Source: Stegostoma tigrinum (Eukaryota). Taken from it: 64,000 nucleotides of DNA. Position numbers and translations under genes: made by a program. The first letter of the stretch is position 1, and each line of letters begins with the position of its first letter. The stretch is from assembly GCF_030684315.1 (NCBI RefSeq), contig NC_081355.1:57087909-57151908 (forward strand). The letters are read 5' to 3'. Of this stretch, positions 1 to 64,000 are shown piece after piece. The notes below the pieces were generated by a model. The model saw only the letters and a list, made by a program, of their open reading frames with translations. It was not told the DNA's origin and did not search any database.

Positions 1-3000
1 TACCACTAATCTCATTTTGTGCAACCTTTCCCACTATAAGTCCATCTCTTGGTTTTTTGTCGATCTTCGATTTGAGGCCTGCTGTTACAATTCTTAGAAG
101 ATCAATTGGGCATGTGTTACATGGCATAAGCTTTAGAAAATGGGGTAGAAAATTTTCTAGGAAACGTGTAGTACCAAAAGGTAGGACAGAAAATATTGGT
201 GAAGATCTTTAGATCTTTTTATTTATTTTCCTGAATTCTAACCCTTTCTTCTCATGATAACATGCAGGTCTTCTCAATCACTAGTTCTGACTGATCACCT
301 CTATGTAAAGAATTTTTTCCTGATATTTCTCCTGAACAAGCCCATCACTCTCTTTAATCTATAACTGTTTGCAGGACTGCCCTTGGGTTTATAAAATCAT
401 TCTTCATTGCACACCTCTCTAACAATAAACTTCATTGGCTGCTCACTACAGCTCTGATTTTCTGTTTGTGCTGTGGTGATCAAAATTATCTGCATCAATC
501 TAGTTGCAGCTTGATGAGTCCATTCAATAGCTTCAGTGCAATGTTTTGGGATTTGAACATAACTAATTGGTCAATAAAACTAACACTTGTGTTTAATCCT
601 GCTTCACAGTGCATATGGTGAGCAATGAGTCAATGAATTTCTTGCAGGTATCTCAAATTTCACACTGGAACATCATATTACTATCCAGCAACTCCTAATT
701 TGAATTTTAACATGAAAGATCATTGTATTTATTCACATAGTAATCAAACGCACAGGCAGAATGCAGTGTCCTGTTGGACATGGAGATAGGTGAGCAGCTG
801 GATTATAACAGATCGTCTGCAATAACATTTTCGGCGAATGGTTCACCCCACTGGTAGGATAGATATTGGCAGTATATCTGAGGACTTTTTGTATAGCAGA
901 CTGGGTACTGGTTTGTGATTTGCTAAACATCACGGCTCCACTGTAAAGACACTTACAAATGAGTTATAAAGATCTCATAGCAAGCCCGTTCCCATTTTGC
1001 CTTTAATAAACTGGAGTTGCAGCAACAAGTGAACAGAGCAATCAGTGGAGTGTAACATTACTGTTAAGCAGGGTTAACTTAATATTATTACAACTTTATT
1101 GTTCTTTTTCAGATTTTTTCCTCTGCTTCGTTCATGCCTTGCAACCACAATGCTGAAATAAAAAAAAATTTTCATTGAGCACTTTCATCTCATTGAGATG
1201 ATATCAGACCAAGCCACATCCAATAATCTGCTCTGAAAACTCTGCTCATATTATGGCAATTAGACAATCTATGACATATTAAATAAGACAACCAACATTC
1301 AAATGAAAAACTCAATTTTCCCTAATTCCTAGTATTAATGGATGCTTCAAAAATTCAGGATCTATATCTATGCCTTCACCAAGAAGGAATTATTTCTTTC
1401 TTAGAATATACCCTAAGTGTACCAACTTTTACTGAAATCTACAACTTTTTTTATTCACACAGCAATGAACAGATTAGCCATGACAATGAACACTACCTTT
1501 CCCACCAGATTCAGACCCAGATGTCAGAGTCCTAACCCCATTTCTGACAGATCTCAGTTTTGCAACAAGGACATGACTTTTATAAGGGAAAACCAAAATC
1601 AGCAAGATCAGTTGAATTCAGTTCTGAGCTTACAGTTCTTCATTTTTATTGTCACAAGGTCTTAAGTTTAAATTTGTGACTGTCACAAATTTAATGAGGT
1701 GCAAAAGTTCGTGAAGGGAAGATGTGATCTATAAAATTGGTAAGCTTTGAAGTTATTAAATGCCTAGTCCTATTAACTTTTGTAAAGAACCTGCTTGTTT
1801 CAGTAAGTTAGGAAAACTCTGCTTTGGCAATTGTACTAACTTTGTGGACATTACCACCAGGTTATCATTATAATGTAATAAAGTTTGGTTGTTTCACAAA
1901 ATCTACCAATTACTGTAACGGGTTTCATAAGCTTGCAGTTTGTTTTCAGAAGGGATTTAAGTATTTGAAAGGCTTTTAAAATTTGAATGGATTTTTATGA
2001 ATGTGAGTATGTTTATAATATAGTGAAAACTGTTGTAGATATTTAAACCTTGATCTTATTTAATCACAATTTGGTTTGTGTGAATACTGGGTGAGTTGGC
2101 ATACAATGTTCAAGGACAAAAAGTGGTGAATAGGTGGTGACATGTGGGCTATTAGGAGTCAGATGGGAAAGCATCAGGTAATGTGGTTGGGATATGAGGT
2201 AGGTGTAGATGGGGTGAGTGGGCTAGAGGACTTGATTTTTAACAAAACCTGAGAACTCTGGAAACAAAAGCCTAGAGAAATAAGGTGGCTACATTATGCA
2301 GGCACTTTCAATCCTCATCTGGGGGCAGCAGGTTTCAGGGCAGATTCTTTTCCTTCATTATAGAGGTCAGAAATGTTACATTAGAAAGTTTTCACTTTGT
2401 GCAATCAATTAAAATATGTTGCAGCCTGTGCTGGATTTTGCAGTCATCAGATAAGAAATAGCATTTGCTGTTAATTACACTTACAGGTTCCCAAATTCTT
2501 TGAAGGCTTTTGAGCAGCAATTTATGGTTTCTATAAATTCTTTCAAACATGGCACCCTCAAAGTCCTGTAATAAGACAAGAGACAACATGGCTCCAGGTA
2601 AGGGAGACAGTTATCAACAAACTTATTGAGCTCTTTTGAAGAAACAACCTGCCAAGGGGGAGCTAGCACACGTGCAACACACCCAGATCTCTAGAAGACA
2701 CCTTAAAGGATAGCATCAAAATATTTAACTTATTTATCTACTTCCTGTGAGTGAACTAGCTCCCGTCCATTGCCCAAACTCTATTAAACCTGAAAGTGAG
2801 TATGCTGGAGATTTTATTTTGCAATTTTTAAAAAAGTTTTAACATCTCACTGAACAACAATCTACCTGTTTTTAAACTGAAAAATCAGCCTGCAGAGTCT
2901 GAACCAGGAATTGTAATTAAGAATGTTTAATTGATTATGAAATCATGTGCAGAAAGGAAAGAGAACTATCGAACAAGGCAGAGTTACAAACAAGTAAAAT

Positions 3001-4289
3001 GTAAAAGTTTAATTTTTGAAAAAATCCGAAACAGTGATTTCATTCCGAAAGAATCAAACGCTGCACTAAAGTTTGCAGTATCAGAGCCTTTCTTTGGTAG
3101 TAAAGAAAACTTATTACACTAGTCAAATTTCACTTATACCTAAATGCATTAGCACTAACTTTTTTCTTAGTTGGTGAATTGTTAGCTATTTGCTAAGCAC
3201 AGTAATTTCACTATATAGGTGCTGGTGCACTGTTTGTGGAGGAGCAGGGAAGAAACAAACTAGACTGCAACTTCCAGATTCCTGCATTTAACTTTGCACT
3301 TGCTGGCTCTGGAACATTTTCACCAGTTAATTATTCACTTGATAAGATTTGGTACATCAGTGGCTAAAGGCAAGTGGTAAAATAAATTAGACCAGGCACA
3401 CTTAAGTTAAAAGGCACTTCCATTTTTAGCCACATGATGGTGCAACTAGATGGAGAAATGCATTGAATCAGTTTCTTGAATTCCAGATGCAATGGTACAC
3501 ATGATATATTTCTGCACACATACATAGGGAATAAGAAAGCAAATGGTACAGTCAGAAAATAAGAACAACACTAGTTTATAAAGGTAATTTTCTCTGAAAA
3601 GGATGATAATTTCCCATTAAAAACTGTGCCATCACTATAAAATGGCCATCATATAGCTTCTCTCAATTATCATCACAATGTCAGCCACCGTTTCAGAAGT
3701 TATTCCAACGGAGCAGAAATTATTGAAAGATCATGTACAGGTAATGGTACCATAGTGTTGTGTTACCTTTGCAACTTTGTTTATACTAGATCAATAAAAT
3801 TTACATGCTTCACTTAAAGTGTTTAAGCAAAGATTGTTGAGCAGAAAAGCCAAAAATCAAATCATGTTAAAAATTCAGGGTCTGATTCAAATATATTCAT
3901 GTGAAATTCATGCAGTAAACTACCCATTTCCCTCTGCATCTCAGTTCCAAAATCTCTTGCCGTTTAGACAGGAAGAATTTTTTAAAAATAACATGCTAAC
4001 AAAATGAACAATTTCACATTTCTCACATAATATTCCATTTGCCAGATCTTTACCCACTCACTTGACTTATCAAGATATTGTTGGAGCTTCCTTATGTCAT
4101 TTTTACAACTTACTTTGCTACCTAGCTTTGTATCATCAGCAAACTTAGCAACCATAGCTTCTGTTTATTCATCCAGGTCATTTATATAAATTATAAACAA
4201 TGAAGCCCCAGAACTAGTTCCTCTGATGAAGGTCAGGGGAATCTACATGTTAGCTGGATCAAAATGAATCCCTTCAACACTATGCAATA

Positions 4290-4468
4290 AACAAATTATT
4301 TAGTCTGGTATCAAACGGTTTGTTCGACATTACCCCGTGTTTACTAGCCGTCATGTTTGCTCACATTGCTATAGTGTCTACACTTCAAAAACATTCCATT
4401 GACTGTATGAAGATTTTGGACATCTTAAAGACATGAAAATTTTACATGAATGCCATATTTCTTTCTAT
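4290..4468 (+). mobile_element. Old Deu-type SINE (AmnSINE1/SacSINE1-like) 3' fragment
   Basis: Contains ...CATTGCTATAGTGTCTACACTTCAAAAACATTCCATTGACTGTA...TTTGGACATC...ATGAAA...TTTCTTTCT, resembling the AmnSINE1-type tail recalled from consensus. Confidence 0.5.
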
Positions 4469-4789
4469 GTAATTGTTTTTAGTATGGACATGCATATGGA
4501 TCAGCAATGGGACAAATGGGGAGGTGGGGTTTGGATTTTAGTCTCCATAATGGGAAAGACTTGAATTCTTAAAATGGAAAACTGATCCAATCCATCATAG
4601 ACTCGTTGTTTCTGATTTAACGGTGGTGTATCAGGTCAGCAAATCGTGGGGTGACTAAGCAATTATAACATTTAAATGAGATTATGTTCATATATATCCT
4701 TTGTGATTGCTCTCTCTGCCTCTTCCACACACCCACCTCCAAAAATAATCACGTTGCCTCCAACTCCCTGCCACCATTTCCTGACAATG

Positions 4790-5715
4790 TGAGAAAATAT
4801 GAATGAAAAATATCAAATGATGAACTGCCCTCAAATTCAACAAACATGTCTAGTGCTTTACAGGGTCAGTATGAAACAAGACACAACAGTAAGTTAACTA
4901 AGGAGATATCTGACAGCAGATCAATAAAAACGGTTTTAAGAAATAACTTAAAAAGTTAGAAGTAAGATTGCAATTTAGTGTGGAATAACCAGCATTTATG
5001 GCCAAGAAATTGAAGACATGACATTAGTGGTGAGGAAAGTAAAATCAGGGATGCTCAACAGGGCAAAAATAATGAATGTATTTACTTTAGAGGTTTTGCA
5101 GAGAAACAGAACAGTGAGGCAATGTAGGGATTTGAAACAAGAATAAGAATATCAAAATCAAAGCAGGGTCTAGGCCCGAAACATCAGCTTTTGTGTTCCT
5201 AAGATGCTGCTTGGCCTGCTGCGTTCATCCAGCTCCACACTTTGTTATCTCAGATTCTCCAGCATTTTCAGTTTCCATCATCACTGCATAACCACAACCC
5301 AGTTTAGGTCAGCAAACAAACAATGATGGTGAATGCAAACTAGCTTATGCTAGGGCACAGATAGCTTTGGATGACTGCACATTTATGGAAGCTGGCCAGA
5401 AGTGCTTTGAAATGTTCAAATTTGGAGGTAACAAAAGCATGGATGAAGTCTTCAGCAGCAGATAAGTTGGAACAGGGTTAGAGTTAGATGTTACAGAGGT
5501 GGAAATAGGCAGGCTTTGTGATAGTATCAGTATATGGTAGGAAGTTGGAGTCAAATAAGACACCGAAGTTGTGAAGTGTGGTTCAGCTTCAGGCAGTTGT
5601 TAGGGACAGGGATGCAGTGTCTAAGGATTGGGGTTTGCAACAGAAACTGCAGACAATGGCTTCAATTTTCCAATATTTAACTGCAGTAAATTTCTGTTCA
5701 TCTAGTATTGAGGTT
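4790..5715 (-). mobile_element. Degraded L2-like LINE fragment, interrupted by a Penelope pLTR at 5166-5286
   Basis: Reverse strand gives decayed L2 RT C-terminal motifs (..HAFVTSKFEH..). Confidence 0.45.
5166..5286 (+). mobile_element. Solo Penelope-like pLTR fragment with tail, 5'-truncated inside the hammerhead
   Basis: GGGTCTAGGCCCGAAACATCAGCTTTTGTG...GATGCTGCTTGGCCTGCTG...GTTATCTCAGATTCTCCAGCA; same family as the 3' end of the PLE at 12617-14075. Confidence 0.8.
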
Positions 5716-5717
5716 TA

Positions 5718-7046
5718 CAATAGGCAATAGACAATAGGTGCAGGAGTAGGCCATTTGGCTCTTTGAGCCAGCACCACCATTCATTATGATCATGGCTGAT
5801 CATCCACAATCAGTGTTCTGTTCCTGCCTTAACCCCATAACCCTTGATTCCACTATCTTTAAGAGCTCTACCCATCTCTTTCTTGAAAGTATCCAGAGAC
5901 TTGGCCTCCACTGCCTTCTGGGGCAGAGCATTCCATATATCCACCACTCTCTGGGTGAAGAAGTTTTTCCTCAACTGTTCGAAATAGCTGACCCCTTACT
6001 TTTAAACTGTGTCCTCTGGTTCTGGACTCACCCATCAGCGGAAACATGCTCCCTGCCTCCAGAGTGTCCAAACCCTTAAAAATCTTATACGTCTCAATCA
6101 GATCCCCTCTCATCCTTCTAAACTCGAGTGTATACAAGTCCAGTCGCTCCAATCTTTCAACATATGATAGTCCCACCATTTCGGGAATTGACCTTGTGAA
6201 CCTACGCTGCACTCCCTCAAAAGCAAGAATGTCCTTCCTCAAATTTGAAGACCAAAACTGCACACAATACTCCAGATGCAGTCTCGCCAGGGCCCTGTAC
6301 AGCTGCAGAAGGACCTCTTTGCTCCTATGCTCAATTCCTCTTGTTACGAAGGCCAGGATGCCATTTGCTTTCTTCACTGCCTGCTGTACCTGCATGCTTG
6401 CCTTCTTTGACTGATGTACAAGAACACCTAGATCTCGTTGTACTTCCCCTTTACCTAACTTGACTCCATTTAGATAGTAATCTGCCTTCCCGTTCTTGCC
6501 ACCAAAGTGGATAACCACACATTTATCCACATTAAACTGCATCTGCCATGCATCCGTCCACTCATCTAACCTGTCCAAGTCACCCTGTATTCTCATAAAA
6601 TGTTCCTCACATTTCACACTGCCACCCAGCTCTGTGTCATCAGCAAATTTGTTAATATTACTTTTAATGCCTTCATCTATATCATTAATATATATTGTAA
6701 ACAGCTGCAGTCCCAACACCGAACCTTGTGGTACCCCACTCATCACCACCTGCCATTCCGAAAGGGACCCGTTTATCACTACTCTTTGCTTCCTGTCAGT
6801 CAGCCAATTTTCAATCCAAGTCTATATTTTGCCCCCAATACCATGTGCCCTAATTTTGCTCACTAATGTCCTATGTGGGACTTTATCAAAGGCTTTCTGA
6901 AAGTCCAGGTACACCACATCCACTGGCTCTTCCTTGTCCACCTTCATAGTTACATCCTCAAAAAATTCCAGAAGATTAGTCAAGCACGATTTCCCCTTCG
7001 TAAATCCATGCTGACTCTGACCTATCCTGTTACTGTTATCCAAATG
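5718..7046 (-). mobile_element. 5'-truncated CR1 LINE, RT domain to 3' UTR, relatively young
   Basis: ORFs 6822-7046 and 5868-6779 are one frame split by a single stop: QHGFTKGKSCLTNLLEFF, VYLDFQKAFDKVPH, SGVPQGSVLG, FADDT, HLEYCVQFWS, LEFRRMRGDLIE. Short tandem tail at 5718-5737. Confidence 0.95.
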
Positions 7047-7367
7047 AGTCGTATAAGTTGAATAAGTAATTTGATCATTTAAAGGCAGTGGAGAGTTCCG
7101 GGGTGGTGGTGAGTTAAGACTGGATATCAAAGTACATGTGGAAATTGATGCTGGGTTTTTAGATTCAGAAGACACTGCTTCATTCCCTATATCACAATAA
7201 GTTAACTTGTTCCCTTCGTTCCTTCCTTCCTCCCTCTCCATCTACATTTGGGACAATGTCTCAAAATGGTCATACACTTACTGCTTGTGCTAAAATTAAA
7301 TAGTCTAATTCATGCTTTTGCAAATATATAAATACAAATAGACTAAGAGAGGAATTTCTGCACAACT

Positions 7368-7890
7368 TTGGAGTAATCCATTCACAGCCCTTCAAGTCTG
7401 CCTCATCATTCAATTTCATGGTTGATTATCTACCTCAGTGCCATTTTCCTGAACTATCTTTGTGTCCCTTGATATCATTAGTAACTAGAAATCTATCAGA
7501 CTCTCTCTTGAACTTGCATGATGGCTGAGCTTCCACAGTTCTTCAAATGCAGATTTCCAAAGATTTACCACCCTATGAGAAGTTCTTTCTTATCACACCC
7601 TAAATGACTTGCCTTTGTTTGAGACCTCAAGGCCAGGGGAAGCATCAACCCTTTCTCTAGTCTGTCCTGCCTGTCAGAATTTTATAAATTTCTACATTGC
7701 CTCTTGTTCTTCTAAATTTCAAAGATTCTAGTCTCCTGAATCTCTCCCAATTGGAAAGTGCGACTATGCCAAGAATTAGTCTGGTGAACCTTCATCGCAG
7801 TCCAACTATGGCAAGGATATCCCTTCCTTTGGCCATGAGACCAGACTGCACACAAGACTCTGGGTGTGGTCTCATCAGTGCTCCCCACTG
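7368..7890 (-). mobile_element. Old CR1 3' fragment
   Basis: Decayed paralogue of 5740-6290 (GGAGTA..CCATTCACAGCCCTTCAAGTCTG..., CTGGTGAACCTTC, GACCAGACTGCACACAAGACTC). Confidence 0.65.
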
Positions 7891-8679
7891 ATCATAGCCT
7901 TCCAACCTAAGACAGACCCATTTTAAACATCGTCAACTACAACTCAGTGCATTGTTTTACACTGAAGTGATTTAATTTATTTTATAACACAATGTCCCAG
8001 ATTTTGTCAGTGCACTTTATATTTATATGCATACTGCTGTGCACAGCTTTTTGAGAGTCTTTGCACAGCAATACATATTCATCAGGAGACAAGATAGGAT
8101 GCCTTCTCTGCACAGAATCAGAAATTTGTGTAAACAGGGAAACCAATAGATTGCATCTTCAACTAATTAGCAATTCTTGCTGAGACAAACACTGGACCAC
8201 AGACTACATGGACATGGTAATCCAGGTACCCCCAGAGCAACCAATACTTATTGTCAACTGTAAAGACCTCTACTGAATCAATACATTGTTGACATGCAAC
8301 CACAAAAAAGAATTTCATGCAAGTGTGCACAAGGTTCCCACACAACTGCTATTATGTTCTCATCTGGCTACAGTTCAAGACCCCAATCTCCTTGCACCTG
8401 GAAGCAAGCTCAAGGGCTGGATGCCTCGAGTCTACTAGGCAAGAAAGATACTCATTGCAAACTTCGTTCATGCCACCTAACAGAAAGTTGTCTAATGAAG
8501 CCCAACAATCTAGCAATGAACTTCATAGATATGCCAGATGAGTGCTGGAACAGGCCAGCAGTGTCCTCAAAGGCACTTTTGGTCAGAAATGCTTATGGGA
8601 AAAACTCAAAAGGACAAAATTAATGGTCACATGGGCACATGAAGATTAACTAAGGGAAGTTAGTACAGAGAAAAAAATA

Positions 8680-10565
8680 ATGTTTAACTAATGTGCTGGA
8701 GTTTTTGGGTGAAACAAGAGAGAGGGTTGCCAAGGGCAATGCTATTGACGTGGTATACAAGGATTTTCAAAAGGCATTTGATAAAGTTTGCACAACAGAC
8801 TTAGGAACAAACTGTTATAATCCCACTTAATGTTGCAGCATGGACAAGTAAGAACTCAGTAAAATCTAGCGTGATAGATTTTCTTTTATTTAATGCGGTG
8901 GTCTTTCACTGAAACATTGGCACACTAGGCTGTAGATATTATTTTTAAACAACCAAACATTCCACATAAAAACAGTTTGAAATGTTTCAAAACAAATGGC
9001 AAAACAAAATCCTATCTATTCCCCAACATTATTGCCACACTATTACTCCAAAACTCCAGAGAAATTTATTCCCTGCTAAATCAGTACATTTGACTTCGTT
9101 TGTTATCAATTCCAATTCTATGAACTGTGAAGTCTTCTTTCGTGATTTCTCACACAACTGAGACTTTCTCAGCTTTAAATAACCAATGCAGGTTTTTGTA
9201 ACCATCACTGGTCTGGAAGTTTCACAAAGTAAAGTCTTCTACTTAAGTAACTTAGTCCCTTAGTTGCTCTGAACAATTTCAAAACTATACCGGCATCTAA
9301 TTCAGATCTCCTTGAACTGCCTAAAGGCTTTCCAATTCCTAGATTTCTCTAAGCTAAGGTCAAGCCTTGTTTATTCAAAACTGCAAAGCAAGCAAAATCT
9401 TTAACGTTTCCGCTTTACTTCTGTAAACCTCCATAATATTAAAAAACCTTCCATTAACACTCCAGAAGACCTTAAAGATCTGTACTTGCAGACACATACT
9501 GGTTTACAATTATGGTTCTGACCAAGTTAATTTTAAATTGCTTCACACCTACGTGCTCCCAGATTAAAGCCCAACGTCTAAAGATGATATTGAATATAAT
9601 TCACACTCCTTTTAACACAAAGTTTAACTCATGAATTGAAAAGGAACATTGACATTATGGATACAAAACTAACTGGACAACAGGAAACAGAATGTCATCC
9701 TTTGTGGATGTTTATCAGACTGACGGAAGAGGACACTTGCTGTTACTGATAGATTTAATAACTTAAACCTTAGTATACAGAACATAATTTCAAAATGTAC
9801 AGGTAACATGAAAACTGGAAGCATTCGGAACTATAAGATGGACGGTGTAGAACTTCAGAAGGATAAAGGCAAGTTGGTGAAATAGTCAGGTAAGCGTAAT
9901 ATGAGGACAAATGCAAGAACAATACAAAATAAAGGAGCAGGTTAAGAGATACAGCATCTTAGATTTAGTATGGGTACAGAATACAAAAGCAAGGTGGTTA
10001 TGTAAAATTTGTATAAAATTTCGGTTCAGCCTCAACTCGAGTTCTGCCTGTAGTTTTTAGGAGAAATGTGAAGTCATTATAGCAAGTGTGGTAAAAATTG
10101 AGGAGAACACTTCCAGGGACGAGAAGTTTCAGTTATGTAAATGGATGGGAGAAGTTGGGGCTGTTTTCCTTAGAGAATAGATGGTTAGGGGAAATTTGAC
10201 AGAAGTATATGTATCACGAGGAATCTGCATAGACTGAGTAAGTGAGAAACTGTTCTTGTTGGGGAAATCATCAAGACCAAGAGGACAGAGACTTAAAATA
10301 ACTGGCCAAAAGAAACAATGGAGACATAAGGAAAAATATTTGCATGTAGCATGTGGTTGTGCTTTGAAATGCATTGCCTGAGACTGAATGTGCAGGTAAG
10401 ACATCAGCGTGAGTTAGGAGGGAATTAGATTATCTGACAAGGAAGTTGTGGGGCTATAGAGGTAAGGTTGGGAAGTGGCACTAGGTAAATAGCTTCATCA
10501 GACAGCAAGCACAGATAGAACAGGCTGAATGACCTCTTTTTGTGCTGTAGCCTTTTTGTGATTCT
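8680..10565 (+). mobile_element. Old CR1 RT/3' fragment split by a solo LTR
   Basis: GATTTTCAAAAGGCATTTGATAAAG (DFQKAFDK) before 8812, resuming at 9618 and running to a CR1-like 3' UTR near 10560. Confidence 0.65.
8813..9617. mobile_element. Putative solo LTR
   Basis: Starts TGTTA and ends TAACA (inverted TG...CA termini). Flanked by CAAAC/CAAAG (5-bp TSD, one mismatch) and cleanly interrupts a CR1 reading frame. Confidence 0.6.
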
Positions 10566-10994
10566 GCAATGCCTGGACAGAGCCATGAAACACTTTTTGG
10601 TACATGTCACTTAGGTTTTCCAGAATAATTGTGGTTTGCTGTACTTTGCATATTTGGCAACACCCAGTAGGTGGGAAAAGTGGATGATAGGAATATTTGC
10701 ATTCAATTGTTCACAATTTTGCCAAGGATGCCTTATTAATATAAGGTTTGCTTAAGTTGTGCCACTGCATCCCATGCTACCAATAAATACCACATCCATT
10801 CTTTGCCCAATGGCATTGGCAAACATCTGCCAACCAGACATCTTCCCCTCCATCAATTGAAATACTCACATTCATCAGTAAGCAACATAGGAGACCATTG
10901 TCCATCACGAGCAAGAATTTGCCAGATGGGAGAATGGCAAAAAATAACATTTGTGACATCTAAGTAAACAATAAACACTTAACACAAAATGTTT

Positions 10995-11605
10995 TCAGAT
11001 TCCATCTAATATTTTTAAAGAGGTAACAAGAATATTTGATGAGGTTAAGGTGGTTGATGTGTCACACTGGGACTTACAAAAGGCATTTGCTGAAGTACGA
11101 GAATTACTAGCAAAGTTGAAAGATGTGGAGTGAAAATGGCAGCACGGACAGGAAGTTGACTGAGTGACAGGAAACACAGGAATGGTGTTGGACTGTTGTC
11201 TTTTTTTGGACTGTAAGAAATATACTTTGGGTTCCCCAGGGGTTGACACTAGGACACTGCTTTTCTTGAAATATACTAATGATGGGTTTCCTCTGGTTTC
11301 CTCCCATAGTCCAAAGATGCGTAGGCTAGGTGGATTGGCGATGCTACATTGCCCGTACTCATGGATGTTTAAATTAGGTTGGTTAGACATGAAGAAATAC
11401 AGGGGTAGGGGAATGGTTCTGGGTGGGATGCTCTTCAGAGGGGTGGTGTGGACTTGTTGGGCCGAATGGCCTGATCCCATACTGTAGGGATTCTATGATT
11501 TGGAGTTGAGTACTCAGGGTAAAATTTTAAAATTCACAGATAACATACAAACTGAAAGTATCACAAATTGGGTAGAAGATTCTGATAGATTTTCAAAAGG
11601 ACACT
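10995..11605 (+). mobile_element. Old CR1 RT fragment carrying an inserted partial HE1-like V-SINE (11283-11499)
   Basis: GACTTACAAAAGGCATTTG and GGGTTCCCCAGGG (CR1 RT motifs). Insert has GGTTTCCTCCCATAGTCCAAAGATG...GGTGGATTGGC..ATGCTA core and CTGTAGGGATTCTATGATT tail. Confidence 0.65.
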
Positions 11606-12616
11606 GTTGGGAAAATCTAATTCAAATTTAAGAATATAACTTTTAGTTTAAGGAATAAAGCTTTCCAAATTAGATAAACCAGGTTAGGAAATTGATAGAC
11701 ATTTAAAAGCACATCAAATAGTTTAGGCTTAATTAATCTGCTTATCTTACAAAAACAAAACTCCGCTAGCAAGATAAACTATTCGTAAGAATCACAGAAT
11801 TATGGAGTAACACTGAAGATAATATAATTTGTTTAGAATCCCAAAGTGTTGTTGCCATACAGATAGTGAATCACGGTGGAGTCTTGGTTAGAAGGATACT
11901 TTGCCTAATTCATCCACTGCCTGCCTGAAATAATCCATTCAATTCGGGGAAATAAGAGAAGCAGTTACAGCTTTATTTTGGTGTAGACTGGATCTCACCA
12001 AACTGAGGGAGCCAACAGGGGATGATAGATGGGCGTAAAATGCAAGTAGAAAACAAAATATAACTCATCATTCAGTCTGTGGAATATTGAGTGAGATTCT
12101 CAGTTTGGATTTGTAAGGGGAAAGCAGCTGGAAGATGCATTCTAGCTTGCAACTAGGGGAACAAATTTATAATGGTCCTCATAGACCCCTGTAGCAGAAA
12201 GCAGTCAGAGTCAGCTTAGATGCCACTCTTCTAAAAGCCGGTTTTTGAGTGCCAGAGAGATTAGTAGGCAGTATTTATGGTTAATCATATTATTGCAAAC
12301 TAACTTGAATGAACTGTACATAACCTTGTACCAGAGATAATAGGAACTGCAGACGCTGGAGAATCCGAGATAACAAGGTTGTGTGGGGTGAATTGCGGAA
12401 AACAGCCAGGAAATAGTCAGCATTCGAGATGTTCTCCAAATCAGTTTGCTGTGTGATGTTATGACAAACATTCCGGAGCCTGCAAGGTTTCAACCCATGT
12501 ATCCCAGCTCAGAGGCAGGGACTCTACACCTGCACAAGAGGAAGATGCCGCAAAAAAAATTCTGACGAAGGCCCAAAACATCAGGTTTCCTGCTCCTAAG
12601 ATGCTGCAAAAAAACC

Positions 12617-14075
12617 GTGTTGTGCTCCCATGAGGAGCTCAAACAGTTTATCCTCTTCACCAACATCTTCCACCCCAACGTTAAGTTCACCTGGACTATC
12701 TCTAACACCGCCCTCACGTTCCTGGACCCCTCTGCCTCCATCTCAAGCAACCACCTAGAAACCGATATCCATTTCAAGCCCACCGATTCCCACAGCTACC
12801 TAGAATACACCTTCTCCCACCCACCTTCCTGCAAAAATGCCATCCCCTATTCCCAATTTCTTCGCCTCCACCACATCTGCTCCCAGGATGAGGCATTCCA
12901 CTCCTGTACATCTCAGATGTCCTTGTTTTTCAAGGATCACAACTCCCCCCCCCGCCACCCCAGCCCCCGCAGTGGTTGAGAACGCCCTCGACCGCGTCTC
13001 CCACATTTCCCGCAACTCATCCCTCACACTCCGACCCGCAATAACAACCAAAAAAGAATCCCCCTCGTCCTGACATATCACCCCACCAACCTTCGGATCC
13101 AACGCATCATCCTCCGACACTTCTGCCATCTGCAATCTGACCCCACCACCAAAGACATTTTTCCCTCCCCACCCTTGTCTGCTTCCCAGAGTGACCACTC
13201 TCTCCGGGACTTCCTTGTCTGGTCCACACTCCCCTCCAGCCCCACCTCACCCGGCACTTTTCCCTGCAACTACAAGTGCTACACCTACCTCCACACTTCC
13301 TCCCTCACCCCCATCCCAGGCCCCAAGGTGACTTTGCACATTAAGCAAAGGTTCATCTACACGCTGATGTGTTATACTGCATCTGCTGTACCTGTTGTGG
13401 CCTTCTCTACATCGGGGAAACCAAGCGGAGGCTTAGGGACCGCTTTGCAGGACATCTATGCTCAGTTCGCAATAAACAGCTGCACCTCCCAGTCAGGAAC
13501 CATTTCAACTCCCTCTCCCATCCGTCAGAGGACATGTCCATCCTGGGCCTCCTGCAGTGCCACAACAATGCCACCCGAAGGTTGCAAGAACAGCAACTCA
13601 TATTCCTCTTGGGAACCCTGCAGCCCAATGGTATCAATGTGGATTTCACAAGCTTCAAAATCTCCCCTCCCTATACCGCATCCCAAAACCAGCCCAGCTC
13701 ATCCCCACCTCCCTAACCAGTTCTTCGTCTCAACTATCCCCTCCTCCCACCTCAAGCCGCACCACCATTTCCTTCCTACTAACCTCATCCCGCCCCCTTG
13801 ACTTGTCCATCCTCCCTGGACTGACCTATCTCCTCCCTACCTCCCCACCTACACTCACCTTTACTGGCTCCATCCCCGCCTCTCTGACTAGTTTGTCTCC
13901 TCTCTACCTATCTTCTCCTCTATCCATCTTTGATCCACCTCCCCCCTCTCCCTATTTATTTCAGAACCCTCTTCTCCTCCCCGATTTCTGATGACGGGTC
14001 TAGACCCAAAACGTCAGCTTTCCTGCACCTAAGATGCTGCTTGGCCTGCTGTGTTCATCAAGCTCCACACCTTAT
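12617..14075 (+). mobile_element. Penelope-like retroelement (Neptune-type), 5'-truncated and frameshifted: RT thumb, Cys linker, GIY-YIG endonuclease, 3' pLTR
   Basis: ORF 12617-12979 (FHPNVKFT..FLD..KPTDSHSYL..SHP..CKNAIPYSQFLRL..ICS) is the PLE RT C-terminus. PGTFPCNxKC linker. ORF 13369-13716 (YCICC..CGLLYIGETKRRLRDRFAGH...GTLQPNGIN) is a GIY-YIG domain. pLTR carries a hammerhead-like core at 13988-14017. Confidence 0.92.
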
Positions 14076-14104
14076 AAGTAACCTTTTCTGGTTTTAGTGG
14101 GTAT

Positions 14105-14437
14105 CAGAGAATCCCTGCAGTTTGGAAGCAGGCCATTCAACCTATCAAGTCCATCCCAACACTCCAAACAGCATCCCGCGCAGACCCAACCCCTGCCCTC
14201 TAACCCTACATTTCCCATTGCCAATCCACCTAACATATACATCCCTGGACACTACGGGCAATTTAGCTCAGTCAATCTACCTAAGCTGCACATCTCTGGA
14301 CTGTGGAAGCAAACTGGAGCACCCAGACATGGGGAGGATGTGCAAACTTCACACAGACAGAAGCCCAAGGGTGGAATTGAGCCTGGATTCCTGGTGCTGT
14401 GAAGCAGCAGTGTTAACCACTGAGCCACTGTGCTGTC
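14105..14437 (-). mobile_element. Full-length tRNA-derived HE1-like V-SINE
   Basis: Reverse strand starts GGACAGCACAGTGGCTCAGTGGTTAACACTGCTGCTTCACAGCACCAGG (A box TGGCTCAGTGG, decayed B box GGCTCAATTCC) and ends ...CTGCAGGGATTCT. Confidence 0.8.
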
Positions 14438-14483
14438 CTATTTAGTAACTTCCACAATTTAACACCTATTATGTCCAGAGAAA

Positions 14484-14675
14484 CGTGCAGGTTAGATGGA
14501 TTGCCCATGCTAAATTACACAGTGCCCAGAGTTGTGCAGGCTAGTTGGGTTATCCATGGTAATTGCAGGGGTAGGGTGGGGGCGATGGGTCTGTGAAGGA
14601 TGTTCTTCGAAGTTCGGTGTGTGCTCAATGGGCTGAGTGGCATGCTTCCACACTGTAGGGATTCTATGATTCTAT
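14484..14675 (+). mobile_element. 5'-truncated HE1-like V-SINE
   Basis: GTGCAGGTTAGATGGATTGCCCATGCTAAATT core and CACACTGTAGGGATTCTATGATTCTAT tail. Confidence 0.75.
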
Positions 14676-15229
14676 ATGTGGAGTGCTCAATCGTGAGGGG
14701 TACTGGCACAACAAACTTTCCAATTCCTTGGTTGAACTGCATAAGGCTGGACACTGGATGTGTGCGTCGGATTCACCTCTTAATTATGGCGAGTGATGCC
14801 TGTTTCACCATTTTTCCCTAAGATCCGATCTATATGTAGGAACAGTGCTTCACAACCTTTAAATCTGGAATCCAAAGTTTAGAAATTGTGGTTTTGTGAA
14901 AAACTATTAATTAATGTTTGTTTTGTGTAATATTTAAAAATCTTCATTTTCTTGTAAAACATCAACATATTCAACATGTGATACTTGTAAATGTTTGGGT
15001 CTGAAACTTACGTGAATTTATGAGCAAATCAGAAACTCCCAACTGAATGTGACTTCCTGATTTATAGGAAAGAAACAGCTTAGTTCTTTACTTGACCTTT
15101 AACTGACCAACTGATCTGGTTTCTATAAAAAAACTAGGTCTGCTGATAAATACAGCAATACAATCTTCCAATCTTGTTTAGTTATATACTTAAAGAATGT
15201 TCTTTATAATGATATTCAAGTGGCATATC

Positions 15230-16520
15230 GTGGAAATACCACATAATTGGGTTGTTAGTAAAATTGAATCCTATGGACTGACAGGGATAGAGACAGCATG
15301 ATTACAAAATTAGCTGAAGGACAGAAGCAGAGAAACAGCAGTAAACCTTGTAATGTCGGCTCCATTCAAAAATCAGAGGTGGATTATGATGACCACAGCC
15401 ATTTCTAATATGTGCTAATCACCAGAATATTGGTAAATTTAGCAGAATTCTGAACTTTGCTAATGATAAAATATGCAAATTAGGTAAGCAATGAGGAGGA
15501 TCATGAGGGGCATGGATAAGGTAAATAGTCGAGGTCTTTTTCCCCAGAGTAGGGCATAGGTTTAGGGTGAGAGGGGAAAGTTTCAAAAGGGACCTAAGGT
15601 GCAACTTTTTCACACAGAGAGTGGTGTGCGTATGGAATGAACTGCTAGAGGAAGTGGAGGAGGCTGGTACAATTACAACATTTAAAAGGCTGGGTGTATA
15701 AATAGCAAGGATTTAGGGGGATATGGGCCAAATACTGGCAAATGGGGCTAGATTAATTTAGAATGTGTGGTCAGCATGGACGAGTTGGATCAAAAGGTCT
15801 CTTTCCATACCGTACATCTCTATGACTCTGTGACGCTTAAAAATCTATATAAAATAAGTTAGGAGGATATAGACTGACCAGTAAAATGGGCAGACACATG
15901 GTGGTTGAAGTTTAATTCAGAAGTATGATGTGACATATTCCAATTAGAAGAATTAAGTGAGACAGCATGAATCAAATGGCTCAATTTTAAGAGGGCTCAG
16001 GAATAAGTTGAGAAGGCTGTTAAAAGGTAAATATGATCCTTGATTTTATTAATGAAAACACAGAGCTCAAATGTATAATGATCTTTATAAAACACTGGTT
16101 AGACTTCAGGGGGACTACCGTTCAACTCTCACCACCACACTTTAGGATAAGTTGCTGGCGATGGCCCAGAGAGATTTACCTGAATGGTACCAGTGACAAG
16201 GGCATCATTTATGTGGTACTTGTAGAAAAGTTGGGAATGCTACCCCTTCACCAGTGAAGATTAAGAAGAGATTTCATAGAGGTGTTCTAAATCATGAAGT
16301 TCATTGGAAAAAAAATACCACTGGTGGTAGAAGTGCTAATGACTACAGGACACAGATTTAAGTTATTGTGAAAAGAAACAAATACAGAAGAAAACAATTT
16401 ACCTATGCTTTGTTGGCATGTGAAATGTACTAACTGCATGAGTGTTGGAAGCAGATTCACTAATACCTTCAAAAGGGAGTTCAAGCAACAACTATTGCAG
16501 GGAAATAGGGAATGGCCAGG
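15230..16520 (+). mobile_element. Old CR1 fragments with a younger CR1 3' end nested at ~15495-15830
   Basis: GGGCATAGGTTTAGGGTGAGAGGGGAAAG..., GAGTGGTGTGCGTATGGAATGAACTG, ending CTCTATGACTCTGTGAC. Confidence 0.6.
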
Positions 16521-16534
16521 AAATGAGTTTTTAA

Positions 16535-16925
16535 AAAAATATTTGTTCATGGGACATGAGCATCACTGTCTCGGCAAGCTTTCGCTACCCATCTCCAGAA
16601 GGTAGTGAGGAGCTGCCTTTTTAAACTATGGCAGTCCTTGAGGTAAGCATACTCATAATTCTATTAGGTAAGGAGTTCCAGGATGTTGACCCAGTAACAG
16701 AGAAGGACATGCTATAGTTCCAAATCAGGATGTTGTGCAACTTAGAGGGAAACTTGCGGGTCCCAGTGCTCCAAAGTATCAGCTGCTCTTGTCCTTCTGG
16801 GTGGTAGAATTGATGCATTTGGAATGTGCTGTCAGATGAGCCTTGGGGAGTTACTTCAGTATGTCTTGTAGATGCTACACACTGCTGTCACCATGCAGTC
16901 CTGGTGGAGGGAATGGAATGTTCAA
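16535..16925 (-). mobile_element. 3' fragment of a second CR1/L2-group LINE family
   Basis: Reverse-complement paralogue of 51330-51740 and 63430-64000. Confidence 0.55.
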
Positions 16926-19257
16926 GAGGCATCCAACTGACCAGCCTTATACTGTCAATGAATCTATCTCAAAAATTATTAATTTCATCACGCTGAAAGA
17001 CAATATTTGTGTTCAGTCACCAATGTAATTGGAAAGATTATAAACGCAGTGGGTGATTAACTTGTCGGCTATTTACAGATTTTTGTTTTACATTTGACAG
17101 TCTCAAATATGATGACATGGTTACTGTAACCATTGACTATATATAATAATTTAAGAAAAAAATTACGTGAATTTATATGGGCACCTTAATCACATTCTTC
17201 GAATACCATATGGGATTTTAAATTCATGGAAATAAATTTGAAGTGTAGCCACTGTTGTTATGTAGTTAAGCATAAAAAAACAAGGTAACAAAGTCCAAAA
17301 TCCTACGACAGCATTGATAATGATCAGTTATTCTGCTTTATGTAAAGTTGCGTGAAAGGGGAACACAAACAATGATATCAAAAGACATACCTGGTCCCCT
17401 CTCTTTGGGACCATGTATCTACCTAATTAAGTGCACATGGCCTCTGTTTAATGTTGCCTCTAAAAGGCAATTTATTGAAAAATATAGCTCTCCTCCATTA
17501 CAGAGTGAGTCTAGATTATTTGCTTAAATTCAGGGTAGGTTCACCTAGTCAATGAACTTTTCCAGTACCACATTTTTTAGCCAGTAACACAAATCAGAGA
17601 TGTTAATCAATATAAAAATCATAGACAAAATATGGTGCTTTGGATAATAAAAAATCCCAGCATCCATTAATACAATAAAAATTCACATTTCTATTTACAG
17701 ATAATAATTTTATTGCAACTTAGATGAAAATGATTTGGTTTAGTAAATTACCTACTGTATTCTTAGTTCATTCACAAAAGCTTGAACCCAGTGAAAAGAA
17801 CAAGACTAATTAAATTCTCAGAGTTACCACAAATATCCATCATAAGCAAAATGCGACAGATAAAATATGTGCCAGATAATACACATTTGTAATTTCATTC
17901 CTAACAAGTTTAGATTTTCAAAATGCTCAACATTTAGATTTTTAAACTTTAGCCAGTCAAATATCAATAACAACAAATATAAAGTGTGATAGGCCTTATT
18001 TTATTTCCTCTAGAAAACATTAATGACACAGCTGGCTATAGGTGCACCAGGTGGCGTAAATCCCAAGTCTGACATTACTGTGATTCACAGCCTTTGTTTT
18101 GTTTGAATATTGAGAGTAGCAAATAGTACAGATATTTCTAAATGCGTGAACTGTTTGTAGATCGGTTTCATAGATGAAAGGCCTAGTGGCTAACAGCTCA
18201 GCTGTTCTGAAGGGAATCATGATGGAATTCTTTCCAACCGTGCAACAAACTAGGTTAAATGTCAGTTATTAGTGAAGACCAATAGGTTGGACTTCCAAAC
18301 ATTTGTAGGTAATAATTCATCAAAATATATTATAAACAGCTTGCTGTTAAAACCAGTCGTACTTTGATTCAATCTCAATTCGATACTGAAAATACCTTTG
18401 GAAAGATGAAGTTCAATATTTTGGCACTGACAGCAGGATTTTGCTTCTGGCTTAGAATCTGAAGAAGGGGCAGTACACATTATGGATACATTTCAGGGTC
18501 AATTCTATAACCAACTGTTATTGATCAGTTAGACTTTGTGCTGGGATCAGTGCTTCACAAAATTTAAATATCTGGTGTCAGCATCAGTTGTAAAACAAAG
18601 GTATCTTCAGATAATCAGAGTGCAACACTGGAAATTAGCATCATTATCACTCGAGTTTCCTAAATTAAAATTTTGCTGAGTGATATTTTGTGCTTTCCAT
18701 CCATATCCATTGGAAACAAATTGCTAAACTTATTTGGCAAAACAAATCAAGCAGCAGACACAAAAACTGTGGCTAAAAAGGATATGCTTATGCTATCTGT
18801 AACTTGCAAATCAAGTAAGATTAAGTGCTGGAGGTGGCATTGGAATGTCAGAAGGAGAAATAATCCAAGAAATTCATCTTGAACAATTTCTGCCTTGTGG
18901 CTGACTAAGCCTCAGCAATGGATGTTCCAATTGGCCGTCAACACGTCCTCCAATAGAGTTGGAGTTTGGAGGTGTGCATCTACCTTCCATTAGTTCTTGC
19001 TGCTCTCAGTTGTATACCACCCTGTCCTGCATAAACTGGACTTACGCAAGATTGTCATGATAAAAAGTATAGCATTGCTTATATCCCTAAGTCAGGGGGG
19101 GAATGACTTTCATGAAGCTTGCAAGAGGTTTGGCGATCGCAACAGCAACTAATTTATCTTCAATTCATTAACTGGATCGCTAGCTTTTGCTCAATCACGA
19201 CATCCCCTCTTGAGCCTAATGGAAACTGCTACCAATCAGGACATATACCTAACCTGC

Positions 19258-19544
19258 ATATATTTAATCCCAGATAATAAAATGTGAGGCAGGATGAACA
19301 CAGCAGGCCCAGCAGCATCTCAGGAGCACAAAAACTGACGTTTCGGGCCTAGACCCTTCATCAGAGGGTTTAGGCCTGAAACGTCAGCTTTTGTGGCTCT
19401 CTGATGAAGGGTCTAGGCCTGAAACGTCAGCTTTTGTGCTCCTGAGATGCTGCTGGGCCTGCTGTGTTCATCCAGCGTCACATTTTATTATCTTGGATTC
19501 TCCAGCACCTGCAGTTCCCATTATCACTGATATATTTAATCCCA
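19258..19544. mobile_element. Fold-back mini Penelope element with hammerhead cores on both strands and a 15-bp TSD
   Basis: TSD ATATATTTAATCCCA at 19258-19272 and 19530-19544. Inverted arms 19273-19366 and ~19399-19492; 37-nt one-sided tail 19493-19529. Confidence 0.88.
19335..19364 (-). ncRNA. Minimal type I hammerhead ribozyme motif
   Basis: Reverse strand CTGATGA-A-GGG-TCTAGG-CCC-GAAA-CGTC-AG: intact CUGAUGA and GAAA boxes, palindromic ACGT stem III, GUC triplet. Stem I is only about 2 bp. Confidence 0.65.
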
Positions 19545-21000
19545 TAACACTTTTGAGTCTCATACCCATACCTCACAACACACTGTCAGCCTCTCAACTA
19601 TGACACTATCATCACTCAAACATATCATCCATCACAGATACATACTTTTTTTTTCAGGACAAGTGTGCACAACTGAAGGCAAAAGGAACTAACCGGAAAA
19701 AAGATGCACACCTCAACATTCTAACTTTGATGTAAGCGAAAGTGAAGACCACTATTGGTACAGCCATTGCTAAGCTAAACACGGCACATCATTCCAGATG
19801 GATTCCTTGGACTTACTCCTTTTTCTCACATCCAAGTTCCTCCTCATTCCCAATCTCTTTTGACTTGCAAGCTACAGATGGCATAAGCATATACTTCTTA
19901 GCTTCTTTCACTTAACCTTTTTTGTGCAAGTATGTTGTTAGGCCAAGGTATTTTCAGATATGCAAGAATTACAACCTGGCCAGGTAGTGGAAGAACAGCA
20001 AGAAGAGAGGATGATAAAACAGACAATGGTACTGTACTTATCTTAGAGGACTGAAGGTGATTGCATCTACATGTGGAGAAATACCGCAACTGTGGCAATG
20101 GCAGCACAGCCATTTGTATACCAGATGGTGAGGTCACATGCATATTCTGAAGGGGAGGAGGACTTCAGCAGCCAAGCTGCAGAGTGGATTAATGGACATT
20201 CACAACAAAATGTAAGATGCATTAGGAAGCCTGCCAGAATGTCCAGCAGAAAGTGGGCACGGTTCTTTTAACAAAATCTGCAGCCCTTTTTCAAACATAG
20301 AACTGGCGATCAAAACAATTAATGTATTTTTAGAATCAATCATTGATTGTCTGATGGTCCACGTCTTCATTTCTGTTGCAAAGCCCAAATCTTAGGTTGC
20401 CATTCAAGCTGAGACTATCATGCACGGTCAGCTTGCTGCCAAACTCAGACTACTGGCATCACAACCAGTGTTCAAAGGGGCTTTCAAGAATTCATAGCAG
20501 TCCTGGAGTCAGTTACTTAATGAATTGTTAGGAAAACTGAAACAACTGAAAGTGGACACATGGAGATATAACCTGCTTCCTTCTCTGTGGAAGACAAGAT
20601 TTACATGTCATCACTGCTGCTCTGACAATGCTGTTGCCTGTCAGCCAACTTAGACAGTCCAAACTCCCTACCACGCAGACATGGTGCAAACTGAAGTTGT
20701 ATCTTCTAGGCCTGGAGCTGCTGTTTGGAGTCTTCCAAACTGAAATTGAACAACCTGTCACCAGATGTGCTGCAGCCAATGGAGCTGTACAGCTTAGAAC
20801 AACTAGGTCTGACAATGAAACACGGAAGATGGATAATAAGGGTATGCATATGGGTCATTAATTTACATGTGAATGCAACATGCATTATTTCATTCATAAA
20901 TTTGGTAAAGAATGTTTGTTCCTTATGGCTTTTTTTTAACATGTTGGTTAAGAGGAAAATATGGTGATCATTGACAGAGAGAAGTAACTGCGACTGAATA

Positions 21001-21480
21001 GGTGACATTTCGGATCTAGGCCCTTCATCAGAAAAGGGGGATGGGGAGAGGATTCTGAAATAAATAGGGAGAGGGGGAGGCAGACTGAAGATGGATAGAG
21101 GAGAAGATATGTGGAGAGGAGAGTACGGGTGGGGAGGTAGGGAGGGGATAGGTCAGTCCAGGGAGGACGGACAGGTCAAGGGGGGCGGGATGAGGTTAGT
21201 AGGTAGGATCCCGCCCCCTTGACCTGTCCGTCCTCCCTGGACTGACCTATCCCCTCCCCACCCATACTCTCCTCTCCACCTATCTTCTCCTCTATCCATC
21301 TTCAGTCCGCCTCCCCCTCTCTCCCTATTTATTTCAGAATCCTCTCCCAATTTCTGATGAAGGGTCTAGGCCCGAAACATCAGCTTTTGTGCTCCTATGA
21401 TGCTGCTGGGCCTGCTGTGTTCATCCAGCCTCACATTTTATTATCTTGCATTCTCCAGCATCTACAGTTCCCATTATCAC
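21001..21480. mobile_element. Fold-back Penelope pLTR pair, ~190-bp arms diverging from ~21200
   Basis: 21001-21191 is the reverse complement of ~21208-21385. Hammerhead-like cores at 21004-21031 (-) and 21354-21382 (+); tail ends CCCATTATCAC. Confidence 0.85.
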
Positions 21481-22091
21481 AAGTCATACATGATCTTGAT
21501 TTGAGTTATATCACTGTTCCTTCATTATCTTTGGTTCAAAATCCTGAAACACCCTGCTGAATAGTACTGTGGATGCAGCTTCACCACCAAGACTTCAGAT
21601 CATAGAGTTGTACAGCACTACCATCTTCTGATGGGCAGCTAGAAACCACATCCAATGAATATTCTTTAGAAAACAACATAAAACTTGAAATACAGTCAAT
21701 CAAGTATTACAGGATTCCCCCAAACTGGTTCAGGCAGCTGAATCACTGTCTCAGCATGCTGAAAGACTGCTCCATCACATAACCTGCTATAACATGGCCC
21801 TCAATGCATACCTGTTCATGCATGCAAGATTTGTGAACTTGAATCATATTGCACATAATCAGCAGATAGTCCTTGTTGCCTAGTAACCATCTTTTGACTT
21901 TCAGTCATGGCTGAAATATAGCAGGTTTAACATACTGCCACAGGATAAAGGCATTATGATTGCTGCCAGGATACTGGGCACTGACCTGTGTGATGGGTAA
22001 TCACCACCCATCACCTCAAGGAACAAAATCTCATTCAGGTCTATTACGTGGCACAGTTGGCATACAACACCTGCAAAGTAATGTGCCCGCA

Positions 22092-22402
22092 GGGGAGGTG
22101 GTGGTGTAATGATAATGTCACTAGACTAGCAATCCAGAACTTCAAGCCAATGATCTGGGGTCACAAATTTGAATCCTACTATGATATAATTTGAATTCAA
22201 TTCCAAAATATTTGGATTTAAACCCTGGTCTAACAGTGGCCATGTAACCCCTGTTAATTATTGTAAAAACTCACCTGGTTCACTAATGTCCTTTAGGGTA
22301 GGAAATCTGTTGTCCTTACCTGCTGTTAGCTATCTGTGACTCTGGACCCACAGTAATGTGGTTTAGTCTCAAATGCCCCCTAAACAATAAATACTGGCCT
22401 AG
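22092..22402 (+). mobile_element. tRNA-derived SINE sharing a 3' tail with the second LINE family
   Basis: GGGGAGGTGGTGGTGTAATG head, TTTGAATCC B box, core CTGGTTCACTAATGTCCTTTAGGG..GGAAATCTG, tail CAATAAATACTGGCC. Other copies at 27735 and 56012. Confidence 0.75.
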
Positions 22403-23120
22403 AATGTCAAATAAACAATGTTTTGAAAATGGCATCAGCCACTATAGGGAAACCTGCAACATGAGCGATCCCTTCTGTGAACCCTGTCAGCTTCTTTCTT
22501 GTAATAGAGAATAAAATTAGATCTCTTTCAACTCAGCATCATCAGCTTAATGTTTAGTCAACCCCAAAAGACAAGATTCCTCTGATTGCAGTCTGAAAGG
22601 AAATAAGCACATAGAAATATCAACAGCTTCATTATCTGAACAGCTGCAAATGAACACTAATCGAAAGCAAACATTTCGATTTTCAACATTGTGATGGAGG
22701 TAACGTCATTGATGAAGCAGCCGAAAACGTTTGAATCAAGGACAAATCCCTGAAGAACTCCTGTAGAGGTATCCTGGGACTGAGATGATCGGCTTCTAAC
22801 AACCAAGGCCATATTTCTACGTATAACTCCAAACATTGAAGAGTTTTTTTCCTGATTTCCTGTGTTTCTGAACTGATGTCTTAGTTTACTTTTATACTAT
22901 TACAATATCTATTTAATATAAAGGTTCATTGTTACCACTTTCTTGTTTTACTTCGTAAACTGCAGTGTAGTAATGAACAAATATGAATGCATCCAAAAGT
23001 GTACATCAATGCTCATATACATTCAAGAGTAAACTACTGCTATTTCACATCAGTAACTTAAGAGTTTAATGTTTTCAAATCAGTGATTAACAGTGTCCTA
23101 ATCCAAGAGCATAAGCTTAC

Positions 23121-23245
23121 CTTGTTAAGAATATAAATGACATCACCACGTTTAAAAGACAGTTCATCGGACTGATCTCCTGAGCAATCCCACAATCCTT
23201 GGTAGTAATTGGCGTAGTCAGTGGCTTTGTCTTTTTCTTTAATAG
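23121..23245 (-). CDS. SKAP2: Coding exon of SKAP2-like adaptor, N-terminal part of C-terminal SH3 domain ([42 protein letters not shown])
   Basis: Peptide matches the SKAP-family SH3 motif DYANxYQGLWDC...[24 protein letters not shown] is the SKAP2-type sequence as I recall it (SKAP1 has FQRGDLIRIL). Acceptor TTTTGCTTAG| at 23246-47 and donor AAG|GTAAGC at 23120. Length 125 nt, phase 1 to phase 0. Confidence 0.9.
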
Positions 23246-23599
23246 CTAAGCAAAATGTCATTATTATACAGTTAATTAAAACATCCAGTAACAAAGGAAT
23301 AGAAGTATAGACACTTCTACATTTGACCAAGACAGTGCTTTGGAATACAAATCCACAGAGTTAATAGTTGGAAACAAATGGGAAGCAAAAGCATAAATGC
23401 ATTAGAGAGACGGTCAGTCTCCCATCAAAAAGTTTCTGTTGTAGAGAAAACCTTGACTTTATTTTAAAAAGGCAGGTGTTCATATTGTCTAGATGATGGT
23501 TGCTACAGTTTTTATGTATTATGATCTGTTTCATTCACATGAATATATCATTGTCCCAGAGTTCAGTGCAACGGAACACTGGCAGTGATTTCCCTAAGT

Positions 23600-24040
23600 T
23601 GGACCATTGTATTATACTTACCTTTTGTCGTCATCCCTAACTTGAATATTCCCAAGCATACCGAGCTAGTCCCACACATTCCATCCTTGACAATCTTAAG
23701 GTCATCCAAAATTTAGCTGTGTCCTAACCCAAAAGAAATTCCATTCACCCTTCATCCGTGCACTCATTAACCTACGCCAACTCCAGGTGAAGCAATATCT
23801 CAATTTTAAAATCCCTCAGTGTCGTCACCCCTTCCTTTCTGTTATCCCCCATTAGTCCCATAAGCCTTTGAGATGCACTGTTGAACATCCCCACTTTTAA
23901 TCACTCAAAGTGTAAACCTTTAGCTGTATAGGCTCTAGATTTTTGGGATTCTCTCCCTGAACCACTTTGCCTCTTAGACTAAACTTCTGGTCATTTCCCC
24001 CATAGCTCCTAATGTTTCTCGGTTCCCACTTTAATAAGGA
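23600..24040 (+). mobile_element. Degraded L2-like 3' region
   Basis: AGGTCATCCAAAA..GCTG.., CCTACGCCAACTCCAGGT..CAAT..CTCAATTTTAAAATCC resemble L2 ORF2 C-terminal (LHWLPV..RI.FKI) DNA. Confidence 0.45.
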
Positions 24041-24043
24041 CCT

Positions 24044-24555
24044 GAGAAATTCATCAGTGATTGTAAGAACTGCCGATGCTGGAGTCCGAGATAACACAGC
24101 GTGGAGCTGGAGGAACACAGCAGGCGAAGCAGCATCAGAGGAGCAGGAAAGCTGACGTTTCACGTTGAAACAGAGATAATGGGAACCGCAGATGCTGGAG
24201 AATCCGAGATAACAAAGTGTGGAGCTGAATGAACACAGCAGGCCAAGCAGCACCTTAGGAGCACAAAAGCTGATGTTTTGGGCCTAGACCCTTCATCAGA
24301 AAAGGGGGATGGGGAGTCTCCCCATTCCCCTTTTCCGATGAAGGGTCTAGGTCCGAAATGTCACCTTTTGTGCTCCTAAGATGCTGCTTGGCCTGCTGTG
24401 TTATTCCAGCTCCACACTTTGTTATCTCGGATTCTCCAGCATCTGCAGTTCCCATTATCTCTGTTTCAACGTGAAACGTCAACTTTCCTGCTCCTCTGAT
24501 GCTGCCTGGCCTGCTGTGTTCCTCCAGCTTCACACTGTGTTATCGGAGAAATTCA
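24044..24555. mobile_element. Composite fold-back mini Penelope element, 227-bp inverted arms, 10-bp TSD
   Basis: Arms 24090-24316 and 24318-24544 around a 1-nt loop (GGGGAG-T-CTCCCC). 36-nt tail 24054-24089. TSD GAGAAATTCA at 24044-24053 and 24546-24555. Confidence 0.9.
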
Positions 24556-27500
24556 GCAGAATGTTTTATGAAAAGTGATATAGAAATACAAGTTGTTGTG
24601 ATCTCTGATTTTTCAGAAACAAATTTATGCCACAACTTATTGAGAAAATAATTTTATTTGCCTCAAGTATTATGATAGGTTGGGTTAGAGCTACCAATAT
24701 CATACACATCTAAGGAACCAGCACAGAACAAACATGCATGCAATCTGCTAAAGTTGGGACAGTCACAATCTATTTGACAGAACATCCATATAGGGTTTAA
24801 TTTGATAAATGATTATGTACTAAAACCACTGCATAAATATATCAATGAGATATTTTGTTGAAGCTTTCCATCTTGCTCTCAACAGGACAATTCGCAAAAA
24901 TACTAATTTAAGGGGAAAACCAATATTTATATTGTATGAGGAAAGAGTACTGATTGGTTGGAAATTGGATTCTAATTCTGCATTACTACACAGAATTCAT
25001 CATTCAATGATGATTTGTAGTGAACTATCTGGCAGTCGCACAACCATATCTACAACCTATTCTGAAAACGCTATGCACATTTTGATACTTGTGACAAATT
25101 TCACCAAAGTAATATAGACCATTCAAACCATTCTGAAGCAATCAACAACATTCTAAAGTTTAAAAAGCTGCAACATTGTTAATAAAGTATCAATTCACCA
25201 TATTTCCCAATGTTAATGGATCCTTTGAAATAAAGTAGGATCTCAATCACGATCCATATCTTTACCTGAAGCTAATCAGTTCTTATTGGGCTGCATCCTG
25301 CGCAACAAATGTTGTTGAAAATCTTCCTTACTTTGGGAAACTGTGTTTACAAACAGACTTATAAACAAGGGCAACCCTATTACTGCTGTCAACCTCCAGC
25401 TCCAGAGATAAGCTTTAATGTTAAAACATCTATACTTAAGTACTGTTTTTGGTATTATTTAAATTTGGCAAAGGTTAATCTCTATTTAGAATAATTATTT
25501 AGTAGCCCACTTCACTGCAAAACTTTTTGAAAATGCTGATTATTACTGTGGTACATGCTCATGCTGTGAGAATGCATGAAGACCTAGAGCTCAGTTAGAC
25601 AATAACATTGTCAAAAGACATCAGAAGGAATCTTAATATTCATTTATCTCAAATTCACTAATATTGTCTTGTGGTTCTTAAACTGACCAGTAATTTGCTG
25701 ATTGATAGATTTTTAACAAAAGATTTTTTGATCTTTTACAGATGAACTAACTGAAGCCCAACAGTTGGAAGTGTTAATATTTCTAGGGATAGGTCATTTT
25801 GTAATATCCCAAGCTAGCAAGGTCATGAACTTTCTAGATTACCCTGTAACACTATTAAGCAAACAAATTCTGAGGCTATGTTTGATTAACTGTGGCAGTT
25901 TACCTCACAACCTGCAATGTGATGTCTAGCCAGCAGGTCAAGTCGCTTGCTTAATTATGATGCATGCCACAGCTATACATTTAAGCAGATTATTTGTGCA
26001 TATCTCAGAAATTTGTAAAATTGTTTCAGATCACATGACCTCAGTCTGGTTTTGCCTCTCATTATGGGACAATAAAACTGCTATTTGAGAACGTAAAATA
26101 ATTTGAAATTCAATTATTCAAGCAAGATAAGTCTTATTTTCACATGTACTCCATTAGTCTCAACATAGTTCAAGAGCTTATCTAAATAAATTGTCATTGT
26201 TACCAAGTAAAGAACTGATGTCTAAACGTTAATAGACATTTAGTTTGAAAAAGGGTATGTTCACTTCCATGCACTCTCCATGAGGTATAACTTATTTTAC
26301 GTTTTCTTCAAAATAATGATGAATATCCAATTTGTAGATTTTTTTTATAAAGTGTTAGTAGTAATAAAACTACTAAATGCTGTTTGTCCTTGCTTAGATC
26401 TCACTGCAACCGAGTACGGAGTACTCAGAGTCCTTTTTTAAATCTAGAATTGTTCTGAAGTTGGCTGATCAAGTTGCACAAAGTGGACCAATTTATCCAA
26501 ACATCTGATCAAAATAAAAATTCTCAGCTACTTAGCTAAGTGAAAAAAAACGACCCCCTAATGAATTTGAATCAATCAGATACAAATAGTCTAAAATGCA
26601 CACAAGTACTGTAACCACTTCAAAGAGTTTGCCTTTGTGAATTTATATTGTCTGAATGCACTGGATATCAAATTCTGCCTCACTTCAATTTGATATTGTG
26701 TATACTAAATATTAATGAAAGTATGGTGTTTGAACAGATGAATATTTAATAAGGCTAGCTGATATTCTGGTGTAGATTAACTAACAGTTTGGTACTCATT
26801 CAAAAATACATGTACACTCAAAGGAAAAACTATTTTGGTTTAAAAATAATCTAAAACTTTCTTTATGCAAAATAAAAGACAAAAACCAAGTTAAAAGTTT
26901 CACTTCTACATGGTAACTGTTTTTAAGTTTGTAGTCCATAGACAGTTAAAGAAACAGCATTACTGAAATTAAGTCACACAAATCTCAGGAATTTCTCTTG
27001 TATTGTAACATTAATTCTATATGATCAAAACAAGCATTTTGAATAGGTTTCAAAATATGAGATATGGCTTCGTTGTTTCTTTCATGTTTCTTTACTCATG
27101 TCTAATTAAAATGTTTACATTTTTCATTTGATTTTAAGATGCATTTTTCCAAAAACAAAATCAATTTAATAATTGTCTTATTATTTTCCCTTGTCATCCT
27201 CTTGTCTATTCTGAACGTTAGATCATATTTTAAAGGCACTTGGATAAAAACCTGTTTTGGGAAGATTGCAAAAATTGTCTTGCTGCCTAATTTCCTCCTC
27301 TTTTTGGTTCTTCCAGGAAACTCCATCTCACTACTGTTTCGTGCTGTAGCCCAACATGAAGTTATAATCTATTGTGCTTTCATTTTAAAAAAATACTAGT
27401 TTTGGAGGTCAGTTTTTAAAATTCAAAGTGTATGTAGGGATAGATCTGTCTGGCTCAAAGATGTGAAGAAGTTCATATTTGATACAATAAAAATATAAAT

Positions 27501-27734
27501 CATGAGAGAAAGTTTTTAAAATTACTACTCCTGGTGTGCTCTACTGCAGGCCATGACCAAAGGCTGAGAAGGGCAAAACCAACAATATTAGCCAGTCACT
27601 CCACATGTTGAGTGCAATTACAATCAAAGGATGTCAGCCATAGCAGTTACATTATCACAGGTTTCTGAGAGTTCATGTGTAGAATAAGGGCACATGCTGG
27701 TGATCATTTCACAAACTCATTCCAGCAGCTTCCA

Positions 27735-28084
27735 GGGAAGGCAGTGGCCTAGTGGTACTATCACTGGTGTGTTAATCCAGAGACCTAGTTAATGTTCCTG
27801 GGACCTGAGTTTGAATCACACCACAGCCGATAGTAAAATTTCAATTCAATAAAAACGTGGAATTAAGAGTCTAATGATGATGGCAAATCCAGTGCTGATT
27901 GTTGGAAAATTCCATCTGGTTCACTAATGTCCTTTAGGGAGGGAAACTTCCATCCTTATCTACCCATGACTCCAAAAACACAACAATGTGGTTGACTTTT
28001 AACTGACTACTGGGTTATTAGGGATGGGCAACAAATGCTGGCTTAACTAGTGATGCCCTCATCCCTCGAATGAATAAAAAAAAA
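27735..28084 (+). mobile_element. Full-length tRNA-derived SINE (same family as 22092)
   Basis: GGGAAGGCAGTGGCCTAGTGG A box, GAGTTTGAATC B box, CTGGTTCACTAATGTCCTTTAGGG core, GGGATGGGCAACAAATGCTGGC...TGAATAAAAAAAA tail. Confidence 0.8.
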
Positions 28085-28793
28085 TGTTGAGGAAGCCTCT
28101 GTCAGCTGAAGTTCCTAACAGTGGGGGGGGGTTTACCAGGGATCAGTCTAGCGCCAGCCAGAGATGTCATGGGTTTATGCAGAACACTGCATACAAGAGG
28201 GAGGGAGTCCATTCCACATCCTGATATGCAAGAGCCTCTTCTTAACACCTTTAACCTGTATTTGTTTTCCCTCAACACTTCCTCAGGGACCACTGACCTG
28301 TAACCACCACCTTACCCCTACCATGATGTTGGGTTGTGAAATTTGGAGGAGGGTGAATTCAGAAGTGGGGGTAATGGTAAAAAGGAATCAGGTGTGACAT
28401 AATCATATACGATCAGTTTAGTTGCAAGGATACGAGCAGACCAAAACCTGAAATGGAGAAAATATAAAATTCTATTGAAAATGCTCTGATGTTCAAGATT
28501 TCCTTTTTTTCTTTTGCACCTCTACATTTAAAACAATATAGTTATGAAAGGTTCCTCAATGAATGACGGTAATAAGTTTTTTTTTAAAAAGAGGAAACTC
28601 TCATTCATGAATCAAAAATTACCAACATTTAGAATGCTAGTAGTTTGGTACAAGTAGGCAGTACTGATAAAACATAAACCATGATAACTGCAAATATTTT
28701 ATTTGCACTTTAAAAACTTCCAGCAGCTTACGTAGACAATGGTTTCTTCTCTTAAGGCTAAGTGGGACTGAAAATATCTGACATTCTTCAGCA

Positions 28794-28917
28794 AGGTCAG
28801 AAGTTCATATTAAAGGATGCTCAGCAAGAAAGAAATACCCTTGTCTACTTTCTGATCTGCATGGCAACCGAACTTCTAGGGTTACACAGTTAACTAGTTA
28901 GATAAGGGCAAAGGTCA
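28794..28917 (+). promoter_or_regulatory. Candidate nuclear-receptor enhancer: DR2 RARE + GATA + DR1
   Basis: AGGTCA-GA-AGTTCA (28794-28807), AGATAAG (28900-28906) and AGGGCA-A-AGGTCA (28905-28917) in TE-poor intron sequence. Motif evidence only. Confidence 0.4.
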
Positions 28918-31680
28918 TTAGTGAACAGCAGCATCATCTCAATTGTTTATATCGAGTACTATGTCAACATTTAGACAATTTCAGGGAGCGAACTAAATTT
29001 CTGGCACTTGGATACCATACAGCAAGAGACAATAGGGACAACTTTTAAAAAATATTCTCTAACAAACTAAGATGAGTAACCACTTGCTGCGTTTTCTGGT
29101 TATCCTCAAATAATGCCATCAGATGACCCACTGACCACTTCCTTTATGTGAAGGTTATGTGTAATCCAAAATCTAAGAGCAACTTGCTTCTAACTTCCTC
29201 TGTGGGCACTCCTCAAAGTGAGTTCTGTTTCCTCTCCATATGCCATAATAGGAAAGGATCTAAAAAGTAACTTCCTGAGCACATACTGCCTGTCCACCCA
29301 TTCTTTGTTTGACAGCACTAAAGCAGTGATATATTTGGTGTACATGAGGAGGAAGGTAACCCTGACTGCACTTCCTTGCAGGACACATTATAGATACAAT
29401 TGCAAAGCCTCATTTATTTGTGCAGAAGTGTAAATTTCTGATAAGAAGCAGATCTACCCTACATTGTGTGCCTTGAAGTTATTCTAGCAAATTCAGTGTC
29501 CTTGACCTCATGATGTAGTATATTTACAACTCTGATAGAAATTAAATACAACTGTGCGAGGTCATACTTTCTTGATCCAACTGAACTATAGTAGCTGTTT
29601 GTAAGTTACATTAACAATTAGTTCAGAGGCATTTATGCAAAACAGATGATATATAACCCAACTTCTCCCAATCCAGGTATGTACTATTCTGATTTTTATT
29701 CTGTGTCACCAGCATTTCACATTTAAGCAGCAAGTCTTCATTTGCTTTCTACACTAATCATATGCAATGAAGATATGCATGGCCAACATTTAAGTGGGCT
29801 GCAGATCAATTAGCAGTCTTAAGTTTATCTGATTTTTATCAAAGCAGACAGAGCAGTGGGTCGATCATCAGAGCCTGTGTCAAGTTGACCTTTTCAGAGA
29901 CATCTACATTGCTGATCCCCAGGGTAACTCCAGGGCCCATGTCAGCCTCTGAATGACAGAAGTCTGTTTCACTAAACCACAAAGTATACACAGATGTCTA
30001 TATTACAATCCTAAAGGTGTGACAGCAACTGTGTATTACGTCTATAAACTGTCCTTTAATGGTGACACTTCCTCAATGATGATTTGCTAATTTATTCACC
30101 TAAATCTCTTTTGCACAGAAATAAAAGGTAATTGAGTCATTACAAAGTAATTCAGGCACAACTAAATTGGCTTATTTTATAAATCCTTCTCAAGTGGCCC
30201 CACATACACTAATCAATATGTACGAGCTTTGCTCCTGCCACATAAGTACATAAAATTGGATAAAAAGCCAAACTAGTTCCTCATCTTCCCACAGGGGTTG
30301 CTGTAGAAAGTGACGATTGGAAGAAGGATAATTATTTTTAAGAGAAATTTTGCATACCATGCATGGAGGCTGTGTGCTGCTTACATTTCGGGGGAAATGA
30401 GATACAGCTCGCTTTGTAGTTTGAGTCTATAAACTATTGCTCCTCAAACTAATTTGATTATTAAAAATGGTCAAGACAATAAATGTAATTTACTTTCTCA
30501 AGCATGTCTTCAGTAGGAATGTGATTCTCTAAAAGTTCATTTGTCTGATTATGAACCCCCACTTTACATTTTATCAATAAAATATTTTTAAAATTGGTCA
30601 CATGGGGGGATCAAAAACTTAAAAATACCAAATTTATACTCTTCTGCGTCAATAAAATGGTCAAGGAGTAAGCCTCAAATACATGAATTATCTATTCAAC
30701 AAATATAATCAAATACAACACATCACAAACAATACTTGAAAATCAAAAAAATGCACATCTTATATACTTTTGGAGATTGCTTTTAAACGAAAGGAAGAAA
30801 CTTACCTACTATTGAGCCATTTGGACCATAATCAGCACAAACCGCTTGGAAATAACACAATACTCTTTTCTCCCTTGAATATGTATTTCTTGTTTTTAAA
30901 ATGTAAACTTCTAAAACAATTCCATTAAAATGTAAAAAATGTAATAAAGTGGGTTGGTAAGAACTTTAACCTGAAAGGACTCCCTCACTTTGAGGTAGCA
31001 CTTTCAAAGAGCAAAATGAACAAACACCAATGGTCTAACACACAATAACACAAATTAATTACAAAACTAGAGAGCTTGAGCAAGATTCCAAGTAAATGTT
31101 ACCACACCAAATTAGTAGTAACCAGCCAGGGAACCAGCTGAATATTTCCAGCATTTTCTGTTGCCATTTTTGATTTTAAACATCTGTAGTATTCAGTTTT
31201 TTTTAAGCTGTACAGTTACCATTGTGGAAAGAGCAACTGTGCAGCCAGCAGGTGATGACACAGTTATGTTTGGCTGTGTGTTCTCCCCAGTTGAACAGCT
31301 TGATGTCACTGTATGTAGTGAAACATGATACATGAGGGAACTATAGAAAAGAGTGAAATAAGTTAATTCTTGATGTCAAGTCTATAAGCATGTGTCCTAG
31401 GTAGCGAGTTTATACAAACATGCATTATTCAACTGCTCATGGGGTAAAGTGAGTATCTGCAGGGAAATAATGCTCAATCTCAAACAAACTAATCAAGTGA
31501 CATAAATGATAGGAAAAATGTCTTGCACCAAATGGAATTTTATTCATTTCATTCCAATGTGGTTACTCCACCATTTACTTGAGGAAATAGACAAGTAAAA
31601 CGTAAGCCACCTGGAACACCTTCTAGCAATTAATGGCAGAAATATCTTGGTCTATTCAAAAATAGTTTCAATCGCTGTAC

Positions 31681-31764
31681 CTGCTCTACTTCCACCATTC
31701 TGTTGCTGCTTCTTTTCAGTTTCATCAAATAGTGATGGACGTTGTTGGAAATCATTCTCTTCTT
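31681..31764 (-). CDS. SKAP2: Probable preceding SKAP2 exon, acidic linker (E)EENDFQQRPSLFDETEKKQQQNGGSRA(A)
   Basis: Pyrimidine-rich tract then CACAG|AAGAAGAG acceptor; donor GCAG|GTACAG. 84 nt, phase 1 to phase 1, and splices in frame (G+CT=Ala) to the SH3 exon. Starts with an acidic run like the short linker exon preceding the SH3 exon in mammalian SKAP2. Sequence is poorly conserved, so the call rests on position and phase. Confidence 0.7.
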
Positions 31765-33734
31765 CTGTGTGCATGTGTGGGGGGAGGGGGGAGGGATGTG
31801 GTGAAGAGAAAAATAAATAACCGTCATAAATAGTGTATAAATTATGCTCATGAAAAAAAATCACTCCTAGAGGAACTTGATTATCCACCATAGTGAAGGA
31901 GACCCTCCTGCATAAAAGTGGCTGTTAATTGAATCAATGCTTGTTGCTGATGAAATACCCAATCAAAAACAAAGCAGCAGCTCAGTATAAGTTGAGACAA
32001 GCTCAGTAAAAAGGAAATCTAACCAAGTCTGAATGACTCATAACATGACCTCATCTGAAGAGCATGGTATAAATGTTTTATCCTAAATTGAAAAGAATAC
32101 ATTATAGTACAAAACAGGGACTAATGTTATTAAAAATGCACATTCAGAAGATATTAGCCCAGCAGTTGAAAATTACAATACAACCTAAAATCCTAATTCC
32201 TGACAATCCAATTTGCAGCTAATCTTGTGAGCAAATTTAAGTCCATGCTATAACTTTAAAGAATTAAATTACAATTTTTGAACACAGGAAAATCAGTTTA
32301 TCCAATCATTTAGATCAAAGTGAATTTTAATTATGAATTGCATAAAGTCAAGCACATAAAAGTTACTGTATCAACATATTATATTCTGCATATTCAGTAA
32401 ATGCCTACACTATTTCCTCTATACCATAGTGGACTAAAATTTCCACTGTAAAATATAGATGGCTGTAAAGGATGAAGTTACTTTCAAATGCTTACAGAAC
32501 ACATTGTTGTTGAGAAGATTTTAGAAAACATTTTCATAACTGAACTTTCAAAACTCATCTGTCATTTTAAATAAATATTGGGCATAGGTTGATAAATATA
32601 AAAATTATATGCATTATGAAAAAATACAGACAATAAATTACCGATTTAAAAGCAACTTCAGAACCTTTACCCCAGGATAACATTTCTGATATATAACAAA
32701 GAAACAAAAATAAAGTATTTTTGCCAAACAGATAATTTACTGATTTTTCATCATTTATGGAGAATGATGACATATCAATCACTGTCAAAATTTGATTTTC
32801 AGAACATTTAAACTTGATAAGGTTTTTTTCATAATGTTTTAATGGTGAGGTGCTTGAAACAATGTTGTTGAGGGGTACATGAAAAACAAAGTATTAAAAC
32901 AGTTTTTATCTATCTAACATTTCTGATTAGTCAACGGCTTGACTTGGTAGGCAGAGCAGTTTTTTGCCCCTGGCCTCCACTCTCCGGCACCTGGCCCCTG
33001 CTTTCACACCCAAGTTATAAGACAGCACCTCTTGGTCTTTGGCCCCAATTATGTGATTGAGAGTTCCTGCTCTTTGATCTTGATTACTGACTTGCAGCTT
33101 CTAAGCTCTGGCTCCAGTTATGGCCCAGACTTGACATTCTCTGGTGTCAGCAGGCATCAGCTTTTATCACTTCTCAGCATTGCTCACTGTGTTCTGCCCC
33201 TCAGCTCGTCATTTCCTGAATGCAGTCATTAGGCACTTGACAAAGATGAAGTGGGAAGAGCGGACGGAAAATTGGAATGGGATCATGAATACTAGCGGAC
33301 AGGGTCATGGTATAGCGAGACAAGAAATAGACGGTGCAGTTGCAGCAGGCATGATGGGTGATAGTAGCAAAGTGGGAAATGATAGCATAGAATGGGGATG
33401 TTACAAGAGGGTCAGGCAGGGTATGGCATGGAAGAGAATGTGGTCAAATGAAATGTGATAGAGGGAGATAGGGTTGGCATTGGGATTATATGGAAAGGAT
33501 GAAAGTGATTTGCTGGGTATGGCATAAGAGAGTTGACATGGGAAGCATGGAATTGGTTTAAAGAAATTGCTGCAATAAAAATGCTAACATCACCAAAAAT
33601 ATTTTCTCCATATATGTTAGTTTTACAATATTATTTTCCTGAAGATCCTTGCAGCATTTATTTTAATGCAGCTAGTCACATCATTAAGCATCAGCCGATT
33701 AAAACTTGAAGTCTTCCAAAGATGTATCCCAGTT

Positions 33735-34210
33735 TTGGACTTCTTTTTTAATTATTTGAAACAAACCTGTTGTGGTGCTTGTGGCCGCAGTTCAGCCCAA
33801 TGTTACCAACCTTTGGGCACCCAGTGCAGAGAAGTGCAGGCAGATTGGAGGGCCTTCTTGAGGGCCTGATCCTGGACCTGGTCAAGCTGCCAATAAATAG
33901 GTCCAAGCAGTGGGCTGTAGGGAGGGTCAGCTTTGCTGACTGCCTGTTCCTCTCTGTTGTTATGTTTGAGCCTGGATGTTATTGGAGAGGGAGCATGCAA
34001 TGTCTACCAACGCTCTGGCTCCTTTAGAAAGAGATGGGCACCGTGGGGGATGGACTGCGTTATCCCCTCCTTTGTATTTTGATTTCATTCCCCTCCTTCT
34101 CTCTCCACCCCTCGCTTCACTTTTTTGATATCAGCATTGTTTTTAGCCGGCTTTGCTTGGTCACAAATATTTTACTGGTGGTGGAAAAATATACATAATA
34201 AAATTTATTC
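33735..34210 (+). mobile_element. Possible Tx1/L1-group 3' fragment
   Basis: ORF 33770-34027 (FSPMLPTFGHPV...LILDLVKLPINRSKQ) resembles the C-terminus of Tx1-type ORF2 proteins; decayed. Confidence 0.4.
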
Positions 34211-34324
34211 ACAAAAGTGTCTTTCCCCTTCTGTCTCATAATATATAAAGATTACCATGGGTCATTTTGGGGGCGAGAAAAAAGGCCACTCCTTGGCCCC
34301 ACAGAAAAAAAGTTATGTGCTAAA

Positions 34325-34622
34325 GGGCTGTCTTATGGTAAAGTGGGAGTGTCCCTGCCTCGGAAGAGGCGGCCTTGGACTCACCTGCTCAAGAGGCATG
34401 TAAATAACTTCTTTGAACAGGCTGATTAGAAAAATAGGAGAAGGAAAGAAAAAACAAAAAAAAGAATTAGGGTTCTTGAGGTGCAGAAAAATACAGCAGA
34501 CCCAATGGGCTCTTGTGGCACAGTGATAGTTCCCTACCTCTGGGCTGGGAGGCTCATATTCAAGTCCCACGTGCTCCAGGGGTGTGTAATAACATCTCTG
34601 AAAAGAGTGATTAGGAAAAATA
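34325..34622 (+). mobile_element. Two tandem diverged copies of a short (~115 bp) tRNA-like SINE
   Basis: Copy 1 (~34325-34436) and copy 2 (~34507-34622) share GGGCT..TCTT.TGG...AGTG..AGT.TCCCT.CCTC heads and TAATAAC.TCT.TGAA.AG..TGATTAG.AAAA tails. Confidence 0.55.
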
Positions 34623-35333
34623 GGTTAAATAGAAAAAAATTTAAACAGAGCCGGGGTCCTTTTATCCTACAGAGGTAATCAAGCATCAATTAGCCTTTAG
34701 AAACTTTAAGTCTTCCAAGGATAAATCCTAGCTAACATTTTACTAAACGGTTCTATTATACATCCACCAGACGGCTTCCTGCATCTCAGCCAAGTGGATG
34801 CTTTTTCATGTGTACCCACCGAGTGGCAATGGGACTGTAAGCGACATCATAACTCAATCTAATTCTGTCATTGCACAACATTCACTTGCCAGCAGGAGGC
34901 ATCATGCATTAAGGTTTTGTGGAAATTCTGGCCAATTATTACCTCCTCCCTACCCTAGGAAGACTCCAATTATACATCCTACAATATTTTCTTCCATCGA
35001 GATTAGACTTTCCCATGTAGAATGGACCCACAAGCATTTTGGTACAGAAATTCCACATTTTCAGAGATTGATATGCAGATTTTGAAAAGAAAATTGCATT
35101 CTTGCAAATTAGGCTAGTACTTGTGCTCCCACCCAGTCTTTTGGGAGCAGCACTACATATCCATTTTTACAAAGATAATTTTAATACAGAATGCATGTAT
35201 GTTGAATACATGATAGTCATTTGTTAGGACTTGCAGTGTAATTTATAAAACAATAAAAATACACAGGCATTTTGATCAACAGCACTCCTCCCTTGGCCAT
35301 TGCATATAACAATCAATGATGTCTTGGTCTGGA

Positions 35334-35368
35334 TGATTGACAGCTTGTCACCTTTGTGATTAATTAAG
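35334..35368 (+). promoter_or_regulatory. Candidate TALE-homeodomain enhancer core
   Basis: Perfect PBX-MEIS/PREP decamer TGATTGACAG (35334-35343), followed by inverted TGTCA, Sox-like CTTTGT and TAATTAA. Motif evidence only. Confidence 0.4.
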
Positions 35369-38194
35369 TTCAGTTAGCAACTGAGACTGACATTTGACAA
35401 GTCATTCGCAGAATTTTAACCACAGTAAACAAAAACAACACAGCAACACAGCAAGAAAAGTCAAACCACACAGATGGTTGTAAAGCATTCATTATGTGGT
35501 TTCCATAGTAATGATAAATCTGGAAGCAAACAAACAGCTTGTATGTACACACCATTCAGCTGCTATCGAAACCGTTCAAATGTTGGCTTATCATTCTAAT
35601 CACATAGCTTTCAAGTGGCAAAACTAAGGGTCATTTTTCATCAGTAACACATATAAACTACTGCTTTACTGTAGTAAATATATGCATAAAACATCAAAGT
35701 AACTTAAGTAATTAAATAATAAGAAAATTTATTGTAGATGGTGTTTTCAAAGATTACAAGGCCATAAAAACATTTGGAATTAATATTGCTCAATTTGATT
35801 ACCACAAATATAGCTGATTATTTTAACTATTAAAAGTGCTACAAAAATCAAAAGTGGACAACATTAAACTTCGGAAAAAGTACTGAATGATCAGCTTATT
35901 GATCGTAAGCACACTGAATCTTTAAAGTGTATCACAGCCACAAAACATACATGTATATGAATAGACTGTAGTGACAACAACATTAGCTGTATTTTTCAAT
36001 ACTAATTTCTTTCATTTGAGCTTAAGTTAGCTATTTCCCTACAGTAGAATAGAAAATAAAAATTGACAGATCAATTTGATTCATAAGATAACACTTCAGA
36101 AAGATCCCGGTGGCCTTTTCTGTTTTTTTTTAAAAACAGTTCATTTACCATTCAAGGAAATAACAAAGAGGAAAAAAATGGAAGAAGGCACAATCAAAAC
36201 TGCCCTGTTATAATTACGATTTTTACGTTGTGCCCTTTCTTCTTGTGGCTTTCTACATTTAAGCAGTACAATCTAGTTCCTAATGGTCAGATAGTAGACA
36301 TTTAGACAACAAGCAGCTAGGGTTGTGGCTAATTGAAGATGGCTCATTTCAGGAGGATATGATCTGATTAGATATTTGATGAAATTTAATGGTAAAAAAT
36401 ATAGATGATGCATTTTGGGAAAAAGAATGAGGAAAGAAAATGTGCATTAAAAGCAGAAGAAATGAAGAGCCATTTAGGAGTTCAGATACATAAATCTGAG
36501 ATAGTGAGATAACAATTGATGGACTTGCACAAAAATAGGTTTTACAAATATGGCTATTGGCTACGAGTGTCCCAGCCATGTAACATTGCTATTGTGGCAA
36601 GATGAGATTTAATCTTTGCAAATAATTGTTTAGATTTTAGGTAATAAGTTGGCCAGCATATTTCAATTTGCAATGAAATTGGATGGAATTGTAAAATGGG
36701 TCAGAGAAGAGCAGCACATGCTCCCTCACATTGTTATTTTTAGCTTCTATCATTTCCTGTTACCCATGAACATAAAATTAAGAGTGGAAGTAAATGATAT
36801 ACAGTCTCCAGCCCTCACCTCCATTCAAGAGAATCACGAATGATCTTCAGCCTCAACCCCATTTTCCTGCATGAATCCACATCCTCAAAAATTTAACAAT
36901 CTCAACCATGACTATACTCAACATCTGAACAGCTACCATTCTCTAGATTACAGTCTTTCACAAATTCAACATTGGTGGAAAAAATTCTCTCATCTCAATC
37001 ATAAATGACAGAATCCTCGTCCCCTTATTACTGGTTGGATTTGTGCTACCGAGGCAAGTCACTTAATCAAGAAATTTCCCTAACTAGCAGAAGCACACCA
37101 GTTTAAAGTGCTTGAAAGAAATGGTGGACAGAGTTGGGCCCTCTGAACCATGCAGCAACTGTAGGCAGACATGAGACAGATGAGTGCTAAGGAAGGTTGG
37201 TTCGAAGGTAATCAGTTGTCTGGAACTTTGGCTCAGTTACATTAAACAGCTAGACCCTCTAGCTCTTACTCCCCCATTTCCCGGATACTCCTGCCAACTC
37301 ACGTTCCCTTCAAGCCATCTCCTCAGCCACACATAAAGCATCTGCTTTGAAGAGACCGTAGGAGCTTCATGGATCTGGAAAAAGACAAATTTCTAAATCT
37401 AATACAGCTTCCTCTCATACACACTTGATGCTGAATTTTATGAAACCCATTCAATGCTTTTAAATCCCTCTAAGTATTCTATTTGTTTCAAATACATTTC
37501 TATTCAAGTAACCATATCTCAAACAGTGAAAAATTTGGCAACCCCATTAAGCATTCAAACAAATTGTGAACCAAACCCCGAACCGCAGTCCCCAAACAGT
37601 TAAGACAAGGCTCTATAACTTTTAACTCACCAAATATTTACACTAACCTCATGGGTAACAGCAGACTTGGAAAATAGTGACAAAGAATTCTGCTGAAACT
37701 ACGAGAGCAGATTGTAATGGCTTTTACTAACCTACACCAAATGGTGGGTCAATCAAACTAATCCAACCTCTAACTCTTACTGATAGCTTCAGCACTTTTT
37801 TTCCTTCATGTTTAAATGGCTGGGGATTTGAAAAAACCTGATGCTGAAACAGACCTAATCCATATTCATCAAAATCTACGTCTACGCCTTAAATTGTGGG
37901 TTAAACATAGAAAATAGGAGTATGCCACTCAGCCCCTCAAGCCTGTCCTGTCATTTATTACAAACATGACTGACAATCCAATTTAATATTCGGTTCCTGT
38001 TTTACTCCTATATCCTTTGATTCCTTTAGCCATTAATTTCAAATAGACCTGCTGAATTCAGCCTTGTTACCCATAGGATTCAAGGCCTGTCCTGTTCTCT
38101 CTGCCTGTAAAAATGGGATTGGTCAGAAATGGGGACTTTCTCAGTCAAGCCTTATCCATTGTTTTCAAAGGCTTCCAGAGTCAGCCCAGTTCTG

Positions 38195-39745
38195 TGAAAA
38201 TTGGCTCTCTCCATCAACACTTCAGATGTCAGATTGGTCTTCCTGGGAGTCAACCCAAGGAAAGTAATGGGCCCAGCCAGTGTTCCCGGCCAAACACTTG
38301 GTTCTTGTGTGAACCAACTGGTGGAGGCATTCACCGACATTGTCAACTTCTCCCTCCTACAAGCCGAAGTCCCAACCTATTTCAAAAAGGCCACCATCGT
38401 CCTGGTACCTAAGAAAACACATGCAATGTGCCTTAATGACTACTGCCCAGTGGCTCTGACCTCAATAATCATGAAGTGCTTCAAGAGGCTGGCTGTGGCC
38501 CACATCAACTCCCGTCTCCCACCCTGTCTCGATCTCTTCCAATTTGCTGACCATGTAGATGTAAAAGCCAAAAGAGAGTGCCATATCCCCAGCACTGCAC
38601 TCATCTGTGGAACATCTGGACATCAAAGACACCTACGTCAGACTCCTCGTCATTGACTACAGTTCCACCTTCAACACCATTATCCCCTCCAGACTGATCT
38701 CAAAACTCAGTCTTGGACTCTGCCCTCTGCAACTAAATCCTCAGCTTTCTGACTCACAGACTGCAATCAGTGAAGATAGGTAATGGCACCTCCTCCACAA
38801 TAACACTCAACACTGAAGACCTCCCCCACTCCCAAAGATGTGTCCTCATAACCCTATCATACTCCATTTACACCTAAGACTGCATTTGGCAAATTCCAAA
38901 CAAATGCCTTCTACAAGTTGGCTGACAACTCCACTGTAGTGAGATAGATATCTAACAATGACAAGTCAAGCTGCAGAAGAGAGATAAAGGGTTTGTTGAC
39001 ATGATGCAATGAGAACAATCTCAATGCCAGCAAAATGAAAGAACTGATCATTGACTTCAGAAAGAAAGGAGGAAAACATGCCCTCATTTACATCAACGGA
39101 ACTGAGGTTGACTTGGTGAACAGCATCAAGTTCCTTGGAGTGATGATAACCGACAGCCTGTCCTGGACCTCTCATGCAGATGCAACAGTCAAGGCGGCAC
39201 AACAATGCATCATCTTCTACAGGCTGCTCTGGAAATTTTGCATGTCCATAAGGTCCCTCACCAATTTCAAGATGGACAATCGAAAACAGAGTGTTTAAAT
39301 GCCTAACAGCCTGGTATGGCAACTGCCCTGCCTAGGATTGTAAGAAGCTACAGAAGGTGGTGTGCACAGCCCAGACCATCACGGAAGCCAACCTCGCATC
39401 CTTGGACTCCATTTACCCAACTTGCTATTGCAGAAAGGCAACATCAAAGACCCATTGCACCCCAGTAATGACCTCCCACAATGTTGTCCATCAGGCACAA
39501 GATACAGAAGCCTGAACATATACACAAACAGGTTCAGGAACAGCTTCTTCCGAGCCGCTATCAGGCTGATGAATGGACTCTCTAGCATCAAATAACGCTG
39601 ATCTTGCTATATTGATATCACCTAGTTCATACCCTGTGTGATGTGACTTGTATGCCTCTAGGACTTGATTTGCAACTCCTTTGCTTACTATGATCAGTCT
39701 GTACCACTTGTAAACAAGCTTTTCACTGTAATTTGGTACACATGA
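38195..39745 (+). mobile_element. Rex1/Babar non-LTR retrotransposon, 5'-truncated and frameshifted
   Basis: ORF 38201-38656 (NPRKVMGP..VPG..L..C..QL...FTDI.N.SL...VP.YFKKATIVLVPKK...LNDYCPVALTSIIMKCFKRL) and 39035 (KELIIDFRK...KFLGVMI...LSW). 3' tail TTTTCACTGTA...CATGACAATAAATCAAAT. Confidence 0.85.
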
Positions 39746-39998
39746 CAATAAATCAAATAATCTAATGCTACCTCTTCAGCCAGAGGGTGAAACATTTCCA
39801 CATTTAGTTGGTCAAGCCTTTCAGATTCTTGTATATTTCAACAAGACCTCATCTCACTTCTAATGTACACAGTTGACATTGCTCAACATTTTTTGTTAGG
39901 TCTTTTGAACCTGGTTTCTCCAGAAAGAACACAGCATCCTTCAGAGCACTTTGTTGGGCTGCAAGAGGGTCAGGGGAAGACAAGCCAAGCTGCCTTCT

Positions 39999-40082
39999 GT
40001 CTAGGCCCGAAATGTCAGCTTTTGTGCTCCTGAGATGCTGCTTGGCCTGCTGGGTTCGTCCAGCTTCACACTTTGTTATCTC
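39999..40082 (+). mobile_element. Solo Penelope pLTR fragment
   Basis: GTCTAGGCCCGAAATGTCAGCTTTTGTGCTCCTGAGATGCTGC...CACACTTTGTTATC. Confidence 0.8.
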
Positions 40083-40496
40083 TCTTTGTTATCACTTTTC
40101 ATGGAATTAGCTTTTATATAGCAAGTTTAAATGTCCACTGTGAACAGGGGATAAATGGCAGTAAACGCGCAAGTAGTTGAGTGAGTGAATGGGTAGGGTG
40201 AGATAGGTTGACTGAGGGGTTGTTGGGCATTAGTGTAATATGTAGTTGCCCAGTCCGTGATTGGTCAGTTCGGCATTTACATAAGATTTTAATTTGTCTA
40301 ATACGCTGAAACAAACCTGTATTTATATAGTAACTCATTATGTCTTCTGGATGGACCAAAGTACCAGACATCTATTTTTGAAGTGCAATCACTACTGTTG
40401 CACAAGTAACTGGAATGACTGGTCTCACAGAATTCAAATACATCAACTGCCAAACAGTTTGATTTTGCTAGGTTTGGTTGAAGCAATAAATACATC

Positions 40497-40623
40497 TACC
40501 ACTGTCTGAGATAACAAAGTGTGGAGCTGGATGAACGCAGCAGGCCAAGCAGCATCTCAGGAGCACAAGAGCTGACGTTTCGGGCCTAGACATTTCATCA
40601 GAGAGGAGATACCACTGTCTGAG
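40497..40623 (-). mobile_element. Solo ~100-bp Penelope pLTR with TSD and decayed hammerhead
   Basis: TACCACTGTCTGAG repeated at 40497-40510 and 40610-40623. Reverse strand reads CTGATGAAATGTCTAGGCCCGAAACGTCAG. Confidence 0.82.
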
Positions 40624-41739
40624 GTCCTCCTGCTGAGGTCTATTCAGTTATTGGACCTTCTTGGTGCCTCAAATGCATGTAAATATAGTCCAGTATAAAT
40701 AACAGATCTTTTGGTTTGTTTGTTGGTTACAGTCAAATTCCAATGTTTGCTTGTTTTCTTCATGTTATTGTACAGAACTGAATTACATTTGTGACTATGT
40801 ATATAAAAACAATCTTTTAGGAAGAAGCTATATTTTTGAAACTTTTTTTTAAAAAAAGTACATCCACTGGTAGAATTTCCTGCAAACCTTTGGGTAATTC
40901 CAGGAGTTTTTTTTTTACACAGATTGGAGCAGGGAGACATGACTCATCGTCGATAGCTAATCCAAAATGCAGCATACCTGATACTGCAGCAATTCCTTGC
41001 TACTGCAATGAAATTCACAGCAGATTACATACTCAAGTTCTGAGCTGTGCTTGGACACATGATCATTAGACGGTGGTAAAATTTCCAACAAAGCAGCAAT
41101 CCTGCAATATTTTCAGTACTGTGGAATAACTGAGAAGAAAATATACAGTAAATTTGTATCAAAGATAAGTGTTGGGGAGCTAAGTTTCATAGCACATGAA
41201 AATGAATGAAAAGATTGCAGTAAGTCCACTTTAATTAATTATGATGCAAATAGAATGCCAAATATGAGCCATCTGTTCATTTAAATAATTTTGATGTCCA
41301 GCCAGCATTAACTGCACAACATAAAGCTAATATTATGAGAGGTTTACACCACTTTAAGCTAAAATAAAAAAATGTAATAATCAGATTGGACACTATCTAT
41401 AGAGAGAATAAGAGTTGGGTGTTTAAATGTTAGCTGTGTTTCTCCACACAGATGCTGCTTTACTAGTTCAGTATTTCCAGAATTTTCTTTTATTTCAGAT
41501 TTTCAGCATCTATATTACTTCACTTTTACATCAGTTCCACTCTATACCAGGCTACATTACATAACAGTGAAGCATAGGGGTAACTGACTGACTGGAGCAC
41601 ATCCTGACAGTCCTGGAGGAAGCTGGAAGCCAAATGAAGCTAGGCAAGAATCTGTCTTAGAGCCTTTAGAAGATGAGTAACTAAAGTGTACTTACAGAGA
41701 GTAAGGGGCATGTGGTCAATGTTTGAGTGAGACAATAAG

Positions 41740-44200
41740 GATTCGACCTTGGGGAATTTGAAAGTGGAAATTTGGTATTTTTAGCATGGGATCGGGGCGG
41801 GGGGGGGGGGGGTGGTCATGCTTCAAATACAGTTTACTACACTATGATATGGTCACTGAATGGTGAGTGACATGAGGTCTGCTGACTAAGCAGCTTCTGT
41901 TCTAGATGATGATGATGATAATGGTACCTTGGAGCACTAGTGCAACAGCCAAGCCTGTGTCAGCACAGGCAGCCCAGAAGCATAGGACAGAAAGAGAGGA
42001 ATCTGATAGTACTAGTGGCAGCTGATTCATTAGTTTTGGGAATTGACAGGTGCTTTTGTGGCCATAGGCATGACTTCAGAATGGCACGTTGATTTCTTTG
42101 CAGGCAAAATCAAGGATGGCACAAAGCAATGCAAGATGTTCTTCAGGGGAAGGGTGTCAGCCAGAGGTCATGAAAATGTAGATACCAATAACATAGGCAG
42201 GAAGCGGGATACGGTCCTACAGACACGACATAGGTAACAAACCAGGAAGCAGGACCTCAAAAGTTGCCATCTCTGGATGACTCCCAGTGCCATATACAAG
42301 TGTGTACAGAAATAGAAGAACAATACAGATGAACGCATAGCTGGGAAGAAGACACAGGAGGAGATACATTAGATTCTGGGGACATGCTCTGGGGGATACA
42401 ACACGTATGAGCTAGAGAGGTTGCATCAGGATTGAGCTCCTTGTAGGGCATTTCACTAGTGCTGTTAGAAGGCTTTATGATACAGAGACATGATTATAAG
42501 GAGGTCAAAACAAGGAATTAAATATTCAGAGGTTATAGGACAGAGGGGAAAGGAATGGTGGGGTAGCAATGTTAGCATGTGATGGAATAAATACAAGAAC
42601 AAGAAAGTATCTTGGATTAGGCAATGTAGAATCCATACAGGTGGAGGTAACAAATAAGGGGAAGACAATATTAGTGGGTGTAATCAATAGACCTCATAAA
42701 AGTAGCTGGTTTATAGGATATAGTAAATCAGAAGATAATGACGGCAGGCAAAAGAGACAGTACATTAGTCATGGCTGGCTTTAATCTTCAAATAGATTCG
42801 AAAAATGAAGTTGGCAAAGGTGGCTGTGAGGAAGGATTCATATTGTACTCCAGATAGTTTCTAAGAATAAAATGCTATAAAATCTGTCGAGGATCAGGCT
42901 ATTTTGGATTTTGTAATGTGTACTGAGGCTGGTTTAATAAATGCTCTCAGAGTAAAAAAAATCCTAGGGAACAGTTACCATAACATGGTAGAACTTAGCA
43001 TTTAATTTGTGAGTGATAAACTCAAATAAGAGTAATCAGGTGGGAATGTGGACAGAATTGGCTGCAGTGGGCTCAAATGTAGTATGGCATAAAAGATGGT
43101 TGAGGAACATTGTCAGAGTTGACACACAGCAAAGATATATTCCCATGATGGAGGAGGATTCTAGGAAGGGGCTAACCAGGGAAGCTAAGAATTACATCAA
43201 TAGAAAGAAAATTGCCAATGTTACAAAGATTAGTGGTAAATTAGTGAACTGAGAAAGTTTCAAAAGCCAAGAAAATATGACAAAAATAGCAAAGAAGGAG
43301 AAAATACATACATGCACCAGAAAGTAATCAGACAGTAACAGCTTCTTTGAATATAAAAAGGGAAGACAGCCAACATTGAAATTAGGCCCCTTAAAGAATA
43401 GGGTGGGAAAATAACAGGAGCCAAAAATAGCAGGAGCTGAATAAACACTTTGCATTAGTCTTCACGGTACAGGACATTAATGACATTCCAAAAAACATTA
43501 CGTAATCAAGAGGCTAATGGGGAAGGAGGAGGAAATAAACACAATAACAATCATTACAGAAAAAGTTGTCTGGAGACAAATGGGGCTAAAAACCTAAGGT
43601 TGCCTGGGACCTGATGGATTGCATCCTCGGAAATGAAAGTAGCAGCTACAAAGATAGTTGACACTGGCATTAATTTTCCAAGAATTCTTAGACTCTGGGT
43701 AAATTCCAGAGGATTGGAAAACTATCAATGTAACATCCCTACTCATAAAGGAAGGGAGACACAAGTAACTATATGGTAGTTAGTTTATCACCCACCTTTG
43801 GAAAAAAAAAGTCAGAAATGCATAATGTAATCTAGTTAAATCAGCAATGGCATCATGAAGGGGAAATCATGTCTGAGAAAACTATATTTAATGGAGGCAT
43901 TTTCAGGAAGGCAGTTGGCAAGTTTTATCCAGTGGAGTGCAACAGGAACCAGTGTTGGGGGCTACAATTATTTACAGTAAGTATTAATGATTTGGATGAG
44001 GGAAGTGAATGTACTAGTGCCAAATTTGTGGTAGATGCAAAGTAGATGGGAAGGTAAGAGACAAGCATGACACGAGCAGACTACAGAGGTATGAAGACAA
44101 GTTAAGAGAGTGAGCAAAAATTTTGCTATGGAATATAATGAGGGAAAAAATCATGTTATACACTTTAGCAGAAAGAACAGGAGAATAGAAAATTATTTTC
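41740..44200 (+). mobile_element. Long, heavily decayed CR1 (ORF1 esterase-like region, APE endonuclease, RT)
   Basis: GATTCATTAGTTTTGGGAATTGACAGG..TTTTGTGGCC (GDS...GIDR.FCG) near 42025; EN-like ESIQVEVTN.KG.TILVGV..RP at ~42630; CCTGGGACCTGATGGATTGCATCC; GGGGAAATCATGTCTGA; GGAGTGCAACAGGAACCAGTGTTGGG. Confidence 0.7.
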
Positions 44201-45309
44201 ACATTTACATGAATACACTGAAAAGTTTAACAAGTCACCCCACCACTGCACTCTACTTCAATGACAGAAATCGTACTCAATAATAAAACAAAAAGTAAAA
44301 TTAAGACAGAGTTCAAGACAGTTCAGTTAGTGGCTCTTGGAAAGCTGATTAGGGAATGATGGAATATCCTGAAGACACATCCGGGATGAGACCACCATTC
44401 CAGGACGAGACCACCACTGGGCCAGAAGCCAGTGACTGTGATTCCGCATCAAGTTTGCAATGACAGTGGAAAGGACAAGGAATCTGACGGGGGGATGGGG
44501 TGGGTCAAGAAAGAGTTGGCTGCGATGGAGCAAGCGTGGAGTTGGGCCAGATAAACTGAAGTGAAGGCAGATGGGAAAAGGTATAGCTGAACAATGGGAT
44601 ACCTTCAAAGAAGATGTGGTTTGAACATAGTAGCTGAGCGATATACTCTCAAAGGGGAAAAGAAGACAAAACAAACACAAAGTTCCTTGGATGAAACAGG
44701 AAATAGAAACTGAAATAAAGAAAAAGTGTACTTACAACAAACAACATTCCCTCTAAGCTGTTCAGAGGGTCCATCAACACAATCAGTGTGTGGATGCATT
44801 GATTTGCAGTTTCAAAAGTTGCTGCTGTACGCAGACCTGCATAGCAGCAAGAAAAATTAGGAGTGATGTAGACGACGAGTTTCAGACAGAAAATACAACT
44901 GAAAACCAAGTTAAACAGAGAAGAATCAGAAGGGAAGTTAAGGTAAAGTAAATAAAAGCGGAAGAAGGGATTATGAGAAAAGACTAACAACTAACATTAA
45001 ACGGGAATTCCAAAATTGTCTACAGGTATAAAAACAACAAAAGAATGGTAAGAGGAGGAATAGGGACGAAAAAAAGACTTGCATATAGAGGCGGTGGCAT
45101 GGCTGAGCTGTTAAACAAATATTTTGCATTTGCCCTTGCTAACAAAGATGCCATCCAAGACATAGTGACAGTCACTAGAGGGATTTAAAATTACTTAAGG
45201 TGGTGTACTGGACAGGCTGTTGGTACTTCAAGTCAGTAAGTTGCTGGTGCCAGATGAGATGCACCAAAACTCATGTAAGGACAAGACAGTAGAAATTACA
45301 GAGAAGAAT

Positions 45310-46082
45310 CCCAGGCCCTAAGAAGACCTTCCACATCAAACAGATGTTCACCAGCAAATCTGCTAATGTGGTATACTGTATCCGCTGTTCCCGTTGTGAC
45401 TTCCTCTATATCGAGGAAACCGAGCAGAGGCTTGGGGGCCGCTTTGTGGAACACCTATGCTAGGTTTGCATCAAACAACTACACCTCCCAATCGTAAACT
45501 ATTTCACCTCCCACTCCTTGGATGACATGTCCATCCTGGGCCTCCTGCATTGCCTCAATGATGCCACCCGAAGGCCACAGGAACAGCATCTCATATTTCA
45601 CTTGGGAACAGTGCAGCCCAATGGTATCAACATGGACTCCACAGCTTCAAAATCTCCCCTTACCTGACTGCATCCCAAAACTAGCTCATCTTAACCCCGC
45701 CTCCCTAGCCCTCGCACCTCAAGCCCCAACTCCATCTCCTACCCACTAACATCATCCCACCTCCATAACCTGTCCGTCCTCCCTGGACCAACCTATCCCC
45801 TCCGTAACTCCCCACCTACATTCACCTTTATTGGCTCCAACCCCACCTCTTTGACCTGTCTGTCTCCTCTCCAACTATCTTCTCCTTTATCCATCTTCTA
45901 TCCGCCTCCCGCTTTCTCCCTATATGTTTCAGAATCCCCTTTCCCTCCTCCATTTCTGAAGAAGAATCTCGACCCGAAACGTCAGCTTTCCTGCTCCTCT
46001 GATGCTGCTTGGCCTGCTGTGTTCGTCCAGCTCTACACCTTGTTATCTCAGATTCTCCAGCATCGGCAGTTCCTACTATCTC
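45310..46082 (+). mobile_element. Penelope-like element 3' fragment (GIY-YIG remnant, pLTR and tail)
   Basis: Paralogous to 13315-14070 (GTGGTATACTGTATCCGCTG..CTCTATATCGAGGAAACC..). Decayed core CTGAAGA...GACCCGAAACGTCAG at ~45956-45985. Tail GATTCTCCAGCATCGGCAGTTCCTACTATC. Confidence 0.88.
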
Positions 46083-46933
46083 GGAAATTGCAGAGGCACT
46101 GGCAAGTTTTTCAATGTCACCTCAACTCGGGAATGGTGGCACAAGGGTGGAGAATTACAAACGGAACGCTTATTATAACAATGTGATTCCAGGCCAAAGC
46201 ACTGCCATGAACTTCCACCTGCGCTCTGGCATGGCCTAATAACCCCCTTAGTTGTGACAGTACACTAACTCCACCCAATCCTGCAAAGTCACTAACACCT
46301 GAGGAGATGTGTCCCACAGACGAGTAAAACAACAGCCTGCCACATTCATCTTCTCATACCATATGGCCAATGTCCCGGCCCCCTCTTTCACAATCTCTTA
46401 GTTTGCCCTGCACTGTAGCCAGAGGTGGCTACACAGCAATATGCAGTTGCATGGTACTAATACTGAAAATTCTTAACATTAAAACTAGACTGCGTGAAGA
46501 CTCATAGCTTCAAGCCAAACCTAGCAAGGAAATCTCCTACTGATTACCACATTCTGCCCACCCTTCGCTGATAATCAGTATTACTCCACAATAAACATCA
46601 CTTGGTAGTAAAATTGAGAATAGCATAAGCACAAAATATACTCTAGGTAGGGGGATTTAGTGTCTGTCATCAAGAGTGGCTTGGTAGAACCAATGTTTCT
46701 TGCCTTCAATCCCATTTAGGTTTCCTGATGTCACACTCTGCCAAAAGCTGTCTTAATGCCAAAAGGTCTGTACCACCTGAAATCACCCTTGAGTGGATAG
46801 CTCTTTTATCCATGTTTGGACGAAGGCTGTAATGCAGTCAGGAGCTGAGTGGCCCTGGCAAAACTCAAACCAAGTACCAGAGAGCAGGCTAGTTGCAAAA
46901 ATGTTAGTTGATGGCATTGTCTATTACACCTTC

Positions 46934-47162
46934 CATTACTGTCAATACAGTGTGGAGCGTGAGGAACACAGCAGGTCAGCAGCATCAAAGGATCAGGAAA
47001 GTCGATGTTTCGGGTTTACACCCTTCATCAGGGCTGGCTGCACACTGGGTGCGCACCTGAAACATCAATATTCATGCTCCTCTGATGCTGCCTGACTTGC
47101 TGTGTTCCTCCAGCTCCACACTGTATTGACTCCAACTCCAGCATCTGCAACATTCATTACTG
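46934..47162. mobile_element. Fold-back mini Penelope element (older subfamily) nested in a minus-strand LINE fragment (~46760-47900)
   Basis: Arms ~46941-47015 and ~47055-47130; CATTACTG repeated at 46934-46941 and 47155-47162. Minus-strand core CTGATGA-A-GGGT-GTAA-ACCC-GAAA-CATC at 47004-47031. Confidence 0.8.
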
Positions 47163-48618
47163 CACTGATGACTGAGGGCAGATTGATGCAATTGTAATTG
47201 ATTGGGTTAGATTTGTCCTATTGGTTTGTGCGCAGGTTATACCTGGATAGTCTTCCACATTGCCGGTAAATGCCTGTGATGTAGTTGCAAGGGACAGCTT
47301 CATTTGGGCATTACTAGTTTTGAAGCACAAGTCTTCATACGCTATCAGGGCCTACTGTCTTTGCTGTATCTAATGTCTTCAGCTATTTGAGCCATTACAT
47401 AGAACGCATCAAAATGGCTGAAGATGGGCACCTGCAATGGTGGGGATCTCAAGAGAAGGTGGAAATAGATCCTTCACTTGACATTACAGGTTGTGCATGA
47501 TTAAAATGTCTCAGCCCTGCTGTTAGCACTGACATGCTGGGTTCTCCCATTATTAAGAATGGGAATGTTTCTGCAGCTTCCTGCTCCGGTTTGTTGTTTA
47601 AATTCCCACAAACATTCACAGCCTAATATGGCAGGACTGCAGTTCAATCTTAGTTACTAGTAGTGGGTTTGCTTAGCTCCACCTGTAGCATTCTGCTAAT
47701 GCTGTTTGGCAATGCAAGTATTCCTGTGATGTAGTTTCATCAGGTTTTGCACATTAGTTTTAGCTATGCCCAATGCTGCTCCTAGCTTTCTCTCTTGGAT
47801 TCGTTGTTGAAACAGAATTGATATCCTGGCTTTATGGTAATGGAAAAATGAGGGATTTGCTAGGCCAAGAGGTTATAGATTGTGGTTGCTTCTTGAGAAA
47901 AGTGACAAAGCAGCAATATTACTGGACTAATGTTGCTTTGAGGACACCTGTGTAAATCCCACTATAGCAGCTGGTATAATTTATGTTCAATTATTAAATC
48001 TGAAGTTAAAAACTATGAAATCATGAATGATTAGATTATCCTTAAAAAAACTCATCTGGTTCAGTTTAGGGAGGGTAACTTACCATCTTTACGTTGTCTG
48101 GCCTTTTCGTGAATCCAGCCCGTAGAAGCAAGATAATCTATACCAGATGAATTGCAATGATTGAAGACACCAGCTCATCAAAGCCTCCATATAGGCAATT
48201 CTCACATCCCATTAAAGAAAACAAAGCTATGGACTTAAACGTGATGCAGCATCTGATTGTCAATGCTGCAGCTTCCACTACATCAGCAGCAGCAAGCTGA
48301 TGCTTGATTTCTGCTGTGGGAGCTCAAACAATTACCAGCATGTCTATGGAGCACTGCATGCAAAGAGGGCTGTATGGTGTCACTGCTGTCCAGAAATATA
48401 ACCTTCTACTGATTGCTGGGATTGCCAAAGTATCACCCAGAGCTTCTCTGAGAGGAAGACAGCATGCGTCCTCCCACAATCATCTGCCAATGCCCTTGCT
48501 GTTACCCATCAACCAGATAGGGGAGATTGCTGCTTTCCCTCAAAGTTGACGCAGTATTCAGGTAGGCCAATAGGCACCATTCACAACCAGTCGTAAGCAG
48601 TTCTTGCACTGTTCTACG

Positions 48619-48745
48619 TCACAGATGGCCCTGTAGCAGATGGCAGATTTCAGTGAGGACGTTCTTTCTGAAGTGCAAACATCTCATCAGTTGCTCCTCA
48701 CTGTTGTCCGGAAAGCAGAACTGCTCTTTGTAAAAATTGTGCCTA
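48619..48745 (-). mobile_element. Possible PIF/Harbinger transposase remnant
   Basis: Peptide SEEQLMRCLHFRKNVLTEICHLLQ resembles the N-terminal helix region of Harbinger (HARBI1-like) transposases; short and decayed. Confidence 0.4.
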
Positions 48746-50319
48746 TTTTTTTTCCATGGACTAGTGACCAATTTTAAATGAAAAGGCCTTTTGCCTGCCA
48801 ACAACTGTGTGATTGGTACCCAGGTAACTGAATAGTTTAGGATTAGCAGCAAATTAGGGAAAATTGTTTTAATCTTCACCAGCACAAATGCTGTCTCCCT
48901 CTATTCTCTGCACTTAAAATCTATTTCAAACTTGAAGGAAAGCAGTTCATCGTTCCTTTAGAAGTTGTAAGCTGTAACCTTTCATTGCAGTACCCTTGTG
49001 TCTCTTGAAAACCATTGGTAGCATCCAAAGACTGACGATTGCAAAGCAACATTCTGACCAGCATAAGATCATAAAGATTATCTCAGCAGCCTGTGAACAG
49101 ACACTCCACTGCTCTTAATCTACTTGCCTTGTCTGTTTGTTTGTGTGTTTTTAAAGGGTAGTTTAAAATGGGATTAAAGTTTTAATTTGTAACATTAAAC
49201 ATTGATGGGGTTTAAATGTTTTCCTGTAGTAAGAATCAAATTGCTTATCATAAATAGGATTTCTTGTCAAGTGCATTCACATGGTCTGTGCTTTCTATTA
49301 ATCTGGGTCTGAAAATCTGGTAAATTGGGGGATTTGTGTACTTACTTTAAAATCTTTAACTTTTATGACAACTTTGGGAATAATGAGGCTTGAGTTCTAA
49401 CATCCTAACCCAGTGCATTGTGACATCTCTAACTGATGTGGACAGATAGTGCTTTTTGAGAGCCCTCCTTTCCCTACTACTCCCAGCAGCTTTCCCTGCT
49501 GTGTACTGTGTCTGCTCTTTCTCCAAGTTGAGCTGTATTCTCAGGGTAATGTCTAGTGGTACTACACTCAGGTCTGGGAGTAATCAGTTTTACAGAAGCC
49601 TTGAAGTCAACATTGACTCTTTTAACATCCATCACACCCCTGCTTGAAGATTCTTACAACTTTAAACAACTTTATCAAGCACCAAACATGTGTAGAACTA
49701 AGAGCCCGAAGTAATCAACCAGAGACCAACCTTTAAGAAATTGACCATCCCTTTAAATAGGACCACTTGTGGATTTGATTGGGTTGCCTTTCCGACTGCC
49801 AGTAGTTGTGCAGGCAGCATGACAACTTCATGTTATCTATTCACGTCAACAATTTATTTCCATGTTAACTAGCTGCATGCAACAAAAGAATCTAATGTTA
49901 ACAGTGGAAGCGCCATTTAAGGTAGCCTTCAAATCAAGGTGAGGTTATGGGGGGGCAATGAAGCCAGGCCATGACCGACAGTCATGCAGGAGTGATTCTC
50001 ATTCAGGACACAAAGAAGAATGGAACAAGATATAAAGCAACTGTGACTTATGCAGAAATTATGAATTCAGCAAAGATTCCTGAAACAGCTGCCACAGCAC
50101 TCACTGTAAACTAACAGCAACACTAGAAATGATGTGAAACATTGTGCAGCTGTAGAATTGAAGTAGAAGCAGAAGATAACAAACAGCAATTAACCTGTCA
50201 GTCGTTTATAGGTCCCTATTAAACAGCACTGGCATGAGGTTCCTCCTGCGTCTGAACACATGTTCAGCTGTATGAGGCTAAGAAAAAAGTATTTGCTGAG
50301 GCCTGCATCTCTGCAGAGT

Positions 50320-51740
50320 TCCTCACGGTAACGTCCCCAGTCCAACTATGTCAGCTGCCTCATCAATGACATTACCTCAAAAGTGAGAATGTTCAACACT
50401 ATTTGTAACTCCTCAGATACTGAGGTAATCCATTCCCATATTCAGCAAGACGTAGACAATATCAAGGTTTGGGCCACCAAGAAATAAGTAACATCTGCCT
50501 ATCTCAAATGTCAGGCAAGGACCATCTCCGACAAGACAGAATTGCCTATTGACATTCAATGGCAGTACCCTGCTTTCAAAATCTTCAGTGGAGGTGGTGT
50601 GGTTAAAATTGGTCAGAAACTGAACTAGCATTAGAATTAACTTTATTGTGGCATGTACTCAAATAAGTGCAGTCAAAAATTTACAAGTCACCACTTACAC
50701 CACCATCTTAGGTACAAAAGGTATCTAACGTACAGATTTTTTAGTACAAATTCTCTGGGAAAAGAAATTAGAAAAATTCAGAAATAAAAAGTCCAGGATT
50801 TCAGATCACAGGAATAGATTTGAAAAATAAAGAAATAAAAAGTTCAGAATAACAGTCCTGCAACCCAGTTCATGCCAGCACCTAGCCTCTGGCCTGCACC
50901 GGGCTTTGATACCAGGCCAAGGCAGGCTTCACCTAGAGGCTGGAAGACCGCTCTGGAATCATCTCGAGGCCACACTGAGCTGAAATACTTCCATGTCGGG
51001 CCGAGAGATCACTATGCCAGGCCTGTACTGAGGCTGGGAGTTCAGGACATTGCCAAGAAAAGATGGAACAAAAACATGAGAGAGGAAGAAAAAGAGAGAA
51101 GAAAAGAAACGGATGGAGACTATGAGCTCCTGCTGAAGAGTCCCATTCTACCGTCATCTTGCTTGCAACTAGACTAGCCATATTAACACTGCAACTTAAA
51201 ACAGCTGGTCAGAGGATAGGAATCTTGCAGGGAATAACACATCCCTTGATTCCATAAGCATGTCTACTATCTACATAGTCAGCAGTATGATGGAATACTC
51301 ACCATTTGCATAGTGACAACAACACTCTAGAATCTTGAAACCATTCAGGACAAAGCAGCCCACTTGGTTTGCACCATATCCACAAGTAGCAGCAGCAGTA
51401 GGAGCATCTACAAGGTCTACTGCAGAAATTCACCAAGGCTCCTTAGACAGGATTTTGCAAACTCACAATCATTGCCAGAAGGACAAGGCATGTGGGGCAT
51501 CAACACTTCCAAGATCACCGTCCAAGCAACTTGCAACCTTGACTTGGAAATGTATTGTCGTTCCTTCAGTATCATATCAGTCAATTAAAATCCCAGAACA
51601 CCCTCCCTTGCAGTACTGTGGATCTATCTACAGCAAACGAACTGCTGCAGTTTAAGGAGGCATCTCACCACCACCTTCTCAAGGTCAACTAGATTGGGCA
51701 ATAAATGCTGGGCCAGGCAGTGATGTCCAAACCTCATGAG
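50320..51740 (+). mobile_element. CR1/L2-group LINE 3' portion, interrupted at ~50632-51168
   Basis: CAGCTGCCTCATCAATGAC (SCFIND), GGAATACTC.CCA.TTGC, ending CACCACCACCTTCTCAAGG..AACTAG..TGGGCAATAAATGCTGG, the tail shared with the 27735 SINE. Confidence 0.7.
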
Positions 51741-52242
51741 CATATAGCAAGAAAAGCTCCAAAATAGTGCTGCTGAGGTGAAATTAACATTATATGTTCA
51801 TTGATATCATGACCTGTTTGCTCTGCATTCTTCCAGTGGCATGCCAAAATCCTTACCAAGATGGTGTCGGGTAATTCACCCACAAAATGTGGACACGTGC
51901 CACAGGCATTATTTTGGGGCTGTAAGTGCTTTTGCAACAAAGGCAAAAATGATCTAAATTTCACATTCAAAATGTAGCACTTGAATTATTCTTAAGTCTC
52001 ATTTAGAATCAACAGAATCTGAGAATGCATAATGGTTCTATTTGCAATTGGTAACCTTGAATCTGATGATAGTTTGAATTATCTCAGTGCTAATTTTCCA
52101 CTTGTGAAGGTACATAGCTGAATAACTGAAATAATTCATGATAGTGCTTTATGCTTTATGCAGATCATGCAGTTAATGCAGGAAACGAGCCACGTTCACA
52201 TTTGATTCAATCAATTCTGGCAGCATAGGTGATGAAAAAAGG

Positions 52243-52400
52243 CAGAGTTAATGTTTCGGGTCTGGTGACCCTTCCTCAGAACAGTGGACCTGAAACGTTA
52301 ACTTTGATTTTTTTTCTACAGATGCTGCCAGACCTGCTGAGCTTCCAGCAACTTCTGTTTTGTTCCTGATTTACAGCATCCGCAGTTCTTTCGGTTTTAA
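52243..52400. mobile_element. Mini Penelope-type element of a third subfamily with short fold-back
   Basis: AGAGTTAATGTTTCGGGTC / GACCTGAAACGTTAACTTTG inverted pair, then CAGATGCTGCCAGACCTGCTGAG...CAGCATCCGCAGTTCTT. Confidence 0.7.
52247..52282 (-). ncRNA. Minimal type I hammerhead ribozyme motif
   Basis: Reverse strand GTT-CTGAGGA-A-GGGTC-ACCA-GACCC-GAAA-CATT-AAC: 3-bp stem I (GTT/AAC), 5-bp stem II, both core boxes intact. Stem III ACAT is probably CpG-decayed from ACGT, which is retained in the sister arm. Confidence 0.65.
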
Positions 52401-53979
52401 TTCCATTAATTTGTTGATATCATGCAAAGGTTCATGCTCACTGCATTTTTCACCATCTTTAATACTCAAAGCCTTAATTTCTAAAGCATTAGTTTGGAAC
52501 TTAAATAGGTAATTTCCAGTATAGTCACTGAAATGTTGAAGCTAATTTGTATATATACAAGTTCCCAAAAACAGCAATGTGTTTACAACCATATGATGGG
52601 TTTTAGCGAAGCTGTTTAAGGCTAAATATTGGTCACAACTCTGGGACTACCTTCATGTCCTTCGCTGAGTGAAGGGTGTTGGTATGTAGTCTGCCTGCTT
52701 TCCTTTCAACTAATTGCTGTCTTACAGTCATGTTTGAGAATGTCTGTTTGAGAACATAGTAGCAGAGGAAGTTGAAAATTAAATAATGGATTAAACTAAT
52801 GAAGTCAACTGTCAGCAGTGTTGTGAGATTTCAGAAGAGGATGGGTGTGTCAAGGTTTGTTTGGTGACAGGGAAACCCTGGATAGTTAATTTGGAAATGT
52901 TTTGTTTCAAACACAATACTTATATGAACATCCTGTTTATAAAATTATTTATTTCAGTAAAATCATCTGTTGGATTATCCAAGTTTGATAAATTCTCTTT
53001 GAATTTAGTTTATTCCTGAAATAGGCTGTCAGCTGCTTGAAGATTATTGTATTTCCTGAAAATATTTATAATCAGTAAGACTCCATGAAAATTATTTCTC
53101 ACTCGTACGTGCAAGAAAAAAAAAACCATGGATCAATCAAACTGTTGGCAATAATCTGCTCCAGACTAATATTAAGCCACAGAGGGAAGAAACCAATTAG
53201 GGGACAAAAGATCAAAATGGCAGCATTCAAATCTCTAAATCACAGTCGAGGGAAAGAAGCAGAAAACAATAAACTGCATTAAAAAAATTAGGAAACTTCA
53301 AGCAACATAAAAAAAAAGTAGTCGTCCTTTCTTTGTATTTATGCACCACACACCTTTGACAGCACTGAGATGTACTGTTCAGGTGAAGTTGGCAGAATTA
53401 ACAGTTGCCTTCATTAGGCAATTTGTCTTAAATACCAAACTAAGAAAAGTTCATGGAGAAAAACAAATATGAACTCAATGATAACAACAAAAAAGATTTT
53501 AACCGAAGTTGCTCTACAGATTTATCTAAAGGAAATAATGTTTACAATTCATTAATTGAGTTCACCTGGTTTGAGGTTTCAATTAAATGAATGACATCAA
53601 ATGTTGAAAAAGACCATCTGCAAATCCATTTAAGGTTGTAAGCATTTATTGAATTTCCATGAAAACAATCTTTAATTGAAATATATGAATTGCTTGAATT
53701 CCATGAAAATATATATATTTCTTACTGAAAGACATTTATGCAATTAGCAAATGCAAGACTTGAAATCAAAGAAGTAAAGATTAAGGCAAAATAGGAGAAA
53801 TTGAGATTGTCTTATTCATTAACGAATTCAAGTTATTTTTTATTTTAAGTAAAAAAACTGTCATTTATGTAAATGCTACAGGGTGAAGACATTTTCAAAA
53901 AATGGGATCTGTACTTTTCTAACTTAGACAACTTAGGCAAATATTTCCCTCAGAGTAATGTTCAACATGAAAAGCAAAG

Positions 53980-54204
53980 GAAATAACAATGGTGATAGCA
54001 AGAACTGCAGATGCTGGAGTCAGAGATAACACAGTGTGGAGCTACAGGAACACAGCAGGCCAGGTAGCATCAGAGAAGCAGGAAAGTTTACGTTTCGGGT
54101 CATTTCTGAAGAAGGGTCTTGACCCGAAATGTCAACTTTCCTGCTCCTCCGAAGCTGCCTGGCCTGCTGTGTTCCTCTAGCTCCACACTATGAAATAACA
54201 ATGG
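53980..54204. mobile_element. Fold-back mini Penelope element with 13-bp TSD
   Basis: GAAATAACAATGG at 53980-53992 and 54192-54204; tail on the left. Plus-strand core CTGAAGA-A-GGGTC-TT-GACCC-GAAA-TGTC at 54106-54133. Confidence 0.87.
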
Positions 54205-54544
54205 AGGCAAGGCTTCTTTCACTTGTCATTAAGGATTCATATCATGCTGATAGTTAACTGATTTACAGATCCAGTGCAAGATAAGAAATAGTACTTGAAG
54301 AATACCACTCTGGAAGACTAAAATAGTGCTCAGAGACAGTATTGACATTCAATGCCATGGTGTGCTAGAACTAAGTCATTAAGGTCGTAAAATACAAAAC
54401 TGTAAATACTAGAAATTTAAAACAAAATGCAATTGGAACCTAAAGCAAGTCTGTCAGAATCTCATAATACAAGACAAGTAAACATTTTAGATAATGACCT
54501 ATAGAAAAGGTTTGAACTCAAAATAATTATTTGTCTACTCACTT

Positions 54545-55192
54545 TGTAACATTCTCGGCTTTTGAGCCAGAAGTCTGAGTGGGAATCCCACTCAAAAGTT
54601 TGAACACATTAACCTAGCTGACTCATCAGTGCAGTACAGAGGGAGAGTGGATCTGTAGGAAGTCCATTCTTTTTGTTGAAATGTTAAACGCTGCCCCATT
54701 TGCCTACTTAGAGTCATAGAGTAATACAGCATGGAAACAGACTCTTTACATCAATCAGTCCAAGCCAAACATAACCCCAAATAAAACTAGTCCCACCTGT
54801 CTGTGCTTGGCCCATAACCCTCCAAGCAGTTCTTATTCATGTACTTATCTAAATGACTTTTAAACAATGTATCTGTACCCACATCCACCAACTCATCTGG
54901 AAGCTCATTCTCCACTAGCCAATCTGCAAAAAAAATTGCCCCTCATGTCCTTTGTAAATCTTTATCTTCTCACCGTAAAAATATGCCCCCGAGTCTTGAA
55001 AAGCCCTACCCTAGGGAAGGCACCTGCCATTCACCTTAACTGTGGCCCTCATGATTTCAAAAACCTCTATAAGTTCACCCCTCAACCTCAGGGAGGAGCA
55101 AAAAAATCTCATGGCACTATTTTGTAGCTGTTATTCCAAATACGCTGGTCAATATTCATCCTTCAATTAATATCATATAAAATCACAGATAA
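54545..55192 (+). mobile_element. Deu-type SINE (AmnSINE1/SacSINE1-like) split by a minus-strand CR1 3' end (54710-55090)
   Basis: GCTGACTCATCAGTGCAGTACAGAGGGAG...ATGTTAAAC before the insert and AAAAATCTCATGGCACTATTT...GGTCAATATTCATCC after it. Insert begins AGAGTCATAGAG..ACAGCATGGAAACAGAC. Confidence 0.65.
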
Positions 55193-56011
55193 ATGTTGAA
55201 ATCCTGCAGTGTCCAAACTGAACGAATCTCAAGGGCTCACATCTCAATAAATTATTTGCAGAATATCGCTTTTTTTCTGCCTCAGAGTATAGCATTATGG
55301 AGTCCTGTTGACACGTGATCACACACTTAAACCAGGTTTGATGTTTCGTCTTTTGGCATGATATAACTGAGAACTAAGGATCAGAAGATACTGGAGCCTA
55401 AATCAGGAATGGAACAGGTAGGAGAGGGTACAATTTTGACTTTGTAGGTAAGATAGCATGACACAGAAACTCTAGTGAGTACGTCTTGTTATCAGTTTAT
55501 GGTTGATGCATACAACAGCCTCCATTGTACATGAAGAATAGGAAACTTGCTTGTATCCTGAAACAGATTCCAGAATTTTGAACAAATCACTGTGTAGTTT
55601 TTGCTTTTCTATTTTTGATTTAGTTAAAAAACAAAACAGGAATTAGCAACAGCTTCACAGTGAATCAATAGTTCAAATGATTTCCACTTATTTCATACAA
55701 GTATAAAATGACAGTTTATTAAACATTCCAAGATGACCACAAAGCTGTAAATAACTTAATTAAATGATCATAAATTCACATATTGAGCATAGATGGCCTT
55801 CAAATTAGGAGGGGGGATAGTTGGTTAATAATCTTATTCAAACATCCCCTGTAATAATCCAACATCATAACTAAAATTCTAATCATTACATAATATTCAC
55901 AAAACAGCAGTTTTTAAAATCTTGGTAAAATTTTACTCAAATAATCCATGTTCCCAAATGCTTCTCCATAAATTACCACTGGTCTAATGGAATAATAAAT
56001 AGTACTCTGTA

Positions 56012-56364
56012 TTTTTTTTCTTTATTCATTCACAGAATGAGGGCATCGCTGGCGAGACAGCATTTATTGCCCATCCCTAATTGCCTAGAGGGCAGTTCAG
56101 AGTGAACCACATTGATTGGAGTCACTTGTAGGCCAGACCAGGCAAGGATAACAGTTTCTTTCCCAAAAGGACATTAGTGAACCAGATGGATTTTTCCTGA
56201 CAACCAGCAACAGGTTTATGGTCATCATTAGACTCTTAATTCGATATTTACTGAATTCAGTTCTGCTATCTGCCTTGGCAGGATTTGAACCCAGGTCCCC
56301 AGAACATTATCTGGGTCTCTGGATTAACAGTCCAGTAATAATACCACTAGGCCATCACCTCCCC
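56012..56364 (-). mobile_element. Full-length tRNA-derived SINE (same family as 27735)
   Basis: Reverse strand GGGGAGGTGATGGCCTAGTGG...GGGTTCAAATCC (good A and B boxes), CTGGTTCACTAATGTCC core, GGGATGGGCAATAAATGCTG tail. Confidence 0.85.
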
Positions 56365-56529
56365 TAATTTTCTGTCATTATGAAATAGTGACAAAGAGCT
56401 TAGAAGCAGCAACAGCCTTGATCGTAATTTTAAGGTGTGGAAATAGATTATTTTTACTGCATTTAATAAATGATAAAGGTGGACCGAGCAGAACCGTATA
56501 CTCATTTAAATGGTCATTTAAAAAAATAC

Positions 56530-58680
56530 AGTCACAGGATATAGGTATCACTGGCTTGGCCAGCACTTATTGTCCATCCCTAATGGACTTTTAGAAGTGA
56601 TGAACCACCTTTTTGAATCACTGCAGTTCATGTGGTGTAGACACATTAAGACTGTTAGGAGGAAAGGCAGTGCTAGGATTCTGACCTAGTGAGAGTGAAG
56701 GAATTCCTGACTCAGGATGGTGCACAGCTTCAATGACAACTTGCACGTTGTAGTGTTCCCAATCACTTGCTGTCCATGCACTTCCTTCTAGATGGTAAAG
56801 ATTGTAAATTTGGAAGGTGGTATCAAAACAACCTTGGTGAGTTGCTGCAGTACACGTTTTTGATGACACATGTTGCCATCACTGTGTGTTGATGGTAGAG
56901 GGACTGTTTGCTTAAGACGGTGAATGTCAATCAAATCGCTGCTGTATCCTGGATATCAATAGGTTTCTTCAGTGTTGTAGGATCTGCACTCATTCAGGCA
57001 AGTGCACTGCACCCCTTCACACTGTGGACTTGTGCTTTGCAGATGGTATACAGCTCAGTGGAGTTGGGAATCAATGACACATCACAGAATTGCCAGCTTC
57101 TGACCTGCTGTTGTAGCCACAGTTTTTATATGGTTACTCAAACCTCAGGATGCTGACAGTGAAGAATTCAGAGATTGTAATGTAATTGAATGTCATGGGG
57201 AATAGATTCTCTCTTAGAATCACTACAGTACAGAGAGAGACCATGTGGTCCTTCAAGTCTGCAATGATCCTCGAAACAGTATCCCATTCAATCCCCATAG
57301 GCCTGCACATACCATGGCTAACTCATGTAAACTGCAATCCTCTGCACACTATAGAACAATTCAGCATGGCCAATCCAGCTAAACTGCACACCTGGAATGT
57401 GGGAGGAAATCAGAGCACCTGGTGAAAAGCCGGTATTCATGGGGAGAATGTTCAAACCCCACAGAGCCTAAGGATGGAAGTGAATCTGGGTCCCTGGGGT
57501 TGTGAGTCAGCAGTGCTAACCACTGAGCCACCATGCTGCTCTCTCTTGTTGGAGATGGACCTGTTCTGGAAATTGTATGATACAAATGTTAGTTGCCATT
57601 TAAGCCTGAATATAGAGTATCTCTTACTGCATACAGGTGTACTTCAGTACTGAGGACTCTCAAACTACTGTATATTGTACAATAGTCAGCAAAATTCCCC
57701 ACTTCTGACCTTCTGATGGAAGGAAGGTCATTGATGAAGCAGCTGAAGATGGTTGTGGATCAATGTCCCTGAATTTGAGATGCCTGACTTCTGACAACCA
57801 CAAGCATTTTCATTTGTGCTAAGTATGCCTCCAACCTGTGGAGAGTTCTCCCCTAATTCCCATTAACTCCAGATTTGCTAGCACTCCTTGACACCACACT
57901 CAAGCAAATGCTGCCTTGACATCAAGATCAGTCACTTGCAACTTACCTTGGAGTTCAGCTCTTTCATCCATATTTGGACAAAGGATATACAATGAAGCTG
58001 AGAGTTGAGTGACCCCAGCAGGCTCCAACTGAGCAGCGAATTTATTGTTGAAAAGTTGTTAGCACTCTTGATGACTCCTTCCATCACCTTGCAGATGATC
58101 AGGAGTAGATGGGTCAGCAATTGGCTGGTTTGGATTTGTTCTGTTTTGTGGATAGGACATTCCCCAGCAACTTTCCACATTGTTGTGTAGATGTCAATAT
58201 TGCAACTGCACTGGAACAGCTCGGTGAGGAGTATGATTAGTCCTAGACTGAAAGCATTCAATAGCATTCAGTGAAATATTATCAGAACCCATGGACTTTG
58301 CAATATCCCATGTCTTCTGCTATTTGCTGACATTTCAATCAAATTAGCTGAACATTGGCATCTGCAATGCTGAGGACCTAGGAGAAGACAGCTCTGGACC
58401 AACCACTCAACATTCCTACCTGAAAGTAGTTGTAAATACTTCAGGCTTGTCTCCTGCATTCACATTCTGCTCCCCCCCGCCTCCATTAATGATGAAGATG
58501 ATTAGATTTGATCCATTGATTGTAGGATACTTATTCTGGGTAATTCCAAACAGCTTCCAATGTTTGGCACGCAAACAGTGCACAGCTTGAGTTGTACCTT
58601 CATCAAGTTGACACCTCTTTTAAGTTCACTTGGTTTTGCTTCTGGCATGCACTTAAGTCTTCTTCACTGAAGGGGTGATT
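56530..58680 (-). mobile_element. Decayed CR1/L2-group LINE with an HE1-like SINE inserted at 57216-57539
   Basis: ORF 57932-58267 gives decayed RT (MWKVA...PIHK...IICKVMEGVI). SINE flanked by TCTCTCTT at 57208-57215 and 57540-57547. Confidence 0.72.
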
Positions 58681-58729
58681 CTTCTGACAACTTCAGCTGC
58701 TTCATCAATGACCTTCCTTCCAGCACAAG

Positions 58730-59315
58730 ATCAGCTGTATGTGACTTTAGTTCAGCCAACTTTGAGTACTGCGTGCAGTTCTAGTCGTCACACTGTAGAA
58801 AGGATGTGGTGGCTTTGGAGAGGCTGCAAAAGAGGTTTACCAGGATGTTGCCTGGATCAGAGTGTTTTCACTATAAGGAGAGATTGGGCAAACTTGGATT
58901 GCTTTCACTACAGCATAGGAGGCTGAGGGGCAACCTAACAGAAGTATAAAAAAATGAGGGACATGTATAGGATAGATGGTTGGTGTCTCCTCCCCCCTCC
59001 CCACCTCCCCGACAAAGATGGAAATGTCATATACTGGAGGCTTTAAGGTGAGAGTGGAGAAGTTTAAAGGAGATGTGTGAGGAAGGTATTTTACACAGTG
59101 GGTGATAGATACCTGTAATGTGCTGCCAGAAGAAATTTTGGAAGCAGATAGGATGGCAATGTTTAAAGGCATTTGGACAGACACATGAATAGGTAGGGAA
59201 TACAGGGATATGGACCATGTGCAGGAGGATGGGATTAGTTTAGAATGGTATCATGGTCAGCACAGGCATGTTGGCTGTTGGGCGAATTCCTGTACTGTAC
59301 TGTTCTATGCTCTAT
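58730..59315 (+). mobile_element. CR1 3' end
   Basis: TTGAGTACTGCGTGCAGTTCT (LEYCVQF), GGAGGCTGAGGGG.AACCT, tail CTGTACTGTTCTATGCTCTAT. Confidence 0.8.
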
Positions 59316-62299
59316 AATACCATTCTAATAGTAACATGGGGGACTTGCTGGACCAGGTAGATTCTGGTAGGATACAATTCTGCTAGGATACAATTCTGCT
59401 GGAGCTGATAGTCCACAGTGCTCATGAACGTCCAGTTTTGAGATGCAATATCTGTTCAAAATCTGTCCCATGCAGCAGTGATAAACTATATGATACACTT
59501 TAAAGGTGCCCTAAGTGTGAAGATGGAGGTTTAGCAATACAAAAACTCGCAACTTCCTTCTACTCATAACTTTTCCTTTGCAATTTTTTCTTGTTTCTGT
59601 TCCCTGTTTTGGACTTTATTAAGACACAAAGGTATTTAACCGACTGGCCTGATGAACCCACTTTTACAACTTACCCTGTAAAGCCTATTTTGTACAGGTT
59701 CAAGGGAAGATCCAAGATAGCGCTTGACTTTGTGAAGTACAAAATGAATGAAATGAATCAGCGACTCATTCTATATCTCTAATTTTTGTTGCATTCATAA
59801 CAAGCAATCTGCTACGTTGCTACACTACTGTCAGTGACCATTCATGTTAAGTCAGAGCTCACTTTTTCAGTCTTGAACCTACTGTTGCACATTGTTTTTC
59901 AATACAAGAACATCCTAGAATGACTTGTAGCAATGTAGTGCAGTAAAACAGCACTGAGAAAGGAGCTTAGATTATGCACTATTTCATCACTTGCCATGAC
60001 ATTTAATATCCTTCAATATGAGAGATGTGTAATCCTGAAAATCTGGAGATCCTCAACTTTCGAGCCACAGCTTGTGGGGCAAAACAGTGAGGCAATGTGC
60101 AGAAACTTGACAAGAGAAGACGAGGTTTACATGGAAGCATTTGATTGTGCATTGAAACTTCAAAACATACATTTGCCCACAACACACTTTCTCAATAAAG
60201 TTAATGGTATTCGTCAGGCAGTGTCACCTTCTAAATCCATGTTCAGAAGTCATGCAACACCAAGATATAGTCCAACAGATTTATTTAAAATCACAAGCTT
60301 TTGGAGGACTGCTCCTTCGTTAGGTGAAGTGATGTTGACTGCTATTTATTATCATGGACCAGCTCAGGGGGTGATTTAGAAGTATGTCTCCAAAGATTTA
60401 AATGCAAGTTAGGCTGGCACAACAGTGCAGTAATGATAGAGCGCTGCACACTTTGGTGTATTTTTAGTTGAAACTTTAAACCATAATTATGTCTGCTCTC
60501 CACAGCACAATGAAAACAGCTTGGGAATTCTCTTAAGGCAATTGCTATCCTTAATGAGCACCTAAAACATACAGCATGACAATCAAGTTCATTATGTCCT
60601 TGCTGTCTGCATTTTGCTTGCTGCACTCCCAATCCAATTTCTATCAAATTCATTAATTCTACACAGATGTATGATGGACATGTTGCTTGTCTAATCTTGT
60701 CAACAACTGGAGAATGTTATGATTCAGTATCAATTAAATATCATCCACTGTTTCAGCTTCTTTTACAGTTTGCAGTTGTGTTGGCTCTACAGCTATAATC
60801 TTTCTCAAGTCACTTTCGGCACTCTTGACTGTTGTTTCAGCAAGTCTCTACTGATCCATGAGCTTCATGTTCCTGCTGAATGATTACAGGTGCTATTCTT
60901 TGTTTCTCTTTTTGTTCATTCATTATTGATCCATGTTTATTTCATTTACGCTTGATGTTTCTATATACATATTAATTAAAACTTACAAGATTATGCCTTT
61001 TTATATAAGTTTGTAATAATGTTTTGTTCAACAGTAAAGTGACAATAAATTTTCTTGAGTTACTCCATCACTTCTATGAAGTTATTCCTTTTAAAATTAC
61101 GTGCCTGGCTTTTGGTTTGTAATATTTATGAATCTTCAGTCACAATGTAGGAATTACATAGGATTTACACCATAAACAGCTCATAATGTTGCTTCTCCCA
61201 CATTATTTAATCAACAGCAGAACTCTATTTCCTTTAATTTGCAATATGCCATGCCTTCAGCTGCTACCTGACATCAAATACAGTGAACTGAGTTGGCAGA
61301 AGACTAACACCTGGCATACTGGGAACTTCAGGAGGAAGCAGAAATGGATCATCCATCAACACTTCTGACTGAAGATGGCTGCGAATGATCCAGTCTCATC
61401 TTTGAACTGATGTGTTAGATCCCTTTGACATGGGCACTCTTTTGGAGTTTCCACTTTCAGTAGGTTATTTAATAGTCCACACCATTCATAACTCAATAAA
61501 GTGGGACCTATTTAAATTCTTATGATGAGGAACATGTGGCTTCGTTATTCTATCAAAATGCAAAACCTCACATTCAGTTGTTTAGAAAACTCATTTACTT
61601 TGTAAGTTAAATAGTTTGCAAGTTTGTTACGATTTTTCTTTTTCTTGCAGTCTCACACAACACTATACCCCAAATTGACAGCATCTGCCAAATGTGGTAC
61701 AGCTCTTCTAATTTTCGAGTGTAAATCATTGATGTAAATATTGCACAAAGGACCAATTGCTGTGAAACACCAATTCCCATCTCCCACAAAGTGAGCAACT
61801 GCTCTTTACCCTTATCTCTCGTTTTGTGTTTTGTCAATTTTGCTGCTTGGCCTCGAAGTTCACATGCCTGGATCTGAGTCTTAAGTCTTATTCTTATCAC
61901 AAGCCTTGACCAAAGTAGAGTAAAGGTGATCCTTTCTGAGACAGGGGCTACAAAGACCAGGCTTCCCTAAATCTTGACTAGCACTCAGTTCTGTTCACCT
62001 AAGCACCTCGTATCTCCTAATCCAAAGGGGTTGTCAGTCAAATTCCTCTATGGCTTTGTCCCTCCTGACCTTTTATAAACCCATACAGTCCTACAAAACT
62101 TCTCAATAACATGTTTCCCTAATTCTGCTTTCTTAGTATAGTTGATTTCCCATAAATCAAGAGTTTAAGTCTTTAGAAGTCATGAAACAACATTCAAGAT
62201 TTTGAAACTGAGTGAACAGAATCAAACTACTTTTTGCAATGAATCATTTGATAAACTTTAAAAAAATCGTCATTCTTTCAGTCTTTGCTATGAGGAATC

Positions 62300-63110
62300 A
62301 GTTGTGTAGAACCACAGAATGACACTGGAAGAGGTTATTCAGCCCATTCTTCTTGTGCTGAATCTTTGGTAAAGTTATCCAATTAATCTGGTTCCTATAT
62401 CCTTTTCCTGTAGCCCTTCAACCGTCGTTTTACTGAGCAATTGCTCTTTGCTGAATGCTCTCATACCCTTTTTAGTGCTGCAGCCAAACACAGAGCTCTC
62501 AGTGTGAGCAGGCATTTCATCATGTCACATCTGGCTCTTCAGTTCACTTTAAATTTCTGTCAGAGGTCTTATAGTTCGGAAAGAGGTTCTTTGGTCCATT
62601 TTGACCACATCAGTCATCAAAAATCCATTTATTCTCATTGAATTTTTCCATTTAGCCTTTACCCTTACAAGGCTATGGCATCTCAAGCACTCAGTTCTTA
62701 AATGCTTTTAGGGTTCCTACCTCTCCATTCTTACAGGCAGTGAGTTCCAGATAACCACAATCCTCTGGGTGAAAATTGTTTTCCTCAAATACCTTCTAAA
62801 CTTTCGTCTCCTTATCTTAAAATGATACCCCCTTGTTAATGACTCCTCTACTAAGGGGTCCCTATCTATGCCCCTCAGAACTCTGTACATCTCAATTTGA
62901 TATCTGGTCAGCCTTCTCTGTTCTAAGGAAAATAATTCCAGCACACCCAGACGCTCTACAAAGCAGAATCATTCCAGCCCACGCAACATCCTCGTGAAAC
63001 ATTTTTGCATTGTCTCATGTGCAACCAAATGCTTCCTACAGTGGGGCAATATGGCCTATGCAATGTCATACACAACTCCTTGCTACTGCATTCAATGCTT
63101 CAACTAATAC
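62300..63110 (-). mobile_element. CR1 3' fragments
   Basis: ORF 62717-62944 (LELFSLEQRRL...IEMY..L.GID...TRGYHFKI...FTQRIVVIWNSLP). Confidence 0.75.
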
Positions 63111-63429
63111 AGGCAAGGGACTATAAGTGCAATTCAAATTTCACCTGTTGCTGTGATAGGATGTGAATCCCTGCATCAACAGCATTAACCTGAGCCTCTA
63201 GCCTACTGATTTCGGGGCATTGCTAGTATACCACCATCACACATTAGTAAACGGAATGTGACCATCAGACTCTTATTCCAGATTTTTATTGTGTGGTGGG
63301 ATTCAAACCTAAGTGTCTGAAAGATTACCTAGGTCTTTGGATTACAGCGACAATATCACTATGCCGTTTCCACTTCCTGCTAATTTGTCCTCTGGTTATT
63401 AACACTTCTTTCACTGGAAACAACTACCT

Positions 63430-64000
63430 CTCATGTTCACACCACACAAGTACCAGACAATAACCATCTTCAACAAGACTGAATCTAAGCACCTTCTCTT
63501 GACATTCAGTGGTATCACTGTTGTTGAATTCCCCACTAGCAATATTCTAGGGGTTACCATTGGCCAAAAACTGAACTGAATCAGCCATACAAATACTGTG
63601 GTTGAAACAGCAGGTCAGAGGCTAGCAACTCTGTAGAGAATAACTGTGTCTCCAGTGTCTGTCTACAATCTAGAAGATAACAAGTTAGGAGTGTATTGGA
63701 ATACTCTCCCCTTGCCTGAATGAATGCAGTTCCAACGATACTCAAAAGGCTTGACTCCTTCCAGGACAAAACAGCTTGCTTGATTTCGCATTCCAATTAG
63801 CACCTTCAACATTCACTGCATTTACCACTGACAGAGTGGTAGCAGTATGTACCAACCATAAAATGCTCTGCAGCTACTCACAGGCTCCTTTAGAGCACCT
63901 TCCAAATCTGCAACTTTACCACCTTTAGGGATAAGGGAACAGAGACAATGGAACACCAGGCAACTCACCAGCCTTACTTGGAACAATATTGTTATTTCTT
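63430..64000 (+). mobile_element. CR1/L2-group LINE 3' portion running off the window
   Basis: Paralogous to 50520-51560 (GGGGTTACCATTG..CA.AAACTGAACTG, GGAATACTCTCCCCTTGCCTG). Confidence 0.7.

What the first reader, a model, noticed from the sequence alone, without database searches (positions are those of the whole stretch)
19258..54204. Family of non-coding fold-back mini-retroelements built from Penelope pLTRs, each carrying hammerhead ribozyme cores
Seen: at least six independent insertions (19258-19544, 21001-21480, 24044-24555, 46934-47162, 52243-52400, 53980-54204) share one design. An inverted copy of the Penelope 3' terminus folds back near the hammerhead motif into a forward copy, and a tail of up to ~37 nt lies on one side only. 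Four have 8-15 bp TSDs and none has coding sequence. Established: Penelope-like elements have pseudo-LTRs in direct or inverted orientation, a 30-40 nt tail and minimal type I hammerheads. Inference: these may be a non-autonomous, MITE-looking but retrotransposed family (retrozyme-like) mobilised by the Neptune-type RT/GIY-YIG elements at 12617 and 45310. Alternatively they are extreme 5'-truncation/inversion products. About one per 10 kb here, from three or more subfamilies, suggests a long-lived and abundant system.
Basis: partly seen in the sequence, partly recalled or inferred. Interest (0 to 1): 0.8.

Follow-up and report, generated by a model that had tools for sequence, protein, structure and literature searches.

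The report
Fold-back stubs of Penelope retrotransposons
These short hairpin-shaped insertions are dead-end stubs left again and again by an ordinary Penelope-type jumping gene, not a self-copying family, but their shared starting point appears to record where that gene's RNA begins and how it is copied.

Summary
The six hairpins are real. They are head-to-head pairs of Penelope-like element (PLE) 3' ends with variable 8-19 bp target duplications, about one per 21 kb. This anatomy is published for PLEs, and the scan noted it in two other genomes. The idea that the hairpin itself replicates is not supported. One centre recurs 695 times, but 40 such copies carry the tail on either arm (18:20) and span at least five haplotypes, so the junction forms repeatedly. 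ORF-bearing copies carry the same fold-back, and the two ribozyme cores lie on opposite strands. Added here: 5' ends pile up 1-8 nt before the hammerhead core (29 of 94 young arms, against 2 in the 89 nt upstream). Copies starting at -4 have an extra G before them in 70 of 100 cases (control 21 of 100; second subfamily weaker, 37 of 100). I infer that RT primes twice near the capped 5' end of the element's RNA, runs off after 100-130 nt, and joins the two short cDNAs. No RNA data tested this.

The parts
19258..19544 (.). Fold-back 1: TSD 19258-19272/19530-19544; inverted arm 19273-19366 (-2..+95, no tail); direct piece 19365-19395 (+7..+35); G at 19396 not templated by the element; forward arm 19397-19529 (-4..+128, tail)
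19401..19428 (+). Minimal type I hammerhead core CTGATGA-A-stem II-GAAAC-GTC; a second core on the - strand starts at 19364
   Evidence: matches the min-HHR features described in PMC4209133
20997..21480 (.). Fold-back 2: inverted arm 20997-21208 (-178..+36, pLTR end missing), forward arm 21207-21480 (-162..+126, tail); no TSD; same junction in one other locus (L112, 88% identical overall)
24044..24555 (.). Fold-back 3: 10-bp TSD; each arm is a composite (subfamily-1 pLTR+tail from -18/-17, then a subfamily-2 pLTR stub from about +10); outer tail on the inverted arm only; composite junction found at high identity only in its own two arms; no intact hammerhead core
46934..47162 (.). Fold-back 4 (older subfamily): 8-bp TSD; inverted arm about 46942-47033 (-2..+91); 21-nt spacer; forward arm 47055-47154 (+16..+121, tail)
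52245..52400 (.). Fold-back 5 (oldest subfamily): inverted stub about 52245-52283 (-4..+35) with a core on the - strand at 52279; forward arm about 52285-52400; no TSD
53980..54204 (.). Fold-back 6: 13-bp TSD; inverted arm 53993-54101 (+14..+126, tail); forward arm 54101-54191 (-5..+87) with core at 54106
12333..14077 (+). 5'-truncated, frameshifted Neptune-type PLE copy (end of RT, GIY-YIG, 3' UTR, pLTR to +89), with an inverted tail piece at 12333-12388
45309..46083 (+). 5'-truncated PLE copy: endonuclease fragment, 3' UTR, pLTR and tail; no RT
5161..5286 (+). Solo pLTR+tail stub (+7..+127)
39999..40082 (+). Solo pLTR stub (+8..+93)
40497..40623 (-). Solo pLTR stub (about -6..+96) with a 14-bp TSD

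Best explanation
The hairpins are one-off, dead-on-arrival insertions made by an autonomous Neptune-type PLE. Steps: (1) The element's RNA starts about 4 nt before the hammerhead core in the upstream pLTR (fixed DNA end shown; capped RNA start inferred). (2) The GIY-YIG nuclease makes a staggered cut about 14-16 nt wide (TSDs shown). (3) RT primes from both cut strands at the two internal start sites that bound the tail, +127 on one side and +93 on the other, usually on the same RNA or source element (one-sided tails and matching arms shown; priming inferred from PAc biochemistry). (4) Each RT runs off the RNA 5' end after only about 100-130 nt, often adding a C opposite the cap (inferred). 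(5) The two cDNA 3' ends are joined bluntly or through 1-3 nt of microhomology after some trimming, giving a head-to-head hairpin centred at the hammerhead (junction spectrum shown). The same process with one product gives solo pLTR stubs; with longer cDNAs it gives the known long copies with an inverted pLTR. Some hairpins (24044) look like snap-back copying of the first cDNA instead.
For: Continuum: in 600 kb there are 33 two-ended fold-backs of 117-1382 bp and 71 direct-only units among 123 units, 10 of them dropped at stretch edges. An inverted pLTR end lies upstream of the RT body in 7 of 14 long copies. In 12 of 39 copies carrying the ORF start, the 5' pLTR begins at -5..+5, and 5 of these have a short inverted arm right next to it (one weak). 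Tail on exactly one arm: 29 of 33 (p 6e-6 against independence) and 38 of 40. Junction variety: 12,706 matches (some counted on both strands) with many different 0-14 nt linkers; 3 same-junction pairs among 2346 pairs of 69 centres (by inspection). Identical centres are not clonal: tail on arm A 18, arm B 20, none 2, both 0; 5 haplotypes among 25 scorable units; arms match within a unit in 21 of 25 against 39% between units. 5' cliff: 29 of 94 young arms start at -10..0, 2 at -99..-11 (25 of 132 arms dropped for identity under 88%). Extra G before -4 starts: 70 of the first 100 of 3,924 matches, against 21 of 100 at a control start (+13), p 3e-12 (hand counts). In 20 fetched copies, 18 have G: by eye 7 are templated by neither target nor element, 5 coincide with a G of the target or the other arm, and 6 are unresolved. 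The tail-less arm often reaches further 5' than the tailed arm, which a simple copy of the tailed cDNA cannot give. Literature: PAc cleaves and extends both strands, starts RT at two internal sites bounding the tail, and needs about 55 nt of RNA beyond the tail (PMC11167929), sequence that these stubs lack. A 5' untemplated G is linked to cap copying in L1 (PMC9341517).
Against: No RNA evidence: the start site and cap are inferred from DNA only. The G excess is weaker in a second subfamily (37 of 100; 21 of 42 when preceded by T; A dominates at 55 of 100, probably from fold-back centres, not checked). The control start is not matched in flanking letters and may include point mutants of longer copies. 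Rare variants are shared with the partner arm only modestly (8 of 82, against 4.0 for the nearest five other arms). In 24044 both arms share a private composite junction and end one base apart, which fits snap-back better than two independent cDNAs. Later one-sided deletion at hairpin centres could mimic unequal arms. PAc is a Poseidon-clade element; its biochemistry is carried over to a Neptune-type element by analogy.
Confidence: 0.72

Rival explanations
1. The hairpin is itself the replicating unit: a non-autonomous, retrozyme-like or SINE-like family mobilised in trans by PLE proteins.
For: One exact centre occurs 695 times; sizes cluster at 117-243 bp in 28 of 33; pLTR sequences alone were reported sufficient for mobilisation in trans in a rotifer (PMC3846280); tandem retrozymes derive from pLTRs (bioRxiv 2026.07.22.740005).
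Against: Identical-centre copies have the tail on either arm 18:20, also within the commonest haplotype (9:5 by eye), and several haplotypes. A master hairpin cannot move its tail to the other arm. The same centres head ORF-bearing copies. Cores lie on opposite strands, and the predicted fold pairs the arms over them. Searches with the centres of 24044 and 21001 gave 0 and 1 other same-junction locus among 40 scored candidates each.
Confidence: 0.05
2. One cDNA per insertion: RT copies from the tail, stops, and the cDNA folds back and copies itself (self-priming), with later trimming or deletion at the centre.
For: 24044 has a private junction in both arms and a 1-nt loop; arms match in haplotype in 21 of 25; self-priming was proposed for head-to-head PLE palindromes (PMC3846280).
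Against: The tail-less arm is often the longer one at the centre (e.g. +49/+4, +69/0, -167/-412). With one fixed asymmetric centre the tail falls on either arm equally. In a few units the two arms differ in haplotype (L214, L234).
Confidence: 0.15
3. The -4 cliff is an RT pause or drop-off site inside a longer read-through RNA (end of the ribozyme fold or pyrimidine tract), with terminal-transferase C addition, and not a transcription start.
For: About a quarter of young arms (27 of 94) extend beyond -100; the G excess is weaker in the second subfamily; TCT-like initiator matches occur at five places in the last 370 nt of the profile, so the one at -5 is not distinctive (motif recalled).
Against: The end is sharp, is shared by solo, fold-back and ORF-start copies, and the G excess is absent at an internal control start.
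Confidence: 0.2
4. DNA-transposon MITE with terminal inverted repeats.
For: Short, non-coding, inverted ends, high copy number.
Against: TSDs vary from 9 to 19 bp, mode 14-16; ends are asymmetric; arms are the 3' end of RT/GIY-YIG elements.
Confidence: 0.01

Closest known systems
Complex insertions of canonical EN+ PLEs: inverted 5'-truncated copy next to the pLTR plus a 30-40 bp tail on one end (PMC8557442, PMC3846280, PMC2377424; passages read)
   Same: Head-to-head inverted pLTR, one-sided tail, TSD of about 8-16 bp, palindromic junctions, heavy 5' truncation
   Different: Here most units lack any ORF. 5' ends pile up at one site 4 nt before the hammerhead core, with an extra G; I did not see this described (searches).
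Minimal hammerheads of metazoan PLEs (PMC4209133; results and discussion read)
   Same: Unpaired base before helix II, G10.1-C11.1 pair, palindromic 15.2-16.2, short helix I. That paper already notes dual motifs 100-700 bp apart on opposite strands in Schistosoma and mostly single motifs from truncated PLEs.
   Different: Helix I is only 2 bp in the young subfamilies here; cleavage was not tested.
PAc (Poseidon of Anolis) in vitro mechanism (PMC11167929; main text read)
   Same: Two RT start sites bounding the tail about 110-130 nt downstream of the hammerhead; both strands cut and extended
   Different: Different clade (Neptune-type here); the main text does not describe head-to-head joining, a fixed 5' run-off end or strand transfer.
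Non-LTR retrozymes (PMC7229834, passages; bioRxiv 2026.07.22.740005, abstract to discussion)
   Same: Non-coding, pLTR-related, hammerhead-bearing, dispersed
   Different: Retrozymes are head-to-tail tandems with same-strand ribozymes that release monomers and circles; these units are head-to-head with at most one core per strand.
L1 twin priming, and minus-strand strong-stop DNA of LTR elements (both recalled; cap-derived G from PMC9341517 passage)
   Same: Both target strands prime cDNA joined by microhomology; a short cDNA made from the RNA 5' end
   Different: L1 twin priming inverts an internal part and does not duplicate the 3' end; LTR elements use a tRNA primer and an integrase.

Membership tests
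EN+ Penelope-like element insertion | Arms are the 3' end of an RT + C-terminal GIY-YIG element | tested here: met
   PF01541; PF00078
EN+ Penelope-like element insertion | Inverted 5'-truncated copy adjacent at the 5' end | tested here: met
   33 two-ended fold-backs in 600 kb; 7 of 14 long copies
EN+ Penelope-like element insertion | 30-40 bp tail on one end only | tested here: met
   29 of 33, 38 of 40
EN+ Penelope-like element insertion | Variable TSD | tested here: met
   21 of 33 with 9 bp or more; chance 4 of 400
Neptune/Nematis clade | CX2-5CxxC motif between RT and EN | tested here: met
   8 of 11 long copies (definition). Neptune was not separated from Nematis: no RT tree was made.
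Minimal type I hammerhead of PLEs | CUGANGA core, extra base, helix II, GAAA, palindromic 15.2-16.2, NUH | tested here: met
   Helix II kept with changing loops across subfamilies; no Rfam hit
Minimal type I hammerhead of PLEs | Self-cleavage (as dimer) | not testable with these tools
   Only 5 of 94 young arms start at +27..+32, no clear peak at the cleavage site
Non-LTR retrozyme | Head-to-tail units with two or more same-strand hammerheads | tested here: not met
Non-LTR retrozyme | Monomeric linear and circular RNA | not testable with these tools
   No usable RNA run
Non-autonomous retroelement family (clonal unit) | Copies descend from a master with the same centre, ends and diagnostic bases | tested here: not met
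   40 of 695 identical-centre copies: tail side 18:20, 5 haplotypes; only one junction was tested this way
DNA-transposon MITE | Fixed short TSD and symmetric terminal inverted repeats | tested here: not met
Catalogued Dfam/Repbase entry | Match to a named family | not testable with these tools
   Neither library is available

The most novel reading that the evidence does not exclude
PLEs use an LTR-like strong-stop step. RT binds just downstream of the upstream pLTR near the capped 5' end of the RNA, primes both target strands at the two tail sites, and makes 100-130 nt cDNAs. These are either joined head to head (the hairpins), inserted alone (solo pLTRs), or transferred to the 3' pLTR of the RNA to give long and full-length copies. 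That would explain how pseudo-LTRs are regenerated and why inverted pLTRs and one-sided tails occur. The strand-transfer step has no direct support here; the only sign of jumping from the -4 end is short direct pieces placed before G-CTCTCTGA (window 19365-19397; L240, L253).
Probability: 0.4. Interest if true: 0.72.

Novelty: new member of a known kind. Interest (0 to 1): 0.4.

Why it matters
As an element class this is ordinary: it is the known PLE insertion anatomy at its shortest, and annotators should not call it a MITE or a retrozyme. Its value is as a record of mechanism. The PLE copying cycle is unresolved (PMC2377424 saw no obvious way to regenerate pseudo-LTRs; PMC11167929 leaves the later steps untested). 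Roughly 150,000 short hairpins (my extrapolation of 28 per 600 kb to 3.2 Gb) point to a specific RNA start, two priming sites and a joining rule, each of which can be tested with CAGE and the existing in vitro assay.

Tried and rejected
Rfam scan: only generic hairpin (miRNA-like) matches below gathering score, no hammerhead. RNA runs: no RNA holder listed, so no reads were laid; this says nothing about expression. Nested independent insertion for 24044: rejected, since the inner part has a tail on both arms and the junction is shared by both arms. The identical centre in L008/L016 is one duplicated locus (99.9% over 3.1 kb) and was counted once. Ribozyme cleavage as the source of the 5' ends: the cliff is at -4, not at +28. 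A splice junction at -4 (an intron ends at helix I in D. virilis): rejected, as there is no AG before -4 in long copies. The rare-variant test of shared templates was weak. A larger unbiased sample and the second 20 of 40 planned '-4' loci were not obtained, so the flank check rests on 20 loci. Literature searches found no description of a strong-stop or cap-derived G in PLEs or of these units in cartilaginous fishes; the library lacks most subscription journals, and no supplements were read (those of PMC11167929 and PMC4209133 may bear on the 5' end and on fish motifs).
Full report
Setting. The window lies in a 3.2-Gb animal genome. Its repeats resemble those of cartilaginous fishes; that is recalled and echoed by two earlier notes, not tested. 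Positions in the element are given relative to the C of the hammerhead core CTGAnGA (=0), using a profile built from 46 long natural copies. Those copies end either at about +93 (pLTR end) or about +127 (tail end).

Observation. All six places hold an inverted and a forward copy of this terminus. Four have the stated TSDs of 15, 10, 8 and 13 bp. 21001 folds at -162/-178 and its inverted arm lacks the pLTR end. 52243 has only a stub of an inverted arm. 24044 is a two-subfamily composite with no intact core. 19258 has an extra direct piece. The motif fits the minimal PLE hammerhead of PMC4209133, though Rfam does not detect it. The neighbours at 12617 and 45310 are truncated fragments. Their family has RT and GIY-YIG domains and the Neptune/Nematis linker motif in 8 of 11 copies.

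Census. In 60 unbiased 10-kb stretches the profile found 123 units: 71 direct-only, 33 two-ended fold-backs, 4 internal inversions, 1 complex, 4 without a 3' end, and 10 at stretch edges that were set aside. Fold-backs are 117-1382 bp, and 28 are under 300 bp. TSDs of 9 bp or more occur in 21 of 33, against 4 of 400 random positions. The tail is on exactly one arm in 29 of 33 (p 6e-6). Long RT-bearing copies show the same inverted end in 7 of 14. This anatomy is described for PLEs in general (PMC8557442; PMC3846280), and opposite-strand hammerhead pairs 100-700 bp apart were noted in Schistosoma.

Does the hairpin replicate? Searches with two window centres scored 40 candidates each (of 668 and 309). 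None shared the junction of 24044, and one shared that of 21001. Among 69 centres, 7 of 2346 pairs matched at 42 of 50 or more, and 3 are the same junction by inspection. One of these junctions occurs 695 times as an exact 27-mer, within 12,706 matches that allow a 0-14 nt linker and show many different linkers. The centre is asymmetric, so a master copy would pass on its tail side. The tail was on arm A in 18, arm B in 20, neither in 2 and both in 0. There were five haplotypes among 25 scorable units, and the two arms of a unit matched in 21 of 25 against 39% between units. The junction therefore forms afresh, from one source element at a time. The retrozyme reading also fails on structure: retrozymes are head-to-tail tandems, whereas these cores are on opposite strands and the predicted fold pairs the arms across them.

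Why the centres sit at the hammerhead. Of 94 young arms in the unbiased set (arms under 88% identity to a long copy were dropped: 25 of 132, window included), 29 start at -10..0, 2 at -99..-11, 27 further upstream and 36 at +1 or later. Copies that carry the ORF start show the same end: 12 of 39 have a 5' pLTR beginning at -5..+5, five of them with a short inverted arm next to it. So the hairpin is also the head of the full-length insertion. The genome holds 3,924 exact matches starting at -4 with two non-templated letters before; in the first 100 the adjacent base is G 70, T 19, A 11 (hand count). At an internal control start it is G in 21 of 100 (p 3e-12). In 20 fetched copies the G is often templated by neither target nor element, or coincides with a G that could pair with an added C; window position 19396 is such a G. 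A second subfamily gives a weaker excess: 37 of 100, or 21 of 42 after T. An untemplated 5' G is associated with cap copying in L1. I read -4 as the RNA's 5' end; this is inference, with no RNA data.

Mechanism. In vitro, the lizard PLE protein PAc cuts and extends both strands, starts RT at two sites bounding the tail, needs RNA beyond the tail, and is predicted to be a dimer. Applied here: RT primes both target strands near the 5' end of the RNA, at +127 and +93, runs off at -4, and the two cDNAs are joined with short microhomology. This accounts for the one-sided tail, the size, the centre, the recurring junctions and the solo stubs. It also predicts that hairpins are dead ends, because they lack the ORF-start sequence. 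Two independent cDNAs are favoured because the tail-less arm is often the longer one and because tail side is independent of centre asymmetry. Against this, 24044 has a private composite junction in both arms, which fits snap-back copying, and the rare-variant test was weak (8 of 82 against 4.0). Whether long copies arise by transfer of the short cDNA to the 3' pLTR or from read-through tandem RNAs is open.

Papers seen: bioRxiv 10.64898/2026.07.22.740005, parts 1-3 of 5; PMC11167929, parts 1-2 of 4; PMC4209133, abstract, results and discussion; passages only of PMC8557442, PMC3846280, PMC2377424, PMC6155905, PMC7229834 and PMC9341517. No supplements were read. L1 twin priming, LTR strong-stop DNA and the TCT initiator are recalled.

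Verdict. A real and abundant feature; a new member of a known kind; not a self-replicating family. The fixed 5' end with an extra G was not found in print in five searches and makes the PLE copying cycle directly testable. Interest 0.4.

Noticed in passing
L152:474-640: In this ORF-start copy a 27-codon frame beginning in the pLTR ends at a TGA at the tail end and is in frame with the main ORF, whose first ATG follows 13 codons later. Upstream ORF or read-through; not examined.
   Followed up: no
L031-L090: The tailed arm is the left one on the assembly + strand in 22 of 29 fold-backs (p 0.008), though strand is arbitrary. The window shows the opposite trend. Unexplained, possibly chance.
   Followed up: partly
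window 24054-24545: Both arms share a private junction between two subfamilies; best case for snap-back copying after a template switch.
   Followed up: yes
L042, L059, L067, L088 and others: Many long copies share a recurring junction at about -285/-240, an internal duplication or insertion of one subfamily at the end of the ORF.
   Followed up: no
window 5868-7241 (-): Broken LINE-type reverse transcriptase frames; they look CR1-like from memory, not tested.
   Followed up: no
window 38198-39331: Further RT-like LINE fragments, not identified.
   Followed up: no
window 11296-11500, 14103-14671, 27734-28084, 56015-56365, 56790-57755: Other dispersed repeats of 66-75% identity, not examined.
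   Followed up: no
L008 and L016: 3.1 kb at 99.9% identity on a small contig and on C2: an assembly duplicate or a recent duplication.
   Followed up: partly
L152:1350-1520 (approx.): The N-terminal part of the PLE ORF holds a variable-length tandem repeat (PPTAD-like units) that differs among copies.
   Followed up: no
L062: 10-kb stretch made almost wholly of CA-rich simple repeat; it was left in the 600-kb denominator.
   Followed up: no
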